IMG/VR virus record: IMGVR_UViG_3300028653_000014
Coordinates: 1-64,000 of that record
DNA from: a virus
DNA: 64,000 nucleotides
Reading direction: 5' to 3' (one strand)
The position numbers and the translations under genes were made by a program. The notes beneath the pieces were generated by a model. That model made no database searches and was not told where the DNA came from. It was given only the letters and a program-made list of their open reading frames with translations. Below, in pieces: positions 1-64,000 of this stretch (positions within the stretch are counted from its first letter, which is position 1; each line of letters begins with the position of its first letter).

Positions 1-218
1 GCGTCTCTGACGGCGGCCCGGATCTGCTGGACGGGTTTCCCGTCCCAGAGCCTGCAGATGCAGCCTTTGATGCCGTAGTTCCCGATCGCGGCCCCGGCTC
101 CGAGCGCGAGCGACCCGACAACAGCGGCGACGGTGGTGGGCATGTCGACGTTCCAGTAGCCGACCGCCCAGACGATGAGGACACCAAGGCCGATCCCTGA
201 GCCGCCGCCGACGTACAC
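1..218 (-). CDS. small two-TM membrane protein, possibly holin-like (runs off the window start)
   Basis: Manual translation from GTG 218: VYVGGGSGIGLGVLIVWAVGYWNVDMPTTVAAVVGSLALGAGAAIGNYG; two hydrophobic stretches; not in the ORF track. Confidence 0.45.
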   Translation of the reverse strand, partial: MYVGGGSGIGLGVLIVWAVGYWNVDMPTTVAAVVGSLALGAGAAIGNYGIKGCICRLWDGKPVQQIRAAVRD

Positions 219-237
219 GCCGGGATTCTACGGTGGG

Positions 238-827
238 TCATGCCGAGACTTTCGTGATCGACTTGACGTAGCAGGCTTTGCAGAGGCCGCTGTCGTTCTT
301 CCGACTGCCTTTCTCGCCCGCGGGCAGGCGGGGTTTCCCGCAACGGTCGCACGGCACCTTGTGACGTTCGCGGTAGTCCTGACGGAGTTTCGTCAGGCAG
401 ACACGACAACTCTCGTGGAATCCCTGCGGGCGGACGTCTTTGAACTTGACCCCGGCCCCGAACGCCTCCGGGTACTTAAACGTCTTGCAGGTGCGGCAGT
501 AGACCGCGGCGACCTGGCCGAACTCGTCGTAGCGAAAGCGGCGACGGCCTTCCCCGCGCAGGAACGGCAGATCGCACGCGACGGTCGTGGCCCCTTGTCT
601 CGCTTCGACGCGTGCTCGGCCGCCACGCACGGGCCGCCGCACTTCGAGCAGGAGTCCCTATACGCGCGTTTCGCGTGTTCACTGAGCTTCCTGGTGTTCT
701 CCGGGGTCGCTATCCGTGAGACGGCGTTCTGCGAGACGCCGAACATCGCCGCGACGGTCTTCTGCTCAAACCCGGCTGCGAGCAGTGTCCGTGCGGCGTC
801 GTGGTCGAATCTGCGAGGGGGCGGCAT
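238..827 (-). CDS. HTH plus multiple CxxC zinc-finger protein, split by a frameshift near 545
   Basis: ORF 393..827 has an HTH (QKTVAAMFGVSQNAVSRI) and CSKC/CRSC; protein-like sequence continues in ORF 238..642 (CRTC, CRVC, CDRC, CKAC). Confidence 0.55.
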
Positions 828-843
828 CAGTCGACGTGACTCG

Positions 844-880
844 ACGGACGGCCCGGTGGCCCCTCGACCTGGGCCGTCCG
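844..880. terminator. intergenic GC-rich hairpin
   Basis: CGGACGGCCC...GGGCCGTCCG inverted repeat between ORFs 393..827 and 892..1173. Confidence 0.4.
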
Positions 881-891
881 CCCAACCACGC

Positions 892-1173
892 TCACCAGTT
901 CTGCCCCATCGGGACGAGGAACTCGGCTGCCTGGTCGTGCTTCCCCTCCGCGTACAGGCCGAGACCGGTCACCATGTTCGTCATCGCCTCAACGGCCATC
1001 ACCATCGAGGCAGGGTCGCGCGGGAGCGCCCAGACGGGAAGCGGCGGCACACCCGGGACCATCTCGCGCACGCACGCGTCCGCGGCATAGAGGAACCGTC
1101 TCGTTTCCCGGTAGGCGCGCCACGGGCCGGTGCCGGGGATGCGAGACACCAGGTTGAAGACGAGCGGGTTCAC
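892..1173 (-). CDS. hypothetical phage protein
   Basis: Overlapping start/stop with neighbour; high GC3. Confidence 0.6.
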   Translation of the reverse strand: MNPLVFNLVSRIPGTGPWRAYRETRRFLYAADACVREMVPGVPPLPVWALPRDPASMVMAVEAMTNMVTGLGLYAEGKHDQAAEFLVPMGQNW

Positions 1174-1412
1174 CGATGCTCCTCCTCGAACAGCGTGATC
1201 TGACGTGCCGCACAGGCGGCCTGCCAGCGGGCACGAGACTCGACCAACCAGCGGATCTGCTCGGCCGCTTCGTCCAGTAACGCGCGCGTGCCAGGCGCGT
1301 GCGGCTCGAAGTAGGGGGTCGACAGCGAGGTACGTGCTCGGAGCCTCTCAGCGACCGCCAGAGCCTCCCGGCCGTCCTGGTCGATGCTCACAGTCGACCC
1401 ATCGCTTCCCAC
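1170..1412 (-). CDS. hypothetical phage protein
   Basis: Coupled to neighbours in the minus-strand operon. Confidence 0.55.
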   Translation of the reverse strand: MGSDGSTVSIDQDGREALAVAERLRARTSLSTPYFEPHAPGTRALLDEAAEQIRWLVESRARWQAACAARQITLFEEEHR

Positions 1413-1639
1413 CGTTCAAGCGCTTTCTGAACCTGCAGACGGGTCAGCAGGTCAAGCTCGTACGCACGAGTCTCCGTCACGGTCCCGGTGCCGACGCATT
1501 CGGGGCATTCGATGATGCCGACCTTCACGATCCCGTAGGCGGCCATCTGCTCGTCGGAGAACTGCTCCGTGATGGCGGCGTCCATGTCGCGGCAGTCGAG
1601 CACCCGGTCGCCCAGGCAGCACGGGCACACGACACTCAT
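1388..1639 (-). CDS. small zinc-ribbon protein (DnaJ-type CxxCxG)
   Basis: CPCCLG and CPECVGTG motifs. Confidence 0.6.
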   Translation of the reverse strand: MSVVCPCCLGDRVLDCRDMDAAITEQFSDEQMAAYGIVKVGIIECPECVGTGTVTETRAYELDLLTRLQVQKALERWEAMGRL

Positions 1640-1881
1640 GACGTCGCCTCTATGCGCGGGTCGTTAGAGAGACGCCATTCGTAGAAGGTCTTGGCGTTCG
1701 GGATCACTCCAACCATGTCCTTGCCGATGCCGAGTGCGTATTCAGCCAGATAGGCGTTCAAGGTCGTGCCTGGGTCAATGCCTCCATCCGACGACAGAGC
1801 GTCAGCGTAAGCCTCGATGACATCAGAGAGCGGAATGCGAACCTCGCCGGTCACAACGACCCAATCCTGACGTTCGTTCAC
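1636..1881 (-). CDS. hypothetical protein
   Basis: Likely GTG start at 1881 (VNERQDW); stop overlaps the next start. Confidence 0.5.
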   Translation of the reverse strand: MNERQDWVVVTGEVRIPLSDVIEAYADALSSDGGIDPGTTLNAYLAEYALGIGKDMVGVIPNAKTFYEWRLSNDPRIEATS

Positions 1882-1981
1882 GGCCGCACCGTCGCTTGTT
1901 CCCACGCCATCTTCGCGAGCGCCCACGGGAGATAGATCAGCGCTTCGGCCGTGAGGATCAGCAACTGGGCGCGCTCGCGGT

Positions 1982-2239
1982 TCACGGTCGGCTCCCGGCC
2001 CACGGCGACACGACCCATAATCTAGTCTCACGATCGAACACTCCCACGCGGAGCGCCCGTTCGCCCTTGTGGAACTCACCCTCGGCGTGCAGGGTCAGCA
2101 GCGTGATGCCGAGACCCTCGACGCTGGTCTCGGCGATCCTGCGGCGCTCACCATACGTGCCGATGATGTAGACGGCGAGTCTGTCCTCACCGTCGGGGCG
2201 CGGCTCGTCGCCATGCTCGTTCAGATGCAGGCTAGTCAT
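1982..2239 (-). CDS. hypothetical protein
   Basis: Coupled ORF with protein-like composition. Confidence 0.5.
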   Translation of the reverse strand: MTSLHLNEHGDEPRPDGEDRLAVYIIGTYGERRRIAETSVEGLGITLLTLHAEGEFHKGERALRVGVFDRETRLWVVSPWAGSRP

Positions 2240-2435
2240 CGTCGATCAGCGCGCCTTCTCGGCCGCCAGATGGCGAGGGGCGACGAGGCTCGCGGACGCC
2301 GATGTCGGGCGGCAAGATGTCGAAGTCCTGCGCGAGTGCGTCGCGGAGTGCGACGAGTTCGCCGACGGACAACTTCCTCACCTGTTCGGCGGCCTTTTTG
2401 ACGGCCGGGGTGTATGTGCCTTTCACCTCAGTCAT
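2232..2435 (-). CDS. ribosomal protein bL12 (L7/L12) N-terminal-domain-like protein
   Basis: AAEQVRKLSVGELVALRDALAQDFDI matches the bL12 NTD pattern (I.E.I..MTVLEL.ELVK..EEKFGV); no C-terminal domain. Confidence 0.55.
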   Translation of the reverse strand: MTEVKGTYTPAVKKAAEQVRKLSVGELVALRDALAQDFDILPPDIGVREPRRPSPSGGREGALIDDD

Positions 2436-2826
2436 CGCCGCCGTCGACTCTCGCAGCAGGGAATGCCGGGACGGGAACGAGCGCTACCGCGAGAAGTCTG
2501 CCGTTCCTGACGACGGCCGTCCAGTCGCTAAACGCGTCATCGCCCGAGGTTTCCCAGCCATCAATCGCGATCTCGGCGCCGAGCGGCTTTCCCGCCAGTT
2601 CCTCGGTCGCCGTGCCGGAGCCGCGGATCAGATTGTCGTCGCGGTGGATCTCGGTGATCGAACCGACGATCATGTTTTCGCCTGTCGTCCAGAAACCGAT
2701 CCTGTAGAGCGGGACAGGCGTCTCCCAGGTGATGGCGCCATGAGCGATCTTCCGCCGATCGGTGCTCTCCTCGCCTTCGACAAGCAGAGTAGCGGTGAAC
2801 GGGAACTCGAACGTCTGCTCAGTCAT
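2428..2826 (-). CDS. stand-alone prohead/capsid-maturation protease-like domain
   Basis: LLVEGEESTDRRKIAHGAITW..PVPL, VGSITEIHRD, GRLLAVALVPVPAF resemble actinophage capsid maturation protease motifs. Confidence 0.55.
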   Translation of the reverse strand: MTEQTFEFPFTATLLVEGEESTDRRKIAHGAITWETPVPLYRIGFWTTGENMIVGSITEIHRDDNLIRGSGTATEELAGKPLGAEIAIDGWETSGDDAFSDWTAVVRNGRLLAVALVPVPAFPAARVDGGDD

Positions 2827-3972
2827 CGCCGCCGCTCTCCATCCACGTGTCGTATGCCTGCACGACGTCGGGGAACCCGAGCCGCAGCTTCGCCTTGTTC
2901 TCGAAGTCGGCCTTTGCGATCAGCCGGAGCAGGTGGGCGGTGAACCAGTCGCCGTTCCCGGCGATGATGTCGGCCATGCGCGCCTTGTCGTAGGCGGAGA
3001 TCACGCGACTGCCTCCTCGTCCCGCCAGATGGCGGCGTTGTAGCGGGCCAGCAAATCCTCGGACTCGGCCAGCAGCGTCTCGGCGACCCGGAGTGCGTCA
3101 TCCTTCGCCGCGATGTCGCGGCGCAGACGCACGATCGTTTCGCGGTCGTCGACGGGCGTCTCGACGTAGAGGCTCCGGAGGCGGCCGTCAGGGGATGTGC
3201 CGATCAGGGCGGCCAGCATCGCTGCGTCAGCCGCGGGGCCGCGCGCGACACGTGCGTCCGCGAGGGTCACGCGAACGCTCCGCACGAGCAGTCGGCGCTG
3301 CACTGGCCGTCACCGTTCGGGCCGTGATGCTCGGTCGTGTGGTGGCCGCACGAGCACCACTCCTCGGGGTGCAGGTCGCGGCTCTCGCCGTCGCTCAGAT
3401 GGCCCCGGTAGCCGTACGCTTCCGCGGCGCCGTTGAAGATCAGGGCGCGGACGCGGCGGGTGGTCGTGTCGAGGGTCACGCTGCCACGCCTGCCTGCTCT
3501 AGCAGTTTGTACGCGGCGAACGTCATCTCTTCACCGCGGTAAGTCACGATCTCTCTCGCGTTCGGCAGATGAGATGCCTTCTCCCACGCACGAACGGCGG
3601 CCTTGACGGCAGCGGTGGAGGCCAGGACTTCGCAGACCTCGCCCGTCTCAGTCCACGCGTCGGCCTCTTTCTGGGCTTGAGCGAAGGAACGTATCGGGCC
3701 TGTGTAGCCGATGCCCGCTGCGTTCTGCTTGCTCGTGCGCTTCACGTAGAAACTCATGACGCCACCAGCGAAACCCTGATGAGCGCGGAGTGCGCTCGCT
3801 CGCGGCGGATCTTGCACTCGTCCATCCACGACAGCGCCCGCTTGTAGGCGGCCTGGTTCTCGGGAGTACCGGTGCGCTCAGCCGCTTGAACGAAGTGCTT
3901 CCGCGCGATCCGGTAGTCCTCGTCGCGCTCTGCAACCTCTGCGCGAAGTGTGGTGATGCTCTGCTCGTTCAT
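2819..3972 (-). CDS. five coupled small hypothetical genes (2819-3004, 3001-3270, 3267-3479, 3476-3757, 3754-3972)
   Basis: ATGA/GTGA overlaps throughout; GGAG SD before 3972; 3267-3479 ends in a CxCGH..H..C..CxC module. Confidence 0.6.
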
Positions 3973-4014
3973 GGGAGACTCCTTTCGGTAGGGGCCGTGT
4001 CTCCGTGCTTACAT

Positions 4015-4048
4015 ATAGCAGACTACCACCTAGGGGTGGGTTTGTCTA
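4015..4048 (-). promoter_or_regulatory. sigma-70/SigA-type promoter
   Basis: TAGACA (4048-4043), N17, TAGTCT (4025-4020), followed by GCTAT. Confidence 0.7.
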
Positions 4049-4051
4049 CCC

Positions 4052-4405
4052 TCAGGCCGCGACGAGTTCACGGCCGTTACGGGCCGCTAGACGTCGCTCA
4101 CAAGATTCGCGCGACTCCCGAGTCCTGTGGGTGTGCGGGCAGCGCACAGGGAGCGGCTCACGACGCGCGAGCACGTACCGGCGAAGGGCTTCCAACTGCG
4201 GATGGTGGGAGCGGCAGACGGTCAGAAGATTCGACTCGTCGAACGGCGCGCCGCCTTCTGCGAGCGGGGTCAGGTGATGTACCGAGAGGGGACCGCCGGA
4301 GCAGGAGCCGCCCAGGAGACGGCTAACCGAGCAGGTGCCGTGGTCTCGTGCGATGACGGAACGCCGAACGTCCGCCCAGAGCGAGGTGTTGTAGATATCC
4401 GCCAC
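4052..4405 (-). CDS. HNH endonuclease
   Basis: VIARDHGTC..LSVHHLTPLAEGG..NLLTVCRSHH. Confidence 0.85.
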   Translation of the reverse strand: MADIYNTSLWADVRRSVIARDHGTCSVSRLLGGSCSGGPLSVHHLTPLAEGGAPFDESNLLTVCRSHHPQLEALRRYVLARREPLPVRCPHTHRTRESRESCERRLAARNGRELVAA

Positions 4406-4453
4406 GTGGATTCACCAACGTGAAGTGTGCCAGTTGCATCAGACGTTGCGCAC

Positions 4454-4650
4454 TATGGAGTCACGCGCGCGTTACTCATCGTGAACCGTCTCAGACCCTG
4501 GCCGCCTCGGTACGGGATCGGCTTGACCGGGGTCGGGTTCTCCAGCAGCCAGTGGAACTGGCCCGGCTCGGCCCACGGGCTGTCGCTGTCCCTCACGACG
4601 TCGACTAGCTCGACGTGGCCCAGGATGACGCCGCGCGGCTCGTCGGCACC
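4454..4650 (-). pseudogene. C-terminal half of an ASCH-domain protein with no start
   Basis: Third frame reads EPRGVILGHVELVDVVRDSDSPWAEPGQFHWLLENPTPVKPIPYRGGQGL. Confidence 0.65.
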
Positions 4651-4901
4651 AGGGCGTCCGACTCTTCGATGCCAAGCTCCCGCGCGGCCATCACCCGGTG
4701 GTTGCCCGACAGGACCTCGAACGTGTCGTCGTCGTGCGGGCGGACGAGGATCGGTGCCAGGAACCCGTCGCGCTGCATCGAGTCCTTCAACGCGTCCATC
4801 TGGGCCTCGGAGAGGTACTGCGGGTTTCGTTTCAGCGCGACCAGCTTGTCGACGCGCAGGTAGAGGAGTTCGCCCTTGTCAGGAACCGTCTGTGCGCTCA
4901 C
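4605..4901 (-). CDS. ParB/Srx N-terminal domain protein, apparently truncated
   Basis: NPQYLSEAQMDALKDSMQRDGFLAPILVRP..FEVLSGNHRVMAARELG; GTG start at 4901. Confidence 0.75.
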   Translation of the reverse strand: MSAQTVPDKGELLYLRVDKLVALKRNPQYLSEAQMDALKDSMQRDGFLAPILVRPHDDDTFEVLSGNHRVMAARELGIEESDALVPTSRAASSWATSS

Positions 4902-5122
4902 GTAAGCCTCCACACCGCGTCGATGAGATACCAGTAGAGGTGAGCGATGACCGTCAGTACCGCGACGCTCAGAACGATGCAGACGCCGATGGCGACTAGC
5001 AGGATGATCCATCCGATCCGACGGCCGAATCGGTACATCGCGGGGTGAGCGGTACGCAGGTGAGCACTGGCGTCGACGGGTGGCGCCGCCGGTTTCAGCC
5101 CGAGATCGGGGATGTGCGGCAT
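4898..5122 (-). CDS. small membrane protein
   Basis: One long hydrophobic segment. Confidence 0.55.
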   Translation of the reverse strand: MPHIPDLGLKPAAPPVDASAHLRTAHPAMYRFGRRIGWIILLVAIGVCIVLSVAVLTVIAHLYWYLIDAVWRLT

Positions 5123-5532
5123 CAGGCGACCATCCTGTCACGGACGGGATACTCCCGCTCGATGACGTAAGCGAAGCCAAGATCGGCGGCGAAACTGATG
5201 GCCGCGAGCGGGATCAGTTCGAGCACGATCGGCTGTATCCGGGAATGGTGTCTGGAATGTGCTCGTGTACAGATTCCCAGACCATTGGGCAGCGCCCACA
5301 TCAGTTCGCGCAGCAGATCGGTGTGCGCGTCCTCGTCGAGATACTGCTCGTGCGCGACCGCGGACACGTAGCGTCGGATGATCTGGGCACGCAGGATGTG
5401 ATGGCCCACGACAATGCCGCGGCATTGCTCCTCGATGTTAGGGCATACCCGACAGCCGAGCGCGGTTGTCCGGCGCCGCCACTCCTTCGACGCTTCGATC
5501 TCCAGGTTCTTCGTCGCGACCTTGGTCCTCAC
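5122..5532 (-). CDS. HNH-like nuclease
   Basis: CRVC..GHHI..NGLGICTRAHSRHH. Confidence 0.55.
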   Translation of the reverse strand: MRTKVATKNLEIEASKEWRRRTTALGCRVCPNIEEQCRGIVVGHHILRAQIIRRYVSAVAHEQYLDEDAHTDLLRELMWALPNGLGICTRAHSRHHSRIQPIVLELIPLAAISFAADLGFAYVIEREYPVRDRMVA

Positions 5533-5726
5533 CGCCGCTTCCCCTTCACGCTGGTCGCCAGCTTGCCGCGGCCGAACGAATACCCCTTCTGGATCTGGGC
5601 GCCCTTCAAGATCGCGACCTGCGCCTTGTTCGCCGCCGCGTCGGGATGCGGGACAGCGATCAGCGGGTCGAGCCCGGCCGTCTTGCGCGCCTGCGCGAGT
5701 CTCTGCCAGTCCGTCCGCTTGCCCAT
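5529..5726 (-). CDS. small basic hypothetical protein
   Basis: ATG 5726 coupled to the upstream stop. Confidence 0.5.
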   Translation of the reverse strand: MGKRTDWQRLAQARKTAGLDPLIAVPHPDAAANKAQVAILKGAQIQKGYSFGRGKLATSVKGKRR

Positions 5727-6181
5727 CAGAGGGATGCTAGCCAGTCGTCGTAGCGGCAGCCGTGGATCGTCCACAGGCTGTTCGGTATCCACGTGCCGAG
5801 CGTGGCCGACGTGAGTGCCCCGACTGCCACCTCCGTCGCCGCCGGGTAGCGGAACGTGCTGCGACTGCCGAGCACCTTCGCGACCTCGTCATAGTCGGAC
5901 GGGCGCCACAGGTACACCTCTGACCCGGCTTTCGCTAGCCCGCTCATGAACACGATCTGCCGTTCGGATGGCTTGTTCTTCTCGGTCTTCAACTCCGCGA
6001 AGATCGTCCGGTCCCGCCACATCGTCCGGTCGGGGAAACCCGGGGCGCTCCCTTTCGAGCGAAGCGTGTGATAGCTCTGCCAGCCGAGAGTCGTGGCGAC
6101 GCCTTTGTTGGCGCCGAAGACGAATGCGTCCCATTCCCGTTCGATCATGTTGCGGAGATCGATCGGCGCGTGGAGCGGCAT
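5726..6181 (-). CDS. VRR-NUC family nuclease (junction resolvase-like)
   Basis: GFPD..FAELKTEKNKPSERQ..VYLWRPSD PD-(D/E)xK motif. Confidence 0.85.
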   Translation of the reverse strand: MPLHAPIDLRNMIEREWDAFVFGANKGVATTLGWQSYHTLRSKGSAPGFPDRTMWRDRTIFAELKTEKNKPSERQIVFMSGLAKAGSEVYLWRPSDYDEVAKVLGSRSTFRYPAATEVAVGALTSATLGTWIPNSLWTIHGCRYDDWLASL

Positions 6182-6734
6182 CAGAATGTCTGCTCGTCCT
6201 GGAACATGAGCACTTGGCCGTACGTGAACTCTCGGCCCTCAGTGTCATGAAGGACGAGTTGCGCGAGCGGCACCGCCGAACCGGTGAGGGATGTTGCCGT
6301 CAGCCCGAGTACCAGTTCGGCGACTGTGCCGCCCAGCGCGGGGTCGAGTTCGACGTTCGACCCGTCTTGGAGAACCGCGCGAACCATCAGACCGGCAGCG
6401 GGTCGTCCAGCCCAGTGAGGCGTTGCGGCTGCGGCCAGCCTTCCGGCTCATCCGACGGTGGGGACGACGGCATCGGAACGGTGTTCAGCCCGGTCACGAT
6501 CGTCTCGACCTTCGGCGTGCGTGGCTTCCAGGCGTTCTCGGACACCGCGACGCAGATCGGCGGCGGCGTCTTGCCGTAGAACAGCCGGATCGCGTGGTCG
6601 CGGTCACGTGCCTCTCGTGAGCCGACGAACCGCCAGACCATCAGGTTCTCGTCGGACTCCAGCACGTAGAACCGGGTCACGGTCGACAGCGGAGGCGCGA
6701 CCAGTGTCGTCGCCTGATTTTTCGTTTCTGTCAT
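6181..6734 (-). CDS. two small hypothetical genes (6181-6387, 6387-6734)
   Basis: TGATG coupling; GGAG SD before 6734. Confidence 0.55.
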
Positions 6735-6736
6735 GG

Positions 6737-7603
6737 CTACTCCTCCCCGATGACTGACCGCACCTGCGCCCACACCTCGGCCGAGATGACAGCGCCGCCG
6801 TCGCTGGTCGGCTGCCCCTGGTGCGCGACCAGGTTCAGGACTTCCAGCGCGCGCTGAGCGAGCGACGCGGGCCGGTCGATCACCGTCTGTTGGCCCTGGG
6901 TGGGTTCGCCGCTCTTCGCCTTCTTGATCTCGGCCCGAAGAGTTTCGCGATCCCAGCCGTTCACGACGGCTTCGTTCAGCCAGTACACCTGCTCCTCGCG
7001 GTCGAGCGCACGGACGGCTTCGTGGATGGTGAAGCCGAGTTCGACACGGCGCACGTCGAGCGGCACCGACCGGCAGAGAGACGCGTAGTTCTCCAACGTC
7101 GCGACTTTCAGGCCGGTGATGCGGTGCGCGACGTCGTACAACTCCTGCGGTGTCCCCTCGACCGCCTGCGCGTGGTCTTCGCCGAACAGGTCGGCGCCGA
7201 ACGCGAGCGCGTCGCCGAGCCAGAACCGGGACGACTCTGCGAACTCGCCGATGTTGTGGAGGATGGTCGTCCAGGTGTCGAACTCCATCGCGGTGTCGGT
7301 CAGCACGAGGCCGCGCAGATGGACGCTGTCGGGCGGGAACAGGAACAGTTGGCCGACTTCGCGGAGCGCCGGGAGGCGTGACTCTGCGATCTTCAACGCC
7401 TCCGCACCAAGGGCGTCAGCCGGGGCGCTCTCGACAGGAGCAGCGGCAGCGAACTCGGCGTCGTCGGCGGCCTGCCGTGCCTGCTCCGCGAGCGCTTGCA
7501 CTCGGTCGAGTTCCGCGATCCGGGCCTCTTCCTCGTTCGGCTCGTCGTCTCCGAGACTGGCTTCGGCGATGTCCTGCAGTACCTCAGCTTCGCTTTCGCT
7601 CAT
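6737..7603 (-). CDS. LmbU-like DNA-binding/regulatory protein with acidic N-terminus
   Basis: FWLGDAL.FG..FGE, TGL..TLENYA..VRR.ELGF..H..V..L..EEQ..WL..A...GW.R..LR pattern of the LmbU family; AAGGAG SD. Confidence 0.7.
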   Translation of the reverse strand: MSESEAEVLQDIAEASLGDDEPNEEEARIAELDRVQALAEQARQAADDAEFAAAAPVESAPADALGAEALKIAESRLPALREVGQLFLFPPDSVHLRGLVLTDTAMEFDTWTTILHNIGEFAESSRFWLGDALAFGADLFGEDHAQAVEGTPQELYDVAHRITGLKVATLENYASLCRSVPLDVRRVELGFTIHEAVRALDREEQVYWLNEAVVNGWDRETLRAEIKKAKSGEPTQGQQTVIDRPASLAQRALEVLNLVAHQGQPTSDGGAVISAEVWAQVRSVIGEE

Positions 7604-7664
7604 GGTTCTCCTTCATCGTTGGTTCGGAAGTAGCAGCCTACACCTGTGCCCGATAACGCGGGCG

Positions 7665-9407
7665 TTACTTGCCGCCCATCGGGTAGAGCACGGCGAGGGC
7701 GGCCACGTGCGCGGGGCGCGGGTAGTCGATCAGGCCGAGTGTCTTCAGGTTCGCAAGAAGTTGCGCGAATGTGCCGCCTCCCTTCGCCGTCACGGTATAG
7801 CCCGTCGCCGCTCCCAGATCGATGCGATTGACCGCATCTGGGTAGTGGAGGAGCAACTCGCGGAGAATCTTTCTCTCCGGCTCGGGCAATCGATCGAGCA
7901 CGGCCGAGTGCATCGCCTCGTTCGTTCGGCCGAGGCCGGGATCTTGCGCCAGTGATCGACCGTGCTCCGTCAGCCGCACTGAACCGCGTCCCTGCTCGAT
8001 GAGTCCCGTGCGGGTCATGTCGGCGATGATCTGCGCGAACGTGCCCCCGCCTTTCTTGCTGACCTTGTACCCGGCGACGAAGCCGGTCTGGATACGAGTC
8101 GGCTCCCCGATACCCATAGCCTCGAACCAGCCGAGCGCGTCCAGAACCTTCTGCTCTGGCGCCGTCACGCCGTTCGCAGAGATGTACGGCGTCACCGGCT
8201 TCTGCACCGGCCGATTGCCGACCGGTGCGGGACTCTCCCTCCGAACTGGTGCGTGGATGACCGGCGGTGGGATCGCGACCGTCTCGCCGATCTTGACAGC
8301 GAGAGCCGTAATGCTGCCGAGAGCCTCCGACAGACTCTCCTGCATGTTCGTCAGCCGCGCCAGTTGCGTCTCGTCCACGACCGGGGTAGGCACAGGCACT
8401 TCGACCAGCACCTCGACGGTCTGTCCAACCTCGATGTGCTCGGCGGTCAGCAGGCGTGCTTCGAGATCGCGGATACGCTTCTGGAGTTCCTTCGGGTCGC
8501 TGTCCTTCGCCCGTTGCACCGTCGCCTGCATCTGCTCGCCGAGCGCGTCGAGGTCGAGTTCAGTCCGTGCGGACGGCTCCTGCCGTGACTCGCCCGGCTT
8601 CGGCGTCGCATAGGAGTCGAACGTCCGGATGCGCCGCACCTGCACCTTCTGCAGCATCCCGCGGAGCGGCGACCACACCCAGGCGGTGCCGGTCGGGAGC
8701 GACTGCAGCGACTCGATGACGCCGGAGTCGTCACGGAGATCCTTGTCAGCGATCCAGCCCTTCACCGCCGCCCTTGAGCGCTCCGAGAGTTGCCGCATCG
8801 CGATCAGCGTTTCGATCAGGTCGAGCACGTCCTTGTTCAGCGCCTGAGTCCGCTGGGTAATCATCACGATCCCGAGTCCCCATGCCCGCCCGCGTTTCGC
8901 GATCGTTTCCATCGCCCCCAGTGAACGTGCTGTTTCGCCGCGGGGGTTCTGCGGGGCGAACTCGTCGGCCTCGTCCACAACGAGTAGCAGCGTCGTCCGT
9001 GCGCGGGCCTTGCGGCGGTGGAGATGCTCCAGGAAGTCAGCGACGAACTGGCGCGCCGCCGCCTTCGTCAGCAGGTCGGACAGGTCGAGCACGAACGAAT
9101 GACCCGAGTCGACCACCAGATCAGCGATCAACTTGCCCGCGGTCGGCTCCAACGGCAGGTCGCCGTGCGGGCCGCCGAGGACGTACACCGGAAGCCCTGG
9201 GCCGTCACCTGCAGCGTTCGAACGGAGACCGTTGAAGACGCCATTTGGATCTATGACGACGAAGGGAACCTTCGCGGCATGTGCCTCTTCCAGGATCACA
9301 GCCGCCGTAAAACTCTTCCCGGCACCTCGTGTTGCCACGATGCCCACAGCCTCTGTGACGACATCAAGAGGGAGTGTGAAACCTCGTGCGAGATGGATGT
9401 CGCTCAT
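7665..9407 (-). CDS. HerA/FtsK-type P-loop ATPase (DUF87-like) with two C-terminal winged-helix repeats
   Basis: Walker A ATRGAGKS, Walker B LLVVDEAD, KRGRAWG, TQR; duplicated GY.V..KGGGTFAQ..GLI units. Confidence 0.85.
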   Translation of the reverse strand: MSDIHLARGFTLPLDVVTEAVGIVATRGAGKSFTAAVILEEAHAAKVPFVVIDPNGVFNGLRSNAAGDGPGLPVYVLGGPHGDLPLEPTAGKLIADLVVDSGHSFVLDLSDLLTKAAARQFVADFLEHLHRRKARARTTLLLVVDEADEFAPQNPRGETARSLGAMETIAKRGRAWGLGIVMITQRTQALNKDVLDLIETLIAMRQLSERSRAAVKGWIADKDLRDDSGVIESLQSLPTGTAWVWSPLRGMLQKVQVRRIRTFDSYATPKPGESRQEPSARTELDLDALGEQMQATVQRAKDSDPKELQKRIRDLEARLLTAEHIEVGQTVEVLVEVPVPTPVVDETQLARLTNMQESLSEALGSITALAVKIGETVAIPPPVIHAPVRRESPAPVGNRPVQKPVTPYISANGVTAPEQKVLDALGWFEAMGIGEPTRIQTGFVAGYKVSKKGGGTFAQIIADMTRTGLIEQGRGSVRLTEHGRSLAQDPGLGRTNEAMHSAVLDRLPEPERKILRELLLHYPDAVNRIDLGAATGYTVTAKGGGTFAQLLANLKTLGLIDYPRPAHVAALAVLYPMGGK

Positions 9408-9880
9408 CGCACGATCCTGTGGGCCAGCCGCCAGACAGTCGACTGCGATACGCCGAAGCGAGTCGCAACTGCCCGTTGTGTTTCGCCGTGCGCGACAGCG
9501 GCGCGCACTTCCTCGACCTCAGCATCGGTCAATGTCGCAAGATGCTGGTCGAACCCGCGATGGACTGGCGGTGGGCTGAGGCGCCCCTTCGACTTGCAGT
9601 CCTGCATGTTGTCTGCCTGTGTGCCGAGGAACAGATGATCGAAACGAACGCATAGCGGCGTGTCGCACTTATGAAGAACCCACAGATCGTCAGGCAGTTC
9701 GCCGCCGTGAATCACCCACGAGAGACGATGCGCGTACTCCTGCCGTCCGTCGTTTATCAGCGCGCCGTAACTGCTGCTCGTGGGGCCTGTCCAGAGCCAG
9801 CAGCCCTCGCTTCGCTGAACGCAATGCCAGAATCTCTCCTCGACGGTCGGATCAAGCGTGGTGATAGCGCGTCCGCTCAC
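9404..9880 (-). CDS. free-standing HNH homing endonuclease with C-terminal HTH
   Basis: RFW..CWLWTG..AHRLSW..VLHKCDTPLCVRFDHLFLGTQADNMQD; GTG start at 9880. Confidence 0.9.
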   Translation of the reverse strand: MSGRAITTLDPTVEERFWHCVQRSEGCWLWTGPTSSSYGALINDGRQEYAHRLSWVIHGGELPDDLWVLHKCDTPLCVRFDHLFLGTQADNMQDCKSKGRLSPPPVHRGFDQHLATLTDAEVEEVRAAVAHGETQRAVATRFGVSQSTVWRLAHRIVR

Positions 9881-10776
9881 GCAACGTCCTGACGTTCGAG
9901 CGCGAGAAGCTCGTCGAGCCGTGCCTCTGTCTGCTCGCGCGTCAGATCCTCGTGGAGATACACCCAGGCGTAATAGCCCGCCACGAACGGCTTGAACCAG
10001 TCGGAGTGCTCGCTCGGATAGACACGTTCCATCACGACCTTCGACTGGATCGTCAGGTGACACCGCTGGCAAAGGGCCAGGAGATTCCACCAGGCCAGGT
10101 TCGATTTATCTCCATCGGCGTGATGAACAGTCAATATCCGCCATTCCCCTTCGGTGATGAACCCGTCCTCTACGAAGTGGGATGCGACCCCGTCGACGCC
10201 ACCGTCCCACTTCTCGTCGTCGGGCATCCGAAATCGCACGTCGTAGCCGCCTCCGTAGTGGCGGCACTGCAAGTCGCAGCGCGACCAGCGCCCGCCGGAC
10301 GGTTCGACGCCGAGCATCTTCGCGTCACCCTTCGGGATGTACGGGTGGAGGCAGCGGAGGCAGCGATGACCGGCTTCGAGCCTGACGCGCGCCTTGGCCG
10401 ACCCCATGCCGAGACAGGATGGGCAGACATAGCCAAGCGCGCGTATCTGGGGACGCAGCCGCGTGATCGCCGCGTTGACGTTGAATAAGCCTGATTCAGA
10501 ACCGTTCTCGTACACGGAGAGACCCGATTCGCGATGCGTGACCTTCACACCGTTCCCTCCCTGACCGGCGGAGCGAGAGATGGACGCCGTGCCGCGATCG
10601 ACATCGTAGGCCCACGGATGAATCAGATCACCCGAGCCGCCGCACGTCTGGCAGCAGTTCCAGTCGGGTGGGTAGTCGTTGCGGAAGCGGGCGTCGTGTT
10701 CGCCGCGTGACCGTCTCGGCTCCTTGAAGATAGGAACCTCGGGATAGTCGTCAAGCTCGAACAGACGGTCACTCAC
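9877..10776 (-). CDS. HNH-domain protein with zinc ribbon and release-factor-like insert
   Basis: CQTCGGSG/CPSCLGMG; HRCLRC..LTVHHADGDKSN..NLLALCQRCH. Confidence 0.7.
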   Translation of the reverse strand: MSDRLFELDDYPEVPIFKEPRRSRGEHDARFRNDYPPDWNCCQTCGGSGDLIHPWAYDVDRGTASISRSAGQGGNGVKVTHRESGLSVYENGSESGLFNVNAAITRLRPQIRALGYVCPSCLGMGSAKARVRLEAGHRCLRCLHPYIPKGDAKMLGVEPSGGRWSRCDLQCRHYGGGYDVRFRMPDDEKWDGGVDGVASHFVEDGFITEGEWRILTVHHADGDKSNLAWWNLLALCQRCHLTIQSKVVMERVYPSEHSDWFKPFVAGYYAWVYLHEDLTREQTEARLDELLALERQDVA

Positions 10777-10812
10777 AGGCGGTAGCAGTCTATCCGAACG
10801 AGGGCCGGGCCG

Positions 10813-11727
10813 CTACCCCTTCGGGCACTTGTGGCCGCGGCCGTCGGCACGGTCGAGTTCCGCCACGGCGCCGTCGTGGGCCTGCTGCTCAGAGTGGTCG
10901 TACTTCGTCAGCGCCTGCCCGCACGCGACGCATGTGGCGGCCCACCAGTCAGGCCCGTACCACTTCTGGTTGTACGTGCGGACCCGTGGGTCGCGGCCGT
11001 CGGGCGTTACCGCCTCCGTCTGCTCGTAGACGACCGTCTCGATGACCCCGTCGACTAGCCATGCCCCGGCTATCCGGCTTTGCTTCTTGCCCGCGCCAAG
11101 GTCAATACACATCGCCTCGTTGCCGCGGCTCTGTTTGCGGCGTATCTCGTCGCCGACGGTGTGACCTACCAGTTGCGGGAACGCGGAGCATTTCCTCTCG
11201 GCCCAGTCGGACCAGAGGATGCCTCCCTCGGCGTACCAGCCGCCCCGTGACTGGCCGCAAGCGTCGAAAACGGGGTTGCCCTTGTCCTCGCGCCACAGTT
11301 CCCGTAGCCGTGCTTCTGCGGCGGCGGCGGTCTTGAAGTGTCGGCCCCAGTAGGACGACAGTCCGGCATGGCTGACGAGCACCCCGTCGATGGCGATGCA
11401 GGGTCGAATCAGACCGCGCGCGTCGAGTCTGAGTAGATGCTCTCGAATCTCGGGATCACGGAAGAACCCGGAGAACCCGACGGTGATCGTGAAGTACGGG
11501 TGCTCGTGGTTGCCGACCAGGTAGACGTCGAACCATTTCTCCGCCATGCGTAGGCATCTGAGGTCGTCCTGGACGGAGGAGGCGACGCAGTTGCAGAGAT
11601 CGCCGAGTTGTATGACCATTGTGTCGCGATCTAGCCGCCCGAGTTCGTCGGCGATGCCCTGACTCCTCAGCAAGCCATGAACGAGGCCGACGTTGCCGTG
11701 CGCGTCGGGGACAACGAAGGCTCTCAC
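10813..11727 (-). CDS. calcineurin-like metallophosphoesterase
   Basis: DAHGN, GDLCN, GNHE, SHAG, GHT motifs. Confidence 0.85.
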   Translation of the reverse strand: MRAFVVPDAHGNVGLVHGLLRSQGIADELGRLDRDTMVIQLGDLCNCVASSVQDDLRCLRMAEKWFDVYLVGNHEHPYFTITVGFSGFFRDPEIREHLLRLDARGLIRPCIAIDGVLVSHAGLSSYWGRHFKTAAAAEARLRELWREDKGNPVFDACGQSRGGWYAEGGILWSDWAERKCSAFPQLVGHTVGDEIRRKQSRGNEAMCIDLGAGKKQSRIAGAWLVDGVIETVVYEQTEAVTPDGRDPRVRTYNQKWYGPDWWAATCVACGQALTKYDHSEQQAHDGAVAELDRADGRGHKCPKG

Positions 11728-11734
11728 GCGCGCG

Positions 11735-11941
11735 TTACTGGTCGCGGTAGATGATGGCGGACGGGTTGTAGACCTCGGCGATCATCGCGCGAATCCTGAG
11801 CGCCTCAGACGTCGCGACCTTCAGCCCAAGCGTGACCCGTTCGGCGTCCTTCTCGAACGAGGCGTCGACGCGGCGCACGAGCCGCGCGTGCTCCTCGGGG
11901 CTTGCGCACTTGCAGCCTGAGCCTTCCGAACGGCGCGTCAC
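11735..11941 (-). CDS. small hypothetical protein
   Basis: GTG 11941 overlaps the upstream stop. Confidence 0.45.
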   Translation of the reverse strand: MTRRSEGSGCKCASPEEHARLVRRVDASFEKDAERVTLGLKVATSEALRIRAMIAEVYNPSAIIYRDQ

Positions 11942-12477
11942 GGGCACCGCCAGCCGAGGCCGAACTTGCGCTCGAAAACCCGCCACGGGTACCAACGGCC
12001 GTCGTGCCAGAAGCCCCAGTCGCGGCGAAGCGGCCCCATCAGGACGAGAGTCGTCGCTCCGTGCGGCCCGACCTCGGTGATATGCGAATGGGTGGCCGAC
12101 CGGTAGCGAATCGTCGGCGCGTACACGCAGTCGATCGTCCCGTCGGGCTTGATGTCGTCGTAGCCGCCCTGGAGGACGAATGTCAGGAACGAGCGCGGAT
12201 GATCGTGCGCGGCCCTGTCGCTTGCGCCTGGGAGGAACTTGTGCCAGAGCACCTTGAACCAGCGGTTGCTCACGAGCGTGCGGCGAAGCATGAGCGGGCA
12301 CGCCTCGGGGCCGATGATCTCCCAGCCACGGCCGATCTTCCGAGCGGCCTGACCCGCCTGCGGGTCGAGAAGCCCGTCGAAGCCCGAGTCGAGCAGAGGG
12401 CTGCCGGAGCGCAGGGTTGCCGCCTCCTCGATGTCGGCCATCGGGTCGGCGTCCGGCTCGTCCCATCTCGCAGTCAC
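11938..12477 (-). CDS. cupin-fold phage protein
   Basis: HKF..D...HDHPRSFLTFVLQGGY..H.I..TLV..GP..RDWGFW. Confidence 0.7.
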   Translation of the reverse strand: MTARWDEPDADPMADIEEAATLRSGSPLLDSGFDGLLDPQAGQAARKIGRGWEIIGPEACPLMLRRTLVSNRWFKVLWHKFLPGASDRAAHDHPRSFLTFVLQGGYDDIKPDGTIDCVYAPTIRYRSATHSHITEVGPHGATTLVLMGPLRRDWGFWHDGRWYPWRVFERKFGLGWRCP

Positions 12478-12680
12478 GGCTTAGGCCGCCAGATGGCCCA
12501 GAACCCGCACGTCGGGCACTGATGCTGAACGTGCGTCCGCGCCTTCTTCTCCGCCCACGAGTGCCACTGCAGATATCCGTCAGGGGCCTTGGTGTGCTTC
12601 GACGCCTTCGGGCACTCGGCAGCGTTCCGGTAGCCGGGGAACGGCGGCGCGATCAGAAGCTCGGCGGGCGTGCTGGTCAC
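12474..12680 (-). CDS. small zinc-binding protein
   Basis: CP...HT.AP.GYLQW..THVQHQCPTCGFW. Confidence 0.6.
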   Translation of the reverse strand: MTSTPAELLIAPPFPGYRNAAECPKASKHTKAPDGYLQWHSWAEKKARTHVQHQCPTCGFWAIWRPKP

Positions 12681-13252
12681 GACGAGGCCTCTTCGTATGT
12701 CCGATGAGTTGAGATGCGGCGTGCCATTGCGATGAACTCATCCCCCGACATTCGGCCCTTCGTCTTATTGCAATGGAAGCAACACGTGACACAGTTGCTA
12801 TCCGTATAGCCGAGTGACGAATCGTAACGGTCGATGCCGTTATAGGTGAACTGTCCGTAGGCTGAAGGTAACTTCGTCTGGTTCGCCGGAGGCTGGCCGC
12901 AGTAGAAACAAGACCTCCCGAACAAGTCGATCATCACCGCTCGCGATAGATCGAACGAATATCCACGCAGCCGAGCGCCCTGCTTGTAACTGGCGATGAC
13001 ACTGTTCATAGCCGCCTCGCCAGGAGCCAGACCATGCGTTGCACGAATCCGTTCAGCACGTAGGCAGCCGCAACTCTCGCGAGCGCCTCTCTTCAGCACA
13101 TCTCCGTTGACTACCCTTTCCTTGCCGCACGTGCATCGACATCGCCAGTAGTGCCGAAGATGCCCGTCCTTCAGGCGCTTCTCTTTTTCGTATCCGATGA
13201 CCGTCAGTCTGTTTACGACCAGCCCGGTCAAGTCTCTACGTTTACGCGGCAT
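12677..13252 (-). CDS. HNH-type homing endonuclease
   Basis: DLTG...RLTV, WRCRCTCG, SCGC, CFYCG, NGIDRYDSSLGY..NCVTCC..CN..K; lower GC than neighbours. Confidence 0.85.
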   Translation of the reverse strand: MPRKRRDLTGLVVNRLTVIGYEKEKRLKDGHLRHYWRCRCTCGKERVVNGDVLKRGARESCGCLRAERIRATHGLAPGEAAMNSVIASYKQGARLRGYSFDLSRAVMIDLFGRSCFYCGQPPANQTKLPSAYGQFTYNGIDRYDSSLGYTDSNCVTCCFHCNKTKGRMSGDEFIAMARRISTHRTYEEASS

Positions 13253-13621
13253 CTAGGCGGCGGATCTGTTTCTCACTTGCTTGGCACGCTCGGGGACCGG
13301 CAAGTCATAATGCGCGGAGAGCGTGATCCGGATCGCCTCTGCGGTGCCGCGCGGATAGACGGCACCGATCGCGCGTTCCAACTCGACCGGAAGCCGCAAC
13401 ATCAGATACCCCTTGTCGTCCTCCGGCTGCGACTTCCGAACGTTCGGCGTGTACGGCACCTTGAAGTGCTCGCACAAGATCAGGACGGTCAGATCGGTGA
13501 GGGACGTGCCGCGCTCCTGCGCGTCGGCGACCATCCGGGTGCGTAGATCGGGGTGTACGAACCACTCCTGGGTTTTGCGGGAGCGTAGAGCGACGTAGGT
13601 TTGCTCGGACTGTGAACTCAT
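13253..13621 (-). CDS. putative tandem ribbon-helix-helix DNA-binding protein
   Basis: VHPDLRTRM..A..RGTSLTDL..IL and LMLRLPVELERAI..AEAIRITL; leaderless promoter directly upstream. Confidence 0.5.
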   Translation of the reverse strand: MSSQSEQTYVALRSRKTQEWFVHPDLRTRMVADAQERGTSLTDLTVLILCEHFKVPYTPNVRKSQPEDDKGYLMLRLPVELERAIGAVYPRGTAEAIRITLSAHYDLPVPERAKQVRNRSAA

Positions 13622-13668
13622 GGAGTAGCAGTCTACCTAAGCAACGGGCGACGTGCTACCCCGGCGAG

Positions 13669-14133
13669 TCACGCGGGCGTGAGGAAGAGTCCTCCGTCTG
13701 GTTCGGCGGGGCCGTTCGGTGTCGACGTGCCGCGGTCGTACCATCCTTGGACGCGGTAACTGCCAGGCAGGAGACGCTGCCAGTCAGGCTCGAACCCCGA
13801 CACGGCAACATAACTCGCGTCCAGATGGGTGTCGCCCTCCAAGGAGTAGATGTCGAGCGAGTCGATCCCGTTGTTGTCTATCTCCCACTGCACGTAGCAG
13901 TTGTGATGCCACTCGTCCCCGATCGAAAGTCCGCCCGAGGAGCAGAAGGCATAGGACTGAGCCGCGCCGGGCCACCACGCGCACACTCGTGGGCATTCGG
14001 CATGGTGGACGATCTCCCACTCCTTCTCGCCGTCGCCTGGGTCGCTGATGACCAAGACGTGCTCCATGAAGCACGGGTCGTAGCCGTCGGGTTTACGCGG
14101 CCCAGGAAGTCTGATTCGCACGTCAGCGTCCAT
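13669..14133 (-). CDS. hypothetical protein
   Basis: Acidic globular ORF; its stop lies inside a palindrome site. Confidence 0.6.
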   Translation of the reverse strand: MDADVRIRLPGPRKPDGYDPCFMEHVLVISDPGDGEKEWEIVHHAECPRVCAWWPGAAQSYAFCSSGGLSIGDEWHHNCYVQWEIDNNGIDSLDIYSLEGDTHLDASYVAVSGFEPDWQRLLPGSYRVQGWYDRGTSTPNGPAEPDGGLFLTPA

Positions 14134-14296
14134 GAAGGATCTGGTGGATACGGGCAGGGCTGAGCGACGTCGCGGCGGCGATAGCGCGGATGGAGTGCCC
14201 GGCCGTGTGGGCGTCCCGGATGGCCTGGTCGCGGTTCTGCGACATGCGGGTGGCGTTCCGGGCGACCTTCGCGGCCAGTGCGAGCAGGTCGGTCAT
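14123..14296 (-). CDS. small HTH protein
   Basis: RDQAIRDAHTAGHSIRAIAAATSLSPARIHQI. Confidence 0.75.
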   Translation of the reverse strand: MTDLLALAAKVARNATRMSQNRDQAIRDAHTAGHSIRAIAAATSLSPARIHQILHGR

Positions 14297-14841
14297 TGTT
14301 CCATCTCCGCCCATTCGCGGTCCGCATCCCAGATTTCAGGTGGGATCTTCTTAAGCTCGTCGGCGAGGCGTTTCATGTGCGGCAGAGACCTCTTGGCGGC
14401 TTCACCGATCTCGCGCATCGCAGCGTTCGTGTCAAGCGTAAGGAGCGTGAAGATGCGGGCGGCCTCGATAAAGACCCGGTTGCCACCGACGTAGTTGGCA
14501 CGCGGCCGGTTGAACGCGACGACGCAGAAGGCCCAGAACAAGCCGAGCGCGGGGAATGCGAGCAGGTAGATCATGACTTCTCCTTCGGCTGTCGCCCGCC
14601 GCCGGGGCACGATTTGCCGCGACCCATGTGGCCGCCGAACGGGTTGAAGTGCCTCTTGACGAGACCGGCATCGTTCAGACGCACGATGATCCCGCACTCT
14701 GCGCAGCGGATGGGTTCAGTCATCGTCGTCACCCATTCCGATCGACCGGCGTTGCGCGTCGTGCTTCGCGACACGAGCACGTTCTCTGGCGAGCCGCTTC
14801 AACTCTTCACGTTCGCCCTTCGTCATCGGCTTCGGCTCCAT
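14293..14841 (-). CDS. three small genes (14293-14574 membrane, 14571-14723 zinc finger, 14716-14841 short)
   Basis: Coupled starts/stops; TM segment; CAEC..H..C. Confidence 0.5.
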
Positions 14842-14993
14842 CAGACCGCTCCGGCGATCACGTTGATGACGTGCGAGACGCTGATGCCGGTCGTCGTCTG
14901 GAGCGCGATGATGGAGATGAGCGCGATGAGCGAGACGATCATGGCGTACTCGATGAGCGCCTGTCCGCGCTCGTGATGGAGACGGCTGTTCAT
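14841..14993 (-). CDS. Flp/Fap type IVb pilin-like protein (50 aa)
   Basis: Manual translation MNSRLHHERGQALIEYAMIVSLIALISIIALQTTTGISVSHVINVIAGAV; G|QxxxEY prepilin/Flp motif; not in the ORF track. Confidence 0.8.
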   Translation of the reverse strand: MNSRLHHERGQALIEYAMIVSLIALISIIALQTTTGISVSHVINVIAGAV

Positions 14994-15742
14994 AGCCCGT
15001 CCGTTCCCCAGTCGTAGGGGCGGCTCGGCCAGTTACCGAGATACCTGCGCCGCATGACGTTCTGGCGTTTCTCCTCCCCTTCAGACCAGACGATCCAGCA
15101 GGCGCACGCCCAGAGAAGCGCGAGAAGGCCGATGATGGCAAGAAACCAGTAGACGCCGTCCGCGATGCCGGATGGGATCGTCATAGTCCACGCTCCTGTC
15201 GTCGTAGTCGGGTGGCCGCCCGCAGGATGCGGCGGTCGTCGGGGTTGCGCCGGTCGAACTCGCAGGCACGAACCCACGAGAGGGTGTCGTCCAGCAGGTA
15301 GCCGGTCGGGCGCCGGTCGGCGAGGTCTTCGAGATAGGCCGGATCGAACTCTTCCGGCTCGATGCCTCGACCCTTGCAGCGCGGGCACGCGTGGCCGCCA
15401 TCCTCGTCGAAGTCGCCGCCCGCGCCGTCACACTCGGAACACGGGTACTCGCCCGTCAGATGGGGTTCGTTCCCCGTCACACCTGGTGGGTAGTTAGACA
15501 GACTCATACTTCGCCTCCGTTCGATTCGGGCAACCCGTGCGTGAATGAACGCGACCGGGTAGGCCGAGGCACGTACAGCCGTTCTCCGTGAGCGTCGATC
15601 GGAACTCAACGATTTCGGCGTCTCTGCCACGAGGCGGGGAAACCTTGACGCCGTCAGCGATGTCCTCGGCGACCCTGGATGCGATGCCGGAGTCGGGAGA
15701 GTCGAACTCGACGCGAATCGTGATGTCAGCGCAGTACCTCAT
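14990..15742 (-). CDS. three small genes (14990-15184 membrane, 15181-15507 CxxCxG zinc ribbon, 15494-15742)
   Basis: Coupled ORFs; CSECDGAG/CPRCKGRG. Confidence 0.55.
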
Positions 15743-16218
15743 CAGTAGACCTCCTTGGTCGCGATGGCTCCGGGCATGTGCCGGATGGTGTCGTACGCGG
15801 CTCGCTTCTCGTCGTAGCTCGCGGGCAGATCGAGCATCTCGTCGCCGGACGCGCTGACGTAACTCGTGATGCCTTTGCCCGGCTCGAAATCAAGCTGCCA
15901 GCGAGGCGCCTGCACGTACGGCGCGCTCAGCGTGACGGTCATGCAGACCGTCTTGCCGCGTCTCGCGTCAGCGATCATCACCTTGTCGCCCGCGACGATC
16001 TCACTGATCCGGACGGTCTTGCGGTAGGCGGCGACCCAGGCGGCCTTCGCGGCAGCGCCCTTCTTGGTCAACTTGATCCCGGAGCCGCCGCAGCCGTAGC
16101 AGACGGTGCCGTGCATCATGTTGAAGCTGTAGTGGCCGGACCCGGCGCACCGTCCGCACGTCGCGGTCTCGAACAGGTCGGTGGTCTTCATTTTCTTGGG
16201 GCTTTCGATGATCTCCAT
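15742..16218 (-). CDS. DnaJ-type zinc-ribbon phage protein
   Basis: CGRCAGSG..CYGCGGSG; leaderless start. Confidence 0.7.
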   Translation of the reverse strand: MEIIESPKKMKTTDLFETATCGRCAGSGHYSFNMMHGTVCYGCGGSGIKLTKKGAAAKAAWVAAYRKTVRISEIVAGDKVMIADARRGKTVCMTVTLSAPYVQAPRWQLDFEPGKGITSYVSASGDEMLDLPASYDEKRAAYDTIRHMPGAIATKEVY

Positions 16219-16220
16219 GT

Positions 16221-16559
16221 CTAGAATCTTAGACGAGGTGGGGCCGCTTGTCTAGCAGGCTTTACAGACCGTCGCCGCGGCACCAGAGCCTCCAGGATGG
16301 CGCCCTCGTCGGGGCCACGGCGGAGCGTGACCTTCTCGCGGCCAGCAGCAGAGAGCGGCGCCGCGCGCCAGACGTCGAACTCGACGATGATCCCGCCGGA
16401 GAGGAAATCAGACGTCCAGCTATCGGCGAACTGCACGACCTCCCCCACCTTCAGGGGGCAGCGCGGCCCTGCGGTTTTGACGACGTAGTCGACACCGCGC
16501 TCGGGCAGAGACTCCGTGCGTCGCACGGTGCCAGCCGGATCGTCGAACCGCTCGATCAT
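16221..16559 (-). CDS. hypothetical protein
   Basis: ATG 16559 overlaps the upstream TGA. Confidence 0.55.
   Translation of the reverse strand: MIERFDDPAGTVRRTESLPERGVDYVVKTAGPRCPLKVGEVVQFADSWTSDFLSGGIIVEFDVWRAAPLSAAGREKVTLRRGPDEGAILEALVPRRRSVKPARQAAPPRLRF
16226..16254 (-). promoter_or_regulatory. promoter for a leaderless transcript
   Basis: TAGACA-N17-TAAGAT-N7-ATG(16218). Confidence 0.75.
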
Positions 16560-16799
16560 GCGAGGGATTCCTTCGCGGCCTTGACGACGGTGCGCCATGC
16601 GCGCTCCGTCCCGTCGGAGCCGGAGAGCCAGACGCAGTGGAGCGCGGCGATGGTGGTCACTCCACGTTCGGCTTCGCAGCAGAGTTGGTCGCGCACCTCG
16701 TCGATGGCGCGCTCCAGCCGGGCGCCCGTGTGCCCCTTGCCGCGCAGACGGTGGGCGATCGAACGGCCCCGTGATGATGTTCTTTTCTTTCAACGTCAT
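16556..16799 (-). CDS. hypothetical protein with +1 frameshift in the G4 run (16767-16770)
   Basis: Removing one G gives MTLKEKNIITGRSIAHRLRGKG...KAAKESLA, ending on the next ATG. Confidence 0.55.
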
Positions 16800-16806
16800 G
16801 TCTATG

Positions 16807-16834
16807 ATTCTATACGAACTTGGCCGTTTGTCTA
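16807..16834 (-). promoter_or_regulatory. promoter for a leaderless transcript
   Basis: TAGACA-N16-TAGAAT-N7-ATG(16799). Confidence 0.7.
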
Positions 16835-16942
16835 GTCTCCCGCGCTGCTCAACTCACGCGCGCGTGACCCTGCTTCGAGCGCTGGCGCCAACTGAGCGCC
16901 GCGCATCTCAGCCGCCCGCGCTTCACGGTAAAGCCGCCCGAG

Positions 16943-17528
16943 TCAGATGACGTGCTTCCACGTTCGACGCAGAATCATGTCCCTGATCGTCGTGTTCTAC
17001 AACACCATAACTCCTGCCCAGCGAACGCATCGACTCGCCGGATTGATGACGGATGCGTATCTCTCTAACGGTCGCTTCATCGAACTTCGCAAAAGGAAGC
17101 TCTGCGCCGCGTTTTATGAACTCCGGCTTGCGACGTGACGGGTTCTTGTCACCTAGCAGTTTCTTGGACATGGCTGCTCTGGGTTCGATCAGACGGCCTT
17201 TTTTAATCGCATCCTGGGAGTTGTCTGCCCCTGTACCGAGAAAGAGGTGGCCTGGGTTCACGCAGCGCGGATTGTCGCAGTGATGTAGAACCAGGAGTCC
17301 CTCGGGGATTTCTCCGTATGTGACCTCCCACGCCACTCGATGGGCAAGAGCCGTCTTGCCCTTCACCTTGAACTTCCCGTAACTGATCTGGTTCCCTCGG
17401 CGATTAGAAGTCGCCAGCCAGATCCAGCATCCTTCTGAATCTCGTCGGTCAACCTTCATCCAGAACCTCTCGGCGAGAGTCAGGGTCTGAACGAAGCATC
17501 CACCCACGGAAACGACGGGCGCCCTCAT
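16943..17528 (-). CDS. free-standing HNH homing endonuclease (frameshift near 16997)
   Basis: RFWMKV..CWIW..AHRVAW..LHHCDNPRCVNPGHLFLGT..N; the typical tail NTTIRDMILRRTWKHVI is in the +1 frame. Confidence 0.88.
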
Positions 17529-18028
17529 CGAGAGATTTCCCTTCTGTCGGCTGCTTCGATTGCGGCAGGCACGTCTAGCGTTACCTCTCTTATCTCGCGA
17601 CCGCGCATGTCACGAAAGAGTCGCAGAAACTGACCTCTGACCACACCCGGCTCGTCGCTACTACTGAACGCCCTCGACCCACCGACAAGGTCAAGTGCTT
17701 GCCTCACCAATGGATGAGGCGCAGGCGCGCCCTCAGCGCGTTCTAGCGTGCTCTGGCGGGTCCACGCGACGAGGGCTTGCACCTGGCCGAGCGCTTCGGC
17801 TTCGTTCGGCAGGCCGAGCAGATGCTCCGCGCAGGCGGCGCGTATCTGGCCGAGCGTGGGGAACCGGCGCGGGTCGGCGGAGGTGCGGCAGAGATGCACG
17901 ACGGCGGTGTGGAGCAGGTCGACCGGTACGTCTGCGAGGTCGTGGAGGTAGTAGCGGAACGTGTCGGGCGGCACGTTCGCTTCGTAGAACGCGAGCTTCA
18001 GTTCCGCGAGCGCCTCCTGGCGCGTCAC
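17525..18028 (-). CDS. helicase loader/inhibitor G39P-like protein
   Basis: LKLAF..Y...LADVP..L..AV..L......FPTLGQIR pattern; downstream of dnaB. Confidence 0.65.
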   Translation of the reverse strand: MTRQEALAELKLAFYEANVPPDTFRYYLHDLADVPVDLLHTAVVHLCRTSADPRRFPTLGQIRAACAEHLLGLPNEAEALGQVQALVAWTRQSTLERAEGAPAPHPLVRQALDLVGGSRAFSSSDEPGVVRGQFLRLFRDMRGREIREVTLDVPAAIEAADRREISR

Positions 18029-18207
18029 GGCTTCTCTCGCCAACGCCAAACCGGGCTGCCGAGCAGCGGCGTCCTGTGATCCAGGCGGCGTTCGGCGGTC
18101 TCCAGCCACAGCCAGCGGCCCGCGTCGGTCTTGTGAGGCACGAAAGCGAACACGGGATGCCAGCGCTCCAGCCTCTTCTCCCGCGCGATCATCTCGTCGA
18201 GTCTCAC
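18025..18207 (-). CDS. small hypothetical protein
   Basis: WHPVFAFVP....GRWLWLE motif; coupled. Confidence 0.5.
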   Translation of the reverse strand: MRLDEMIAREKRLERWHPVFAFVPHKTDAGRWLWLETAERRLDHRTPLLGSPVWRWREKP

Positions 18208-18716
18208 GGCTGCACCATGTTCCCAAACTTCGCGAAGCGGCGACGCTTCCTGCCTTCGCGCTGGCGTCGGTTGACGCAAGTTCTGCACGCACGATGCCCG
18301 GATGGCGTCCTGATCGTATTCTCCGGGGTGAAGGGGTGGTCGTGCTTGCAGACTTCCGGGGGCTTTCTATGGGCACGAACCTCTTTCGCTGAAGGCCGCA
18401 GACCAACCCGAACGTCGTACTCGTAGTGGTGCTTCGGACAGAGTTCAACGTAACCAGACTCGTCGTGGTACTGATGCGTCAGATGAGCCATGTGGGTGCG
18501 ACCGACAAAATCGCAACCTTCCTGCGTGCATCTTCCGGTCGCAGCCTTGCGAGCGCGGAGATGAAGTGCCTTTTCGCCAGCTTCTGTGCCTTTCCAGTTG
18601 GTTACACCTTCCCCGAAGATTGGGTTGGCTCGTCTCATTTCGATATCGCACTGACGGCATTTAGCCGCGCGTTTCGCACGAAGACCGCGCCCGCACTCGC
18701 ATGGGATCATCTTCAT
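18204..18716 (-). CDS. HNH-like endonuclease with C-terminal CxxxH..C..C finger
   Basis: NWKG..ALH..THMAH..ELCPKHH..YD; CKHDHPFTPENT..RACRTC. Confidence 0.7.
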   Translation of the reverse strand: MKMIPCECGRGLRAKRAAKCRQCDIEMRRANPIFGEGVTNWKGTEAGEKALHLRARKAATGRCTQEGCDFVGRTHMAHLTHQYHDESGYVELCPKHHYEYDVRVGLRPSAKEVRAHRKPPEVCKHDHPFTPENTIRTPSGHRACRTCVNRRQREGRKRRRFAKFGNMVQP

Positions 18717-20065
18717 CGTCCTCCCTCCTGTGCGAGATTCCCAAACTTTGCATATTTCGAGATGAACGCGAGCTTACGCATCCCGGTCGGGCCGTTCCGG
18801 TGCTTCGCGATGTTCACCTCAGCGATCCCGGCCGAGTCCGTCTCGTCGGGGTAGTAGTACTCGTCGCGGTACAGCATCAGCACCACGTCGGCGTCCTGCT
18901 CGATCGACCCTGACTCGCGGAGGTCGGACAGGATCGGCCGTTTGTCGTGGCGTTTCTCGACGTCACGGGAGAGTTGCGACAGCGCGACGACGGGCACGTC
19001 AAGTTCCTGGGCGAGCACCTTCAGCGCCCGGCTGATCTGTGACACCTCCTGCTGCCGTGACTCGAACCGGCCGCCGCTGCCCATCAGTTGGATGTAGTCA
19101 ACCGCGACCATGCCAAGATCCGGATGCTTCGTCTTCAGGCGCCGCGCCTTCGACCGGAGTTCCGTGACGGTGATCCCGGCTGACTCCTCGACGAACATCG
19201 GGGCGTTCGCGATCCGGCCGGACGCGTTCAGGACGCGCTCCCAGTCGTCGCCGTCGAGCCGCATCGGGGTCTGTATGTGCTGCGAGTCGACGGCCGCCTC
19301 GGACGACAGGAGCCGTTGCGACACCTCCCACCGGCTCATCTCCAGGGTGAACAGCGCGACCGGGGTCGGCGGGTCGATCCGGAGCGTGGAGTGCGCGAGC
19401 ATCCCGAGAACCATCGCCGACTTCCCTATCGAGGGGCGAGCCGCGATCACGATCAGATTTCCCGGGTGGAGACCCGAGGTCATCCGGTCGATCTCGGTGT
19501 AGCCGGTCGGCACCCCGATCACGGCCTTACCCGCCGCGGCCAACTCCTGCAGTCGCTGGACCGTCTCCGTCATCATCTGGGAGGCGGTCACGAACTCGTG
19601 GCGGCGCGAGCGGGCCTGCGACAACTCGAACACCATCCCCTCCGCACGTTCGACCAGGTCGCCGATCTCGCCGGGCCGTTCGTAGCCGAGCCGTGCGATG
19701 TCGGACCCGGCACGGATCAGGCCGCGCAGGGTTGCCATCTCGTGGACGATCCGGGCGTAGTGGGCCGCGTTCGACGTGGCCGGGACGATGCCCGCCAACT
19801 CGTAGACGCGCGCCTCCCCGCCGACCGCCTCCGTCTTGCCGAGCTTCGCCAACTCGTCAACGACGGTGATCTGGTCGACCGGGTCGCCACGGCCGTGCAT
19901 CGCCAACATCACGTCGAACAGGGCACCGTGGCTCTGCCGGTAGAAGTCGACCGGGGTGACGAGTTCGGTGCAGACGCCGAGCGCGGACGGCGACAGCAGC
20001 GACGCGCCGAGCACGTGTTCTTCGGCAGCGAGATCCTGAGGTGCGGGCGGGGCCTTCTCAGGCAT
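18713..20065 (-). CDS. dnaB: replicative DNA helicase
   Basis: PQDLAAEEHVLG, AARPSIGKS, LEMS, DYIQLM, LSQLSR, DLRESGSIEQDAD, AKHRNGPTG. Confidence 0.97.
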   Translation of the reverse strand: MPEKAPPAPQDLAAEEHVLGASLLSPSALGVCTELVTPVDFYRQSHGALFDVMLAMHGRGDPVDQITVVDELAKLGKTEAVGGEARVYELAGIVPATSNAAHYARIVHEMATLRGLIRAGSDIARLGYERPGEIGDLVERAEGMVFELSQARSRRHEFVTASQMMTETVQRLQELAAAGKAVIGVPTGYTEIDRMTSGLHPGNLIVIAARPSIGKSAMVLGMLAHSTLRIDPPTPVALFTLEMSRWEVSQRLLSSEAAVDSQHIQTPMRLDGDDWERVLNASGRIANAPMFVEESAGITVTELRSKARRLKTKHPDLGMVAVDYIQLMGSGGRFESRQQEVSQISRALKVLAQELDVPVVALSQLSRDVEKRHDKRPILSDLRESGSIEQDADVVLMLYRDEYYYPDETDSAGIAEVNIAKHRNGPTGMRKLAFISKYAKFGNLAQEGGR

Positions 20066-20942
20066 CCGGGAACGCCGCCATCTGCGCCGCTGACAAGCCG
20101 CCTTTGCCGTTCAGGTTAGGCATCTGCTCCAAACCTAGCCAGTAGGACTGGAGCGACAGAGCCGTCATCATCCCGGCAACCTTCGCCGGGTACATCGCCG
20201 CCTTGGCGCGTATCGCCGACGCCAGCGCCGCCGCGAACACATCTGGCTCCTCGTGGCAGCGAGCACACCAGTTCGTTCCGCGCGCCTCATCCTCTCGGAC
20301 GCATTCCACCCAGAACTGCGCGATGATGCCCTGCGTCGTCTTGCCGCCGTACAGCGCCGTGGTCGTCCGATCCCGTGACGCTTTGCTCGCCAGGTCTGTT
20401 CCCGGCACCACTTCGGCTAGGGCGTCGAGCGGCAGGTTTCTGCCGTTGACGCGGGGTATCTTCGGTGGGGTATCGAGCGCGGCGTCAGCCGCTATCTCTT
20501 GCCTTTGCTCTTGATCTTGCACTTGAACTTCTTCTTTTCCAGACAAGGATCGCGCGTGAGGTTCCTCATCGGTGAGGGTAGACGCATGGGTGCGTCCAGG
20601 GGGATCAACGAGCGCCCAGACGTTCGGCAGGTTGACCTTGCCGACCTTCTGGACGTCAATCTCCAGAACGCCTATCTCGGCGAACTCGTTGACGTATCGG
20701 TCGAGTGTGGCAAGCGACACACCGGCCTGCTCAGCGATCTCCTTCCGCGTTGCGGAGAACCCGTCACGGGCCGCAGCGCCGCCTTTCGAGTTAGCCGTCT
20801 CGGTGAACACCAGATAGATGCCCAGAGCGGTGCTGAGTCGTGCTGCCGCGAAGTGCTCACGTACGGCTTTTAGAGCATCGAGGCTTTGGTAGCAGAAGGC
20901 CGGTCTACGCCTGTCCGTTACGGCGGAGGGTTGCGCGCTCAT
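20058..20942 (-). CDS. phage replication initiator (N-terminal winged HTH)
   Basis: ATRKEIAEQAGVSLATLDRYVNEF..G.L, charged linker, directly upstream of dnaB. Confidence 0.7.
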   Translation of the reverse strand: MSAQPSAVTDRRRPAFCYQSLDALKAVREHFAAARLSTALGIYLVFTETANSKGGAAARDGFSATRKEIAEQAGVSLATLDRYVNEFAEIGVLEIDVQKVGKVNLPNVWALVDPPGRTHASTLTDEEPHARSLSGKEEVQVQDQEQRQEIAADAALDTPPKIPRVNGRNLPLDALAEVVPGTDLASKASRDRTTTALYGGKTTQGIIAQFWVECVREDEARGTNWCARCHEEPDVFAAALASAIRAKAAMYPAKVAGMMTALSLQSYWLGLEQMPNLNGKGGLSAAQMAAFPDA

Positions 20943-21514
20943 TGGGGGCGCGACTTCGGTCGGTGAGCGCCACCGTGAAAGTGGATTGCAGAATGACACG
21001 GCCGACAGAGGACGATGAGGTCTTCGCGGTCCTCCTTGCCGACGTTCGCATAGTCGCGATGGTGGACATTGAGTGATCGACCGCTGCCGCACGTGGCGCA
21101 CTTCCCTTTCGCTCTATCGAGTGCCCACTTTCTCTGCTTCGACCATTCCGGTGAAGATAGGTAGTCCCCGTACTGCATCGCCCGCAGTTCACCAACGCGC
21201 TCACTGGACCCGTCCCCCATAGAGGCAAGGGGTGAGTAGACGGATAGTTGCTCATCGACAGCGATGAGCGCCTGGTTGTAACTCTCGCTGCTATACGGGT
21301 CATCCTCGGTCGCGAAAAGGAACTGGTACGTGAGGAAGGCGCTGCAAAGATTCGAGTCGGCGGTGATCTCCAGCCACGTCCGCCACGCGCCGTCTTCGCG
21401 CGTCGGCTCGTAACCGAATCGCTGAACGAAATCAGCTACTAACGAGTCAATCGGGGATCCGTAATCGTGCCCAGTGAGTGGCGTGCGCTCACTGTCAGCC
21501 GGTGCCTGTGGCAT
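20939..21514 (-). CDS. HNH endonuclease
   Basis: Y..YL.SPEW..RK.ALDRA..KCATCG..LNVHHRDY..G.E..DLIVLCRPCH. Confidence 0.85.
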   Translation of the reverse strand: MPQAPADSERTPLTGHDYGSPIDSLVADFVQRFGYEPTREDGAWRTWLEITADSNLCSAFLTYQFLFATEDDPYSSESYNQALIAVDEQLSVYSPLASMGDGSSERVGELRAMQYGDYLSSPEWSKQRKWALDRAKGKCATCGSGRSLNVHHRDYANVGKEDREDLIVLCRPCHSAIHFHGGAHRPKSRPQ

Positions 21515-21540
21515 ACTCTTACCTCTCGATCGGTTGTTTT

Positions 21541-21578
21541 GAAAAGAGTCGCCTACTGGAGAGCGGGCGGCTCTTTTC
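21541..21578. terminator. bidirectional terminator-like hairpin in the replication operon leader
   Basis: GAAAAGAGTCGCCT-loop-GGGCGGCTCTTTTC. Confidence 0.55.
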
Positions 21579-21594
21579 GTTTCTTAGGGGCGCC

Positions 21595-21623
21595 AGTATC
21601 GCACGACGCCCGGCGGAAGTCTA
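21595..21623 (-). promoter_or_regulatory. promoter of the replication operon
   Basis: TAGACT-N17-GATACT upstream of GAGGT SD and ATG 21514. Confidence 0.55.
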
Positions 21624-21669
21624 CGGGACCCGTGAACAGAAGATGCCGCACGGAGCGGTCACGCGGGCG

Positions 21670-23382
21670 TTACCCGAGGATGCGCTGCTTGCCGGGTGCG
21701 AGATAGTGGTACGTCTCCCACCACCCGTCACAGCCGGGACGTGCGCAGACGCGCCACGACTCCATCAGCGCACCGATGTTCGGGTCGTAGTCGTGTCTCT
21801 CCGGCCCCCACTTGTGGCCGAGGAGACGACACCGCCACGTCTTGACCGGGTACGAGAGTACGTAGAGGGCATCGCGCCAGCCCGCATCCCGTGACCAACG
21901 CAGGAAGGCAATCGGCCTCACGTCTCCGCCATGCAGTCGCACTCCTTACCGGCGTGGTCTTCGACCTCGTGAACGCGCTTCCACAGCCGAAAGTAAACCG
22001 GCCCTATCTCGTCCGGCAGTTCGCCGCCTGGAGGCAGTTCCCCGTCTGCAAGCTCGACGTCGCGATCAAGCAGCGCCGTCCTCACGTCGAGGAACTCCTC
22101 CGCCTCGACGCAGTCGTCCGAGTCGACCAGCATCCGTTTCGCCTGCCCGCGCGTCTCCGCGATGAAGATCCCGCACGGCACGTAGAACTCGCCCGGGTCG
22201 GGCCGCTCGTAGCTCATCCCGGCCGTGCGCCCTTCCAGATGGCACCAGTAGGCGTTCACAGGATTCTCTCCCAGGCCGACTGCTCCTCACACGATCTGCA
22301 CAGACACCCGAGCATCCCACGCGCGTGATCCCAGCAGAAGCAGCCGCGCAGGGGACTCAGGTCGCCCCAGATACGAACGGCAGCCGCCTCTCCGCAGCCG
22401 CCCATTTGGCAGACAGTCAGAACAGCCACCTCGGCATTCGCTATGGCAGCAGACCTTTCGTTCACGGCTTCCTCATGTCCGCCAGCGCCCGGGTCAGGTC
22501 AAGCGATGCACGCTTCGCCGCCGACGCCTCCTTCGACCCGCTGATCGACAGATACTGGGGATGCTCATGGGAGCGGTAGCGCACTTCCAACTCGTCGACG
22601 CGGGCCACGAAGCGGAGCGCCTCCTCGCGCGCCCGCGCGTACTTCGACGGCATCAGAACCACCCGGTCGCTCACGTCTTCGCCTCCTCTTTCGGACGTTC
22701 GATGCCGGGCGCGTACCGCTCCTCGCGATACAGGAACGTCGAGAGGAAATCCTCGATCTCCTCCGCCGACAGGCCGCGCTCCGCGAGTGAACGCTTCATC
22801 ACATAGGGCGTGTGCGCCCAGTAGCGGAAACAGTCGCTGCGGTGCCGTTGCGGTGCGTGGAAGTGGAACGTCAACCAGACATGCTTCGCCCGGTCGGCGG
22901 CTTCAACGTCCCACGGGATACGCAGTTCGCAGACGAGGTCCTCGTCACGCAGATGGGTCGTCGCTCGCTCCTCGACCGTCATGCCGACGAGATAAGCGCA
23001 CCCGTCGCAACTGATCGCGGGCTTCGTGACCGTGGTCTTCATGACCCCACCCGCGATGCCGCGTAGACGCCCTTTCGTGCCACCCACACGTCGACCATCA
23101 GCGCCGACGTCCGGTAGTCCAGACCGCCGTCAGGGTCGCCGCCGACGCCGCAGAAGTGAGCGTGGTCGATCAGATGGCCGATCCCGCCGAGCACCGAACG
23201 GAGCGAGCACTCACGGTGCGCGTCGACGTTGTTGATGTCGGCGCGGTCCTCGTCGGGCAAGACCGGCTCGTCACAGAGATAGCACCTCATGATCGCCTCC
23301 ACCCGTCGCGTATGACGATCTGGAAGACGTTCCCGGAGCAGAAGCCGAGCCACGCTCCGACGAGCAGCGCGACGGCGATCAT
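21670..23382 (-). CDS. cluster of small hypothetical genes (21670-21896, 21918-22259, 22256-22465, 22462-22674, 22671-23042, 23039-23290, 23287-23382)
   Basis: Chain of overlapping start/stop codons; several Cys/His fingers. Confidence 0.55.
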
Positions 23383-24305
23383 GACGCCTCCTCGCCGAAC
23401 GGGATCTCATCCGCCGCGGCCTGCTCACTCGGAGAGAGGCCTGGTAGCCCGCCGCCGGGTGCGTAATGACCGAACACGGGCCGCTCGTCCTCGTCGGGAC
23501 TCATCCGCCACTCAGGCCCCGGCAGCGAGATACCGTCCAGGACGGCCGCCCACGCCTTCTGCACGTCCGTACGGGACACAGGAGGCATCTGGGCCGGGTC
23601 GACCGCTTCACGCAACGCCACAACCGCGGCGGCGGCCTTGGCGCCCAGTTCGGCCTTCTGCTCGCCCGTGAGCGCCGACGACTCGCGCACCTTGTAGAGA
23701 AGCTCGGACGCGTCCTGCACCCAGACGGGCCAGCCGAGCGAGTCACCGTACACGGCGGCCCACTCGAAAATCTCCGGCCACGACTTCGGCGCCGCGGGCT
23801 TCGCTGCACGTCCTCGGCCGCGAGTCTCCTCTGCCGTCTCGCCGTCAGGGTCGGCGAACTCCTTGCTGGATACCGCGAACGACTGCGCGAGCATCGACTT
23901 GAACGCCATCGTCATCGCTTTCGACGTCGCCTTGTCGCCCATATCGGTGCCCTCACCGTACGACGACCCCTCCACGAAATCCCCGGCGGCCCCGTAGAAC
24001 CGATATCCGACGTGCAGGCTGACCTCGTACATCGTCTTGCCCTGACCGGTCGTCCGTTCGCTCGTGACGCGCTCCAGGATCGTCGGCAAGCAGAACACGC
24101 CGTGCTTCGCGAGGAGCGGGTTCAGCGCGTTCATCACATCGTCGTGCCCGCGGAACATGAAGTTCTGTTGCTCGTTTCGACTGTCCTTCCCGATCGCCGG
24201 TAGCTCCGCGAGCACCGCCCACATCCGCTGGTAAATAGTGCGATCGTCGAACGCAGGCTCTCTCCACGGGGTAACGATCTCCTCCACCATCACAGACTCA
24301 GTCAT
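23379..24305 (-). CDS. ERF-family single-strand annealing recombinase
   Basis: IGKDSRNEQQNFMFRGHDDVMNALNPLLAKHG..GEGTDMGDKATSKAMTMAFK..DPD. Confidence 0.85.
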   Translation of the reverse strand: MTESVMVEEIVTPWREPAFDDRTIYQRMWAVLAELPAIGKDSRNEQQNFMFRGHDDVMNALNPLLAKHGVFCLPTILERVTSERTTGQGKTMYEVSLHVGYRFYGAAGDFVEGSSYGEGTDMGDKATSKAMTMAFKSMLAQSFAVSSKEFADPDGETAEETRGRGRAAKPAAPKSWPEIFEWAAVYGDSLGWPVWVQDASELLYKVRESSALTGEQKAELGAKAAAAVVALREAVDPAQMPPVSRTDVQKAWAAVLDGISLPGPEWRMSPDEDERPVFGHYAPGGGLPGLSPSEQAAADEIPFGEEAS

Positions 24306-24622
24306 CTCTCCTCCGTCCGGTCGCGCCATACAAGCTCGACCAATCGTCTGTAGAGCGGCTGACTCATCAGCCACTGTTGCGGGGTCATCCGCTCGTGCGC
24401 GTCGAACTCCCGGTCGAACTCGTGGCTTGCCATCTCGGCGGTCGGGGCCGGGCCGTACAGATACTCGGACGCCACCATGTCGTGCAGCGTGACCGCGTGC
24501 CTTCGTAGCCATCGTCTGACGTTGGCCCGGTGGGTCGGCTTCATCATGTCGAGACGTGTCCGGCAACCGTCGTTCGTCGTCCAGTACGTCGCCTGGGACA
24601 GCGTCTCGAACAGATCGGCCAT
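24302..24622 (-). CDS. hypothetical phage protein
   Basis: Coupled between ssb and erf. Confidence 0.6.
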   Translation of the reverse strand: MADLFETLSQATYWTTNDGCRTRLDMMKPTHRANVRRWLRRHAVTLHDMVASEYLYGPAPTAEMASHEFDREFDAHERMTPQQWLMSQPLYRRLVELVWRDRTEER

Positions 24623-25002
24623 CAGAACGTTGCGTCTCCGAAGTCGGAACCGTCGGGCGCGTCGTCACGGCCCCGCGAGTTGAGGAACTGCACATTTTGC
24701 GCGACGACCTTGATCTTCGACCGTTTCTGGCCGTCCTTCTCCCAGCGGTCCTGCCGGATCTTGCCGTCGACGCCGACGAGGCTGCCTTTGCCGAGATGCT
24801 GCGCGCACGCCTCCGCCTGCTTACCCCACACCGTCACGTCCACGAACGAGGCATAGTCCTGCCACTCCCCATCGACCTTCTCGCGGCTGTTCATCGCGAT
24901 CGAGAACTCACAGACGGCCGTGTTGTTCCCCGCCGTGTACTTCACGTCGAAGTCGCGCGTGATGTGGCCGATCAACAGCACACGGTTAATCCCCTGAGGC
25001 AT
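24622..25002 (-). CDS. ssb: single-stranded DNA-binding protein
   Basis: INRVLLIGHITRD..WGKQAE..LGKGSLVGVDG..W..DGQKRS; acidic tail ending in F. Confidence 0.95.
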   Translation of the reverse strand: MPQGINRVLLIGHITRDFDVKYTAGNNTAVCEFSIAMNSREKVDGEWQDYASFVDVTVWGKQAEACAQHLGKGSLVGVDGKIRQDRWEKDGQKRSKIKVVAQNVQFLNSRGRDDAPDGSDFGDATF

Positions 25003-27000
25003 CAGATGGCTCCTTCCGTCGAGGTGAAGAGGGGCGGTCCGGAGCAGTTGTCACCCTGCGCGTTCAGCGTGCCCGCGGCGAACCGCGCATCTATGGTGAC
25101 GCGCAGAGAGGGGTCGTCTTTGGCGCACGCGAATCTCTCTCTCATCACGAGGTACCGGCAGCAGGCGCTCCCCTTCCCGATCCTGCACACGTCCGTGACG
25201 TGCTGCGGCTCAATCGGTTGCGTCATCAGCCGGTCGTCCTTTCGGGCAGGGCGGCGAGGAGTGGTTCGTCGCACACCCACTCGTAGTCCTCAACCGTCTC
25301 GGTCACCGTCACGACCGGCGCAGCCGGGTCGGGCATCTCTCTCGTGACTTCACGCGTGCCGGTCACGACCTTGCGGCACACCGTGTCGCGATCGGTGAAC
25401 GCCTCCACCGTCACGCCGCCGAAGTGGCGCTGCACGTTCATCCATTTGTCGTCCGCGCTCTTTGTGCCTTTACCGATCGCCCGGACGCTCTTGGCGAACT
25501 CCTCCGCGTTCATGGCGTAGAGACGGAAGAAAACGGTCGCGCTCAGCGCGAAGGTCTCCTCTTCGAGGAACTCAGCGTTGGCGTCTACCCAGTCCGCGAA
25601 GTCGCGCAGCCCGGCGCTGTACTCAGAAGCGGTCATGTCGTCGCCTCCTGTGCTCTGCGTTTCAGCCACTCGTCGAGCGACCGTAGGACTGTCGGTTCGA
25701 GGATGATCGTGTTCGTCTCCGAGATGCCGTCCTCAGTGGTCAGCACGACGTCTCCGCCTTCCTCTTGCACGTACACCGCGTCCCCGAGGTACTGCTTCTC
25801 CATCGACACCCCTCCCCACTTGATTAGGTAGCACGCTACCACATGGGAGGACGTGGCGCTACTCGTCGTCGAAGCTGAGGGACGAATGCCCGGCCAGCCA
25901 CGCGCTCCTGAAAGCACTCCCGAAACCAGCACGATTCCTGTACGGGCACAAGTCACGCGGATTACCGGCCAGCGCCACCCGGGCACCCGCTAGATAAGCG
26001 CTCTGGAGAGGCTGTGAGCGGCTGTAGAGCCTTGCGGCGCGCTGGGACGCCCTAGCGATCTCTGAGTCGCTCACTCGTCCACCTGGGGCCGTACAGCGTC
26101 TCGGGCGCCCGATGCTTCACAGACGAACACGATCGCGCTCGTCGGGGTGCGGTCGCCCTCGTAGGCGATGCCGCGCCCTGGGTCGTCGAGACGTGCCGCG
26201 AGCCGGTCGCAGTTCGCCTGGGTGCCCTCGTACACGATCTTCCGTTCCGGTGGCCCCTCGGTGAACTCCATCAGGTAGCCGCACACCCAGTCGCCGTCAG
26301 GCACGACGCCTCCGGCGTACGCGTGACCATCTCAGCCGTCGAAGCCCGTTGCAGAACAGTCTCCGCCGCCACGGGACGTCCGCGCCGAAGAACAGCGTTC
26401 CCCAGCCGTAGTACGGCGGACCCGCAACGCAGCCGTCAGCAGGATGCGTTCCCGGTTCGCAGTCGCAACAGTCGCACCAGTGCGGCCCCTTATGGCCGTG
26501 CGGCCGTTCGCAGCCATGCGACCCCCAGAAGACCCGGCAGCCCCGCACGTGACCGTCCGGGTTCGCGTACCCGGAGTAACGGGTCGCCGCCTCGTCGCTC
26601 TCGTCGAACCAGACCATCGAGGAACGAACATCGTCGGGAGCGCAAGTGGGCGGGACGTCGGTCAAGCGTTCGGCCTGAACGTCGGCGCCGCGTCGGTTGT
26701 CCGACGTCCCGCCCACTTGCGCTCACCGCACTGGCAGCGGCCCGGCACCGACGCGAACACATGCACGTAGTCGGAGCAGCGCCTCTGCACCTGACCGTCG
26801 CTCCACCGCGGCGCGTCCTCGGCGTCGAGCGGACGCCGCTGGAACGGGATCACGTTGTACACCACCCCGGCCTGGTCTTGCGTCGCCCGCATGTAGCAGG
26901 TCGGCGATCGGTCCCAGTCGCCGTGGCAGTAGCGCACGTCACCGATCGACGCGAGTCCCGCCGCCGGTTCCTTCCCGCACAGCCCACACTGTTCGCTCAC
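25002..27000 (-). CDS. cluster of small hypothetical genes (25002-25226, 25226-25636, 25633-25803, 25859-26074, 26071-26304, 26297-~26665, 26662-27000)
   Basis: Coupled ORFs, several Cys-rich; headed by a leaderless promoter at 27003-27013. Confidence 0.55.
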
Positions 27001-27162
27001 GGGTAGCAGCCTACCACCCTGGCCCGAACCGTGCTAGGGTCGGCCGGTCACGAAATCGACACGAGGAGGACAGAGCAGCCGCACCAGCACGTCGTAGGGC
27101 ACGCTGACCGCCCCGCAGGCGCAACACCGGGCGGCCGTGCGACACCTTGACACTGGAGAGAC

Positions 27163-27588
27163 TTGAAACTCACGCTTGCAATCCTGGCCGTAACCGTCGC
27201 GGCCCTAACCCTGACGGTGAACGCAACACCGGCAAGCACCCACGCCATCGCCCGCTCGCCGCATAAACACCGCCCAGCACATCACGGCTGGCACGCCCCT
27301 CCCTCTTGGCTCGTCGGCGCAATCTGCGTCCACGAACACGAGTCAGGCGACTGGCACTACGGCCCTGCACATCATCCCTCAACCGGGGCATCGTGGAACG
27401 GGTATTACAACGGTTTCCAGTTCACCCTCGGCACCTTCGAGCGGGCCGAACGCCTCACCGGCATCCACGCCGACCCCGAGTGGGCACCTATCCCCGTTCA
27501 GGTCAGGCTCGCGTACGCGATCTGGCACTCAGATGGCGGCTCGTGGAGGGAGTGGCCGACAAGTTCGCGGCTCTGCGGCCTCCGCTGA
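27163..27588 (+). CDS. secreted Rpf-like transglycosylase
   Basis: Signal peptide; C...HESG.W, NGYYNGFQF..GT, A....Q...A..I, WP..CG; GGAG SD. Confidence 0.8.
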   Translation: MKLTLAILAVTVAALTLTVNATPASTHAIARSPHKHRPAHHGWHAPPSWLVGAICVHEHESGDWHYGPAHHPSTGASWNGYYNGFQFTLGTFERAERLTGIHADPEWAPIPVQVRLAYAIWHSDGGSWREWPTSSRLCGLR

Positions 27589-27649
27589 ACTAACGCGCGC
27601 GTGACCCGGGACGTCGTGTCGTCCGGCGCAGTCGCCATGATGCTGAGCC

Positions 27650-28174
27650 GTGAGCGACGACGGGGCCTCGCCGTTCCAGCCCGGGAGCCGGGTCCGTGAA
27701 TGCGCGACCGGTCAAACCGGCGTCGTCCACACGTACATCGTCACGACCGGGGCCATGCTCGTCCTGCCCGACGGCGGCGTCCTCACGATCACGACAGTCG
27801 AACTGTGGGAGGACGAAGCCGACCCGTACGTCGTCGAGACGGTGCCGCTCGCACGGGTGCTGGAAGAGTTCGTGACGAACTGGCGGAAGACCCGGCCGTC
27901 GACCGCCGGTCAGTGGGGCAGCGACAACCGCGGCCCGAACCACGTCGAACCCCTGTCGGCCTTCGAGTATCTGCACGAGCGCGGCGTCACCGACTACCAG
28001 ATCCGGAAGGTGCGGGCGCCCGACAAGTTCCCGCACACCGAACTACGCGTCGCGGACTCGCTCGTGGCGGCGATCGGGATGCCGGAGATGTTCTACGACG
28101 GCACCCTGAACATCGCGCCGAACCCCGCCTCACCGCAGTCCCTGACGGGCAGCGGCGAACCCGAAGCCGCTTAG
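27650..28174 (+). CDS. hypothetical protein with possible C-terminal HTH
   Basis: EYLHERGVTDYQIRKV..TELRVADSLVAAIG resembles an XRE-type helical pattern; CATGAT-N8-GTG. Confidence 0.5.
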   Translation: MSDDGASPFQPGSRVRECATGQTGVVHTYIVTTGAMLVLPDGGVLTITTVELWEDEADPYVVETVPLARVLEEFVTNWRKTRPSTAGQWGSDNRGPNHVEPLSAFEYLHERGVTDYQIRKVRAPDKFPHTELRVADSLVAAIGMPEMFYDGTLNIAPNPASPQSLTGSGEPEAA

Positions 28175-29022
28175 ACCGGCAGCCTCACGTACACCAGGTC
28201 TGGTGCGCCGTGCGCGCGCTGGTACGCCGCCTGCCACGAGAGCGTGCTGTCCGACGGGTCCATCCGGCCGCCCATGTTGACGCATGACCAGTCGCCGTTC
28301 TTCAACTTGCTCCGCAGGATCGTGACGTGCGCACCCGCAGGCTTGGTCGGGCCGACGAACACCACCCAGTCGCCCGGCTGCGCCTGGTTCGCCGTGATGT
28401 GCGGCAGCGCCGAGAGAATCGCCCCGGTCGCGCCATCACTGTCGAACAGCGGCTGCTGCGGGCCGAAGATCGGATGGGCCAGACCAGCATGGGCGCCGCA
28501 CCCGATCGCGTGACCTGAACAATCGCACGAGAACCGCACGCTGCCGTCCCAGCGGAGCGGCGCAACACGGAACCAGTCGCGCTCGCCGGGATCTTCACCG
28601 ATGAGTTCGCTGTACAGGAACAGACCCTTGTGTACGACCGTCAGGTCGGCGATCTGGAGGAACAGATTCCGGAGCCGCTGCTCCTCCAGCATGGTCGCCT
28701 CGAACGTCATCAGGTGGACGCCGAGCGCGTCGAAGTACGGCTCCAGAACCGTGTGGGCGGGCAGCGTGTAGATCGGGTCGCTCAGCAGCCCGTGTGCGCC
28801 CTTAAACGACGACAGCACCAACTGGGCCGCCTTACCGAACCCGTCGGTCTTCAGGCTCATCCCATGCGTCCCGTGCGCCCAGTCGGCCAGCGCACGCTTC
28901 ACCGCCCGGCAGTCGAGACCACTCGCGCCCGGGCCGAACTGGCGCGGGTACGGGACCCTCAAACGAACCTCAACCGGCGGGGAAGGGTCACCCGCCGGTA
29001 GCACAGGCGTAGGCGTCGTCAT
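28171..29022 (-). CDS. endolysin: peptidoglycan-binding domain plus NlpC/P60-CHAP peptidase
   Basis: G.D..AVKRAL..FG....FK..HGL; DCSG, PGD.V.F, HV catalytic motifs. Confidence 0.8.
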   Translation of the reverse strand: MTTPTPVLPAGDPSPPVEVRLRVPYPRQFGPGASGLDCRAVKRALADWAHGTHGMSLKTDGFGKAAQLVLSSFKGAHGLLSDPIYTLPAHTVLEPYFDALGVHLMTFEATMLEEQRLRNLFLQIADLTVVHKGLFLYSELIGEDPGERDWFRVAPLRWDGSVRFSCDCSGHAIGCGAHAGLAHPIFGPQQPLFDSDGATGAILSALPHITANQAQPGDWVVFVGPTKPAGAHVTILRSKLKNGDWSCVNMGGRMDPSDSTLSWQAAYQRAHGAPDLVYVRLPV

Positions 29023-29026
29023 CTGG

Positions 29027-29242
29027 TCAGGCGTTCCGCCACGTCACGCCGCCGCCTTCGGGGCCGTAGTCGGACGGCTCACGGTGCGGGACGGACGTCA
29101 GGATGCCCGTCACGCCAACGATGGAGAGGTCGAGAACGTCCGGGCTGTGCTCCTTCACGACGAGCGCGTAGATGTTGCCGCCCTCGTCGTTCGGGCCGCT
29201 GCCGTCGTTGTAGAGAACGTACGTCGCTGCGGTTCCGATCAT
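29027..29242 (-). CDS. small hypothetical protein
   Basis: AAGGGG SD; ALVV..H..LDL..SVPH pattern. Confidence 0.6.
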   Translation of the reverse strand: MIGTAATYVLYNDGSGPNDEGGNIYALVVKEHSPDVLDLSIVGVTGILTSVPHREPSDYGPEGGGVTWRNA

Positions 29243-29266
29243 GGTGCCCCTTCCGTCAGAGGTGCG

Positions 29267-29446
29267 TTACTCCCACCAGTGAAGCAGAAGCGCGGCCGTG
29301 ACGGCGACGAACCCGCCGTCGACCCAGGCGGCCTGATTCCCTGAATGGATCACCTCGTTGGTCGCGATCAGCAGCGCAACGACGAAACAGACGAGTGCTG
29401 AGAATACGGCCAGGAGGGACAGATTGTTGCGGCGTGTGACTGTCAT
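29267..29446 (-). CDS. two-TM holin-like protein
   Basis: Manual translation MTVTRRNNLSLLAVFSALVCFVVALLIA...AAWVDGGFVAVTAALLLHWWE; next to the endolysin. Confidence 0.55.
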   Translation of the reverse strand: MTVTRRNNLSLLAVFSALVCFVVALLIATNEVIHSGNQAAWVDGGFVAVTAALLLHWWE

Positions 29447-29964
29447 GTTGCTCCCTTCGGTAGGTCGGCGGCCCGTCTCCCGTGATTCGCACCTTCGCCC
29501 GAGAGCTTCGCCGCCAGTTCGGTCATCACAGCGGTCTGTGATTCGAGCAGAGTCCCGATCCGTGCGAACTGTTCGAGGTTCGCCTGATGGTGATCCTCGT
29601 TAAGCTTCGCCAGATCGGACAGGTCGGTGCGCGACTCCAACGTGACGATCCGTTCCCGGGCGGTCTGTGCGAGCGCCTCGGCTTTCGCGGCCTGCTGGTT
29701 CAGCCGATCCTTGTCCGCCATCAGATCCTCGATCCGGGCCTGGCGGCTGTTCGCGAGGTCCTCCCACGTCTCCGCGGCCTTCGTCGCCGTCGCGAGGTTC
29801 ACCTTCTGCTTCGACCCGTACCAGGCCGTCGCGATACCAGCGACGAGCAGCACGACCGCGGCGACCTCCTCGAACAGGCCGCCGGTCGAGATGACGGCTG
29901 CCAGCCAGCCGAAGGAGGCGATGGCGGTACCGATTAGTTCCTTTGGGTTCATACCGAAGATCAT
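29443..29964 (-). CDS. membrane protein with coiled coil (lysis cassette)
   Basis: Two N-terminal TMs followed by a heptad-rich region. Confidence 0.6.
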   Translation of the reverse strand: MIFGMNPKELIGTAIASFGWLAAVISTGGLFEEVAAVVLLVAGIATAWYGSKQKVNLATATKAAETWEDLANSRQARIEDLMADKDRLNQQAAKAEALAQTARERIVTLESRTDLSDLAKLNEDHHQANLEQFARIGTLLESQTAVMTELAAKLSGEGANHGRRAADLPKGAT

Positions 29965-29969
29965 CGCCG

Positions 29970-30539
29970 CTACGGGCTGATTGTAGTCGGGGACGGGACC
30001 GGAACCGACTGCACGAAAACGGTCGTGATGCCGCCGCCCGGGGACGTGGTCGCCGGTTTGAGCGCCCGGTAGGTCGTGAAGACGAGCAGCAGAGCCACGA
30101 GGACAGCGGCGCCTGTCGCCGCGATCTGCATACCGGTACCCCAACTGCCGCGCCGGTCGGTCTTCGCCTCGGTCTGGTACTCCTCCCGCACCACCCCACG
30201 GCCGAGTGCCGCATCGACGCGTCCCTGCCACTCGTCACGCTTGTCTAGTTCGGCCTTACGTTGCGCCTCGTTCGCTGAATAGGTGTCCTGCGACACCGAG
30301 TTCTCAGACACTTTCGCGACACGGGCGTTCTCATGGTTCAGATCGCCGAGGTGCCGTTCGATGAAGAACCAGATCGTCGCCCCGATGACGGCCGCGAAAG
30401 CGAATCGTTCGTTGTTCAACTTCCGGTCAGCCCAGATTTTCTCGTTGAAGAACTCTTTGAGGCTGATGTCGGTGGCGGACGAGGAGCCGTAGGCAGGGGC
30501 AGTGGAACGACTCGCCCCGCCCCCATCGTCGACTGCCAT
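29970..30539 (-). CDS. two-TM membrane protein (lysis cassette)
   Basis: Two hydrophobic segments; TACCCT-N6-ATG leaderless start. Confidence 0.6.
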   Translation of the reverse strand: MAVDDGGGASRSTAPAYGSSSATDISLKEFFNEKIWADRKLNNERFAFAAVIGATIWFFIERHLGDLNHENARVAKVSENSVSQDTYSANEAQRKAELDKRDEWQGRVDAALGRGVVREEYQTEAKTDRRGSWGTGMQIAATGAAVLVALLLVFTTYRALKPATTSPGGGITTVFVQSVPVPSPTTISP

Positions 30540-30551
30540 GACCGGAGGGTA

Positions 30552-30583
30552 CTACGGGTCTCGCGTCCTACGGGTCTCGCGTC
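30552..30583. repeat. perfect tandem 16-bp direct repeat
   Basis: CTACGGGTCTCGCGTC x2, intergenic, upstream of 30539. Confidence 0.9.
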
Positions 30584-30606
30584 TTATTCGCTGCCACGTT
30601 GACTCG

Positions 30607-31437
30607 TTATGCTTGGGGAATCCTCGTCGCCATCACCGGCTCGGTGAAGTGATGATGGACCACCACCGTTGTCGCCCCGGAACTTCCGCCGGGCTGCTGA
30701 GTCGCGACGATCTTCACCGTTCCACCGTCAGGGTAGAGCCGATACCCGGGATAATTGCCGTACGCGACGACGGGGTTTGACCTCGCCGAGTCGAGCGTGT
30801 TAACAGGCCACTGCCAACGACCGACGCTCTGCGCGCTCAGCCCACCATTCGGCTCAAACTGCACACCACCCACGAATCCTTCCGGATCTTCGGTGTCGCC
30901 GACGACCAGGTAGAAGCCGGTGTCTGCCCATTCGACCGTCGTGTCGATGAGCACCCATTCGACGGCGCCGTTGGCGGGGACGGTGATCTCGGCAATGAAC
31001 ACGATCCCGAGTTGGACGTTCCCGTCGGCCGTCGGATCGGACAAAGACGCGACGTCGGTGTCGATGACGAGTGTGGTTCGATTGGTAGCCGGATCGTAGG
31101 TCGCGCTCGAATTGGCGTAGTTGCCGTCGTTGCCGGTCGAACCGGAGATAACGAATCCTGCCCCGTTCGGGACGAGCGCGAGCGGAACGGCGACGGCGGT
31201 CTGGTCGCCAACGACCTCCAAGGTCTGCGCGTCGAGATCGACCGCGACGATCGGGAGAAGTGCAGGCTGGAAGTCAGTGACGTTGATCTGGACGACCTCG
31301 TCAGTGGCCCCTCCGATCTGCGTCTCCGACCCATCCGGGTTCACCAACCAGACCGTCGCATCGGCCTTCTGGATTAGCCCAGGCTCCATCTCGTCCGTCT
31401 CGCGATTGCCCTTCAGGAACTGCTGGATCAGACTCAT
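30607..31437 (-). CDS. virion accessory/fibre-like protein
   Basis: Acidic, beta-rich, at the end of the tail module. Confidence 0.55.
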   Translation of the reverse strand: MSLIQQFLKGNRETDEMEPGLIQKADATVWLVNPDGSETQIGGATDEVVQINVTDFQPALLPIVAVDLDAQTLEVVGDQTAVAVPLALVPNGAGFVISGSTGNDGNYANSSATYDPATNRTTLVIDTDVASLSDPTADGNVQLGIVFIAEITVPANGAVEWVLIDTTVEWADTGFYLVVGDTEDPEGFVGGVQFEPNGGLSAQSVGRWQWPVNTLDSARSNPVVAYGNYPGYRLYPDGGTVKIVATQQPGGSSGATTVVVHHHFTEPVMATRIPQA

Positions 31438-31440
31438 CAG

Positions 31441-31623
31441 CTACTCCAACTCCTGCGAGGTTTCCGCGGTCACGCCAGCGTTACCGGCCACAAGCACGAG
31501 GTTGCCAGCGGCAATCTGCCCCTGCATCCACCGATCCGCGAGTTGCTCCGCGCTGAGCGTCACGATGTCGCCCGGGTGGGCATCGCCGATGTTCACCGTC
31601 ACCCGGTAGTCGGCGTCGTCCAC
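31441..31623 (-). CDS. small hypothetical protein
   Basis: TAGCAT-N8-GTG leaderless start. Confidence 0.5.
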   Translation of the reverse strand: MDDADYRVTVNIGDAHPGDIVTLSAEQLADRWMQGQIAAGNLVLVAGNAGVTAETSQELE

Positions 31624-31660
31624 GCGCGCTAATGCTACCGCGGCAGATGCAACGTCAGAT

Positions 31661-32758
31661 TCAATCCCTGGCGCGGAACATAAGGTCGAATACCGGAGTC
31701 GTAGGCGGCGGTGGAGGAGGGCACTCAGGCCCCGGCCCAGACGCAAGAGACATCGACCCGCCGACGGTATACGTCGACGCGATCCCCGCCCAGGAACCAG
31801 TAATATCCTGGCCGGTGATCGGTAGCCCGGACGCGACCTGCTCGGCGTAGACCATCGATGCGAGCATCCCGTCGCTGTTGCCGTCCCAGTCGTCGAACTC
31901 TTCCACCGTCGAGATAGCCCCTGACCCCCACGTCCAAACGCCAGAGGAGCCACCGTCGTAGTTGCCGTACGGGCCTGGGTTGCCAGGCGTCCAGATAGAC
32001 CCGTGGTTCGCATCGACAACGACGTAGGTGATTAGATCGGCGGGGCCGAGGATCTCATAGTCGGGATAGACAACCGTCGGCGTCATCTGAGGGTCGATAA
32101 TGAACGGAGGCCCGACAGTGCCGGTCGTATCGGGAGCGGCGTTCTCCGTACCTGAGTTGTAGCTCCATGTGGCGCCGCTCTGAGAGAGATCATCGGGGAT
32201 ATCGTGATATTCCCCGAACGGCCCCAAGTAGGAGGCGCCTCCAAACGCATCCTGTGCCCAACTGCTTAACGGCGTATCGACTGGCAACGATGGGTCTCGT
32301 TGCAATTGAACCCCCGTGTAGGCGACCGCGAAGAACCTGATCGCGGTCGGGCCGGGGAACTCTATTTCGAGGATCAGATTGTTCGACGTCGTGATGGGGT
32401 TGAGAACACAGCCGAGTTGATACTGGGCGTGACCGCCAACCGAACCGCCGAGGTTCGAGTAGCTGTCACCGAACTTCCCGAAGATGAGTGGGAACCCGTG
32501 GCTGGTGCCGTTGTACGGGTTCAGACCGTTCGAGAACATGCAGAACCCATAGAACGCGTCGGTTGCAGCATCGTCGGAGAAGCTATAGCCCTGGATCGTG
32601 TGACCGGGAGGGACGACTGCGACGTAACAAATCTGGATTAGCGTCGCGCCCGTAGTCGGGTCGGACCGCGGAATGTTCTGCGTGAACGGCACCGAGATCG
32701 TCGCCGCCCCACCGACGTGGCTACCGGAAGCGACGATACCTAGTGATGCGACAGTCAT
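31661..32758 (-). CDS. minor tail/receptor-binding protein, paralog A
   Basis: G/P/T/aromatic-rich; shares termini with 32758..33702. Confidence 0.7.
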   Translation of the reverse strand: MTVASLGIVASGSHVGGAATISVPFTQNIPRSDPTTGATLIQICYVAVVPPGHTIQGYSFSDDAATDAFYGFCMFSNGLNPYNGTSHGFPLIFGKFGDSYSNLGGSVGGHAQYQLGCVLNPITTSNNLILEIEFPGPTAIRFFAVAYTGVQLQRDPSLPVDTPLSSWAQDAFGGASYLGPFGEYHDIPDDLSQSGATWSYNSGTENAAPDTTGTVGPPFIIDPQMTPTVVYPDYEILGPADLITYVVVDANHGSIWTPGNPGPYGNYDGGSSGVWTWGSGAISTVEEFDDWDGNSDGMLASMVYAEQVASGLPITGQDITGSWAGIASTYTVGGSMSLASGPGPECPPPPPPTTPVFDLMFRARD

Positions 32759-33702
32759 CAGTCGAGGGCGCGGAAGCGATGATTGAAGACGGGGATGGCC
32801 TCGGGAGGCGGGATGTCAAGCCAGATCGGGCCGAGGCCTTCGAGCATCATGTAGCCGAATCCGAGGGCGGCGAGGTTCGTGTCTGCGGTCGACCAGGTGC
32901 CGTCGAGGTCGTCGTTGAACTCGATAGGCGATAGCGGCTTCTCGAAAACGCAGAGCGAGTAGGAGGGCGGCGTCGAGGGGCCGACGAGTCCGGTTGGCAT
33001 GTTGATCTGGGAGCCGATCTCCGTCCAGGTTCCATCGGCGGGTGTGAAGTCTCCAGGGTCGACCGTACAGAACGGCGAACTGGAAACGAAGTAAAGGCCG
33101 ATTGATCCCTGCTCGATCGACCAGTTCGGGTAGCCGATCGGGTACGGCTCGGTCAGCACAACACCGAAGGGCGTGCTCCCTCCCTGCGTCCATTCCCAGC
33201 TAACACCGTAGGCGGACGGGCCACCAATCGGGTTGCTCCCGACCAGTCCGCGCGGCCCTGGGATATGCCCCTCGTCGAACCAGACATTCGCGGGAAGGTC
33301 GGCCACCTGATAGGCGGGGTAGGGCTGGTTGTTGACCTGAACGCCCGTATAGGCGACAGCGATGCAGAACGAGTAGGTGACTGGCGACCCGGAAAAGGTG
33401 ATAGTGATCGTGTCGCTCGAAGCCGTGAGCGGGTTGAGGATCAGACCCATGAAGGTGCCGCCGACTTGGTACCACGGGTTCGTGCCCGCCGTGTAGAGAT
33501 GGGTCGAGTAGAAGGAATCGGTCGGGGCATCGTCGCTCGCAGACAGAGCGCTCTCGGGATCTATCTGGATGACATTGACAATCACGACCGATGCGCCGAG
33601 CGTCGGGTCGGAGCGTGGCACATCGACCATCACCGGGATGTCGATCGTCGAGCCGCCTGTACCAACCCCGGTTCCGATCACGCCGAGCGACGCGACAGCC
33701 AT
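32758..33702 (-). CDS. minor tail/receptor-binding protein, paralog B
   Basis: MAVASLG..PRSDPT.GA..SDDA.TD.FY..LNP.T..VAYTGVQ..PVF..FRA.D shared with paralog A. Confidence 0.7.
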   Translation of the reverse strand: MAVASLGVIGTGVGTGGSTIDIPVMVDVPRSDPTLGASVVIVNVIQIDPESALSASDDAPTDSFYSTHLYTAGTNPWYQVGGTFMGLILNPLTASSDTITITFSGSPVTYSFCIAVAYTGVQVNNQPYPAYQVADLPANVWFDEGHIPGPRGLVGSNPIGGPSAYGVSWEWTQGGSTPFGVVLTEPYPIGYPNWSIEQGSIGLYFVSSSPFCTVDPGDFTPADGTWTEIGSQINMPTGLVGPSTPPSYSLCVFEKPLSPIEFNDDLDGTWSTADTNLAALGFGYMMLEGLGPIWLDIPPPEAIPVFNHRFRALD

Positions 33703-34106
33703 CAGATAGCTCCCTGGGTGACATAGGTGACGGAGCCGTCGGTGCCGATGATGCACGTCCAGACACCGGAGCCGTCCGTCAGCGACCCCGTGATCGCCTG
33801 CGGATAAAGCGGTGCATACTCTGGCGGCAGAGTGAACACCACAGTGCCGTCGGAGCCACCAGTGAAAGCACCGCGAATGTGCGTCCAGTTGCTGAACCGT
33901 TTGAAGCTGACAGGTGCCTGACCGCTAAATACGTTCCCCCAGCCGTTCTCGAACGGCGGCGACTCCGGCGTCGTGTTCGCATCGCCTGGATAGGTTCCGA
34001 CGTAGATCCACGGGCTTGACCCGTCCGAACGTTCGACCGCGGTCAAACGGGCGTTGTGCTGCTTCAACGCCAGATCGACCGATAGTTGATTGACGGAGGA
34101 CGTCAA
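33702..34106 (-). CDS. minor tail protein (H-type lectin/fibre-tip-like)
   Basis: FENGW.N..HIRG..GG..GTVVFTLP..P. Confidence 0.65.
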   Translation of the reverse strand: MTSSVNQLSVDLALKQHNARLTAVERSDGSSPWIYVGTYPGDANTTPESPPFENGWGNVFSGQAPVSFKRFSNWTHIRGAFTGGSDGTVVFTLPPEYAPLYPQAITGSLTDGSGVWTCIIGTDGSVTYVTQGAI

Positions 34107-35707
34107 CAGGTACCCGCCGTGTCAATCGCCGTGATGGAGATCGTGAACCCCGTGCCGCTGCCCGGAGATGAGCCGCCTGTCTCCGTCGTTATGCCTGACC
34201 CTGGCGGATCGCCGTCGCCAACCGCATAACCGGACCCGGCGTCGGTGATCGTGTACGTCACGACCGCGCCGCCGCTCACGGAGTCGACGATGTAGGTGGC
34301 CTCCTGGTTCCCTGTGTCGATGAACCCCGTATCCCCGATCACGTACCCGGTGCCACCGTCGACAAGTTCGGTTGTGACGATAGCCCCGACCTGCCGCCAG
34401 TCCGGCGACGTCACCAGCCCGACGATCTCCTCGATCCCGTCGTCGGTGATCTGCACCGGGATCGTCTGCACCCGCTGGAACCCAGCCGCCGTCACACGGA
34501 GTTTGTTCGGCGCGTAGACCGGCGCCCGGTCGCCGATGTTGTAGTCGAGCAGCGGGATAGGTGACCGTTCCGGGATCGGGTCCATCGTCAGCGTCCGCTT
34601 CCCCTGCTTCCCCAACGTCAGCGCCTGCTGGAGCAGTTGAAGGATCGCCGCCGGGTTTATCAGGTCCGTCTGGTTCGGCTGGAACTGCGTCGACCAGTAA
34701 GGCCCGAACGTGTCGATGCTCGCGTCCGACGGGATCAGCGGGCCGAGCAACGGTGTCGGAACGTTGCCACCAGCACCGCCGAAGTACAAACCGAGATTCA
34801 GGAACCCGCCAGGGGTCGCGTCGTGCATCCGGTCGATCCTTTTCAGATTCCGCCGGAGCATCGCCCATGAGAAGATCGAGTTCGGCCGCTCGCACCCGGC
34901 CAGGTTGTAGATCGACAGTTCATGCGTGTAGCCAGGCCGGTTGACCGGGTCGTAGATCGGGGTGAGCACGATGTCGCAGTTGCCCGCGTCGCACAGTTGC
35001 GTCCAGGTGTCCGCGACCGTGTTGCCGGAGGTGAGCGTCAGATCGATCACCGGGGTGATCTCCAACGTTCCCTGGTAGAACGACGTGCCGCCCCAGTCCT
35101 GATACTGGTCTCCCTCACCGCTCCGTGAGCCGTCCCCGGCGTCGATGAACGAACCGTTCCCTCCGGTGCCTGGCGGGCCGACGAAAGACGGTGTTGGCCC
35201 CCACTGTCCGGCGGCTATCGCGTCGAGGGCAGCCTTGTAGACGGTGAGCGCCCAGTAGGTGCCGTTGTACGGCCCCAGGAAGTTGTAACCCTGCGGCCCC
35301 GGCAAACCACCGGAAGCCCACACGGGCCACGCCGCCATCAGCGCCCACGGGTCGAACGCAGTGAAGTTCGTCAACGGGATGTCCGTGTCGGCCTCGTCCT
35401 CCGGCTGCATCAGAATCCCGGCGCCGCGGCACACCCACGGGTCCTGCGGCGTCGACCCGATCGGGGCCGGTGCCTCACGGCGGAACGCGTACACGAGTCG
35501 GTTCGTCTGCGCGACCAGAGGGTAGCCGTCCGTGAACAGCAGATTCACCCGAGGGTCGTCCGGGTACACCGACGCGGCTATCTGGGCTGGCTGGTCGAGG
35601 TTGAACGTCAGCGTACGATTCGTCAGCAGGCCATCCGCCCACGTCGTCGTGACCGTGTTCAGGTCAGTGAAGATGAACCGCCACGGCAAACCTACGTACT
35701 GCGCCAT
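34103..35707 (-). CDS. tail-tip hub/minor tail protein
   Basis: Follows Dit; siphovirus Gp37-like layout with YNIGD motif. Confidence 0.7.
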   Translation of the reverse strand: MAQYVGLPWRFIFTDLNTVTTTWADGLLTNRTLTFNLDQPAQIAASVYPDDPRVNLLFTDGYPLVAQTNRLVYAFRREAPAPIGSTPQDPWVCRGAGILMQPEDEADTDIPLTNFTAFDPWALMAAWPVWASGGLPGPQGYNFLGPYNGTYWALTVYKAALDAIAAGQWGPTPSFVGPPGTGGNGSFIDAGDGSRSGEGDQYQDWGGTSFYQGTLEITPVIDLTLTSGNTVADTWTQLCDAGNCDIVLTPIYDPVNRPGYTHELSIYNLAGCERPNSIFSWAMLRRNLKRIDRMHDATPGGFLNLGLYFGGAGGNVPTPLLGPLIPSDASIDTFGPYWSTQFQPNQTDLINPAAILQLLQQALTLGKQGKRTLTMDPIPERSPIPLLDYNIGDRAPVYAPNKLRVTAAGFQRVQTIPVQITDDGIEEIVGLVTSPDWRQVGAIVTTELVDGGTGYVIGDTGFIDTGNQEATYIVDSVSGGAVVTYTITDAGSGYAVGDGDPPGSGITTETGGSSPGSGTGFTISITAIDTAGTC

Positions 35708-35737
35708 CAGGTGATCCCGGTCACGCGCGCGTTACCG

Positions 35738-36649
35738 CTACGCGTAGGCGTTGTTGTAGAGGACGGTCGCTGACGCGCCGACGATCTCGACGTGCGACCC
35801 GCCGGGAGCGATCTGGAAGAAGTCCGTCGCGGTCGCCGTCAGAGACGCGCCCAAATCGGTGGAGGAGCCGTCCAGGTAGACGGTGCCGTCGAAGAAGTTG
35901 ATCTCCGCGTAGTGACCGCCAGCGATGGCGGTGCCGTCGTAGACGACCTGCTCCCCCGTGTCGGTGTCCGTGATCGTGAATGACGAGGTCGCCCCAGCCA
36001 CCCGAATCACGGGAAACACTGGCGCGTCACCCGCGTTCGGGAGGAGCACCGGCCCCCCACCGTCAGTCAGCGCGGACGGGGTGTTCTCCGTCCCGTCGAT
36101 CGCGTACGGGAACGGCGACTCGACCTGGAACGTCACATACGTGAAGTCGTCGTCGCCCGTACCGCCGACTACCGGGTCGATCCACGCAAGCGTCTGGATC
36201 GCCTGCAGGAGCCGTGAGTCGCCCAGACCGGTCGGGAACCAGATGAGCCTCTGGGACGTGTTCGGCGTGGCAGACGCCGTCAGGAGCGCTTGCAGGTGCA
36301 GGATCAGATGCTCGTGCATCAGCCGCAGGTCCGAGTTGCACGCCGGGACCACCTGCCCGCCGCCGTCCACGGTCGCCGGGTAGATGCCGTCCTCGCTGAT
36401 CGCGTAGCGAACCTTGATCGTCGCGCCCAGCCCCGACGTGAACCTCGGATGCAGCACCGAACCGTCCTGTTGCGAGATGTTGTCGGCCGTCACCCGCATC
36501 GTCGGCACGATCTTGTACCCGTCAGGCTCGATCAGGAAGACCGCGTTGTCGACGCCGCCCGATGATCCCGCCGTGAGCACCTCGTTGAAGGTGAGACTGC
36601 CGAGCGGCGACATCAGCACGTGCGGGACGGCGAACTCAAGATTCGGCAT
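35738..36649 (-). CDS. distal tail protein (Dit)
   Basis: Directly after the tape measure; PFPYA..NAGDAPVFPVIRV..FF.I.PG. Confidence 0.75.
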   Translation of the reverse strand: MPNLEFAVPHVLMSPLGSLTFNEVLTAGSSGGVDNAVFLIEPDGYKIVPTMRVTADNISQQDGSVLHPRFTSGLGATIKVRYAISEDGIYPATVDGGGQVVPACNSDLRLMHEHLILHLQALLTASATPNTSQRLIWFPTGLGDSRLLQAIQTLAWIDPVVGGTGDDDFTYVTFQVESPFPYAIDGTENTPSALTDGGGPVLLPNAGDAPVFPVIRVAGATSSFTITDTDTGEQVVYDGTAIAGGHYAEINFFDGTVYLDGSSTDLGASLTATATDFFQIAPGGSHVEIVGASATVLYNNAYA

Positions 36650-36651
36650 GG

Positions 36652-39600
36652 CTAACGCGTCGCCCCGGTGAGATTCGTCGACGTCTTCTTCTGCCTGCCA
36701 GGGTTACGGCCGAGCGCGTTCGGGTTCACCTTCACGGCCTTCTCCGCCGCAAGGGTGTCGGCGATCGTCTTCGTGTTAGTCGCGATCTTCTTCTGCAACG
36801 CCGTGTTCGCCTTCGCGATTGTCAACTGCTGCTGCGCGACGTCGCGTTGCTGCTGCGCCACCAGCAACGCCGGTTGCACGATTGTGGCCTCCTGGCCGCT
36901 CCCGGTCGCGCCGCCCGTGAACCCGTTCAACGCCTTCGCCTGATCCTGGATGCCCTTCAGTTGCGCGTTGAAACCGTCCGCGAACGACGTGCCGAGCAGC
37001 TTCCCAGCCGTCTTGTAGCTGACCCCGTCCCTCTTCAGCAACGCCAGCAACTGATCGCGCCCCTTCGTGACCGACAGCCGCCCGGTGTTGATCCCGTCCG
37101 TGATGTCGTTGATCGTCCGGGTCGCGGTGATCTTCCGCTGGTTCACCTGATCCTGGGCAACCGACAGGGACGCCTGCTGGTACTGCTGCAGGAACGACTC
37201 GATGTACGGCTTCGTCGCCGTCGACGCCTTCGCGGCCAGCGACTGCAGTTCCGCAACCGCCTTGTTCGGGTCGGTCGACAACTGCTTGCCGCCCGGCAGC
37301 AGCGCGCTCCGGCGCAACTGGTCGAGCGAGAGCTTGTTTTGGGCCAACGTCAGCTTGTTCTGGAGGTTCGTCAGCGGCTGGTCGAGCACCGACCCGACAC
37401 TCGACGCCAACGATTGCCCGATCGATGCGAGGTTCTGCTTCGCCTGGTTGATCGAGTTCGTCAGGTCGATGGCGTTCTGCTGGATCGTCTGGCCGAGTTT
37501 CTCGTTCAGCAACCCGATCCTCTGCTGGGCCTCAGAGATCGCCTGCGCGTTCGTGTTAGAGGCCGTGGTCGCCGCCGCGATACCGGACTTCAGTGCCGCC
37601 TGGATCTGATCCTGGGCGCCCTGGATGGCCGCGTTGATCGGGTCGAGGAACAACGTCGCGAACCTCTGCCCGGCCGTCTGCGCTGAGGCAGCAGACAGCG
37701 GGTCGGGTAGCGCGTTGAAGAGAGCCGCCACACCGTTCCCGAGGCCCTTCCCCTCAGCGACCGCAGCCGTCAGCGACTGCGTGAAGTTGTCGCCTGTAGC
37801 CGTCCCTGCGTTCGTCGCGTACTGCGGCAACTCGTTCAGCCTCGTGACGATGTCACTGAGGCTCGTGGTGGCACTTCGGTTGTCGAGGATGAAGTTGATT
37901 TCCTTCTGGGTCGGTATCCGCCCGACCGTCAGGGTGAACTGAGAGAGCAGATCGAGGTTCTGACGTATCGTGGGCGTCAGGTTCTTCTGTGCGGCGGCGT
38001 CAGCCTGAATGCCCTGAGCGAAGTCGAGCGCCGCCTTCTGACGTGCTGCAGCAAAGTTTGACGCCGACTGGCCGGGGGTGGCCCCGACACCAGCACGCGT
38101 CCCACCGATCGGAACGTTGGCGTTCGTCGCCTGCGTCTTCAACGCCGCCACGAGGTCCTGTGCGGTCTTCTTCGCGGCAGTCTGACCTGTGGAGATTTTC
38201 GTCAGGTCGCTCTGGTACTGCGCCCGTGCGGCCTTTTGCTGCTGCAACGCCGCGTCAAGGTCGAGCACCGCCTGCTTGTAGGCAAGCGTTCCCTTCTTCC
38301 CGGCCGAGAGTTCGCTGTTCGCCTTCGCCTGCTGCACCGCGAGGTTCGCCTGCGCCAGAGAAAGTTTGTCCTGCGGGGTCGCCGCGAGTGCGGTGTTCAG
38401 ATCGGTGATGCTCGATACGAAGTTTCGGTTTGCAGCCGTCGCGTCCGACTCCCGCGTTGCGAGATAGACAATCCCGGCGGTAAGCCCGGCGATACCGACA
38501 ACCGCAAGACCGACCGGGCCGGTCAGAGCGGCGATCCCACCCGCCAGCAGGCCGACGCCCTCCGCCCCGCCCGCCTCTACCGCCGATGCCGCTATCGCCT
38601 CGTTCGCAGCCACGACGGCAGCCGCGTTCGTCTCCACCGCCGCCGTGGTTGAGAACAGCCCTTCTACGAGCAGACTCAGGTTGCCGATGATCGTCCCGAT
38701 CTTCCAGCCGAACCAGACGGCAGCCATGATCTTCACGGCGTTCCCCAATCCGCCCACGGCGCTGATGACGGCCTGCAGGGGCGGCAGCACCGTCGACAGC
38801 ACGTCCTTGACGCCGCCGATGATCTGCTTCGCGTCCGAGAGGGCCGAGTTCACGTCGCGCTGCAACTTCCCGGACTGCGTCATCTTCGTCAGCCATGCCC
38901 CGAGTTCCGACGTCAGACTCGACAGGGCCGGGAGCAGTGCGGCACCGATCACGTCCTTCGCGTTCGAGAACGCCGCCGACAGTTGCCGCTGCTCGTTCGC
39001 GTAGTCGTGCGCGTGCGCGGCGGCCTGCTGCTGGAACTGGCCGAGATTCTCCGTCGCGAGCGCGTAGATCGCCTCAGCCTTCTGCGCCGGGTTCAACGCC
39101 TGCGTGATCGAATCCGTCAGGCCCAGTTTGAACGCCGCGATCTTCTCGGACGTCGTGTCGACCGAGATGCCGAGTTGCTTCAACCCTCGGGTGTTGCCTG
39201 CCGCGGCCAGCACGATGCTCTGCAGCACCTGTGAAGGGTCGACGCCCTTGATCGCGGACAGTGACCCGGCGAGAGACTCGAACCCCTGAGTCATCCGGGC
39301 CGCCAACGACGGCGCGATGTCGAGGTTCTTGAAGAGGATGCCGAACCGCGCCGACGTGGCGTCCGCCGTTTGGGCGCTGATCCCGAGCGCCTGAGCGCCC
39401 TTCTCACCAAACGCCGTCAGCGCGTCACCCGACTTGCCGAACTCCTCCTGGATCACCTCCTGCGACTTCTGCAGGTTCGCGGCGCTGCCGACGACGTCCT
39501 TCGCGAACTTGACCGCGAACGCCGCCCCGATCCCGACGCCCAGCACCTTCGAAAGGCTGAACACCTTCGTCCTCAGACCGTCGAGAGAGGCGCCAGCGGT

Positions 39601-40056
39601 CGCCGCACCCGCCTCAGTCGCCACCCCGAGTTTCGCCGCCGCGGAAGCGGTAGCGTCAGCACTGAGTTTCGCCGCCGCAGCGGCCGTCGCGGACCCCTTC
39701 TCCGCGGCGGCTGCGATCTCGCCGTACGACGCCGAGAGCGCCAGGTTCGCGTCGATCTCCTTCACCGTCGCCGCAACATTCGCCTGAGCGGTCGCCGCAA
39801 TCGTCTCGGCACTCGTGGCAGCCGCGTCCTTCGTTGCCGCCCCTGCCGAGACAGCCGACGAGGCGACCTCCTTGTACCCGGCGGCCAGCAGGTCGAGTTG
39901 GTCAGCCTGGGCGGCCGTACCCGCGACAGCGCCTGTGGATGCGACCTGCGCCTGGGCACCCGTCACGGCCGCCCGAACACCTGCGCTGATCTGCGCCTGC
40001 AAACCGTCCAGGTTCGCGCGGACGCGAACGTACGCTGTTGCAAGTTCGACGGCCAT
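36652..40056 (-). CDS. tape measure protein
   Basis: 1134 aa, Ala-rich helical, MAVELATAYVRV start, TM-like segments. Confidence 0.92.
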   Translation of the reverse strand: MAVELATAYVRVRANLDGLQAQISAGVRAAVTGAQAQVASTGAVAGTAAQADQLDLLAAGYKEVASSAVSAGAATKDAAATSAETIAATAQANVAATVKEIDANLALSASYGEIAAAAEKGSATAAAAAKLSADATASAAAKLGVATEAGAATAGASLDGLRTKVFSLSKVLGVGIGAAFAVKFAKDVVGSAANLQKSQEVIQEEFGKSGDALTAFGEKGAQALGISAQTADATSARFGILFKNLDIAPSLAARMTQGFESLAGSLSAIKGVDPSQVLQSIVLAAAGNTRGLKQLGISVDTTSEKIAAFKLGLTDSITQALNPAQKAEAIYALATENLGQFQQQAAAHAHDYANEQRQLSAAFSNAKDVIGAALLPALSSLTSELGAWLTKMTQSGKLQRDVNSALSDAKQIIGGVKDVLSTVLPPLQAVISAVGGLGNAVKIMAAVWFGWKIGTIIGNLSLLVEGLFSTTAAVETNAAAVVAANEAIAASAVEAGGAEGVGLLAGGIAALTGPVGLAVVGIAGLTAGIVYLATRESDATAANRNFVSSITDLNTALAATPQDKLSLAQANLAVQQAKANSELSAGKKGTLAYKQAVLDLDAALQQQKAARAQYQSDLTKISTGQTAAKKTAQDLVAALKTQATNANVPIGGTRAGVGATPGQSASNFAAARQKAALDFAQGIQADAAAQKNLTPTIRQNLDLLSQFTLTVGRIPTQKEINFILDNRSATTSLSDIVTRLNELPQYATNAGTATGDNFTQSLTAAVAEGKGLGNGVAALFNALPDPLSAASAQTAGQRFATLFLDPINAAIQGAQDQIQAALKSGIAAATTASNTNAQAISEAQQRIGLLNEKLGQTIQQNAIDLTNSINQAKQNLASIGQSLASSVGSVLDQPLTNLQNKLTLAQNKLSLDQLRRSALLPGGKQLSTDPNKAVAELQSLAAKASTATKPYIESFLQQYQQASLSVAQDQVNQRKITATRTINDITDGINTGRLSVTKGRDQLLALLKRDGVSYKTAGKLLGTSFADGFNAQLKGIQDQAKALNGFTGGATGSGQEATIVQPALLVAQQQRDVAQQQLTIAKANTALQKKIATNTKTIADTLAAEKAVKVNPNALGRNPGRQKKTSTNLTGATR

Positions 40057-40064
40057 CTAGGTGC

Positions 40065-40807
40065 TCACCTCGCGTGCGCCACCTTCGGCCCGCCAGCAGG
40101 GGCCATCATGTCGAGCAGCCCCGGCGAGACCCGTGACACCGGCTTACGCGGCTCTGTCGGGTCCGCGTTGATCTCCGCCTCCCACTGCTCGAACTGGGCC
40201 TGGTCGGAGGCACGGTCGGCGAAGTAGGCGTGCGTCACGTTCACGAGTTGCCTGACGGTCAAGTTGTCTGCTCCTCCGGCGAGTCCGTGGAGGATGAGGT
40301 ATCCGTCGAGGAGGTTCCAGTTGACGACCGCCCATCTGAAGAGCCAGCGGGCGGCACGGTAGGGCGCCGCGTCTGCGCCTCCATCATCCAGTTCACCACA
40401 TCACCGACGTCGTCGATCGTGACGGGAGGTGTCGCGTCGATCGAGCGGACCTTCGCCCACTTGTCAGCTACTTCGCCGTCACCTTCGACCGCGTCGAGGA
40501 TCACCTGGTCGAACGCCTTCATCGTCTCACCGATCGAAGCGCCCCGAACGAGCACCTTCCCGAAGAACTCGTCGCACGTACAGCCCGGGTCGCCGCACTT
40601 CCCGGCCCCCTGCTCATGCTGAACCCGCTGATGCGTGCAGCGGCACTCCGTCTTCGACTGCTGCGCCTCCTTCAACGTCTCCAACGGCACGAACACCTCC
40701 GGGTGCAGCACATCGCGCATCACGAACGTTTCGCCGCCAAGCTGGAACGTTCGGTCCTCCACCGGCAGCGACGGCCTCGCCGTGCGTGCCTCATCGAAGT
40801 TCTTCAC
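40065..40807 (-). CDS. tail assembly chaperone pair (40259-40807 plus -1 frameshift extension to 40065)
   Basis: Lies before the tape measure; the -1 frame reads PYRAARWLFRWAVVNWNLLDGYLILHG from CGC CCT ACC at 40358-40366. Confidence 0.7.
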
Positions 40808-40832
40808 AGGCTTTCCTTTCCGTGCGTAGACA

Positions 40833-42257
40833 TCAAGTGGTCCTCGCCGCCTCCAAAGCCGGAAGTAGAAACGGCCTCGGAGCCGTGCGTTTATTCCCCA
40901 CCCAGCCGACACCGCCCCCGCGCTTCGGATAAGCATGGGCCGTATTTCCATGCCCGAGTTCGACGTACGAGTTGCTCACCACCACGCCGTTCGCCAAAAA
41001 CGAGTGAACGCCGTTTACGGCGAGGTCGTACAGGCTGGCGTGCCATGTCCCCTTTGACTTCGCCGCCTCGTCTCCGTAACGCCATGTCCTCAGAATGGTG
41101 GCCGGGACGACGCGGAATCTTTCAGGATCGACATATGACTTCGGGCCTGGGTTGCACACGACATAGCGAACGCCCGCTAGAGGCTCTGGATCAATCGGCT
41201 CGAACGGCGGACGTGCCTTGTCGTAGAAATGAATGTGCGTGATCTCCACGCCGGGACAGAGGCGCAGGAGTTCTCGATCGCGCTCGATGTCTTTCTTCTG
41301 ATCACGGTGCCAGTAGCCGCCGTCGGCCTCGATGATCTCGCGGCGCTCTGCATCGAAGAAGTCAACGATGTAGTCACCAATCGGCACCTGGCGCTCGTAG
41401 TTCACTCCACGCTCATCAAGCCATGCGGCGACCTCGTACTCAGGTCGCGTCTCATGTCCCAACGCGGAAAGCTGTCTGTTCAGCCTGGCGCCCTGCTGAC
41501 TTCGCTTCGCCGCCTCGGAAATCTTCTGGCGCGTAGCGTCAGAGCGGATGGCCCCAAGATGCGGATTCGCCCCGGCCGCCCATGCCTCATCCCGGCAGGC
41601 GGTGGAGCAATACCGCTTTCCTTGATTACGATGTGCGTCGAGGCAGTGATCGCACGTCTTTAGCAGTGCTGTTCCCTTGTTGTGAGCGAGTTTGCGCGTG
41701 GAATACAGCATGTCTCCATCGCGCAGGTCACCCGCGAAGATCCACTGATTACGCTCATCGCGCAGAACGAGAACGCGGTGATCGAGCGTCAGAGTGACTT
41801 GGTGAGTTCGATCTGATCTCCACGGCACTTCGATATCGATGAGTTCTGGCTTCTCGACTGCCGGAAAAGACCACTTCCCGACGATCGGCTGGAAGTCTCC
41901 AGCCTGAGTGAGGACCTCTTCGCCTATCTCGATCTGACCGATAGTCCGCGGACCAGTTCTAGTCGTGATCACAGTGTGCGCGTCGAAGACGCAGGCGTAA
42001 CTGACGTTCGAGCCGATGTCGACATACGGGCCTTGCGAGTCGGCGCCTACCCGGTAGCCGATCGACGAACGGAGACGGCCGGTGATGACGTTCGGCCCCG
42101 GCCGCCCCGTCGCGTTCGTCTTCGCGGCAGCCTCAACCCGGACGGCGCGCTTCACCAAGTCGACCACGATCGCTTCGTTGAGCACCCGTGTGAACGCGGC
42201 AGCGTCGATCTGGAACTGGCCGAGCGTCGCCTGAATCTGGACATCGAGGACGCTCAC
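40833..42257 (-). CDS. HK97 gp10-like neck/tail protein containing an intein
   Basis: AK.NA..P.V.TGRLRSSI..IGSNVSYA|...|SYVELG..APRPFLLPAL. Confidence 0.85.
   Translation of the reverse strand: MSVLDVQIQATLGQFQIDAAAFTRVLNEAIVVDLVKRAVRVEAAAKTNATGRPGPNVITGRLRSSIGYRVGADSQGPYVDIGSNVSYACVFDAHTVITTRTGPRTIGQIEIGEEVLTQAGDFQPIVGKWSFPAVEKPELIDIEVPWRSDRTHQVTLTLDHRVLVLRDERNQWIFAGDLRDGDMLYSTRKLAHNKGTALLKTCDHCLDAHRNQGKRYCSTACRDEAWAAGANPHLGAIRSDATRQKISEAAKRSQQGARLNRQLSALGHETRPEYEVAAWLDERGVNYERQVPIGDYIVDFFDAERREIIEADGGYWHRDQKKDIERDRELLRLCPGVEITHIHFYDKARPPFEPIDPEPLAGVRYVVCNPGPKSYVDPERFRVVPATILRTWRYGDEAAKSKGTWHASLYDLAVNGVHSFLANGVVVSNSYVELGHGNTAHAYPKRGGGVGWVGNKRTAPRPFLLPALEAARTT
40971..41993 (-). mobile_element. 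intein (341 aa) with DUF559/Vsr-like endonuclease
   Basis: CVFDAHTVI block A, TLDH block B, LYDLAV..HSFLANGVVVSN/S end; E...RQVPI..YIVDF..IIEADGGYWH. Confidence 0.88.
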
Positions 42258-42790
42258 GAATAGCCACCCAACTGAATCCTTATTGGTATGGACCAGCCCG
42301 CCACGCCGCCCTGTGACTGCACCGGGATGGCCGGGTCGAACTGGAACTCACGCCGGTTCGACTGCGACGCGAACAGCAGGCCCGCCCGGAACTGGTTCTT
42401 CAGATAGTTCCAGACACCCCACAGGTCCGCGTAGCAGATGGCTGCGGCAGCCGAGATTTTGTCGGTCGACGGGAGCAGCAGGTTCTGGCCGTCGTCTTCG
42501 ATGCCCGGGACGCACCGGAGCACGACCGCAGTCAGCGCGATCAGGTCGACCTGGCCGGTGGTCGAGATCCGCTGCATCGGCTGGAGCGGCGGCTGCAACG
42601 GGTACGTGTCCGCGACGTTAGCGGCACCCACGTACACGAGCAGAGACGACGACGCACAGTCGAACGAGGGCGGACCCGGCCAGATGGCCTGGTAGTCAGG
42701 TTCACCACCGGGCGTCAACGCCAGCCCGGCCGCGCACGCGACGAGATACTCAGACGCGAGCGCGTAGAGTGCCTCAGGCCCGCTAGACAC
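42254..42790 (-). CDS. tail terminator/neck protein
   Basis: PG.PSFDC, V.VLRCVP, QGG.AGW motifs; position in the neck module. Confidence 0.65.
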   Translation of the reverse strand: MSSGPEALYALASEYLVACAAGLALTPGGEPDYQAIWPGPPSFDCASSSLLVYVGAANVADTYPLQPPLQPMQRISTTGQVDLIALTAVVLRCVPGIEDDGQNLLLPSTDKISAAAAICYADLWGVWNYLKNQFRAGLLFASQSNRREFQFDPAIPVQSQGGVAGWSIPIRIQLGGYS

Positions 42791-43140
42791 GCGCCGCCCC
42801 CTCTCTGAGGGTTTCTACTCGCCCTGGTCGGGCAAGAGCGCCAGCAGGCTTAGGGCGCGTCCTGACGCTACCCACACGGCACCTGGGTACCCGGGCGCGC
42901 GGCGCACGACACGACCATGCGGCCTGTGACGTCTGAGGCAGCCAGCGGGCCGGTTGGACAGCCGCGAAGCGGAGCCGGTTCAGATGCTTCCGTGAGCAGA
43001 GAGCCGCACGAGCGTCGCGGCGCAGCCGTGTCGCGTCGACCCCGGCGCTGCCCTGTCGCATCAGCACCCCCAGATACGCCGCCTGCGCCTCACCCGTCAG
43101 AGCACCATCCACATCGAGAAGGCTACAACGGCGCTAGAAC

Positions 43141-43172
43141 GAACCAAGGGCCACCGAAGTGGCCCCTGGTTC
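43141..43172 (-). terminator. hairpin with cUUCGg tetraloop
   Basis: Minus strand GAACCAGGGGCCAC-TTCG-GTGGCCCTTGGTTC. Confidence 0.6.
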
Positions 43173-43317
43173 ACCTATGCGCGAAGGGAGACATGCGATC
43201 CCTTCACGGGATAGACTACTACACCGGGTAACGCGCGCGTGACTTAGCGGAACGCAGTAGATTGCGGCTATCGCCGCTGAGACTAGATACCTCGGCCCGA
43301 ACCTATCTGGCTTCTGC

Positions 43318-44220
43318 ATGTGCGGATGCGGTCAGAAGACCAATCTCGCCCGGTACAACGATCACGAGAAGGGGTATGTGCTCGGTCAGCCGATGCGCTA
43401 TCGCCTCGGCCACGCCTTGGCGCGCACGCCGGTTATGCCGCTCGTGGCTCCTAATCCGTCCGGCTATTGCGAATGCGGATGCGGCGCAAGCACGCCCGCG
43501 GCGAAGAGAACCAATCGTCAGTTCGGACATCTAAAGGGACACCCCGTCCGCTTCATAGCAGGTCATCAACTCAGGAATCTCTGGGAGCCGTCCCAAAATC
43601 TCACTGCTCTCTGTGCTTGCGGGTGCGGTGGTCGGACGCGTTCAGTGAAATGGGGGAACGCCTCCAAAGGGCTTTCCCGCGGTCAGGCTCAGAAGTTCAT
43701 CCGCGGCCATCAACAGCGGAAACCAGTCGCAATCCAGGAAGACGAATATCTAGTCGCCGATCTCGGCTTCGACACTCCATGTTGGGTCTATCTCGGCCTG
43801 CTCGACCCGAAGGGCTACGGCATTCGGCACCGAACCGGAACGGGCACCGCACGTGCTCACCGTCAGTCGTACACGGAGTTCGTTGGTCCTATCCCATCAG
43901 GGAAGTCAATCCATCATCGTTGTCGTCACCCCGCGTGCATCAACCCAACGCATCTCGAAGCCATGCCAGTCTCCGAGAACACCGAACTCACACGAGGAAC
44001 TCGACCGCCCCGCGCTGTCCGTCTACGTGTCTTTGAACGAGACGGTCACCGTTGCCGACGATGCGGTGTGACGAAGGAACTCAGCATCGACCACATCGTG
44101 CCGCTCTGTCGCGATGGCACCCACGACGAGGCGAATCTTCAGACTCTCTGCCGCTCATGCAACAGCAAAAAGGGCCGCTACTACTTCCTCGACGAACGCC
44201 TCGCTACAGCAACCCTCTAA
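43318..44220 (+). CDS. free-standing endonuclease with three CxCGCG repeats and two HNH cores
   Basis: IHHRCRHPACINPTHL and SIDHIVP..NLQTLCRSCNSKK; antisense to the late operon. Confidence 0.88.
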   Translation: MCGCGQKTNLARYNDHEKGYVLGQPMRYRLGHALARTPVMPLVAPNPSGYCECGCGASTPAAKRTNRQFGHLKGHPVRFIAGHQLRNLWEPSQNLTALCACGCGGRTRSVKWGNASKGLSRGQAQKFIRGHQQRKPVAIQEDEYLVADLGFDTPCWVYLGLLDPKGYGIRHRTGTGTARAHRQSYTEFVGPIPSGKSIHHRCRHPACINPTHLEAMPVSENTELTRGTRPPRAVRLRVFERDGHRCRRCGVTKELSIDHIVPLCRDGTHDEANLQTLCRSCNSKKGRYYFLDERLATATL

Positions 44221-45401
44221 GACGAGTAGTCGGTACCAACGGCGCGAGCGAAAGTCTGCAAGTCAGGCGAGAAAACGGCCCCTTGACGACCTCGTCGCTG
44301 TCCCCCGGCGTATGCCTGCAAGAAAAGATCGGTGCTGACCAGACCAGTTGCCTTCGTTGGGTCAGCCCAATTTTGGACGAGACCTCTGTCAACTTCTATT
44401 CCTTGCCGCACGACACGGGTGGCGCCCGCGGGCAGCAGACAGTCCTTCCCGTTGCAGGCCAGCCACAACTGGTTCGCGATCTCGGTCGCGGCAGCACGGC
44501 CCAACTGGGGCGGGTCGATGCCCCACTGGTACTGGATCGAGAACGTGCCCGGCTGGTCGTCGTCCAAACTCATGTCCTGGCAGCCGGGCCACCAGTTCGG
44601 CTCTGACGGGTCCCCGGGCGTGTCCATCCGCACGAGTTGCCGCCACTTGTCGAGCCGCCAGTTCCGGGCGCCCGTGTCAGGGTCGAACTCCAGCAGCGGC
44701 ACCCCGCCGATCAGCACATCCAGGATCTTCCTCACCGGGTAGCCGCCGAGCCGGACGATCGACATCGGCGCGCACCCGAACTTGTCGCCGACCTCGTTGT
44801 ACCAGGCCCAGCCGCCACCGCCGCCCCACGGCGCCGTCTGCCAGTACCACGGCCCCCACCCGTACGAGACAGGCCCCGTGAGCCAGCAGCCGCACGCCTG
44901 GCTGCACGGACGCACCTTCCGCTGACACAGACCAGGGAAGCGGCGTCCTGAAATCTCGTAGAGCGCCATCGACGCCTCGAACGCGACCGTGTCGAACGCG
45001 GCCGGGTTGGAACCGTAGTTGAACTGCACACAGGCGGCGACGTCCTCCCCTGTGATCCAACTGAAGCACGGCCCCAACGTCGGGCCGTCAGGGACGCTCC
45101 CGGGAGGGTCGACCGCGGACGGGATCACGAACACCGTCCCGTAGATCGTCTCCGTCACCGTCGACCCCTGATACCCCGTCGACCGCCACCGGTACTCGCC
45201 GATCAGGGCAGGCACCCCGAGCGCGCACTCCCAATAGTCCGGCGCCGGGTTCGTCACCGCCGCATCGACGCCCGACGTGAACGTCAGCACCGTCTTGTCC
45301 GGCTGCTCCAACTGGAACACAACCTCGGACGGGGACGGCTCCCCCTCCTGCCCGAACGTGGCGTCAAGAACGACCGGGTTGCCTTCGGTGACGGTACTCA
45401 T
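44217..45401 (-). CDS. head-tail adaptor with N-terminal Ig-like domain
   Basis: AS..LY..SGRRFPG.C...VRP, WPGCQD, G.DPP..G..AA..A, LP.....V.RQG motifs. Confidence 0.75.
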   Translation of the reverse strand: MSTVTEGNPVVLDATFGQEGEPSPSEVVFQLEQPDKTVLTFTSGVDAAVTNPAPDYWECALGVPALIGEYRWRSTGYQGSTVTETIYGTVFVIPSAVDPPGSVPDGPTLGPCFSWITGEDVAACVQFNYGSNPAAFDTVAFEASMALYEISGRRFPGLCQRKVRPCSQACGCWLTGPVSYGWGPWYWQTAPWGGGGGWAWYNEVGDKFGCAPMSIVRLGGYPVRKILDVLIGGVPLLEFDPDTGARNWRLDKWRQLVRMDTPGDPSEPNWWPGCQDMSLDDDQPGTFSIQYQWGIDPPQLGRAAATEIANQLWLACNGKDCLLPAGATRVVRQGIEVDRGLVQNWADPTKATGLVSTDLFLQAYAGGQRRGRQGAVFSPDLQTFARAVGTDYSS

Positions 45402-45426
45402 CGACGCCTCATTCTAAGCGGGGTTG

Positions 45427-45459
45427 TGCGGCCGGGGCGCCTGTGAAGCCCCGGCCGCA
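45427..45459. terminator. hairpin downstream of the major tail/HNH genes
   Basis: TGCGGCCGGGGC-loop-GCCCCGGCCGCA. Confidence 0.6.
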
Positions 45460-45473
45460 TCCTTAGTCAGTGA

Positions 45474-45881
45474 CTACCGGCCGAGATGCAGGAGTCTGTG
45501 ATGCCGGATGCAAAGCCAGCGAACGTCGAGCGGCTTCGAGTAATCATCGTGATGCGCGTGAATCCTTCCAGAGCAGTCGTCGGACTCTCGCTCACATGGC
45601 TGAGGAACAAGATCACCGCGCGCAACGGCATTGAGCACGCGACTTCTAGCAACGATCTTTTCCGGCTCCCGCTTCTTACGTTCCAGCTTCTTCTGCGCCC
45701 ACTCGTCGGAGTGACGGTGATAGGACGCTCGTGCTGCCGCCCGGTGCTGATCTCGATGCCCGACGACCCACTTGTGGTGACGTGCAGCATTCGCTTCCCG
45801 ACACTTTTCACACCTGCATTTGTGTCGTTCGTAGAAGTTGCGCGTACCGTGTCGTGGGTCGTCGGGGTCAAAATCGGTCAC
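45474..45881 (-). CDS. HNH-like endonuclease
   Basis: HGT..Y..HKCRCEKC; NAVARG.L..PCE..IHAHHDDYSKPLDVRWLC..HH. Confidence 0.8.
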   Translation of the reverse strand: MTDFDPDDPRHGTRNFYERHKCRCEKCREANAARHHKWVVGHRDQHRAAARASYHRHSDEWAQKKLERKKREPEKIVARSRVLNAVARGDLVPQPCERESDDCSGRIHAHHDDYSKPLDVRWLCIRHHRLLHLGR

Positions 45882-45890
45882 ACCCTCACT

Positions 45891-46538
45891 TTACGTAATT
45901 GGAGCGCTTTGGTACCCGCAGACAGCCGTCGGGACGGCCGTGTCGTAGAACCAGGCACCGTTCGGCTGGATCGCCTCCGGCACGTCCGCGTAAATCCCCA
46001 TCCCCCAGTTGCCGTTCGCGACGGTGAAGCCAGTGAACTTCGGCTGAGAGAAGTCGTTCTGGGCCGTGTCCGCGCCGCGCTGCCAGCGAGACGACGGGAA
46101 CACGTAACGGCGATACGGGTACGGCGCCGACGGCTCGTGGTCGCAGTCCCACAGATCCTGCCACGCCTCGAACGCCGCGTACGGCTGCTGAGAGCCGCAA
46201 GGCACCTTGAACTGCACGCCGATCGGGAACCCGCCACCGTCGGTGATGACCGGTGCGCCCGTCAGCAACTCCTCCAGGCCCGGCTCCAGCACGCCCTGGT
46301 CGAGTTCGAGGTTGAACCGCTTCAGGATGTCCTGACCCCGGTACGTGTTCAGAAGCTGGTCGCAGCCGCCCTTCTGGTCCTTCACCTCGCCCGCCAGCAC
46401 GTCAGGCGTGATCGTCAACTGGATCGGCTTGTCGCTGACGTAGAGGTTGTTCGGTCCCGCGATGGGGTTGCCGAGCGCATCCACGCGAGTCGCCCGGATG
46501 TAGCAAAGATGGATCGCTCCATCACAGATTGCAGGCAT
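45891..46538 (-). CDS. major tail tube protein
   Basis: RATRVD..G.P..G, AFEAW, Y..YVFP, F.G....N.NWG.G; GAGGGG SD; very high GC3. Confidence 0.8.
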   Translation of the reverse strand: MPAICDGAIHLCYIRATRVDALGNPIAGPNNLYVSDKPIQLTITPDVLAGEVKDQKGGCDQLLNTYRGQDILKRFNLELDQGVLEPGLEELLTGAPVITDGGGFPIGVQFKVPCGSQQPYAAFEAWQDLWDCDHEPSAPYPYRRYVFPSSRWQRGADTAQNDFSQPKFTGFTVANGNWGMGIYADVPEAIQPNGAWFYDTAVPTAVCGYQSAPIT

Positions 46539-46576
46539 GTTCTAGTCCCCCTCTCGGGATGTCGTTTGGTCTCTCA

Positions 46577-47623
46577 TCAGGAACCCGTGTTGCAGTCCGT
46601 AGAGCAACGATCCACCAGGACGGCCGCTTGTAACACGACGTCCCACACCGCCGAGTAGTAGCGTTCGGCCCGGTAGGTGAACGTGTTCGGGCGGCCATTC
46701 GTGGCGCCACTTGATGTGCCGCGGTCGAGCGCCTCCGTGCGGGTGTCCGGTGTCGTGAAGATGTCAGAGCGGCGCAGATCGACCGGGCCTGTCGCGTACG
46801 CCCACTCCTCAGTCGGGCCGGGTGTCGGATGACCGACAGGGGTCGACACGCCGACATAGCCGCCATCGGGGATGACCACGTTCCCGTTGATCGTCCGGAT
46901 GACCCCGGTCTTGTCCTGGATCACGAAGCCGGTGCCCAGGAGGGCGGTCGCCATCATCGGGGAGCAGTGGATAACCCCGAGCGAACCCGTCAGGCCGATC
47001 GCGGCCTCCAGAATCTGCAGTGCATGGTTCGGTCTCGTCGCGACGTTGCCGTTCGGGAACGTCCCCATCCCGTCCGCCAGATACGGCTGCGAGGACAGGG
47101 TCGCGCCCGACATGAACTCGCGCGCGACCGCGAACGACTCCTTCGCCGCTATCGCGACGACCGCGCGGGCACGGAACGCCGCCTCGTCCGGCACCTGCTG
47201 CGACGTACACGTGATCGACTGGACGACCGTCAGCGTGTTGAACTCCGGCGGGGTCGCGTTCGAGCCGAACGACTTCTGTACCGGGTGCGCGGCACACGCG
47301 TCCCACACCGACGGGGCATCCTCCGGGTACGGGTACACCGCGACACCGTTCAGCCAGCGTTCGCGGCCCGCGAGATCCGGCACATACACCTGCTCGTCCG
47401 GCGCGCTCGGAACCCGCAGCCAGATCGACCCGTCGGCTTTGCGATACAGGCCCGGCTCCAGAGAGCCGTCCTGGCCGATCGTTGAGTCGTCCACCGGGCC
47501 GATCGTCGTGTCGACGACGATCCTCACACCCGCCGCATCCGACGCCGCCGCCGGGACAAGCCCATGTACTGGCGGAATCGGTAGGGGGCCATCTACGCGC
47601 CAGGTCGGGAAGTTCGCGTTCAC
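46577..47623 (-). CDS. minor capsid/head decoration protein
   Basis: W.NGV..P, ...T..GN.V...GGY, W.YATGPV..R, N.....AER motifs; follows the capsid gene. Confidence 0.7.
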   Translation of the reverse strand: MNANFPTWRVDGPLPIPPVHGLVPAAASDAAGVRIVVDTTIGPVDDSTIGQDGSLEPGLYRKADGSIWLRVPSAPDEQVYVPDLAGRERWLNGVAVYPYPEDAPSVWDACAAHPVQKSFGSNATPPEFNTLTVVQSITCTSQQVPDEAAFRARAVVAIAAKESFAVAREFMSGATLSSQPYLADGMGTFPNGNVATRPNHALQILEAAIGLTGSLGVIHCSPMMATALLGTGFVIQDKTGVIRTINGNVVIPDGGYVGVSTPVGHPTPGPTEEWAYATGPVDLRRSDIFTTPDTRTEALDRGTSSGATNGRPNTFTYRAERYYSAVWDVVLQAAVLVDRCSTDCNTGS

Positions 47624-47643
47624 GCCGCCCCCCTAAATGAGGT

Positions 47644-47676
47644 AAAATAAATGCCGGGACGTATCCGCGTCCCGGC
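47644..47676 (-). terminator. intrinsic terminator downstream of the capsid gene
   Basis: GCCGGGAC-loop-GTCCCGGC followed by ATTTATTTT on the minus strand. Confidence 0.65.
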
Positions 47677-47709
47677 CCTCAACTGGGCCACATCAACCAG
47701 GGAGAAGAC

Positions 47710-48486
47710 GTGACCAGCAGCGAGCTTTGCACCTGCACCCTTTGCACGGCAGGCGAGCCTGTTCCGTACGGCACCTGCCACTGCGCGTGCGGCGAGAAAA
47801 CGAACCCGGCGCCGTTCACGAACCCCGCCAGGGACTACGTGAAGGGCGAGCCGGTGAAGTACGTCAAGGGCCACGGCTCCCGCTCGAAGGACTGGAAGAA
47901 GCGTTGGAACAGCGAGGGACCAAACCCATCCGGCATCTGCCAGTACAACGGCTGCGATCAGCCGACCCTGCTCTCCGCGAACACCGTGTGGCATCTCGGG
48001 ATCATCCGAGGAGAGCCGCTCCGTATGTGCCCTAAACACAAGCACCCCGGACGGAAGAAGGCCACTCTCACCTTCGACATTGAGGATCGTGGATACATCA
48101 GCGACGAAGGGGTGGCTAGCGACTGCCACATCTTCAATCGTGACGCCCGCGACGGGAAGAACGGCGTATACGGAGTCATCGGCGGAAAGTCGCGGCTCGC
48201 CCATATCGTCGCATGGGAAGCGCTCAACGGCGCTCTGCCGCGCGGTCTCACCCTCGACCATCTCTGCGAGATCAAACTCTGCGTCAACCCCGATCATCTC
48301 CGCCTCTCCACTAGAGCGGTACACGCCAAGCGGCACGCTGACCTGCGGATTGACAAGAACGTGATCTCGGCTATCCGCGACGCCCTGCGTACAAGTGATC
48401 TCACTCAGAAGCAGATCGCCGCGAAGTTCGGCGTCAGCCTCAGCTACGTGGGCAGAGTCCGCTCCGCCATGAAGCGCGAGTCCTAG
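47710..48486 (+). CDS. free-standing HNH endonuclease with C-terminal HTH
   Basis: AHIVAWE..LDHLCEIKLCVNPDHL; TQKQIAAKFGVS; antisense to the late operon. Confidence 0.88.
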   Translation: MTSSELCTCTLCTAGEPVPYGTCHCACGEKTNPAPFTNPARDYVKGEPVKYVKGHGSRSKDWKKRWNSEGPNPSGICQYNGCDQPTLLSANTVWHLGIIRGEPLRMCPKHKHPGRKKATLTFDIEDRGYISDEGVASDCHIFNRDARDGKNGVYGVIGGKSRLAHIVAWEALNGALPRGLTLDHLCEIKLCVNPDHLRLSTRAVHAKRHADLRIDKNVISAIRDALRTSDLTQKQIAAKFGVSLSYVGRVRSAMKRES

Positions 48487-48596
48487 ACTCCCACCGCCAA
48501 GAGCGACCGAGCGGTCGTGCCCTCCCGCCGATAAAGGCTGGAAGGCACGACCGCTTTTCTCTTCCGTAATACTCACTGAGATTAATCAGTCAGTAA

Positions 48597-50342
48597 TTAC
48601 GAGTGATTCTGGTAGGAGTAGGGACAATCCCCAACAGCGACCGGAAGCGAAACGGCTCCGTTATCGCAAACGAATGTCTCGACCGCAAGTGACTCCACAC
48701 CAACGTAGGCCACATTTTCGAAACTTTCGCCGAAAAGTTGGAAATTGTTAAGCGCATTGAGTACGCTATCCCGTACAATTCCCAACTCCAAAACTCCGCC
48801 GTCCAAATAGAGGAACGACCCCTCGGGGAAGAGGTACCAGACGACGGTCGGCGGGAACGTCAGGAGCGCCCCGTTCGCCTGGGTGCCGAACACCTGGCCG
48901 CGGCCGTTGGCGCCGTCGATGTAGTACGTCGGCTCGATCCCGAACGAGCGGAGCAGAGCCGTGACCTTCGCCTCGTCCGTGTCGAATCGCTGGAACTGGC
49001 CGCGGATGACGTCGGACACGATCAGGTCGACGGCCCAGTAGGGGATCATCAGCCTGAGGATCGCGCCCGGGTCCATCCGGTTGCGGTTCCGGAGGCCGTT
49101 CGCCGCAGCCAGGATCTGGCTGAACAGCGTGGCCGAGGCGCCCAGCCCGAGCGACCCTGCGGTCACCTGGGTCGAGAACGCGTCGATCTGGGTCAGGAGG
49201 TTCGACTCGGCCAGGCGAGCGTGGGCGGCGAGCACCAGGTTGTTCCACTGCGCGACAAGCTCCGGGAACGCGCGCGCCCCGAGGTTGCCGAACTGCAGGC
49301 AGTGGTAGATGATGTCGACGTCGGTCTCCTGGAACGGCGGGCACGGGATCGTCTGGCACGACTTCGTGGCCGACGAGCCGCCCGCGGCGTCCTGCGTCTC
49401 GGTGATGAGGCCGACACCCGTCGTGACCGCCGAGAGGGCGGCCGGGCGTGCGTAGCGGAGACCGCCACGGTCAGCGTTGAACGACGGGAGGGCGCCCATC
49501 ACGGGCCGGGTCGGCACCGAGATGTACTGCAGGTTGTAGTACGGCGTCACGGGGGCGCAGAGACCGCCGGACGCGACCAGCGAGTCGGGGGCGCCGTCGA
49601 GTTGCATCTTCTTCCGCTTCTCGAACTCGGCGTTGATGATGCTCTTCGACGTGACGGACGCGACGAGATTCATGTTCTGCTCGATCGACTGTCCGAGCAG
49701 ACGCGACTCAGGGTACTGGTCGTGCCAGTCGAACCGGCCGATCGTGAACTTCTCGTTCGTGTCCGGCCCGGCCTGCCCGAACGCCCGCTGGCGGTCGATC
49801 ATCGCCTGGGCGAGGTCGAGGTCGGAGGTGAACTGGCTTCCCGGCACCCGGTCGGGGGCACCCGCGGCGGCCGTCAGCGCGATCGGCTTCTCCGTCGGCT
49901 CGTACTCGACGGGGGTGCGGTCGGCGGACGGGCGCGGCAGACGGCCACGCACGACAGGCTTCGCGGCAGCCGTGACGGCCGCTGCTTCCTCGACCGGCTC
50001 GGCAGGCTCCTCCGGCTCCTCCGGCGTCTCAGCCGCGGCAGTCGCGAGGTCAGCGAACGCGGCCTTGTCCTCGTCGGACAACTCGACCGGCTCGGCGGGC
50101 GTCTCAGCCCTGGTCGCTGCGGCGGCCTTCAGAGACTTCACAGTCTCGATGGCGGCCTTCGTCTCGTCCAGCAGGTTCGCGGTCGTGTACTCCGCGGTGA
50201 TGAACTGGAGCGGGTTCGACGTGACGTCGCTGATCGCAAGCTCGTACGAGGCGATCAGACTCGCGAGGTCTTCGTCGGAAAGGGATGCGATGTCGTCTGG
50301 GACGGGCGCGAACAGCGGCTCGTCCAGGTTCTCGTTCTCCAT
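48597..50342 (-). CDS. major capsid protein with N-terminal scaffold domain
   Basis: SLVASGGLCAP..Y, LP.F...RGG, LDGG.L.LGIVRDS.LN..N.F..F.E.FE; AAGGAGG SD before ATG 50342. Confidence 0.9.
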   Translation of the reverse strand: MENENLDEPLFAPVPDDIASLSDEDLASLIASYELAISDVTSNPLQFITAEYTTANLLDETKAAIETVKSLKAAAATRAETPAEPVELSDEDKAAFADLATAAAETPEEPEEPAEPVEEAAAVTAAAKPVVRGRLPRPSADRTPVEYEPTEKPIALTAAAGAPDRVPGSQFTSDLDLAQAMIDRQRAFGQAGPDTNEKFTIGRFDWHDQYPESRLLGQSIEQNMNLVASVTSKSIINAEFEKRKKMQLDGAPDSLVASGGLCAPVTPYYNLQYISVPTRPVMGALPSFNADRGGLRYARPAALSAVTTGVGLITETQDAAGGSSATKSCQTIPCPPFQETDVDIIYHCLQFGNLGARAFPELVAQWNNLVLAAHARLAESNLLTQIDAFSTQVTAGSLGLGASATLFSQILAAANGLRNRNRMDPGAILRLMIPYWAVDLIVSDVIRGQFQRFDTDEAKVTALLRSFGIEPTYYIDGANGRGQVFGTQANGALLTFPPTVVWYLFPEGSFLYLDGGVLELGIVRDSVLNALNNFQLFGESFENVAYVGVESLAVETFVCDNGAVSLPVAVGDCPYSYQNHS

Positions 50343-50589
50343 CAGGTGTAGCCTCCTTGAACGCAAGTAGGGACTTCGGTTTGCGCTCGGCGGCTATGCC
50401 TGCCTTGCTACCGCACCCACTGGCTAAGCCGTGGTTACGATGGGTGAATCGTACTGCGGTCTAGTTTTGGCTTGAAACCAGGGAAACCGGGTAACGCGCG
50501 CGTTACCGCGCTACGGTGTTCTGCATGAGTGCCTCGACGCTATAGCCGCCCTACGGGGGGCGGCGCTGGAACGCGAGGAGGTACCCAAG

Positions 50590-50829
50590 ATGCGGAGATG
50601 GCACTCCGAGACCGCGCTGATGATCGCGCGGATGCAGTTCGCCCGCGCTGACCACGATCAGTGTGCTTGCCGCCGATGCACATCTGACGGGATCGGCTGG
50701 TTCCGCGACCGTCACCCGCGCGACTGTGGACGCGCCCGTTGCGGCTGTTGCCACGGCGAAAAAGCGTACGGCCCGAAGCGTCGCGGGGCTACGAAACGGC
50801 GCGCGGTCGAGTTCGAGTTGTCGCTGTAG
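50590..50829 (+). CDS. small Cys/His-rich basic protein
   Basis: GAGGAGG SD; DCGRARCGCCH; terminator hairpin at 50837-50873. Confidence 0.65.
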   Translation: MRRWHSETALMIARMQFARADHDQCACRRCTSDGIGWFRDRHPRDCGRARCGCCHGEKAYGPKRRGATKRRAVEFELSL

Positions 50830-50936
50830 AGGAAGCGACGGGCCGCCCGTCCCCGGTTCCCGGGCGGCCCGTCTCATCGCGGCGCTAGGAGGCGGATGAC
50901 GTGTCAGCGTTCCGCCACGCCGCAATCGGGTGAAGT

Positions 50937-51538
50937 CTATGCAGGAATCGGCAGGTCTCTCAGAGTCCCGAGAACGCCCCAGCGTCCATGCTCGATCAAC
51001 GTCGAGAACACGAGAGGAAGATCGACGGGCACCCCGATGTAGGCAAGTCCCGGTGTTCTCCACGTCGGATCGATCACGCCGCCGTCTGCGTCTGAGCACC
51101 ACGCGTGGTGAACCGCGAACGTGTCGTGCTCCCAGCCGTCGATCGCCGGGACGGCCCATCCTTCCACGTACGGCAGGCCGTGTTTCTCTGCGAGACGGTA
51201 GGCGTTCGCGAAGCAGCGGCGCTCCTGCCCGAACCGGTAGCCGTGACCGCGTGGCTTCGGCTGCGGCCGGTAGCAGACGCCGTGTTCGAGCACGTGCGTG
51301 GCCCAGTCCCACCGGGAGAGCGCCGTCAGATAGTCGCGGATCACCTGCTCGTGCTCGTTCACGTCTCATCCTCTGGCATGTACTCGAAGGCGAGATTGTC
51401 GTCCTCCGACGACCCGTACGTCCTCAGCCACTGCACGCACTCAGCACGGGTGGCGAGTCCCTCCTGCCCGTAGAAGGCGCGGATGGCCCGCCGCCATTCA
51501 TCTGGGACGTCGACGGTGTAGGCGACACGGATCTTCAT
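50937..51538 (-). CDS. two hypothetical genes (50937-51362 with CF.NA/YVEG/HAW papain-like motifs; 51359-51538)
   Basis: CFANA..YVEGWA..HHAWC..VIDPTW..Y.GV. Confidence 0.6.
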
Positions 51539-52059
51539 GCCGTCACCGCCGATCCCTGATAGACGGTCAGCACCCGGAGCGCGTGCTCCTCACAGAGCAG
51601 TTCGCTCTGCTTGCCGCGGCCCCGGTCGAACGCCAGGACGTGCATCAGTTCGTGCGCGAGCGTATGGACGACGGCCTCTTCGACGGTGTGCGTCCGGTAG
51701 ATCGGCCAGCGGCCGATGTGCGTTGCACCTTCGGCGACTGTCGTCTCGATCCACTGATAGGCGTCAGCGACAGAATGACCGGCCGCGTACTGGCGTAGCG
51801 GGGTTGCGTGCCAGCACACGCGGGCGGCGCCGAGGATGTCCCAGTCGTCGCCCGGCACCGACGTGGTTACGAAGTGAGCCGCACGTCCCGCCCATTTCCG
51901 GATCGACCCTGGGCCTGCGTGCCCGGACGGGAACTCGCCATCGAGCAACTTGATCGCGATCGTCTTCTTGATCGTCGGGGAGTGGGCGAGCGCGAACTCG
52001 ACCAACTCGGCGGCGGTGTCGTCGCTCAGACGGCTCTGGTTAAGTAGCCGGTAGCTCAT
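51535..52059 (-). CDS. putative zinc metallopeptidase
   Basis: LAHELMH followed by E..C...A. Confidence 0.6.
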   Translation of the reverse strand: MSYRLLNQSRLSDDTAAELVEFALAHSPTIKKTIAIKLLDGEFPSGHAGPGSIRKWAGRAAHFVTTSVPGDDWDILGAARVCWHATPLRQYAAGHSVADAYQWIETTVAEGATHIGRWPIYRTHTVEEAVVHTLAHELMHVLAFDRGRGKQSELLCEEHALRVLTVYQGSAVTA

Positions 52060-52474
52060 GACTTCGCCTTCGTCTCAGCGACGGGCCAGAAGTACAGCCC
52101 GGCCCGGTCGTCCTCGGCCACGGTGTACATCGGGCCGCTCAGAACGACGGTGCCGTGGAAGACGGTCTTGTCGATCGTGCGGGTCACGTGGGTGCCGGGT
52201 GCGAACCTCATGACGCCTGCCCGATCTTGTACGCGGTCTCCCACCCGTTCCGGTCGCGGATGTTCATGATCGCGTGCTCTGCTTCGACGATCGCCTTGCA
52301 GGCAGCGTCGTAGAGCGGCCGGGGCATTCCGCCTCCGGTCATGCATCCGTGCTCGTCGCGCTCGACCGGGGTCTCGAACGGGATGCGAACCATCTCGCGC
52401 CGGAGCGCGACACGGACGGCAGTCAACTCGCGGATGTGGGCGTTCAACGCGTGATACTCGGCTGCTTCGATCAT
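52056..52474 (-). CDS. two small hypothetical genes (52056-52211, 52208-52474)
   Basis: Strong GAGGAGG/AGGAG SD; divergent promoter region 52500-52595. Confidence 0.6.
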
Positions 52475-52594
52475 CTCTCCTACCTCCTCTTTCATGGAAC
52501 GCTGACGAGACTCAGTATAGCAGAATACCTCTAGGCGCAAGTCTCACCCTCCCCCGTTCTTGATAGCAGGCTACCCTTGTGGTAGGGTCGTCTC

Positions 52595-54443
52595 GTGCCG
52601 CTTAGCACCACAGGACTCATCGAGACGGTCGCCCGGTTCCGGGCTGACAAGCTCGCGCTCGTCGCGTTGATCGGGACAATGGGCGCCGAGACCGAGGCGG
52701 ACGCGCTCGCACGGCTGCGTGACGTCATCCGTGTCACGGCCGAGCAGATGGCGGCGATCAGGAAGATGCCGCGCCCGAAGCGGCAGGGATTCGATCTGTG
52801 GCATGACGTGCATGAACTCGCGACCGAGGTGGAGCCGTGGCTCGCCCAGCTTGTCGAAAGGACGGCGGCCTGATGCTCGCGTTCACGTTGTCGATGCCCG
52901 GCGTCGGGTCATGGGACGGCCGCTGGTCAGGAGCAGGGCGCCCGTATGTCATTGTGCGGCCCGTGCGTAGCAAGGCCGCCAAGGAGTTCGCCGAAGAGAT
53001 CCTGGACGGCTCCCCGTATCGCTATGACTTCGGTGACGGCTGGGCCGCATCCGTCTCAGTGCGAGAGGTAGACGGGGTTGAGGCGCGCAAGCTGCGCCGG
53101 GCCAGCGCCGGGTTCTGCGGCTACGGGTGGATGGTCGACGAGATCATGGAGCACGGCCGCATCCTGCGGCTCGACGAACGAGGCACGATCGACAGCCGGA
53201 AGGCCGAAGCGTGACCAACACGATTTGCTACCCGCACATCACGAAGCCTGGCGTCCGCTACTGCGTGCGATGCGGCGCTTCGCTGCCGGTCTTTCGAGCG
53301 CCGGTAACGCCCGCGTGATCCCTCGCGGCCACGTTCACCGGCTCGTCCCGATCTCCGTCTACGACCGGCCCGACCGGTCGACGGTCATCCAGTCCCGCTG
53401 CCAGGCCATCATGCCGTCCGGGGCCGCCCCCGACCTCGTTTGCTCACTGGAGGAGGAGCGGGTGTTCCACGGGCAGACACCGATCTCGATCCGGTTCAAG
53501 TTCGGCGGCATGTGGCTGAGCGCACTCGACCTGCTGCGACTGCTGCCCGTTGCCGTTCAGGAGTGCCCGAGTTGTCACGGAGAACCAACGCTGTTGCGCT
53601 GCACGATCTGCGCCGGTACGGGAGTTGTTGAACGGGAGGGCGACACCTTCGTGGCGTTGAAGCTCCCTGATCTGAAAGTGACATGACCAGCCGAGTCCGG
53701 AATGTGCCGGAGGCGACGGCTGAGCATCTCGCGCTGGTCGAGCAGATGGCGACGAGGGCGATGACAGGCTGGTATCTCGGGTCGATGGAGACGCTGAAGG
53801 AGTTCGGCGCCACCGTCGACATACCTTCCCGGACCGACCCGGAGGAGGTGTGGGTTCGTCTGCTACTTACGCGCGACCGGATGCACCACTCAGTCGGCTG
53901 GTGGCGCAACGCCGAGTACGAATACTGCTGGCATCTGTCGATCAGCGCGCGGCCCGCCACCGAGGTACGGCTTGCCCGGATCGGCCTGCGCGAAGACGCA
54001 GGCTACGTCGATCTGACGAAGCGCGAAGAAACCTACTGGGGCCGACTGTTCTTCGCCGCTCACGCCGACAAGGTGTGGCACGAGCCGGGCGGCACCGACC
54101 CTCGCCTATCGCCGCAAGAGGCCCACCGCAACCGAGCGATCTCCCATCTCCGCCTGTTCCTCGACCCGGAGACATTCGAGCCGTTCATGCCGACCGGCGA
54201 GGTCTACGATCTGACACGGTGGATCGAAGGTCTAACCCCGGAAAAGGTCGACCGATGATCGGCGGCATGGTCGGGCGCACGTATCTGCTCCCCGACGGCC
54301 GTCTCGGCCGTGTCGTCGCGCGCTGGTCGGGGAAGGGATGCCCGCGGAACGTGCTCGTCGCGTTCGAGGACGGCAGCATGACGTGTCGGCCCTTCCGGGG
54401 CCTTCGTCGCCTCCCTGCGCCGTATACTCCGCCCCGTGATTGA
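52595..54443 (+). CDS. operon of small hypothetical genes (52595-52873, 52873-53214, 53211-53318, 53315-53686, 53683-54258, 54255-54443)
   Basis: Chain of overlapping start/stop codons; TAGGGT-N7-GTG leaderless start. Confidence 0.6.
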
Positions 54444-55939
54444 CCAGACGCAGCCGGGCGCCACGTGGGGGCTTGGCGATGTGTTTCTGCAGCCGCGGCA
54501 GGTGGCCGATCTCGCGTATCGACACGGTGTCACGAACGCCGCCGACTTGGCGGTCATCATCGCGATCTGTTACGCCGAGTCTCAGGCAGGGGTGAACGCG
54601 TGGCACGACAACCTAGCGGCGGACGGCGTGACGGTTCTGAGCCGCGACGTCGGTCTTTTCCAGATCAACATCCCGGCCAGTGCGATCGGCGGACCTCAGG
54701 AGGAGGCTCTGTACGACCCGGAGAAGAACGCGGCAGCGATGTTCGCGCTCTACAGCCACCGCCGCTTCGAGCCGTGGGCGTCGTTCAACTGCGTCCCGCT
54801 TGATGCCCAGATTTTGACAAGGCGCGGCTGGCTTGACTCCACCGACGTACGCGCTGGGTTCGATCAGACACTGGGCTATGACACGGCGCTCGAACAGCTT
54901 AGATGGACGTCGATCCTTCACGTCGGACAGCTAGAAAAGCAGGTCACGATTGAGATAGATGGCCGTCAGTGGAAGGCGCGAGTAACGCCGGGGCATCGCT
55001 GGTCCCTAGTCCGCAACTGGTATACGCGACGGACGAGGACACCGCGAGAGGAACTTGCCCCAACGAATGAGATTCGTCCACATGATCGTATTCGGCTAGC
55101 GGCAGTCGCTGTCGGAGGCGATCTCCCCATCTCCCCGCAAGAAGCAGCGGTGATTGCGTGGCTGCTTGGAGACGGGAGTATGCGCACACGTCAGAGCGAC
55201 GGAAGACGCCGGGCGTTTATGGTCGAGAGCGACGAGGCAGACCTCGTTGGCAAGGCGTGCATCTTGCAGTCGAAGCCCTCAGGGGTCGCCGCATTACAAG
55301 CACTCCTAGAACCCGTCCCTCACCGCGCCACACAAACTGCGCACATCGCCGAGGGGCAAAACTATCGGCGCTCGCGATTCACGCTTGCCCCAGACTATGT
55401 ACGGGACGTCCTTGCTCGTGCCGAGATCGACCAGCGTGGCCTGATGGGATTCGTGTTCGGACTAAGCATGGAGGCGAGACAGGCGTTTGTTGAGGCATTC
55501 GTGATGGCCGAGGGTGGTCATGAACCCACAGGGTCGTATTTCACCCAGAACGAGGGGGCCACTACTTGATGCTGCGATTGTCGCGACGTACATGAACGGC
55601 AAGCGACCGAGTGTCCACGTCAACGCGCCACATCGGTCAGACATATCGCGCAGCGTCCACCTCTGCGAACCGTATGCAGCCGGTTCGCGCCTCCAGTTCG
55701 GAGTCGAGCAAGTCGAAGATGTCTGGTGTCCTACGACTGAACTTGGCACGTGGACGATGCGCCAGAACGGACGCGTAATGCTGACGGGGAACTCCGCCGT
55801 GTATCTGAACGACGGCTACACGGGGAAGGCCGCGCTCGGGATGTGCAACTTCGCGGTCGAACGGTTCAACACGGCCGGGGCCAAGCTGCCGTTGCCGCTG
55901 TTCACGCTGCCCGATCTGCGCAAGAAGCTCCCGCACTAA
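54436..55939 (+). CDS. lysozyme-like lytic transglycosylase containing an intein (frameshift in the G5 run at 55554-55558)
   Basis: IAICYAES, D.GLFQIN, LYDPEKNA..A..Y...F.PWASFN|...|SAVY. Confidence 0.85.
54790..55792 (+). mobile_element. intein with LAGLIDADG endonuclease
   Basis: CVPLDAQILTRRGW, TPGHRW, AWLLGDGS, AFVMAEGG, VWCPTTELGTW..RQNG..MLTGN/S. Confidence 0.9.
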
Positions 55940-55947
55940 CGCGTGCG

Positions 55948-56613
55948 TTACCGGGTCCAGTCGATGGCCGCGACGTCACACTCATCGCAGTCGCCGACGT
56001 AGCAGCACGAAGTTCTTCCCTCGTCGAGGCCGTTCATCGTGCGGCGGCCGATCAGGCTGATCGATCGATCCTCGTGCTGGACGAGGTTCGGGACGGTCGA
56101 GATCGGCTCGACGCCGACGTGTCTGGCCCAACGGTTCACGATCTCGTCGTCGGCGGTGAAGTCGGGCCGCCATCCTTGCACGTCGACGAACTCCAGCAGA
56201 CTCGGGATCATCACCGTCGGCCATGCCACCGCGACCTGCGCCAAGAAGTGCGCCGCGGGTAGCTCGGCCCACGGTTCGTCCCGTTCGCAGGCGGCCCACA
56301 CGGCACGTGCGTGAGTCTCCGGGCGCCCTGCGACGAAGAACAGGATCAGACGGTCGCTGCGGGCCTCTACGGCCGCGTGTGCCGCGTCGCGGAACCCTGG
56401 GCAGACGGTTGTGTCGTCTTGAAGACTCACGACGTGCGTGGCTTCCTGCGGTCTCGTCTCCAGCAGATGCCGCAGGGTCCTCCAGGGTGACTTGATCGGG
56501 GCGTCCGGCTCCGGGTCGTAACACACCTGGCCGCCGACCTCCTGCGCGAGCGTCTCGGCCATCAGCGTCCGGGTCGGGTGCGCCTGCACCCTGAATGCGA
56601 TGTCGACGGTCAC
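55948..56613 (-). CDS. GT-A fold glycosyltransferase
   Basis: AHP.R, HVVSLQDD..C.GF, VA.A.P, DD.I..W, PNLVQH, as in actinophage glycosyltransferases. Confidence 0.7.
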   Translation of the reverse strand: MTVDIAFRVQAHPTRTLMAETLAQEVGGQVCYDPEPDAPIKSPWRTLRHLLETRPQEATHVVSLQDDTTVCPGFRDAAHAAVEARSDRLILFFVAGRPETHARAVWAACERDEPWAELPAAHFLAQVAVAWPTVMIPSLLEFVDVQGWRPDFTADDEIVNRWARHVGVEPISTVPNLVQHEDRSISLIGRRTMNGLDEGRTSCCYVGDCDECDVAAIDWTR

Positions 56614-56625
56614 GCGGCCGTGACT

Positions 56626-58185
56626 TTACAGCAGGCCGAGCGCGAGCATCTCTTCCAACTCCGCCTGCTCCCGCTCCGCACGCGCGTCGACGGTCGGCAG
56701 GTGTTTGTCGAGCCAGTCGGCGGGGAACCCGGAGCCGCCGCCGAGCGCGACCGTGACGGGCGGTGGCGGAACGTGGCCGCCGGACACGGTGACGGCCAGG
56801 GTCGATGTGCCCGCCAGGACGGGGGTGAGGTACTGGAACCGTGTGAGGGTCGCGGCGAGCGTGCTGGTGCCCGTCAGGGTCGGCCGGATGTAGACGACGC
56901 CCAGCAGCGACGCGGTCAGACTCGATGTGCCGACGAACGTCGGGGTCAGCAGCTTGTACTCGGCCAGTCCGGCGTCCAGTGTCGAGGTGCCGCTGAGCGC
57001 GACGGTGATCTGCTGGAACTCGGTCAGCGCGGCACTCAGCGCGGACGTGCCTGCCAGATCGACGGTGACGTACCGGAACTCCGTGACGGCGGCGGCGAGA
57101 CTCGATGTACCGGCCAGCGTGACCGTGATGCGCTTCTGCTCCGCAACACTCACGCTCAGAGACGAACTGCCCGCGAGGGTCGGGGTCAGATAGACGAGTT
57201 CCCCCAGGGTCGCCGTGAGGGTGCTGGCCCCGGCCAGGGCAACGGTGATGTGCTTGTACTCCGTGACGGCTGCCGACAACGACGAGGTGCCTGTCAGCGA
57301 CACCGTGATCTGCTTGAACGAAGTCAGGGTTGCGGTCAGCGACGATGTGCCCGCGAGAGCCGGGGTGATGTGCTTGAACTCCATCAGGGACGCGGCGAGC
57401 GTGCTCGTGCCTGCGAGTGCAACGGTGATCTGCTTGTCCGCCGTCAGGGCCGCCGTCAGCGACGAGGTTCCAGCCAGGGTGACGGTGATGGCTTTGAACT
57501 CGGTGACGGTCGCGGTCAGCGAACTTGTCCCGGCCAGCGTGACCGTCAGGTTCTTATCCGACGTCAGGGAGGCGCTGAGAGACGACGTACCGGTCAACGA
57601 GACCGTCAGACGCTTCTGCTCCGTCAGGGTCGCCGTGAGGCTGCTGGTGCCCGCGAGGGACACCGTGAGATTCTTGTCCTCGACTAGCGAAGCGCTGAGG
57701 GCCGATGTTCCCGCGAGGGCGACCGTGATCTGTTTGAACTCCGTGAGGCTTGCCGCAAGGCTGCTCGTTCCTGCCAGTGTCACCGTGAGGTTCTTGTCCT
57801 CGACTAGAGACGCCGACAGACTCGACGTGCCCGCCAGAGCAACCGTGATTCGTTTCTGCTGCGTCAGCGAGGCCGTCAACGCCGACGTCCCGGCCAGCGT
57901 GACCGTCAGGTCGTCGTCCTCTACGAGCGCCGCCGTCAGTGACGAGGTGCCCGCCAACGCGACGGTGATCTGCTTGTATTCCGTCAGCGTCGTGCTGAGA
58001 CTTGAGGTACCGGCCAGGGCAACGACGAGGGAGTCGATGGCTGTTTCAGCCGGAACCTGCTGGCGCATCGGCTCACCAGCGCGGAAGTAGTCGAACTCGA
58101 ACTCGCTGCTCTTACCCGCGAAGGCGCCGAACGGCTCCCCCGCGCGGAAGTAGTCGAGTTCGTTTGGGTTAGCCGCCGAGGCCAT
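56626..58185 (-). CDS. Ser/Thr-rich repetitive fibre/stalk protein
   Basis: 21 repeats of 20 aa; duplicated DYFRAGEP at the N-terminus. Confidence 0.8.
   Translation of the reverse strand: MASAANPNELDYFRAGEPFGAFAGKSSEFEFDYFRAGEPMRQQVPAETAIDSLVVALAGTSSLSTTLTEYKQITVALAGTSSLTAALVEDDDLTVTLAGTSALTASLTQQKRITVALAGTSSLSASLVEDKNLTVTLAGTSSLAASLTEFKQITVALAGTSALSASLVEDKNLTVSLAGTSSLTATLTEQKRLTVSLTGTSSLSASLTSDKNLTVTLAGTSSLTATVTEFKAITVTLAGTSSLTAALTADKQITVALAGTSTLAASLMEFKHITPALAGTSSLTATLTSFKQITVSLTGTSSLSAAVTEYKHITVALAGASTLTATLGELVYLTPTLAGSSSLSVSVAEQKRITVTLAGTSSLAAAVTEFRYVTVDLAGTSALSAALTEFQQITVALSGTSTLDAGLAEYKLLTPTFVGTSSLTASLLGVVYIRPTLTGTSTLAATLTRFQYLTPVLAGTSTLAVTVSGGHVPPPPVTVALGGGSGFPADWLDKHLPTVDARAEREQAELEEMLALGLL
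56770..58029 (-). repeat. 21 x 60-bp coding tandem repeat
   Basis: Unit (I/L)TV(A/T)LAGTSSL(T/S)A(S/T)LTExKx, diverged at synonymous positions. Confidence 0.9.
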
Positions 58186-60047
58186 CAGGCCACCGAGAAC
58201 GTGTCGAAGATCGTCTTGCCGATCCCCGAGGTGTCACCGGCAATCAGGCGTACCGTCACGATCCCAGCCTGGGTCGGGTCAATCGTGATCGACTGCTGCT
58301 CCCAGGCGTTACGGGCCAACGAGTCGAAACTGACCTGGACGTCTCCGACACCGACCTGGCCGCCCTTCACAATCTGAAGTTGCGGCAACGGGCCTGCATA
58401 GTTCGAGTCGAACTGGCAGTAGACACTGATCGTGAGAACGCCCGCGTCTACAGCAAGATCGAAATCCTGGAATCCGTCGCCGACCACGGAGATGGCGTTC
58501 GCGCCAGTGTGAACTGTCCCGGTTTCCTTGCCGAAGTTGTTGCCCGCCTGGAACGCGCCCGAGTCGATCCGGGTCGAGAGGGACGGGCGCGGCCCGGCTC
58601 GGCCGTCGAGCGGGGTCTGCGAGCCGTCCGCACCGAACACATAGGGAGCCAGTGGACCGCCCGCGATCGGCTCGCCGAACACCCGAGACTCCGCGCCCCA
58701 AACCCGCTCCTGCCCGAAGTAGAACAGGGGCGCCCATGACGCGTCCGCGAGGTTCTGAGAGTGAGGCCCGGCCGTCACGAGCGTGTTCGCTACCCGGTTC
58801 GTGTTCATGTTGTAGTCCTCAAGGATCTGCCCGGCAACGGCCGCCGTCAGGAAAGCCTGATTGCCGCCGTACGAGAAACAGTTCTTGACGAGACACGGGA
58901 CCGTCGTCGACGAGCCGGTGACGTTCAGGAGCGCCGGGCCGAGCACGGAGGCGTTGTAGATCCGGAGGCCGCCGCCCTTACCGGTGCCGGAGCCGCCCGA
59001 GATGACGGAGATGGCGACGGTGGGGCCGAGGAGGTGCGAGCAGTTCGTCATGGTGATGTTGAAGTCGTAGTCGGGACCGGCGCCGAGCGTCGCGGTGATC
59101 TGGATGTGCCCGCCAGCGGTCGCGGAGATGACGTCGACGCCGCCGCCGATGAAGAGGCACCGGTCGAAAAGCCAGTTCATGTTCGAGCCGTATGCGGCAC
59201 CGATAGAGAAGAACCGGCGGCCCGCCGACGACCCTTGCTGGAACGCGCAGTCGCGCCACGTCACGTTGACGCTACCGGCGGTGTTCGCGAGGATGTTGAC
59301 GTTCGACGAAGCCTCACCGCCGACGCAGTACAGGTTCGCGAACGAAAGGTTCGGTTTGCCGTTCAGGTCGATCAACTGGTTCAGAGACGGAGCGGTACGA
59401 TCACCGGCCGTGTAGGCAGTCCACTGCACCATCCCGACGTCGCCGGTCATGGCCCCCGTCACGTCGCCGAATATCTGCACCAGGCCGCCGACGGGCCGCC
59501 AGTTTGCCCCCATCGTCGACGAGAACCGGTACACCCCGGCGCCGACCCAGACGGTGTCCCCGGCCCCTACCGGGCTGTTGGTGTCGCCCGTGATCGCGCT
59601 GTCGGCCCATGCCGCCCGAGGGTCAGCCCAGGCGCCGCCGATAGCCCACGTCTGCCCGGACGCGGACAGAGTGCAGGCACGGTCGAGGATCACCGTCGTT
59701 CCGTTCGTGACGGACACGATCTGGTGGCGGCGAGCGGTGGCGCCTGTCGAGATGCAGATGCCGCGACCGACGTCGGCGGAGGTGAATGCGGCAGTCGCCG
59801 ACGTGAACGTCGTGGTGTTGTTCGCTACGCCGTCCGTGCCTGACCGCAACGCCGTCAGCGACTTGTCCGACCCGCCGTTGTTGTTCGATCCTCCCGCCCG
59901 GACGAACCAGTTGTCCCCGAGCGGCGTCGCGGCGCTGGTCTGCTGCGCCCGCGCCCCGGCCGCCGCACCGAGAACGTCGGTGGGGCGGAACGGGGTAGGC
60001 GGAAGGATGAACCCCGGTGCGAGCGCGGGCTGGTTCGGCCCCGGCAC
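58185..60047 (-). CDS. beta-helix spike/fibre protein with C-terminal carbohydrate-binding-like domain
   Basis: WFVRAGGSNNN, GAGDTVWVGAGVYR, N/C-ladder repeats, W....T..P...G.V.VRL. Confidence 0.65.
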   Translation of the reverse strand: MPGPNQPALAPGFILPPTPFRPTDVLGAAAGARAQQTSAATPLGDNWFVRAGGSNNNGGSDKSLTALRSGTDGVANNTTTFTSATAAFTSADVGRGICISTGATARRHQIVSVTNGTTVILDRACTLSASGQTWAIGGAWADPRAAWADSAITGDTNSPVGAGDTVWVGAGVYRFSSTMGANWRPVGGLVQIFGDVTGAMTGDVGMVQWTAYTAGDRTAPSLNQLIDLNGKPNLSFANLYCVGGEASSNVNILANTAGSVNVTWRDCAFQQGSSAGRRFFSIGAAYGSNMNWLFDRCLFIGGGVDVISATAGGHIQITATLGAGPDYDFNITMTNCSHLLGPTVAISVISGGSGTGKGGGLRIYNASVLGPALLNVTGSSTTVPCLVKNCFSYGGNQAFLTAAVAGQILEDYNMNTNRVANTLVTAGPHSQNLADASWAPLFYFGQERVWGAESRVFGEPIAGGPLAPYVFGADGSQTPLDGRAGPRPSLSTRIDSGAFQAGNNFGKETGTVHTGANAISVVGDGFQDFDLAVDAGVLTISVYCQFDSNYAGPLPQLQIVKGGQVGVGDVQVSFDSLARNAWEQQSITIDPTQAGIVTVRLIAGDTSGIGKTIFDTFSVA

Positions 60048-60056
60048 AGGGTCTCC

Positions 60057-60788
60057 TTAGTTGATCGAAGCGAGCGTTCGCAGGTGGTTCGTAAGCTGCG
60101 TCGTCGCCGTGCCGACGGAGAACTGCGCCGTTACCGACAGCGCCGAAGCAGCGACCGTTGAGAGCGACGAGACAACAGCCGGAACGTTCGCGCCTCCGGC
60201 GGTCATCGTGTAGATCGACTGCGGCGCAGAATCGGCCGCGACCGGCACGTCGTTCAGGAACACCTTGCCCATGCAGTACGCCGAACCTGCCGCGCCGATG
60301 GAGCGCCAGCACAACGTCGCCTGCAGCGAGCCGGTGTAGTTCGACCGAGCCGTCGCGGAGAGAGCGATGGCGGCGGTGGCGGCGAGCAGGGTCCCGGCGA
60401 CTCCACCCCAGCGGATACGGAACGTCAGGGTGCCCGGCGTGGTCACGACGTTCGACACATCGAACTCGCACTCGATCTTGAAGTACGCGCCCGAGTAGAT
60501 GTGCGGGTCGTTCGCGGCGAACGTGTAGTCCGGCGTGATGATCGCTTCGGCCGTCGAGTTCAGGATCTGCGTGCCGTCAGCGATGTCGGACGCGAGGATC
60601 TCGAAGAATCCCTGCTTCGTCGCGTTCGGGCCGGAACCACGCGGATGCGCTCGCGCCCGGTCGAGCTGCTCAAGCACCGATACGGGCAACCGCCCTTCCG
60701 CATAGGCGTCGTTCAAGTAGTCGCGGTAACGGTTGGCCTCGACCGGCTTGCCGGTACGAGGATCGAGGATAAGTCCGGGATTCATCAT
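60057..60788 (-). CDS. virion accessory protein
   Basis: Ala/Thr beta-rich, TPGTLTFRIRWGG; in the fibre module. Confidence 0.55.
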   Translation of the reverse strand: MMNPGLILDPRTGKPVEANRYRDYLNDAYAEGRLPVSVLEQLDRARAHPRGSGPNATKQGFFEILASDIADGTQILNSTAEAIITPDYTFAANDPHIYSGAYFKIECEFDVSNVVTTPGTLTFRIRWGGVAGTLLAATAAIALSATARSNYTGSLQATLCWRSIGAAGSAYCMGKVFLNDVPVAADSAPQSIYTMTAGGANVPAVVSSLSTVAASALSVTAQFSVGTATTQLTNHLRTLASIN

Positions 60789-61372
60789 GCCTCGCTGCTG
60801 GTCAGGCCGGAGGGCTGCACGACAGGCGTGTCGAGCGGGTTGATCGCCGTCGACGTGATCGACCCCCAGTAGATGATGTTCCCGGCACCGATGGTGACCG
60901 AGTCCAGGACGACATAGAACGTTGCCGTCTGGAGCGTCCCTGCATTCGTCGGGAACGTGATCGCGGTCGCGTTCGTGATCGCCGCCCCGGCCGTCGACGT
61001 CGGGAAGTTCGTCGTGTTCGCGGTGACCGTCACCCGTGTGTAGCCGGTGTACGACGCCTCACCCGAGGTCGCGCCCGTCGAGGCCGCCGTGATCGTCGAC
61101 GTCCAGAGCGCGTGGAAGCTCGAAGCGGGGAACGAAAACGCGGCGGCGTTCCAGTACGCGTTCAGCAGCTTGCTGGCGTAATACTGGGACTTGCCGGACG
61201 CCCAGACGACGAGGTCTTTCAGGCTGCGGCGGAAGCCCCGCGTGATGACGGCGCCGGGGCGCAGAGACGGCAGCCACGGCGTCTCGATGATCGCGCCGTC
61301 AGGGCAGAACGTCAGGTTGACGCGGTTGCCGCGCCGGTTGTGCCACTGGATCTGGTCGAGTGCGATCTCCAC
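60785..61372 (-). CDS. fibre cap/minor structural protein (gp80-like)
   Basis: S.Y...KLLN, ALWT, GE.SYTGY.RV.V, TNA.AITFP, N..Y.G. Confidence 0.65.
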   Translation of the reverse strand: MEIALDQIQWHNRRGNRVNLTFCPDGAIIETPWLPSLRPGAVITRGFRRSLKDLVVWASGKSQYYASKLLNAYWNAAAFSFPASSFHALWTSTITAASTGATSGEASYTGYTRVTVTANTTNFPTSTAGAAITNATAITFPTNAGTLQTATFYVVLDSVTIGAGNIIYWGSITSTAINPLDTPVVQPSGLTSSEA

Positions 61373-61374
61373 GT

Positions 61375-61782
61375 CTACTCACCCCTCCGCTTCTTCAGCA
61401 TTTCCTGGATCGCCTCGTACTCGTTCTGGTCAACCTGCAGACCCGGCTGCACGCCGTCCTCCAGCACGATGTTCGCGAAGCGGCGATGCTTCCGCTCATG
61501 CCACGACCGGGTGTCCGCGTCCGTGGCGAGCCGGTAGCGCGAGTTGCCCTCGTCGTCGTCTTCGAGAACGAGCCGTTGGTCGGGAACCTCATGCGGGTGG
61601 GCGACCACGGCGGCGAGTTCGGCCTCGGCCTCGGCAATCGCGTCCTTGTCGCCGTTCGCGGTCGCGAAGTCAAGCTGTGCCTGCGCGATAGCGGTACGCC
61701 GCGTCTTGTCGGCCTCGTCCGTCTTGACGGTGTAGTGCCAACCGTCCATGTAGACGATCGGGCCGAACTCAGTTTCAGTCAT
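61375..61782 (-). CDS. hypothetical protein
   Basis: Coupled ORF with AGGAGG SD. Confidence 0.6.
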   Translation of the reverse strand: MTETEFGPIVYMDGWHYTVKTDEADKTRRTAIAQAQLDFATANGDKDAIAEAEAELAAVVAHPHEVPDQRLVLEDDDEGNSRYRLATDADTRSWHERKHRRFANIVLEDGVQPGLQVDQNEYEAIQEMLKKRRGE

Positions 61783-63892
61783 CGATGTCCTCCTGGACGT
61801 AGACCTTCTCGCCCGTGACGGGGTCGAACTGGATTCGTACCTGCCGCGGCTTCACTTCCGCCGTGTGAGTGTGAACCTCAACCTGGGCGGGCGGCACGTT
61901 CACGACCGTCTCGGGGACGTTCACGACGACCGACGGTGCGGCCTGCTCCGGCACGGTGAAGTTCACGACCGGCGCCTCCGCGGCGGCGACATGCACGTCG
62001 ACCTGGGGGGCGGTCTGTTCCGGCACATGGACGGTGATCTGCGCGGGTTCCACCCGCACATTCTGCTCCGGCACGTTAACGGTGATCGGGGCGGCGGCCG
62101 TTTCGGGTCTGAGCGCGAACTGGCGGAGCGCCTCGATGGCAGCCGAGGCGAGGATGTCGCCCTGCGCGGAGCCGCGCTCCTGCACCGCCGACGCGACGAG
62201 CGCCATGACGCCCTGCGTGGTCGACAGGTGCGCGGCCTCCAACGTTGCGAGCGCCGCTCTGAGAGCGTCTGTGTCCATCGTTCCGGCGCCGACACCCGGT
62301 AGATCACCCAGCGAGGCGATGAGGCTCTCAGCGGACGGTACGGTCTCCTGGACGGGTTCTGGCGGCGTCAGGTCTTCCAGCACGATCGGCTCGGCCGCGA
62401 GCGCGAGCACCTCGGCGAACAGTTCGTCGGTCACGCCCGCGTTACCGGCGCGCTCGGTCACCCACTTGGCCGGGTTCTCCGGGTAAACGACCTGCGCGTC
62501 CCACCATCCGTCCGGGAGCGCCTCGGCCTCATGCTCGAAGTTGTCGACCCCGTCGATCGCGAGCATGTCGTCCTTGATCGGGTCAGGGTCGGTCCAGTCA
62601 CCGCAGACGTACAGCACCGTCTTCGTGTCTGGATTCCACGCCGTCTCGCCGTAGCCGCTGGCCTCATCCTGATGCTTCGCGGCGACCTTGGCGATCTGAA
62701 CGCCTACGTCCTGCGCAGCCGCGGCAGACATGGAGACGACCTGCTCGGGTAGCGCCGCTTCGCCTTCGGCCTTCCGCGCGTACAACTCCGCAAGCGTGCC
62801 GCCCGTCTCGACGGTCTCGCCAAGGAACGCGGACGCCTCGTCGGCGGAGAGCGGCCCAAACTCCAACTGTGACGCGCAGCGGCCCGGACGGCTGACCGCC
62901 GGGTGCAACGTCCCGAGTTCGTCGTTCGTCGTCACGAGCGCCAGCACCCGCAGCCCCTGACCGATCATCCCGTCGACGACGTTGAGCAGCCGCGACAGCC
63001 CCTGACCGTACGACTCCTTCGCGTTCGCCGCGAGCAGTTCCCCGGTGTCTTCCAGGATCAGCACCCGCCACTTGCCCTGCGGGTCGCCTTCGCTGTAGAC
63101 GTCACCGGTCGGCTCGTCGATCACGTCGTAACTGTCGGAGAGGAGCACACCGATCATGTAGGACGGGTCCTTGACGAAGAACGCGTCCGGGTCGGTGATG
63201 TAGTGGAACTCAGCCCACTTCGACCATTCCGACGCGAGCGCACGGAGCGCCCATGACTTGCCGGTTCCCGGTTCGCCCTGCCAGAGGATCAGTTGGCCGT
63301 CCCGCTTCGGCTCGTCCCACGACATCAGGTCGGCAAGTTCGGTGCGGACGGCGGCGGTGTAGTTGTGCTCGATGCCGTCCCACTGCGCCGACTCGATCTT
63401 CCGGAGGCGTGACTCGGGGCCGAACTTCCCGAGCGTCCAGAACGTGATCGGCACCTTCCCCTCCGTCGAGTTCAGGTAGGACGCCGGGAACTGCGCCCTG
63501 AACGCCCCGCACATCGCCGAGGCCGCCGCGCGGTCGTCTGACGCAACCTGGACGCGTAGCCACCCCCAGGAGAGCGACACGAGCGACAGCACGCCATCGG
63601 GGGAGCAGACGACGGCGCTCTCCCCGTCCCGGAACAACGTGCCTGGGATGTCTCCGAGACCGGCCGACTCGCACGGCCACCGGTCAGAGACGATCTCGTT
63701 GTGGTTCGCGGCAATCGCGAGGCTCAGGAATCTCCGCTCCGCGAGGCTGCCCTGCGTCAACTCGTAGTTCGAGACGACCTCCGGCTCGGCTGTCCCGGCG
63801 GCTAGAAGCGCCTCGTGGACGGCGCGGCGGCGTGCCCTCACGGACGGGTGACGAACGAGCGCCGGACGGCCGATGCTGACGGTGCTACCCAC
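61775..63892 (-). CDS. AAA ATPase (DUF5925-like) fused to an acidic domain and a V/P-rich tail
   Basis: GEPGTGKS, LILED, LSRLLNVVDG..GQG, TTN, HPAV.RPGRC; C-terminal VNVPEQ repeats. Confidence 0.8.
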   Translation of the reverse strand: MGSTVSIGRPALVRHPSVRARRRAVHEALLAAGTAEPEVVSNYELTQGSLAERRFLSLAIAANHNEIVSDRWPCESAGLGDIPGTLFRDGESAVVCSPDGVLSLVSLSWGWLRVQVASDDRAAASAMCGAFRAQFPASYLNSTEGKVPITFWTLGKFGPESRLRKIESAQWDGIEHNYTAAVRTELADLMSWDEPKRDGQLILWQGEPGTGKSWALRALASEWSKWAEFHYITDPDAFFVKDPSYMIGVLLSDSYDVIDEPTGDVYSEGDPQGKWRVLILEDTGELLAANAKESYGQGLSRLLNVVDGMIGQGLRVLALVTTNDELGTLHPAVSRPGRCASQLEFGPLSADEASAFLGETVETGGTLAELYARKAEGEAALPEQVVSMSAAAAQDVGVQIAKVAAKHQDEASGYGETAWNPDTKTVLYVCGDWTDPDPIKDDMLAIDGVDNFEHEAEALPDGWWDAQVVYPENPAKWVTERAGNAGVTDELFAEVLALAAEPIVLEDLTPPEPVQETVPSAESLIASLGDLPGVGAGTMDTDALRAALATLEAAHLSTTQGVMALVASAVQERGSAQGDILASAAIEALRQFALRPETAAAPITVNVPEQNVRVEPAQITVHVPEQTAPQVDVHVAAAEAPVVNFTVPEQAAPSVVVNVPETVVNVPPAQVEVHTHTAEVKPRQVRIQFDPVTGEKVYVQEDIDD

Positions 63893-63894
63893 CG

Positions 63895-64000
63895 TTAGAC
63901 CTGGCGGGCAAGCTCGGCGAACTCAGCATGAGCGGCCAACGCCTTGAACCGCTCCAACTCGACGGCCGACAGTTCCTCGTCGAACACCGGGATGCCTGCC
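63895..64000 (-). CDS. C-terminus of an upstream gene, possibly the capsid maturation protease
   Basis: AGIPVFDEELSAVELERFKALAAHAEFAELARQV*; identity guessed from position only. Confidence 0.3.
   Translation of the reverse strand, partial: AGIPVFDEELSAVELERFKALAAHAEFAELARQV

Follow-up and report, generated by a model that had tools for sequence, protein, structure and literature searches.

The genome of an uncultured soil phage of actinobacteria, available as an 83,069-bp IMG/VR virus contig (here, G000), is punctuated by a 16-base palindromic site with the core TMACGC-NN-GCGTKA. Our leading, though tentative, reading is that this palindrome is a putative double-stranded DNA site for one dimeric, probably phage-encoded protein, which would act as both operator and roadblock at the boundaries of transcription units. 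We infer the protein binding, the identity of the binder, and its mode of action (repression, activation, or blocking). Only the sequence of the array is new; the kind of array is already known in actinophages.

Copy number and conservation of the palindrome

The initial annotation of the first 64 kb of the contig (the window) listed 16 copies of the palindrome, whose coordinates and letters are all correct. At ≤2 mismatches, these 16 copies stand against a mean of 0.41 (maximum of 2) in 100 dinucleotide-preserving shuffles; the whole contig holds 20 such 16-mers, and the reversed control holds none. A search for the 14-bp core T[AC]ACGC-NN-GCGT[GT]A at ≤1 mismatch recovers 23 sites, 18 of them perfect, so that the total for G000 is 20 to 23, depending on whether the 16-mer or the 14-bp core is used.

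This excess over chance is one reason to favor a protein-bound site, and the pattern of conservation is another. Two distant relatives also carry the array, G001 (28 sites) and L047 (four perfect sites in 10.3 kb), and it is absent from the 24 other capsid relatives examined. G001 and L047 keep the same arms despite only 36 to 55% protein identity, and what is conserved is sequence, not structure: the arms are fixed, the center is free, and the choice of A or C within the arms shows no covariation (positions 2 and 13 are paired at nine G000 sites and mispaired at 14 of 23). Such independent half-sites bear out the dimer-type site suggested in the initial annotation.

Placement of the sites

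The sites in the window, together with one doubtful addition, are given below; gene models are crude calls from our own codon-bias caller rather than a curated annotation.

1277..1292, one mismatch: interior site within a 73-aa ORF (1170-1391, −) that has a homologue in G001
4460..4475, perfect: head of a poorly coding gap of ~480 nt, downstream of 4605-4913 (−)
7653..7668: 7665-9407 (−) ends within it (TAA); the HTH-like gene 6737-7603 starts (ATG) 50 nt downstream; TAGGCT hexamer 13 nt downstream
11723..11738: 11735-11941 (−) ends (TAA) and 10813-11727 (−) begins (GTG) within it
13668..13683: 13669-14133 (−) ends within it (TGA); the tandem-RHH gene begins 47 nt downstream; TAGACT hexamer 33 nt downstream
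16853..16868: a full promoter-like site and a leaderless-type ATG (16799) follow directly downstream
21658..21673: contains the TAA stop of 21670-21942 (−); TAGACT hexamer 35 nt downstream
27590..27605: between two + genes: 27163-27588 stops 2 nt before it and 27650-28174 starts 45 nt after it; + strand sequence TAA..TGA
31469..31484, two mismatches: last ~45 nt of a 60-aa ORF (31441-31623, −); 30607-31437 starts (ATG) 32 nt downstream
35720..35735, perfect: takes up the 30 nt that separate 35738-36649 (−) from 34103-35707 (−)
39094..39107, doubtful extra (14-bp core, one mismatch): inside the 1134-aa gene 36652-40056; absent from the initial list and may be a chance match
43228..43243, perfect: 527-nt gap between 42254-42790 (−) and 43318-44220 (+), in which HNH domains were detected; −10-like hexamer on both sides
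50491..50506, perfect: the major capsid gene starts ~149 nt downstream
53304..53319, two mismatches: + strand block; 52873-53214 stops 90 nt before it, and 53270-53686, whose start is uncertain, begins close by
55936..55951: contains the TAA stops of the convergent genes 55757-55939 (+) and 55948-56613 (−); no gene start
56609..56624: 2 nt past the TAA of 56626-58185 (−); distal arm provides the GTG start of 55948-56613
62430..62445: intragenic, within 61775-63841 (−), in the variable linker that follows the ATPase domain

A preference for gene boundaries argues further for an operator and roadblock: 15 of the 23 G000 sites are junctional, versus 18% of genome positions (P = 9e-7), with the other eight interior to genes, and a stop codon lies in or within 4 nt of 11 sites, versus a background of 3.4%. 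Stops are touched more often than starts (11 versus 3 of 23), and 9 of the 28 G001 sites likewise contact a stop codon. Several positional claims of the initial annotation hold: 12 of its 16 sites are junctional under our gene calls; sites 11723 and 55936 contain, respectively, the stop-plus-start pair and the two convergent stops that it described; spacing in the window spans 0.67 to 7.3 kb; and each of the three genes that it named as encoding candidate binders starts 45 to 50 nt from a site upstream. The stop-codon bias, the even spacing of the sites, and the identity of their core to that of a mycobacterial gene-end repeat (both below) had all been missed.

Sites are also linked to promoters. 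A −10-like hexamer (TAnnnT) occurs ≤60 nt downstream of 9 of the 23 sites and upstream of 4 of 23, compared with 7.9% of genome windows, and a promoter scan matched TAGACA-16-TAGAAT at 16834-16807 (−), which abuts site 16853 (10 of 12 positions; the best of three matches in positions 1 to 20000). In G001, a second, promoter-type motif lies within 60 nt of 14 of the 28 sites, five times at a fixed distance of 43 to 47 nt. Two positions are conserved between the two genomes: the site upstream of the capsid gene (G001 site 32472, 145 nt upstream) and that at the start codon of 55948-56613, whose G001 homologue shows the same arrangement (site 35286). Both the promoter link and the two shared positions count toward the preferred reading.

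The sites punctuate an almost one-directional genome at about one per 3.7 kb, at the boundaries of genes and operons. At the 9 of 23 sites that precede a promoter, the protein, once bound, would cover the −35 region or lie immediately upstream of it and could control initiation; at promoter-free sites (stop/start overlaps, the convergent pair, and a few intragenic copies), it might serve as a roadblock or insulator against read-through. The operator or roadblock role proposed in the initial annotation fits these positions, although it is weakened by the 14 of 23 sites that have no −10-like hexamer downstream and by ~20 other gaps of ≥40 nt, in our own count from the gene calls, that have no site.

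Candidate binding proteins

Three phage proteins are candidates for the binder:

13253..13621 (−): candidate 1, 122 aa, with two ribbon-helix-helix (RHH)-like repeats
6737..7603 (−): candidate 2, a 288-aa HTH-like protein, called "LmbU-like" in the initial annotation
27650..28174 (+): candidate 3, a 174-aa HTH-like protein encoded against the main transcription direction

The RHH protein is the top candidate, followed by the two HTH-like proteins. Its halves align with each other (hhalign probability of 94%, E = 1.5e-7), and a profile search against the PDB returns the Mnt repressor as the top match (E = 0.033), with Arc at about 1. These scores (Mnt at 0.033 and Atlas leads at 0.91 to 0.92) make the RHH assignment marginal and weaken the case to that extent. 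The family is rare (11 homologues among 5.8 billion proteins) and, among the genomes examined, is restricted to the three that bear the array, being absent from the relatives G002 and G003. This distribution favors a phage-encoded binder; however, the three genomes are related and have a whole early-gene module in common, and co-occurrence therefore cannot single out one gene. Homologues of both HTH-like proteins occur in G001, L047, and G002, the last of which is array free. The only lead for 6737-7603 is an Atlas lead to DUF1016/ParB-HTH clusters. None of the three proteins matches Pfam or PHROGs, and Pfam detects no ParB N-terminal (ParB/KorB) domain in them.

Comparison with known site systems

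A single palindromic operator scattered over promoter-proximal, promoter-distal, and intragenic positions, and read by one global regulator, is a feature of the KorB operator (OB) network of IncP plasmids and of phiC31, whose conserved inverted repeats are bound by its repressor. Both differ from the present array in sequence; phiC31 is temperate, and no ParB/KorB domain was detected in the G000 candidates.

Published actinophage arrays come close enough that the initial description of an "undescribed site system" was overstated. Cluster O mycobacteriophages such as Corndog carry 34 copies of a 17-bp dyad-symmetric repeat, TGTTCGG-NNN-CCGAACA, of unknown function (Cresawn et al. 2015, PMC4351075). 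The two systems share 7-bp inverted arms around a short free center, tens of copies that are mostly intergenic with about a third in genes, the lack of an integrase, and glycosyl- and methyltransferase genes among the structural genes; its authors also inferred a dimeric binder from symmetry, in line with our reading (PMC4351075). The Cluster O repeat differs in sequence and center length, and its sites are invariant and crowded toward one genome end (PMC4351075), whereas those of G000 are evenly spaced, stop hugging, and in 9 of 23 cases placed before −10-like hexamers. Cluster EG Microbacterium phages have an 18-bp inverted repeat, GATCAACC-NN-GGTTGATC, also of unknown function, which resembles the G000 site in its arms around a 2-bp center, its location in short intergenic regions, and its conservation between diverged relatives (Jacobs-Sera et al. 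2020, PMC7302621). It is present in only 8 to 10 copies, all of them at one end of the genome and 14 to 22 bp ahead of a start codon (PMC7302621), in contrast with the preference of G000 sites for stops.

Cluster A stoperators (L5 gp71 type; see PMC9283540 and the comparison in PMC4351075) likewise occur in many copies in short intergenic spaces genome-wide, where promoter repression and the arrest of elongation are due to a single protein. They are asymmetric 13-mers, strictly oriented with respect to transcription and bound by a monomer, in temperate phages. By this analogy, we propose a stoperator-like mechanism for the G000 sites. The G000 site is, by contrast, palindromic, and no integrase was found in the phage; a stoperator-like role in lysogenic silencing is therefore unlikely.

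Alternative explanations

It is very improbable that structure alone is at work, as an intrinsic terminator hairpin, a cruciform, or Z-DNA. A GC-rich palindrome beside stops, with an alternating CG center in 10 G000 copies, would suit such a role; however, site hairpins are weak (mean MFE of −7.6 kcal/mol) with stems of at most 5 to 8 bp, 14 of 23 sites are mispaired at positions 2 and 13, the sequence is conserved with no compensatory change, and the hairpin analysis of G000 sites found no T-run (U-tract) after them. A terminator scan of positions 1 to 20000 gave no overall excess (7 terminator-like matches versus 9.7 in shuffles) and none on a site. With no arm covariation, weak hairpins, and no U-tract, a hairpin signal is largely refuted. 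Nor is the Z-DNA idea of the initial annotation supported, as the centers are CC/GG in at least eight G000 sites and in most G001 sites, which disrupts the purine-pyrimidine alternation. An unlikely alternative is that the sites are evenly spaced points where a ParB/KorB-like protein, or one that condenses DNA, is loaded or anchored to aid replication, compaction, or packaging, with junctions merely being where a stop-containing palindrome is tolerated. Sites do occur alike in early, replication, and structural regions at a mean interval of ~3.6 to 3.7 kb, and the coefficient of variation (CV) of their spacing is 0.43, versus 0.96 by chance (0 of 20,000 simulations as low), which also beats a null of randomly drawn gene junctions; the G001 CV is 0.68 (P of about 0.01 to 0.02). 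By our reading of the sequence, the usual site form has stop triplets in two of three frames on the coding strand, which would push sites out of genes. Yet operons of similar size would space sites evenly too, the candidates lack a ParB N-terminal domain or any other Pfam family, and such a role would not predict the promoter association or the two conserved promoter-proximal positions. It is quite unlikely that the palindromes are mobile REP-like elements, or crossover points at which gene modules are exchanged. Borders of blocks shared with G001 fall at 7 of 15 junction sites, versus 27 of 129 junctions overall (P = 0.016), which lends weak support to the crossover idea of the initial annotation. 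This modest enrichment would arise in any case from sites that mark the borders of operons, and a 16-bp site offers very little length for homologous exchange. Two deletions between Cluster O repeats are reported, and the same authors note few rearrangements at them (PMC4351075). One Mycobacterium genome has a DUF559/MTES_1575 nuclease gene bracketed by two tandem core pairs, resembling REP/RAYT systems; G001, however, has the array and no DUF559 match, and the sole DUF559 match in G000, an intein nuclease, has no flanking sites and is unrelated to the mycobacterial nuclease.

A possible but doubtful explanation is that the palindrome is the core of a gene-end repeat of the host genus, read by the host at transcript 3′ ends, where RNase III-type processing, a motif-binding factor, or termination would shape or stabilize mRNA ends between phage genes. 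Mycobacterium genomes contain TCACGC-NN-GCGTGA, the exact core, as a repeat: 15 copies (versus 0 in the control) in one genome, G006, and 85 (versus 15) across 41 Mycobacterium genomes; in a class-wide sample of 201 genomes, it is multicopy only in two Mycobacterium genomes. A coding-type ORF end lies within 60 nt of the site at all 13 G006 loci examined. This repeat fits the published description of TRIT ("Tuberculosis Rho-independent terminator"), which is palindromic, bidirectional, tight at stop codons, and restricted to Mycobacterium (Gardner et al. 2011, PMC3152330), and in which RNase III cleavage has recently been proposed (PMC13714241). From the text description alone, we infer that the repeat found here is TRIT. 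Its 12 specified core bases are identical to those of the phage site, both elements are palindromic, bidirectional gene-end features near stop codons, and one phage site lies between convergent genes. The mycobacterial repeat is nonetheless a palindrome of ~26 to 28 bp that forms a stable hairpin, often in tandem pairs 30 nt apart, with TRIT given as about 50 nt (PMC3152330). The phage copies lack its longer arms (GAGCG...CGCTC) and tandem 30-nt pairs, their hairpins are short and weak with stem mismatches at 14 of 23 sites, and they are ~100 times denser (1 per 3.6 kb, versus 15 in 5.4 Mb in G006). Also counting against a host-read signal, the 40-nt mycobacterial element has no match in 50,697 phage records, and no LysB-type cutinase was found to support a mycolata host. 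TRITs and real termination sites overlap little in published Term-seq data. The stop-codon bias and the identity with the mycobacterial core would be just as compatible with a signal read by the host, perhaps at the RNA level, which weakens our preferred reading of an operator and roadblock bound by a phage protein. The occurrence of the phage core inside a Mycobacterium-restricted gene-end repeat is a new lead.

Sequence and copy number of the palindrome

All 16 palindrome copies listed for the window by the initial annotation are present, with the letters as given, and their number far exceeds that in shuffled sequence (16 matches at ≤2 mismatches versus 0.41 expected, with a shuffle maximum of 2). 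The window covers the first 64 kb of an IMG/VR virus contig (G000; 83,069 bp), which as a whole holds 20 such copies, and the reversed control has 0. The site reads GTMACGC-NN-GCGTKAC, with fixed arms and a variable centre; within it, 14 bp make up the conserved core, T[A/C]ACGC-NN-GCGT[G/T]A, the flanks of which are usually G and C. At ≤1 mismatch, this core occurs 23 times in the 83 kb of G000, with 18 of the copies perfect, and the palindrome is the sole strongly recurrent intergenic word of the genome. Among 40 of the 110 variant places on 44001–64000 (contigs of four runs), 0 fall in the five sites of that stretch. Full-text literature searches with 12-mers of the phage and mycobacterial variants did not find the palindrome printed as a motif; their matches were one indel table for M. 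avium subsp. paratuberculosis and unrelated papers.

The A/C at position 2 and the G/T at position 13 of the core do not covary in G000: 9 sites pair, and 14 do not (12 A·G and 2 C·U). Folding of 30-nt windows at the sites is weak (mean MFE of −7.6 kcal/mol), and the fold is often not the palindrome itself; no T-run was found after the G000 sites, which do not show the GC-rich hairpin and U-tract of intrinsic terminators. The arm sequence is kept both across copies and across genomes with 36 to 55% protein identity, and compensatory change is absent, which points to double-stranded DNA recognized by a symmetric protein that accepts either A or C in its half-site. Readings that rely on structure alone (intrinsic terminator, cruciform, or Z-DNA) are essentially excluded. 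Sites with mixed A/C arms are biased in orientation (12:2; two-sided binomial probability of ~0.013, computed from the pairing counts), but coding economy can account for this bias, given that TAA serves as a stop and GTG as a start and that codons of the one open frame end in G or C. The bias is, therefore, not counted as evidence for a direction-dependent mechanism.

Placement on gene ends and spacing

The proposed concentration on gene junctions is borne out: by gene models that are crude, being derived from our own codon-bias caller, 15 of the 23 G000 sites lie outside gene interiors, versus 18% of all positions (P = 9e−7). At 11 of the 23, a stop codon ends inside the site or ≤4 nt from it (background of 3.4%), and a start codon is found there at only 3 of 23; note, however, that a motif containing stops necessarily ends the frames that are read through it, such that the stop bias is an observation of placement and not a functional proof. 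On the coding strand, the commonest form is TAA...TGA. Its proximal TAA ends the preceding gene at 7653, 11723, 21658, 55936, and 66576, its distal TGA is a stop codon at 13668 and 78343, and a GTG in the distal arm starts the next gene at 11723, 56609, and 81815. The two sites singled out in the initial annotation accordingly hold what was claimed for them, with 11723 containing the TAA stop of one gene and the GTG start of the next and 55936 containing the stops of two convergent genes. The related contig G001 displays the same placement (22 of 28 sites junctional and 9 of 28 on stops).

The sites of G000 are also evenly spaced, with a mean interval of 3.66 kb and a coefficient of variation (CV) of 0.43, compared with 0.96 for random positions and 1.09 for random gene junctions; none of 20,000 simulations gave a value as low. 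In G001, the CV is 0.68 (P of about 0.01 to 0.02). Near-identical intervals between sites (3183, 3193, and 3185 bp) are seen in the window at 1278–7654 and 13669–16854.

Promoter-like sequences beside the sites

A −10-like hexamer (TAnnnT) lies ≤60 nt downstream, in the direction of the gene, of 9 of 23 sites and the same distance upstream of 4 of 23, with 7.9% of 60-nt windows containing one genome-wide. The hexamer is 26 to 41 nt from the site in five cases and 10 to 18 nt in four (7653, 43228, 66576, and 78343), at which distance the site covers the −35 region. In an independent promoter scan of 1–20000, the best match (TAGACA-16-TAGAAT) adjoins site 16853, and a terminator scan of the same stretch gave 7 terminator-like matches, 0 of which are on a site. 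Leaderless starts were considered for the three genes whose GTG is inside a site and were rejected upon reading the sequence, there being no −10 hexamer at the required distance.

A second conserved motif, CCTGCTATACGA(T/A), occurs 34 times in G001 at ≤2 mismatches (loci L010–L014; e.g., 62076, 68211, 53410, and 79622). Read in one orientation, it constitutes a −10 region, preceded by TTGAC at 17 to 18 nt and followed by ATG at 6 to 7 nt, and thus looks like a promoter for leaderless mRNAs; in the opposite orientation, it is located between the two hexamers of TTGACT-N17-TAGTCT promoters. A second regulator may use the motif as its operator. Half of the G001 palindromes (14 of 28) are ≤60 nt from this motif, five of them at a fixed 43 to 47 nt upstream of its −10 and seven at 4 to 6 nt from it. 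G000 contains only one instance resembling it, near 16810. Elsewhere in G001, the palindrome at 8215 sits in the spacer of a promoter-like site (TTGCAT-N17-TATAGC) that faces the homologues of 27163–28174, and an oppositely directed promoter adjoins it.

The array in relatives

A capsid search recovered 26 related IMG/VR loci. The array is present in just one of these genomes, G001 (88 kb, 55% capsid identity), as 28 sites, nearly all of the form TCACGC-SS-GCGTGA. The array is absent from G002 (96 kb, complete, 59% capsid identity) and from G003. A 10.3-kb JGI contig reached via the RHH-like protein (L047) has 4 perfect sites along with the same early genes. The exact 16-mer GTCACGCSSGCGTGAC occurs in 29 IMG/VR stretches; G001 accounts for 5 of them, the 24 that belong to other contigs each have at most two relaxed sites, and multiple copies of the exact 16-mer are present only in G001. 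Two site positions are common to G000 and G001, one about 145 to 149 nt upstream of the capsid gene and the other at the GTG start of the 55948–56613 homologue. A repeat at ~13500–15300 of a distant capsid relative (L036; IMG/VR contig 3300047160_003196) was set aside as a long coding region of collagen-like triplets in which GTCACGCC-type words abound, unrelated to the palindrome.

One intragenic palindrome lies in the following gene:

61775–63841 (−), ATPase-like gene

Here, the palindrome occupies a linker of low conservation that directly follows the conserved ATPase domain. In the homologue from G001, a site occurs in the same linker at a nonaligned residue, and the G002 homologue ends at about this point; the linker may be a former gene junction.

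Candidate binding proteins

Three genes had been proposed to encode the protein that binds the site:

13253–13621 (−), 122-aa protein with two ribbon-helix-helix-like repeats (tandem-RHH)
6737–7603 (−), HTH-like protein
27650–28174 (+), HTH-like protein

As claimed, each has a site just upstream in G000 (47 nt for the first and 45 to 50 nt for the other two). The tandem-RHH protein is among the proteins that are common to G000 and G001 and absent from G002 and G003, while homologues of the two HTH-like proteins also occur in the array-free G002. L047 encodes all three proteins and, thus, cannot discriminate between them. The tandem-RHH family is very small (11 members in a search of 5.8 billion proteins). 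The tandem-RHH protein consists of two mutually homologous halves (hhalign 94%, E = 1.5e−7), and its best match among profiles of solved structures is Mnt, a ribbon-helix-helix repressor (E = 0.033), with Arc next at about 1; its Atlas neighbours (ParG, Arc, and RHH_3 clusters) serve as leads only, as do the DUF1016/ParB-HTH clusters for 6737–7603. A site lies 3 nt after the stop codon of the tandem-RHH gene in G001, and a weak site follows the stop in L047. Pfam (E ≤ 0.01) and PHROGs assigned none of the three proteins to a family, and at the same Pfam threshold all lack a ParB/KorB N-terminal domain.

Genome content and host

G000 has a 65% G+C content and is 86% complete according to CheckV, with about 130 gene calls from our codon-bias caller, about 117 of which are on the minus strand. 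Recognizable genes include those for a major head protein, a head-tail adaptor, a DnaB-like helicase, a replication-initiator-like protein, HNH endonucleases, and glycosyl- and methyltransferases; for a further 10 conserved proteins, Pfam and PHROGs yielded only structural, HNH, and transferase matches. Integrase families (tyrosine, PF00589; serine, PF00239) have no match in G000 (86% complete), G001 (92%), or G002 (100%). The capsid matches 873 records, mostly Mycobacterium, Gordonia, or Microbacterium phages, all at <60% identity and the best near 38%. No relatives at the DNA level were found among isolated phages by megablast or blastn, and a search for a LysB-type cutinase as a host clue gave no match. 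DNA near-identical to 44001–54000 is present in 2019 rhizosphere metagenome runs (14 entries with at least half of the sampled words, 8 of them possibly from the source sample), and no RNA runs were among those listed.

Several genes run against the main direction:

27163–28174 (+), secreted-protein gene (signal peptide, Rpf/transglycosylase-like appearance) and HTH-like gene
43318–44220 (+), free-standing HNH endonuclease gene
47710–48486 (+), free-standing HNH endonuclease gene with a C-terminal HTH

The first pair is so directed in G000, G001, and L047. The HNH genes (domains HNH and HNH_3) lie on the minority strand among structural genes, and the failure of the codon-bias caller to detect most of 43318–44220 suggests that its codon usage is atypical. 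The idea that the sites are homing-endonuclease targets was rejected, as the HNH genes do not consistently adjoin them.

A core shared with a mycobacterial gene-end repeat

Scanning cellular genomes for the G001-type 16-mer returned at least 120 stretches; among the matches listed are scattered single matches in many phyla, as well as pairs 30 nt apart in three Mycobacterium genomes and one Actinomycetota MAG, and, apart from three generic enzyme matches, the stretches listed encode nothing related to the phage proteins of G000 or G001. The M. paraffinicum genome has 15 exact cores (control, 0), and the core is present in 26 of 41 Mycobacterium genomes sampled (85 copies versus 15 for the control). 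In a class-wide sample of 201 genomes, only 7 have the core, and it is multicopy only in two that come from the Mycobacterium sample. A longer palindrome, which has a YR centre and carries GAGCG to one side of the core and CGCTC to the opposite side, surrounds the mycobacterial core, and a coding-type ORF ends ≤60 nt from the repeat in 13 of 13 mycobacterial loci examined. The phage core is identical to that of this gene-end repeat.

From a published text description, we infer that the repeat is the "Tuberculosis Rho-independent terminator" motif (TRIT). PMC3152330 describes TRIT as a palindromic, bidirectional, Mycobacterium-restricted element with 147 copies in M. tuberculosis, placed very narrowly at stop codons. 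Its role is disputed: published work notes little overlap with mapped termination sites, and PMC13714241 proposes processing by RNase III. Rfam holds no such family and gave no match on the window or on four mycobacterial loci. TRIT-type repeats and phage sites are alike as conserved palindromes at gene termini close to the stop codon, but the former are about 50 nt in length and form a long stable hairpin, whereas the latter are 16 to 18 bp with a weak fold and mispaired stems in 14 of 23. A search of phage records with the 40-nt mycobacterial element gave chance-level matches only (E ≥ 0.6).

One mycobacterial locus (L222; G012:C89:37125-40271) encodes a 295-aa AbiEi-like + MTES_1575/DUF559 nuclease (ORF 838–1725) that has tandem pairs of TCACGC-NN-GCGTGA on either side, a layout of the mycobacterial repeat (probably TRIT) that resembles REP/RAYT systems; flanks of this kind are absent from the four remaining DUF559 loci of the same genome. 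The partner gene bracketed by the repeat, characteristic of REP/REPIN systems, was not found in the phages: G001 has no DUF559 match, and the single match in G000 is an intein nuclease that is not flanked by sites. Neither this intein nuclease nor the RHH protein resembles the mycobacterial nuclease.

Known arrays and possible functions

This kind of array has already been described. In Cluster O mycobacteriophages, which have no integrase, a 17-bp dyad repeat is present in 34 copies, roughly one-third of which are intragenic (PMC4351075); its function is there called unknown, and the authors deduce from the repeat that it is bound by a dimer and that its role is something other than initiation. 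Cluster EG Microbacterium phages carry an 18-bp repeat, 2 bp of which form the centre, in 8 to 10 copies (PMC7302621). The present sites share with these the short inverted arms (7 to 8 bp) and free 2- to 3-bp centre, the many, mostly intergenic copies across the phage genome (23 in 83 kb in G000, 15 of them junctional), and retention in diverged relatives (28 sites in G001 and 4 perfect ones in L047). What is added here is the placement on stop codons, the even spacing, a candidate binder family, and a core in common with the Mycobacterium gene-end repeat. The best mechanistic analogue is the stoperators of Cluster A mycobacteriophages; those are asymmetric and belong to temperate phages (PMC9283540 and PMC4351075), whereas the phage site is palindromic rather than strictly oriented with transcription and the integrase families have no match in G000, G001, or G002.

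Our tentatively preferred reading, which may well prove wrong, is that the palindrome is a protein-read DNA mark of transcription-unit boundaries. One factor would read all of the sites, probably a phage-encoded one, with the tandem-RHH protein as the first candidate; where a promoter follows, the site would act as an operator, and where none follows, it would act as a roadblock or insulator. The main rival, that host machinery reads the site as a TRIT-type gene-end signal, draws on the identical core and strikes us as somewhat unlikely; its purely RNA-structural version is countered by the short, mismatched phage hairpins and by a site density that is a hundred-fold higher in the phage. A role in organizing DNA would best account for the even spacing but leaves the linkage to promoters unexplained, and we hold it to be quite improbable. 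Still harder to credit is a mobile-element or crossover role, for which the enrichment of sites at block borders is only modest (7 of 15 junction sites versus 27 of 129 junctions overall, P = 0.016).

A more specific and speculative form of the boundary-mark reading, which we regard as rather unlikely, is that this phage lineage took over the TRIT-type gene-end palindrome core of its host genus and reads it with the lineage-specific tandem-RHH protein, as a genome-wide mark that stops read-through and gates the next promoter.

Arrays of short palindromes across actinophage genomes have been known since 2015. The array described here offers three handles on their reader and role: a very small tandem-RHH family that travels with it, clear positions (stop codons, promoters 10 to 47 nt downstream, and even spacing), and a core identical to that of a Mycobacterium-specific gene-end repeat of disputed mechanism (TRIT). 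Knowing what binds the site could inform phage gene control, the prediction of hosts for uncultured soil phages, and the means by which mycobacteria mark gene ends. If the takeover of a host palindrome were true, it would name Mycobacterium as the host of this uncultured phage group and would provide the first protein handle on both TRIT and the Cluster O type of phage repeats, two long-unexplained elements.

Follow-up and report, generated by a model that had tools for sequence, protein, structure and literature searches.

Synonymously recoded gene ends adjoin free-standing HNH genes in a GC-rich soil phage

Results

The window comprises 64,000 nucleotides, positions 1 to 64,000 of the IMG/VR record IMGVR_UViG_3300028653_000014, and all coordinates refer to this stretch. 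It belongs to a GC-rich soil phage in which four conserved genes switch, over approximately 200 bases, to unusual synonymous codons, and each switch adjoins an HNH gene (Table 1). Codons ending in A or T are denoted A/T3. An earlier note on this DNA had counted such codons by hand in the four tracts, and our recount reproduced all four values exactly. Its description of the remaining gene bodies as almost purely G/C-ending applies to the capsid gene (4% A/T3) but is looser for the HerA-like ATPase gene (14%). The four tract-versus-body contrasts gave Fisher p values from 2e-15 to 3e-7. The name G39P-like, given there to one of the four genes, was not borne out: its sole match is phrog_9804, a family of unknown function, and the first ~140 codons of its long open reading frame look non-coding.

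Table 1. Positions of the recoded tracts, the genes that carry them, and nuclease-like genes in the window.
Feature	Position	Strand	Remarks
HerA/DUF87-like ATPase gene	7665-9407	-	Walker A (GAGKS) at residues 28-32
Recoded tract, first 72 codons of ATPase gene	9192-9407	-	32/72 A/T-ending vs 32/228; includes Walker A
Free-standing HNH_3 gene with HTH	9404-10090	-	Directly upstream of ATPase gene, ATGA overlap
Second, weaker HNH-like ORF	9877-10776		
Endonuclease VII/HNH-like gene (phrog_1035, phrog_374)	12677-13252	-	Flank tract absent
Free-standing HNH_3 gene	16923-17528	-	Directly downstream of phrog_9804 gene; start overlaps stop of that recoded gene
Recoded tract, last 73 codons of phrog_9804 gene	17528-17746	-	34/73 A/T-ending vs 10/94; no usable relatives
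HNH-like gene (phrog_826, phrog_1492)	18204-18716	-	Between dnaB and phrog_9804 gene
Short tract, last 14 codons of dnaB	18716-18757	-	9/14 A/T-ending vs 45/436
HNH gene (PF01844, 27.1 bits; several HNH PHROGs)	20939-21514	-	Strong flank tract absent
C-extein of intein-bearing neck/tail-completion gene (40833-42257; Hint and DUF559 nuclease)	40833-40964	-
Free-standing gene with HNH_3 and HNH domains	43318-44220	+	Convergent on adaptor gene, stop codons overlap
Head-tail adaptor gene	44217-45401	-	phrog_783
Recoded tract, last 62 codons of adaptor gene	44220-44405	-	30/62 A/T-ending vs 17/182
Endonuclease-like gene (phrog_2340)	45474-45881	-	Lies between major tail gene and adaptor gene; neither side has a significant tract
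Free-standing HNH_3 gene, C-terminal HTH	47710-48486	+	Convergent on capsid gene
A/T-rich spacer between convergent capsid and HNH genes	48487-48596	.	Stops in all frames; hairpin 48510-48555 with 20-bp arms
Major capsid gene	48597-50366	-	phrog_777 (major head protein); 9/219 A/T3 over the 219 codons leading up to the tract
Recoded tract, last 70 codons of capsid gene	48600-48809	-	32/70 A/T-ending; spans invariant LDGGVLELGIVRDSVLN motif

Tract edges were located by single change-point maximum likelihood, with 2-unit support ranges. The change falls after codon 519 of the capsid gene (516-523; position 48809), codon 332 of the adaptor gene (320-333; 44405), codon 234 of the phrog_9804 gene (230-235; 17746), and codon 72 of the ATPase gene (67-76; 9191). 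When A/T3 labels were shuffled within each gene, none of 2000 shuffles matched the observed log-likelihood ratio (LLR) in any of the four. As the earlier note had proposed, every tract abuts an HNH gene: all four neighbors are free-standing HNH_3 genes scoring 40.4-53.5 bits against a Pfam cut-off of 24.8, and two of them contain HTH domains. Each tract lies on one side only of its HNH gene (LLR 28.5 vs 3.1, 22.7 vs 2.0, and 13.6 vs 3.0). Two tracts contain conserved motifs, again as first described, namely capsid residues L521-N537, unchanged in 5/5 aligned capsids, and the Walker A motif of the ATPase. The hairpin in the spacer beside the capsid gene is likely a two-way terminator, and a search of the two spacers that flank the capsid-side HNH gene (110 and 86 bases) for a capsid-end reading frame found none.

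Shorter 3'-end tracts had been suggested for dnaB and the major tail gene. The former was upheld (0/2000 shuffles), whereas in the latter (45891-46538) the contrast of 5/11 against 26/204 A/T3 was not significant, as 119/2000 shuffles reached it. The intein of the neck/tail-completion gene has the same one-sided flank as the HNH genes: its C-extein holds 16/44 A/T3 against 5/44 in the intein-free homolog of the related genome G002, a difference not seen in the N-extein. Strong flank tracts are missing beside at least three of the phage's HNH-like genes, and among HNH_3 loci in a wider sample (contigs of at least 60% GC), 3/37 flanking genes carried one, including the capsid gene of the related genome G001.

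Not all low-GC3 stretches lie near HNH genes, which raises the very improbable alternative that they are ordinary scars of module exchange in this phage group, where nuclease genes land or persist without being the cause. Within this genome, strong end tracts (LLR>10) mark 5/11 gene ends lying within 150 bp of a nuclease-like gene and 2/96 others (Fisher p=8e-5). The two exceptions are the N-termini of a ParB-like gene (4881-5138; 46/86 A/T3) and an ERF gene (24234-24650; 70/139), and they favor such scars, as do private tracts of G001 that lie 1.6-23 kb from its nearest detected HNH gene and a published account placing nuclease genes at boundaries of genetic exchange (PMC10448857). However, the tracts always face the HNH gene, and a conserved protein has been recoded rather than its domains swapped. 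The strict association of tract and nuclease gene across relatives speaks against this alternative as well.

That association, which the earlier note had expected, was confirmed. At the capsid, adaptor, and HerA sites, an HNH gene is sporadically present at a single intergenic position among relatives that keep the gene order. Homologs of the capsid-side HNH protein (32-36% identity) occupy the capsid site in G001 and L040, and 20 relatives have the next structural gene immediately after the capsid gene. The tract was present in every HNH-bearing genome (capsid 3/3, adaptor 2/2, HerA 1/1) and absent from relatives judged HNH-free solely by tblastn with the HNH proteins of this phage and the capsid-side HNH of G001 (capsid 0/20, adaptor 0/35, HerA 0/8), although many of these relatives are near-duplicates, so that the counts overstate independence. 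In the capsid gene, G001 has 29/70 and L040 26/70 A/T3, against 0-13/70 in the nuclease-free relatives, or 24/70 without contrast in the low-GC genome L028; the second adaptor tract is that of G001, which also carries the HNH gene there. When this phage was compared with the HNH-poor genomes G002 and G004 (5,745 and 7,394 aligned orthologous codons), regions A/T3-rich in this phage alone were found only at the capsid, adaptor, and HerA tracts. Rhizosphere metagenome contigs of co-occurring relatives have the unrecoded spelling at the first capsid tract codons (48806, 48807, 48810), and one 273-base contig matches 48793-48946 before continuing into unlike sequence.

The tracts are recoded copies of the gene end, as had been supposed: the changes are synonymous and the conserved protein is kept. 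Differences from G/C3 to A/T3 rise approximately ten-fold within them (capsid 22/49 in the tract vs 11/234 elsewhere, adaptor 17/36 vs 5/105, HerA 24/46 vs 12/160). Codon usage in the tracts is unlike that of phage-typical genes (p=2e-38) and close to that of the nuclease genes (p=0.014), and their A/T3 level equals the nuclease-gene level in three of four cases. The capsid tract is richer in A/T3 than its own HNH gene (32/70 vs 51/259, p=2e-5), which counts against a single imported block, because such a block predicts no gap of this kind.

Two parts of the original proposal were not supported. The notably constant length describes the four values here (62-73 codons), whereas the tracts of G001 and L040 span ~48-50 codons at the capsid and that of G001 ~30 at the adaptor. 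Nor do the data establish travel of the HNH gene and gene end as a unit, since tract and body protein trees are congruent and a near-identical cassette was found in no other genome; no close copy of the capsid-side HNH gene was found in IMG/VR. In the trees of the capsid tract, whose alignment offers only 53-61 columns, and of the upstream 260 residues alike, this phage falls into one and the same clade (support 90 and 98), grouped with L005 and L007, and G001 and L040 are sisters (support 92 and 93). Because the two histories agree, import from a distant donor is not supported. The recoded flank occurs only in HNH-bearing genomes and shares its codon usage with the nuclease genes, yet no transfer event is visible, and vertical descent of the gene end together with the HNH gene would account for the distribution as well.

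The congruent trees, which make the tract protein native to its clade, also fit local mutagenesis around breaks, an unlikely explanation under which the tract arose in place rather than being carried in. Repeated nicks or cuts near the nuclease gene, in its own or sibling genomes, would be followed by error-prone repair and deamination of resected single strands, loading ~200 bases with G/C-to-A/T changes while selection purged amino-acid changes. The terminal branch of this phage is 3.6 times longer in the capsid tract (0.10 vs 0.028), and the three HNH-bearing capsid alleles are all recoded differently, that of this phage sharing 4/32 same-residue codons with that of G001. The excess changes run from G/C to A/T and are mostly transitions (C>T 13 and G>A 4-6 vs C>A 2-3 and G>T 2), and exchanges between C and G are not raised. 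Nevertheless, A/T3 codons are evenly dense across the capsid tract (4, 6, 5, 5, 4, 5, and 3 per 10 codons) and stop abruptly rather than tapering off, and the match to nuclease-gene A/T3 levels is that of a single block of uniform composition. More than one step is required for the switches of leucine CTC to TTG and of serine TCC to AGC, the latter within the invariant IVRDS motif of the capsid tract.

Discussion

The tracts with their sharp edges, one-sidedness, synonymy, and codon usage, and their strict co-occurrence with a nuclease gene across relatives, are directly observed. We consider it likely that the four HNH_3 genes represent cassettes of "intronless homing", each made up of a free-standing homing endonuclease gene and a flank that is inherited with it and presumably resists cleavage; the HNH-like gene following dnaB is probably a free-standing homing endonuclease gene likewise. 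From these patterns we infer nuclease activity, a cut position, a recoded allele that escapes cleavage, and gene conversion, which may combine as follows. Each nuclease gene would carry on one side ~190-220 bases of the neighboring gene in synonymously re-spelled form. The nuclease would cut or nick the ordinary G/C-rich gene end in co-infecting relatives without the element, and repair of the break from the element-bearing genome would copy both the nuclease gene and the re-spelled flank, itself uncut by the nuclease. Copied together in this way, the flank would stay linked to the nuclease gene and share its evolutionary regime. Free-standing endonucleases are described as cutting hundreds of bases from their own gene with co-conversion of flanks, and the co-occurrence, synonymy, one-sidedness, and nuclease-like codon usage seen here are as that model predicts (PMC2988022). 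The recipient is reported to become resistant when donor sequence replaces the cut site (PMC12724721).

Recoding itself might instead be under selection, a decidedly unlikely alternative in which all of the sequence from the cut site to the nuclease gene is kept divergent from the sensitive allele; crossovers could then no longer uncouple nuclease gene and resistant site, and the nuclease gene would have to be copied during repair. Approximately two-thirds of same-residue codons in the tract have a third base unlike that of the closest HNH-free relatives (14-15 of 49-51 identical), compared with two-thirds identical upstream, and the tract persists in the most codon-biased gene of the phage while exceeding its HNH gene in A/T3. 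The T4 review adds that the endonuclease gene is inherited only if resection extends past it into homologous sequence (PMC2988022). However, selection for maximal mismatch should push A/T3 further and raise exchanges between C and G, which are not raised, and the A/T3 level (44-48%) is no higher than expected of a neutral block with nuclease-gene codon usage. Tract lengths also vary between homologous cassettes. A related reading, which we regard as doubtful, holds that the ~200-base flank is an evolved component of the element rather than a passive conversion scar, a non-homology block that would force copying of the nuclease gene and prevent its uncoupling from the resistant site. The flank would then have been re-spelled within the phage's own lineage, because the protein trees are congruent. 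If so, the similar length in four unrelated genes would reflect a mechanistic length, for example of resection or of a minimal homology search. Under this reading, the flank would be kept at nuclease-gene codon usage even inside the phage's most codon-biased gene.

To return to free-standing homing cassettes, their flanks can be discerned to within a few codons in this phage because its G/C3 is so high overall. Four or five testable target-region predictions follow for uncharacterized HNH_3 nucleases, in the capsid, adaptor, ATPase, and helicase genes, along with naturally occurring allele pairs, presumed sensitive in G002, L005, and relatives like them and presumed resistant in this phage. 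The example shows that strong codon bias in essential phage genes can be overridden by selfish nucleases, and it provides material for asking whether a co-inherited flank is no more than a scar or has a function in the element. As an inexpensive screen, a sliding GC3 profile could reveal the targets of homing endonucleases in GC-rich phages.

Several known systems share features with these loci. The "HEG islands" described by Barth et al. (2023, PMC10448857) are clusters of homing endonuclease genes beside capsid, replication, and other essential genes that mark the edges of exchanged DNA. Nuclease genes lie beside essential genes, including the capsid gene, here too; whereas the islands are reported with >10 kb of high identity between phages, this phage has ~0.2 kb of recoded gene end, and a block shared in near-identical form was not found. 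Mobile introns in mitochondrial genes are described as leaving co-conversion footprints and locally shaping host-gene diversity (Repar and Warnecke 2017, PMC5378118). The present elements resemble them in this local shaping, although those footprints concern intron-borne elements in organellar genomes.

The HNH_3-type enzymes I-HmuI and I-HmuII are intron-encoded and nick close to their insertion site. In work by Goodrich-Blair and Shub from 1996, these enzymes of Bacillus phages SPO1 and SP82 reportedly gave flanking markers an advantage. The HNH_3 family and the idea of preferential inheritance of nuclease-flanking sequence are thus shared, whereas the genes here are free-standing.

Closer in organization are the WHO elements at yeast FBA1, described as units of a nuclease gene and, next to it, an essential gene's 3' end, which confers resistance and is replaced by repeated homing (Coughlan et al. 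2020, PMC7282813). A nuclease gene joined to the end of a conserved gene is common to both, with resistance presumed here. According to that account, the WHO nuclease is LAGLIDADG, intein-derived, and has a zinc finger, as opposed to HNH_3; old gene-end relics remain downstream, whereas the capsid-side HNH spacers hold none; and the FBA1 5' and 3' trees are discordant, unlike the agreeing capsid tract and body trees (PMC7282813). One of the four tracts here is moreover a 5' end (HerA), in contrast to the WHO 3' ends.

The kind of element proposed here is already known, from WHO elements and from the free-standing Seg and Mob endonucleases of T-even phages, with their "intronless homing" and marker exclusion (PMC2988022; PMC2790892). 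Differences from the latter, as described, lie in host and phage group (an uncultured GC-rich soil phage), in a flank that forms a sharp codon-usage block of 62-73 codons, in four to five cassettes per genome, in protein trees without discordance, and in nucleases recognized from sequence. In both, a free-standing nuclease gene, HNH in the case of mob genes, is flanked by conserved essential genes and occurs sporadically across relatives, and the distant cut in a neighboring conserved gene and the co-converted flank with which neighboring markers ride along, described for the T-even systems, would apply here as well.

Recoded gene ends and their edges

Four gene ends in the window switch over short distances to A/T-ending codons (A/T3), and the counts that the earlier note had made by hand were recovered exactly. 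Likelihood change-point analysis, which that note had proposed, located each switch with a support interval of 6 to 14 codons, and the observed contrast was reached in none of 2000 within-gene shuffles for each of the four tracts. Two shorter tracts had also been suggested; the one at the 3' end of dnaB (14 codons) held up (0/2000 shuffles), whereas the one at the 3' end of the major tail gene lay within noise (119/2000). The density of A/T3 is flat within the tracts (capsid, per ten codons: 4, 6, 5, 5, 4, 5, 3). A gradient of A/T3 running from tract into HNH gene was dropped as a general feature, being present for the capsid-side gene and absent in the other three.

Tracts, nuclease-like genes and other low-GC3 features (A/T3, A/T-ending codons)
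Feature	Coordinates	A/T3	A/T3, adjoining gene part	Switch	Remark
Capsid tract	48600-48809	32/70	9/219	48809	3' end
Adaptor tract	44220-44405	30/62	17/182	44405	3' end
phrog_9804 gene tract	17528-17746	34/73	10/94	17746	3' end
HerA-like ATPase tract	9192-9407	32/72	32/228	9191	5' end
HNH_3 gene	47710-48486				faces capsid tract
HNH_3 gene	43318-44220				faces adaptor tract
HNH_3 gene	16923-17528				faces phrog_9804 gene tract
HNH_3 gene	9404-10090				faces HerA tract
Fifth HNH_3 gene	82528-83046				beyond window; above Pfam's cut-off
HNH-like gene	18204-18716				adjoins dnaB; HNH PHROGs
Endonuclease VII/HNH-like gene	12677-13252
HNH gene	20939-21514
Endonuclease-like gene	45474-45881				phrog_2340
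Weak HNH-like ORF	9877-10776
Intein with DUF559 nuclease	inside 40833-42257				low GC3 at 41118-41963
ParB-like gene	4881-5138	46/86			N-terminal 86 codons
ERF recombinase gene	24234-24650	70/139			codons 16-154
Internal low-GC3 stretch	54799-55539
Internal low-GC3 stretch	68302-68994				beyond window

The window covers the first 64 kb of an IMG/VR virus record of 83,069 bases (64.9% GC, estimated 86% complete); most genes lie on the minus strand, and typical genes carry G or C at 80-90% of third codon positions. The identities of the capsid gene (phrog_777, major head protein), the adaptor gene (phrog_783), the ATPase gene (DUF87/HerA) and DnaB were confirmed. The name 'G39P-like' could not be retained for the fourth tract-bearing gene, whose sole match, phrog_9804, has no assigned function. 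Since the opening ~140 codons of the long ORF give a low-complexity translation and overlap other genes, this gene probably extends over about 17525-18022.

Association with nuclease-like genes

The four HNH_3 genes that abut the tracts all score above Pfam's cut-off, and the low-GC3 whole genes of this genome are almost all nuclease-like. When all ends of all genes of at least 130 codons were scored, a strong end tract (log-likelihood ratio >10) was found at 5 of the 11 ends that have a nuclease-like gene no more than 150 bases away, compared with 2 of 96 other ends (p=8e-5). The association is one-sided, with a tract on a single flank of each HNH gene, and three nuclease-like genes had no strong flank tract. 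Within 150 bases of the ParB-like and ERF blocks there is no nuclease gene; the ERF block stops exactly at the start of the ERF domain, and both may represent swapped N-terminal domains or over-extended ORFs.

Several features of the nuclease-like genes themselves were also observed. In the HNH_3 protein beside the HerA gene, CVRFDHL takes the place of the C[VI]NPxHL found in the four other HNH proteins of the alignment, and one motif residue may thus be lost. Both convergent HNH genes contain 35-base repeat units (three copies at 43297-43628, one at 47920-47954) encoding CxC..GCG zinc-ribbon-like repeats (PxGxCxCGCG), with which the HNH of the related genome G001 also aligns. The intein, composed of Hint and DUF559/Vsr-like nuclease parts, interrupts a neck/tail-completion gene (HK97 gp10-like), in which the C-extein is A/T3-rich (16/44 versus 5/44 in the intein-free genome G002) and the N-extein is not (13/88 versus 10/88).

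At the capsid site, the capsid stop is followed by an A/T-rich stretch with stops in three frames and a hairpin with 20-bp arms (48510-48555, within 48487-48596). Beyond the other end of the HNH gene (47624-47709), the capsid strand carries a terminator-like hairpin (47676-47653), and a promoter-like site (47619-47648) points toward the HNH gene. It looks as if the HNH cassette had entered between the capsid gene and the terminator that originally served it.

Relatives with and without the nuclease

The earlier note had staked its reading on such tracts being missing from HNH-free relatives, and none was found at the capsid (20 relatives), adaptor (35) or HerA (8) sites; these counts include several near-duplicates, and an HNH gene was scored as absent from tblastn searches that used the HNH proteins of the window and the capsid-side HNH of G001. 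The capsid comparison drew on 26 IMG/VR loci and 2 usable metagenome loci, with the mis-framed L024 left out of the count. Only G001 and L040 have an HNH homologue (32-36% identity) immediately following the capsid gene, on the opposite strand, and both carry the tract (29/70 versus 24/200 and 26/70 versus 14/200, respectively). In 20 relatives the capsid gene is directly followed by the next structural gene, and the last 70 codons contain 0-10 A/T3 in 18 of them; the other two are L028, with 24/70 in a uniformly low-GC3 gene, and L029. The latter, an HNH-free locus of genome G005, has 13/70 (versus 8/200) in a 20-codon patch at about codons -40 to -20 from the capsid stop, perhaps left behind by a cassette since lost. 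Three loci that stop short of the downstream gene (L005, L020 and L023) have 4-7/70.

At the adaptor, 36 of 38 loci were scorable, and G001 alone has an adjacent HNH and alone has a tract (29/60; 20/30 in the last 30 codons); the remaining loci show 0-16/60, or 22/60 without contrast in one locus of 57% GC. The eight HerA relatives all lack an HNH match within 2 kb and show no tract at the 5' end (3-12/70), and for the phrog_9804 gene usable relatives were not found. A tract-blind scan of aligned orthologous codons against G002 (5,745) and G004 (7,394) returned exactly three of the tracts as stretches private to the window; G001 has six private stretches, one of them near a detected HNH. These alignments replaced within-genome tract lists for G001, G002 and G004, in which ORFs called too far upstream gave the false look of 5' tracts and made the lists noisy.

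Further observations were made in the relatives. The metagenome locus L040 carries two more tandem HNH_3 homologues (6041-7069) after the gene following the capsid gene. A private A/T3 tract (37/65) lies close to the 3' end of the dnaB homologue of G001 (193-387), at the contig start, where the neighbour is cut off. In G004 (locus L036, 70286-72712), the HerA-like frame is open for ~200 codons upstream of the conserved start across a low-GC3 stretch (83/146 A/T3), which may be an unrecognised in-frame inserted gene or an ORF artefact.

In a wider survey of 80 IMG/VR loci with HNH_3 relatives, 28 loci of at least 60% GC provided 37 scorable flanking genes. Since a strong proximal tract (p<1e-4) was present in only 3 of these, one being the capsid gene of G001, the tract is not a shared property of HNH_3 genes in general, and many of them are probably not homing genes.

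Metagenome contigs carry near-identical DNA in many rhizosphere runs (at least half of the sampled words in 14 of the 24 runs listed), 8 of which may be the record's own source samples; soil runs X20-X24 held a small share only and were not counted toward habitat. A metagenome scan yielded 4 loci, of which two near-identical ones cover only the 5' part of the capsid gene. In four rhizosphere runs, relatives have CTG TAC CTG at the first tract codons (48806, 48807, 48810), where the window has CTC TAT TTG, and a contig of 273 bases aligns to 48793-48946 with 19 differences before continuing into unlike sequence. Over the tract, the spacer and the HNH gene, contigs measure mostly 145-630 bases, too short for any to span the tract; depth gaps there do not constitute evidence.

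Composition and history of the tracts

The encoded proteins are conserved across the tracts, with capsid residues L521-N537 invariant in five capsids and the HerA Walker A motif intact. Relative to the nearest HNH-free relatives, the capsid tract keeps the third base in 14-15 of 49-51 same-residue codons, versus 146-155 of 226-234 upstream, and the adaptor and HerA tracts behave in the same way. The capsid excess consists of G/C to A/T changes (C>T 13, G>A 4-6, C>A 2-3, G>T 2) with no rise in C<->G changes, and includes three to four CTC-to-TTG leucines and one TCC-to-AGC serine within the invariant IVRDS motif. Pooled tract codon usage is near that of nuclease genes (p=0.014) and far from that of phage-typical genes (p=2e-38). 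Tract A/T3 equals that of the tract's own HNH gene in three cases, and the capsid tract is richer than its own (32/70 versus 51/259, p=2e-5).

The tree built from the tract (53-61 columns) and the one built from the 260 residues upstream of it are congruent, pairing the window with L005/L007 (support 90 and 98) and G001 with L040 (92 and 93), and closer relatives known as proteins only (P0002 and P0122) have tract residues in common with the window. Of the relatives known as proteins, P0002 is 87% and P0003 77% identical, and P0122 and P0124 fall in the 90% cluster. The capsid tract therefore does not appear to have been imported from a distant lineage. A distant protein donor had been considered from the lower identity to L005/L007 within the tract (0.80-0.82, versus 0.87-0.90 outside) and was dropped on these grounds; enrichment of amino-acid differences in the tract is weak for P0002 (8/70 versus 11/290, p=0.017) and absent for P0122. 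L028 (55% GC over the locus) was likewise rejected as a low-GC donor, as it is uniformly A/T3-rich yet has the least similar tract protein (29/56). Pattern matching in IMG/VR revealed no close relative of the capsid-side HNH, and the sole matches in INPHARED were 4 Arthrobacter phages, with ~100 bases of the capsid gene aligned in each at 73-77%.

Spelling differs among the three capsid alleles that adjoin an HNH gene: of 32 same-residue codons, 4 are identical between the window and G001, and the tract of the window begins 21 codons before the G001 and L040 tracts do. The HNH proteins of the three capsid cassettes are only 32-40% identical, and the cassettes are either old and inherited within lineages or separate entries.

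Probable homing cassettes and known systems

Judged from sequence, the best-supported reading, which we regard as probable, is that the four HNH_3 genes and their recoded flanks are free-standing homing endonuclease cassettes. The nuclease would cut the conserved neighbouring gene in element-free genomes, and repair templated by an element-bearing genome would copy the nuclease gene together with the flank up to the cut, the resistant spelling sitting in that flank. Two features are not accounted for by the homing reading: nuclease-gene codon usage in a flank that encodes a protein native to the clade, and the persistence of that usage against the capsid gene's strong codon bias. Two rival accounts, local break-associated mutagenesis and selection for a non-homologous spacer, seem unlikely to us, the spacer slightly more so. 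A full-text literature search returned no paper on blocks of altered codon usage next to HNH genes of GC-rich phages, which is not proof of absence.

On this reading, the tracts are a new, unusually legible set within the known class of free-standing homing endonucleases. According to a review, the cut made by such enzymes lies hundreds to thousands of bases away from their own gene, resection must extend to homology beyond the endonuclease gene for it to be inherited, and marker exclusion is explained by co-conversion of the flanks (PMC2988022). The unit proposed here resembles that of the yeast WHO elements, which consists of a nuclease gene and a resistant gene end (PMC7282813).
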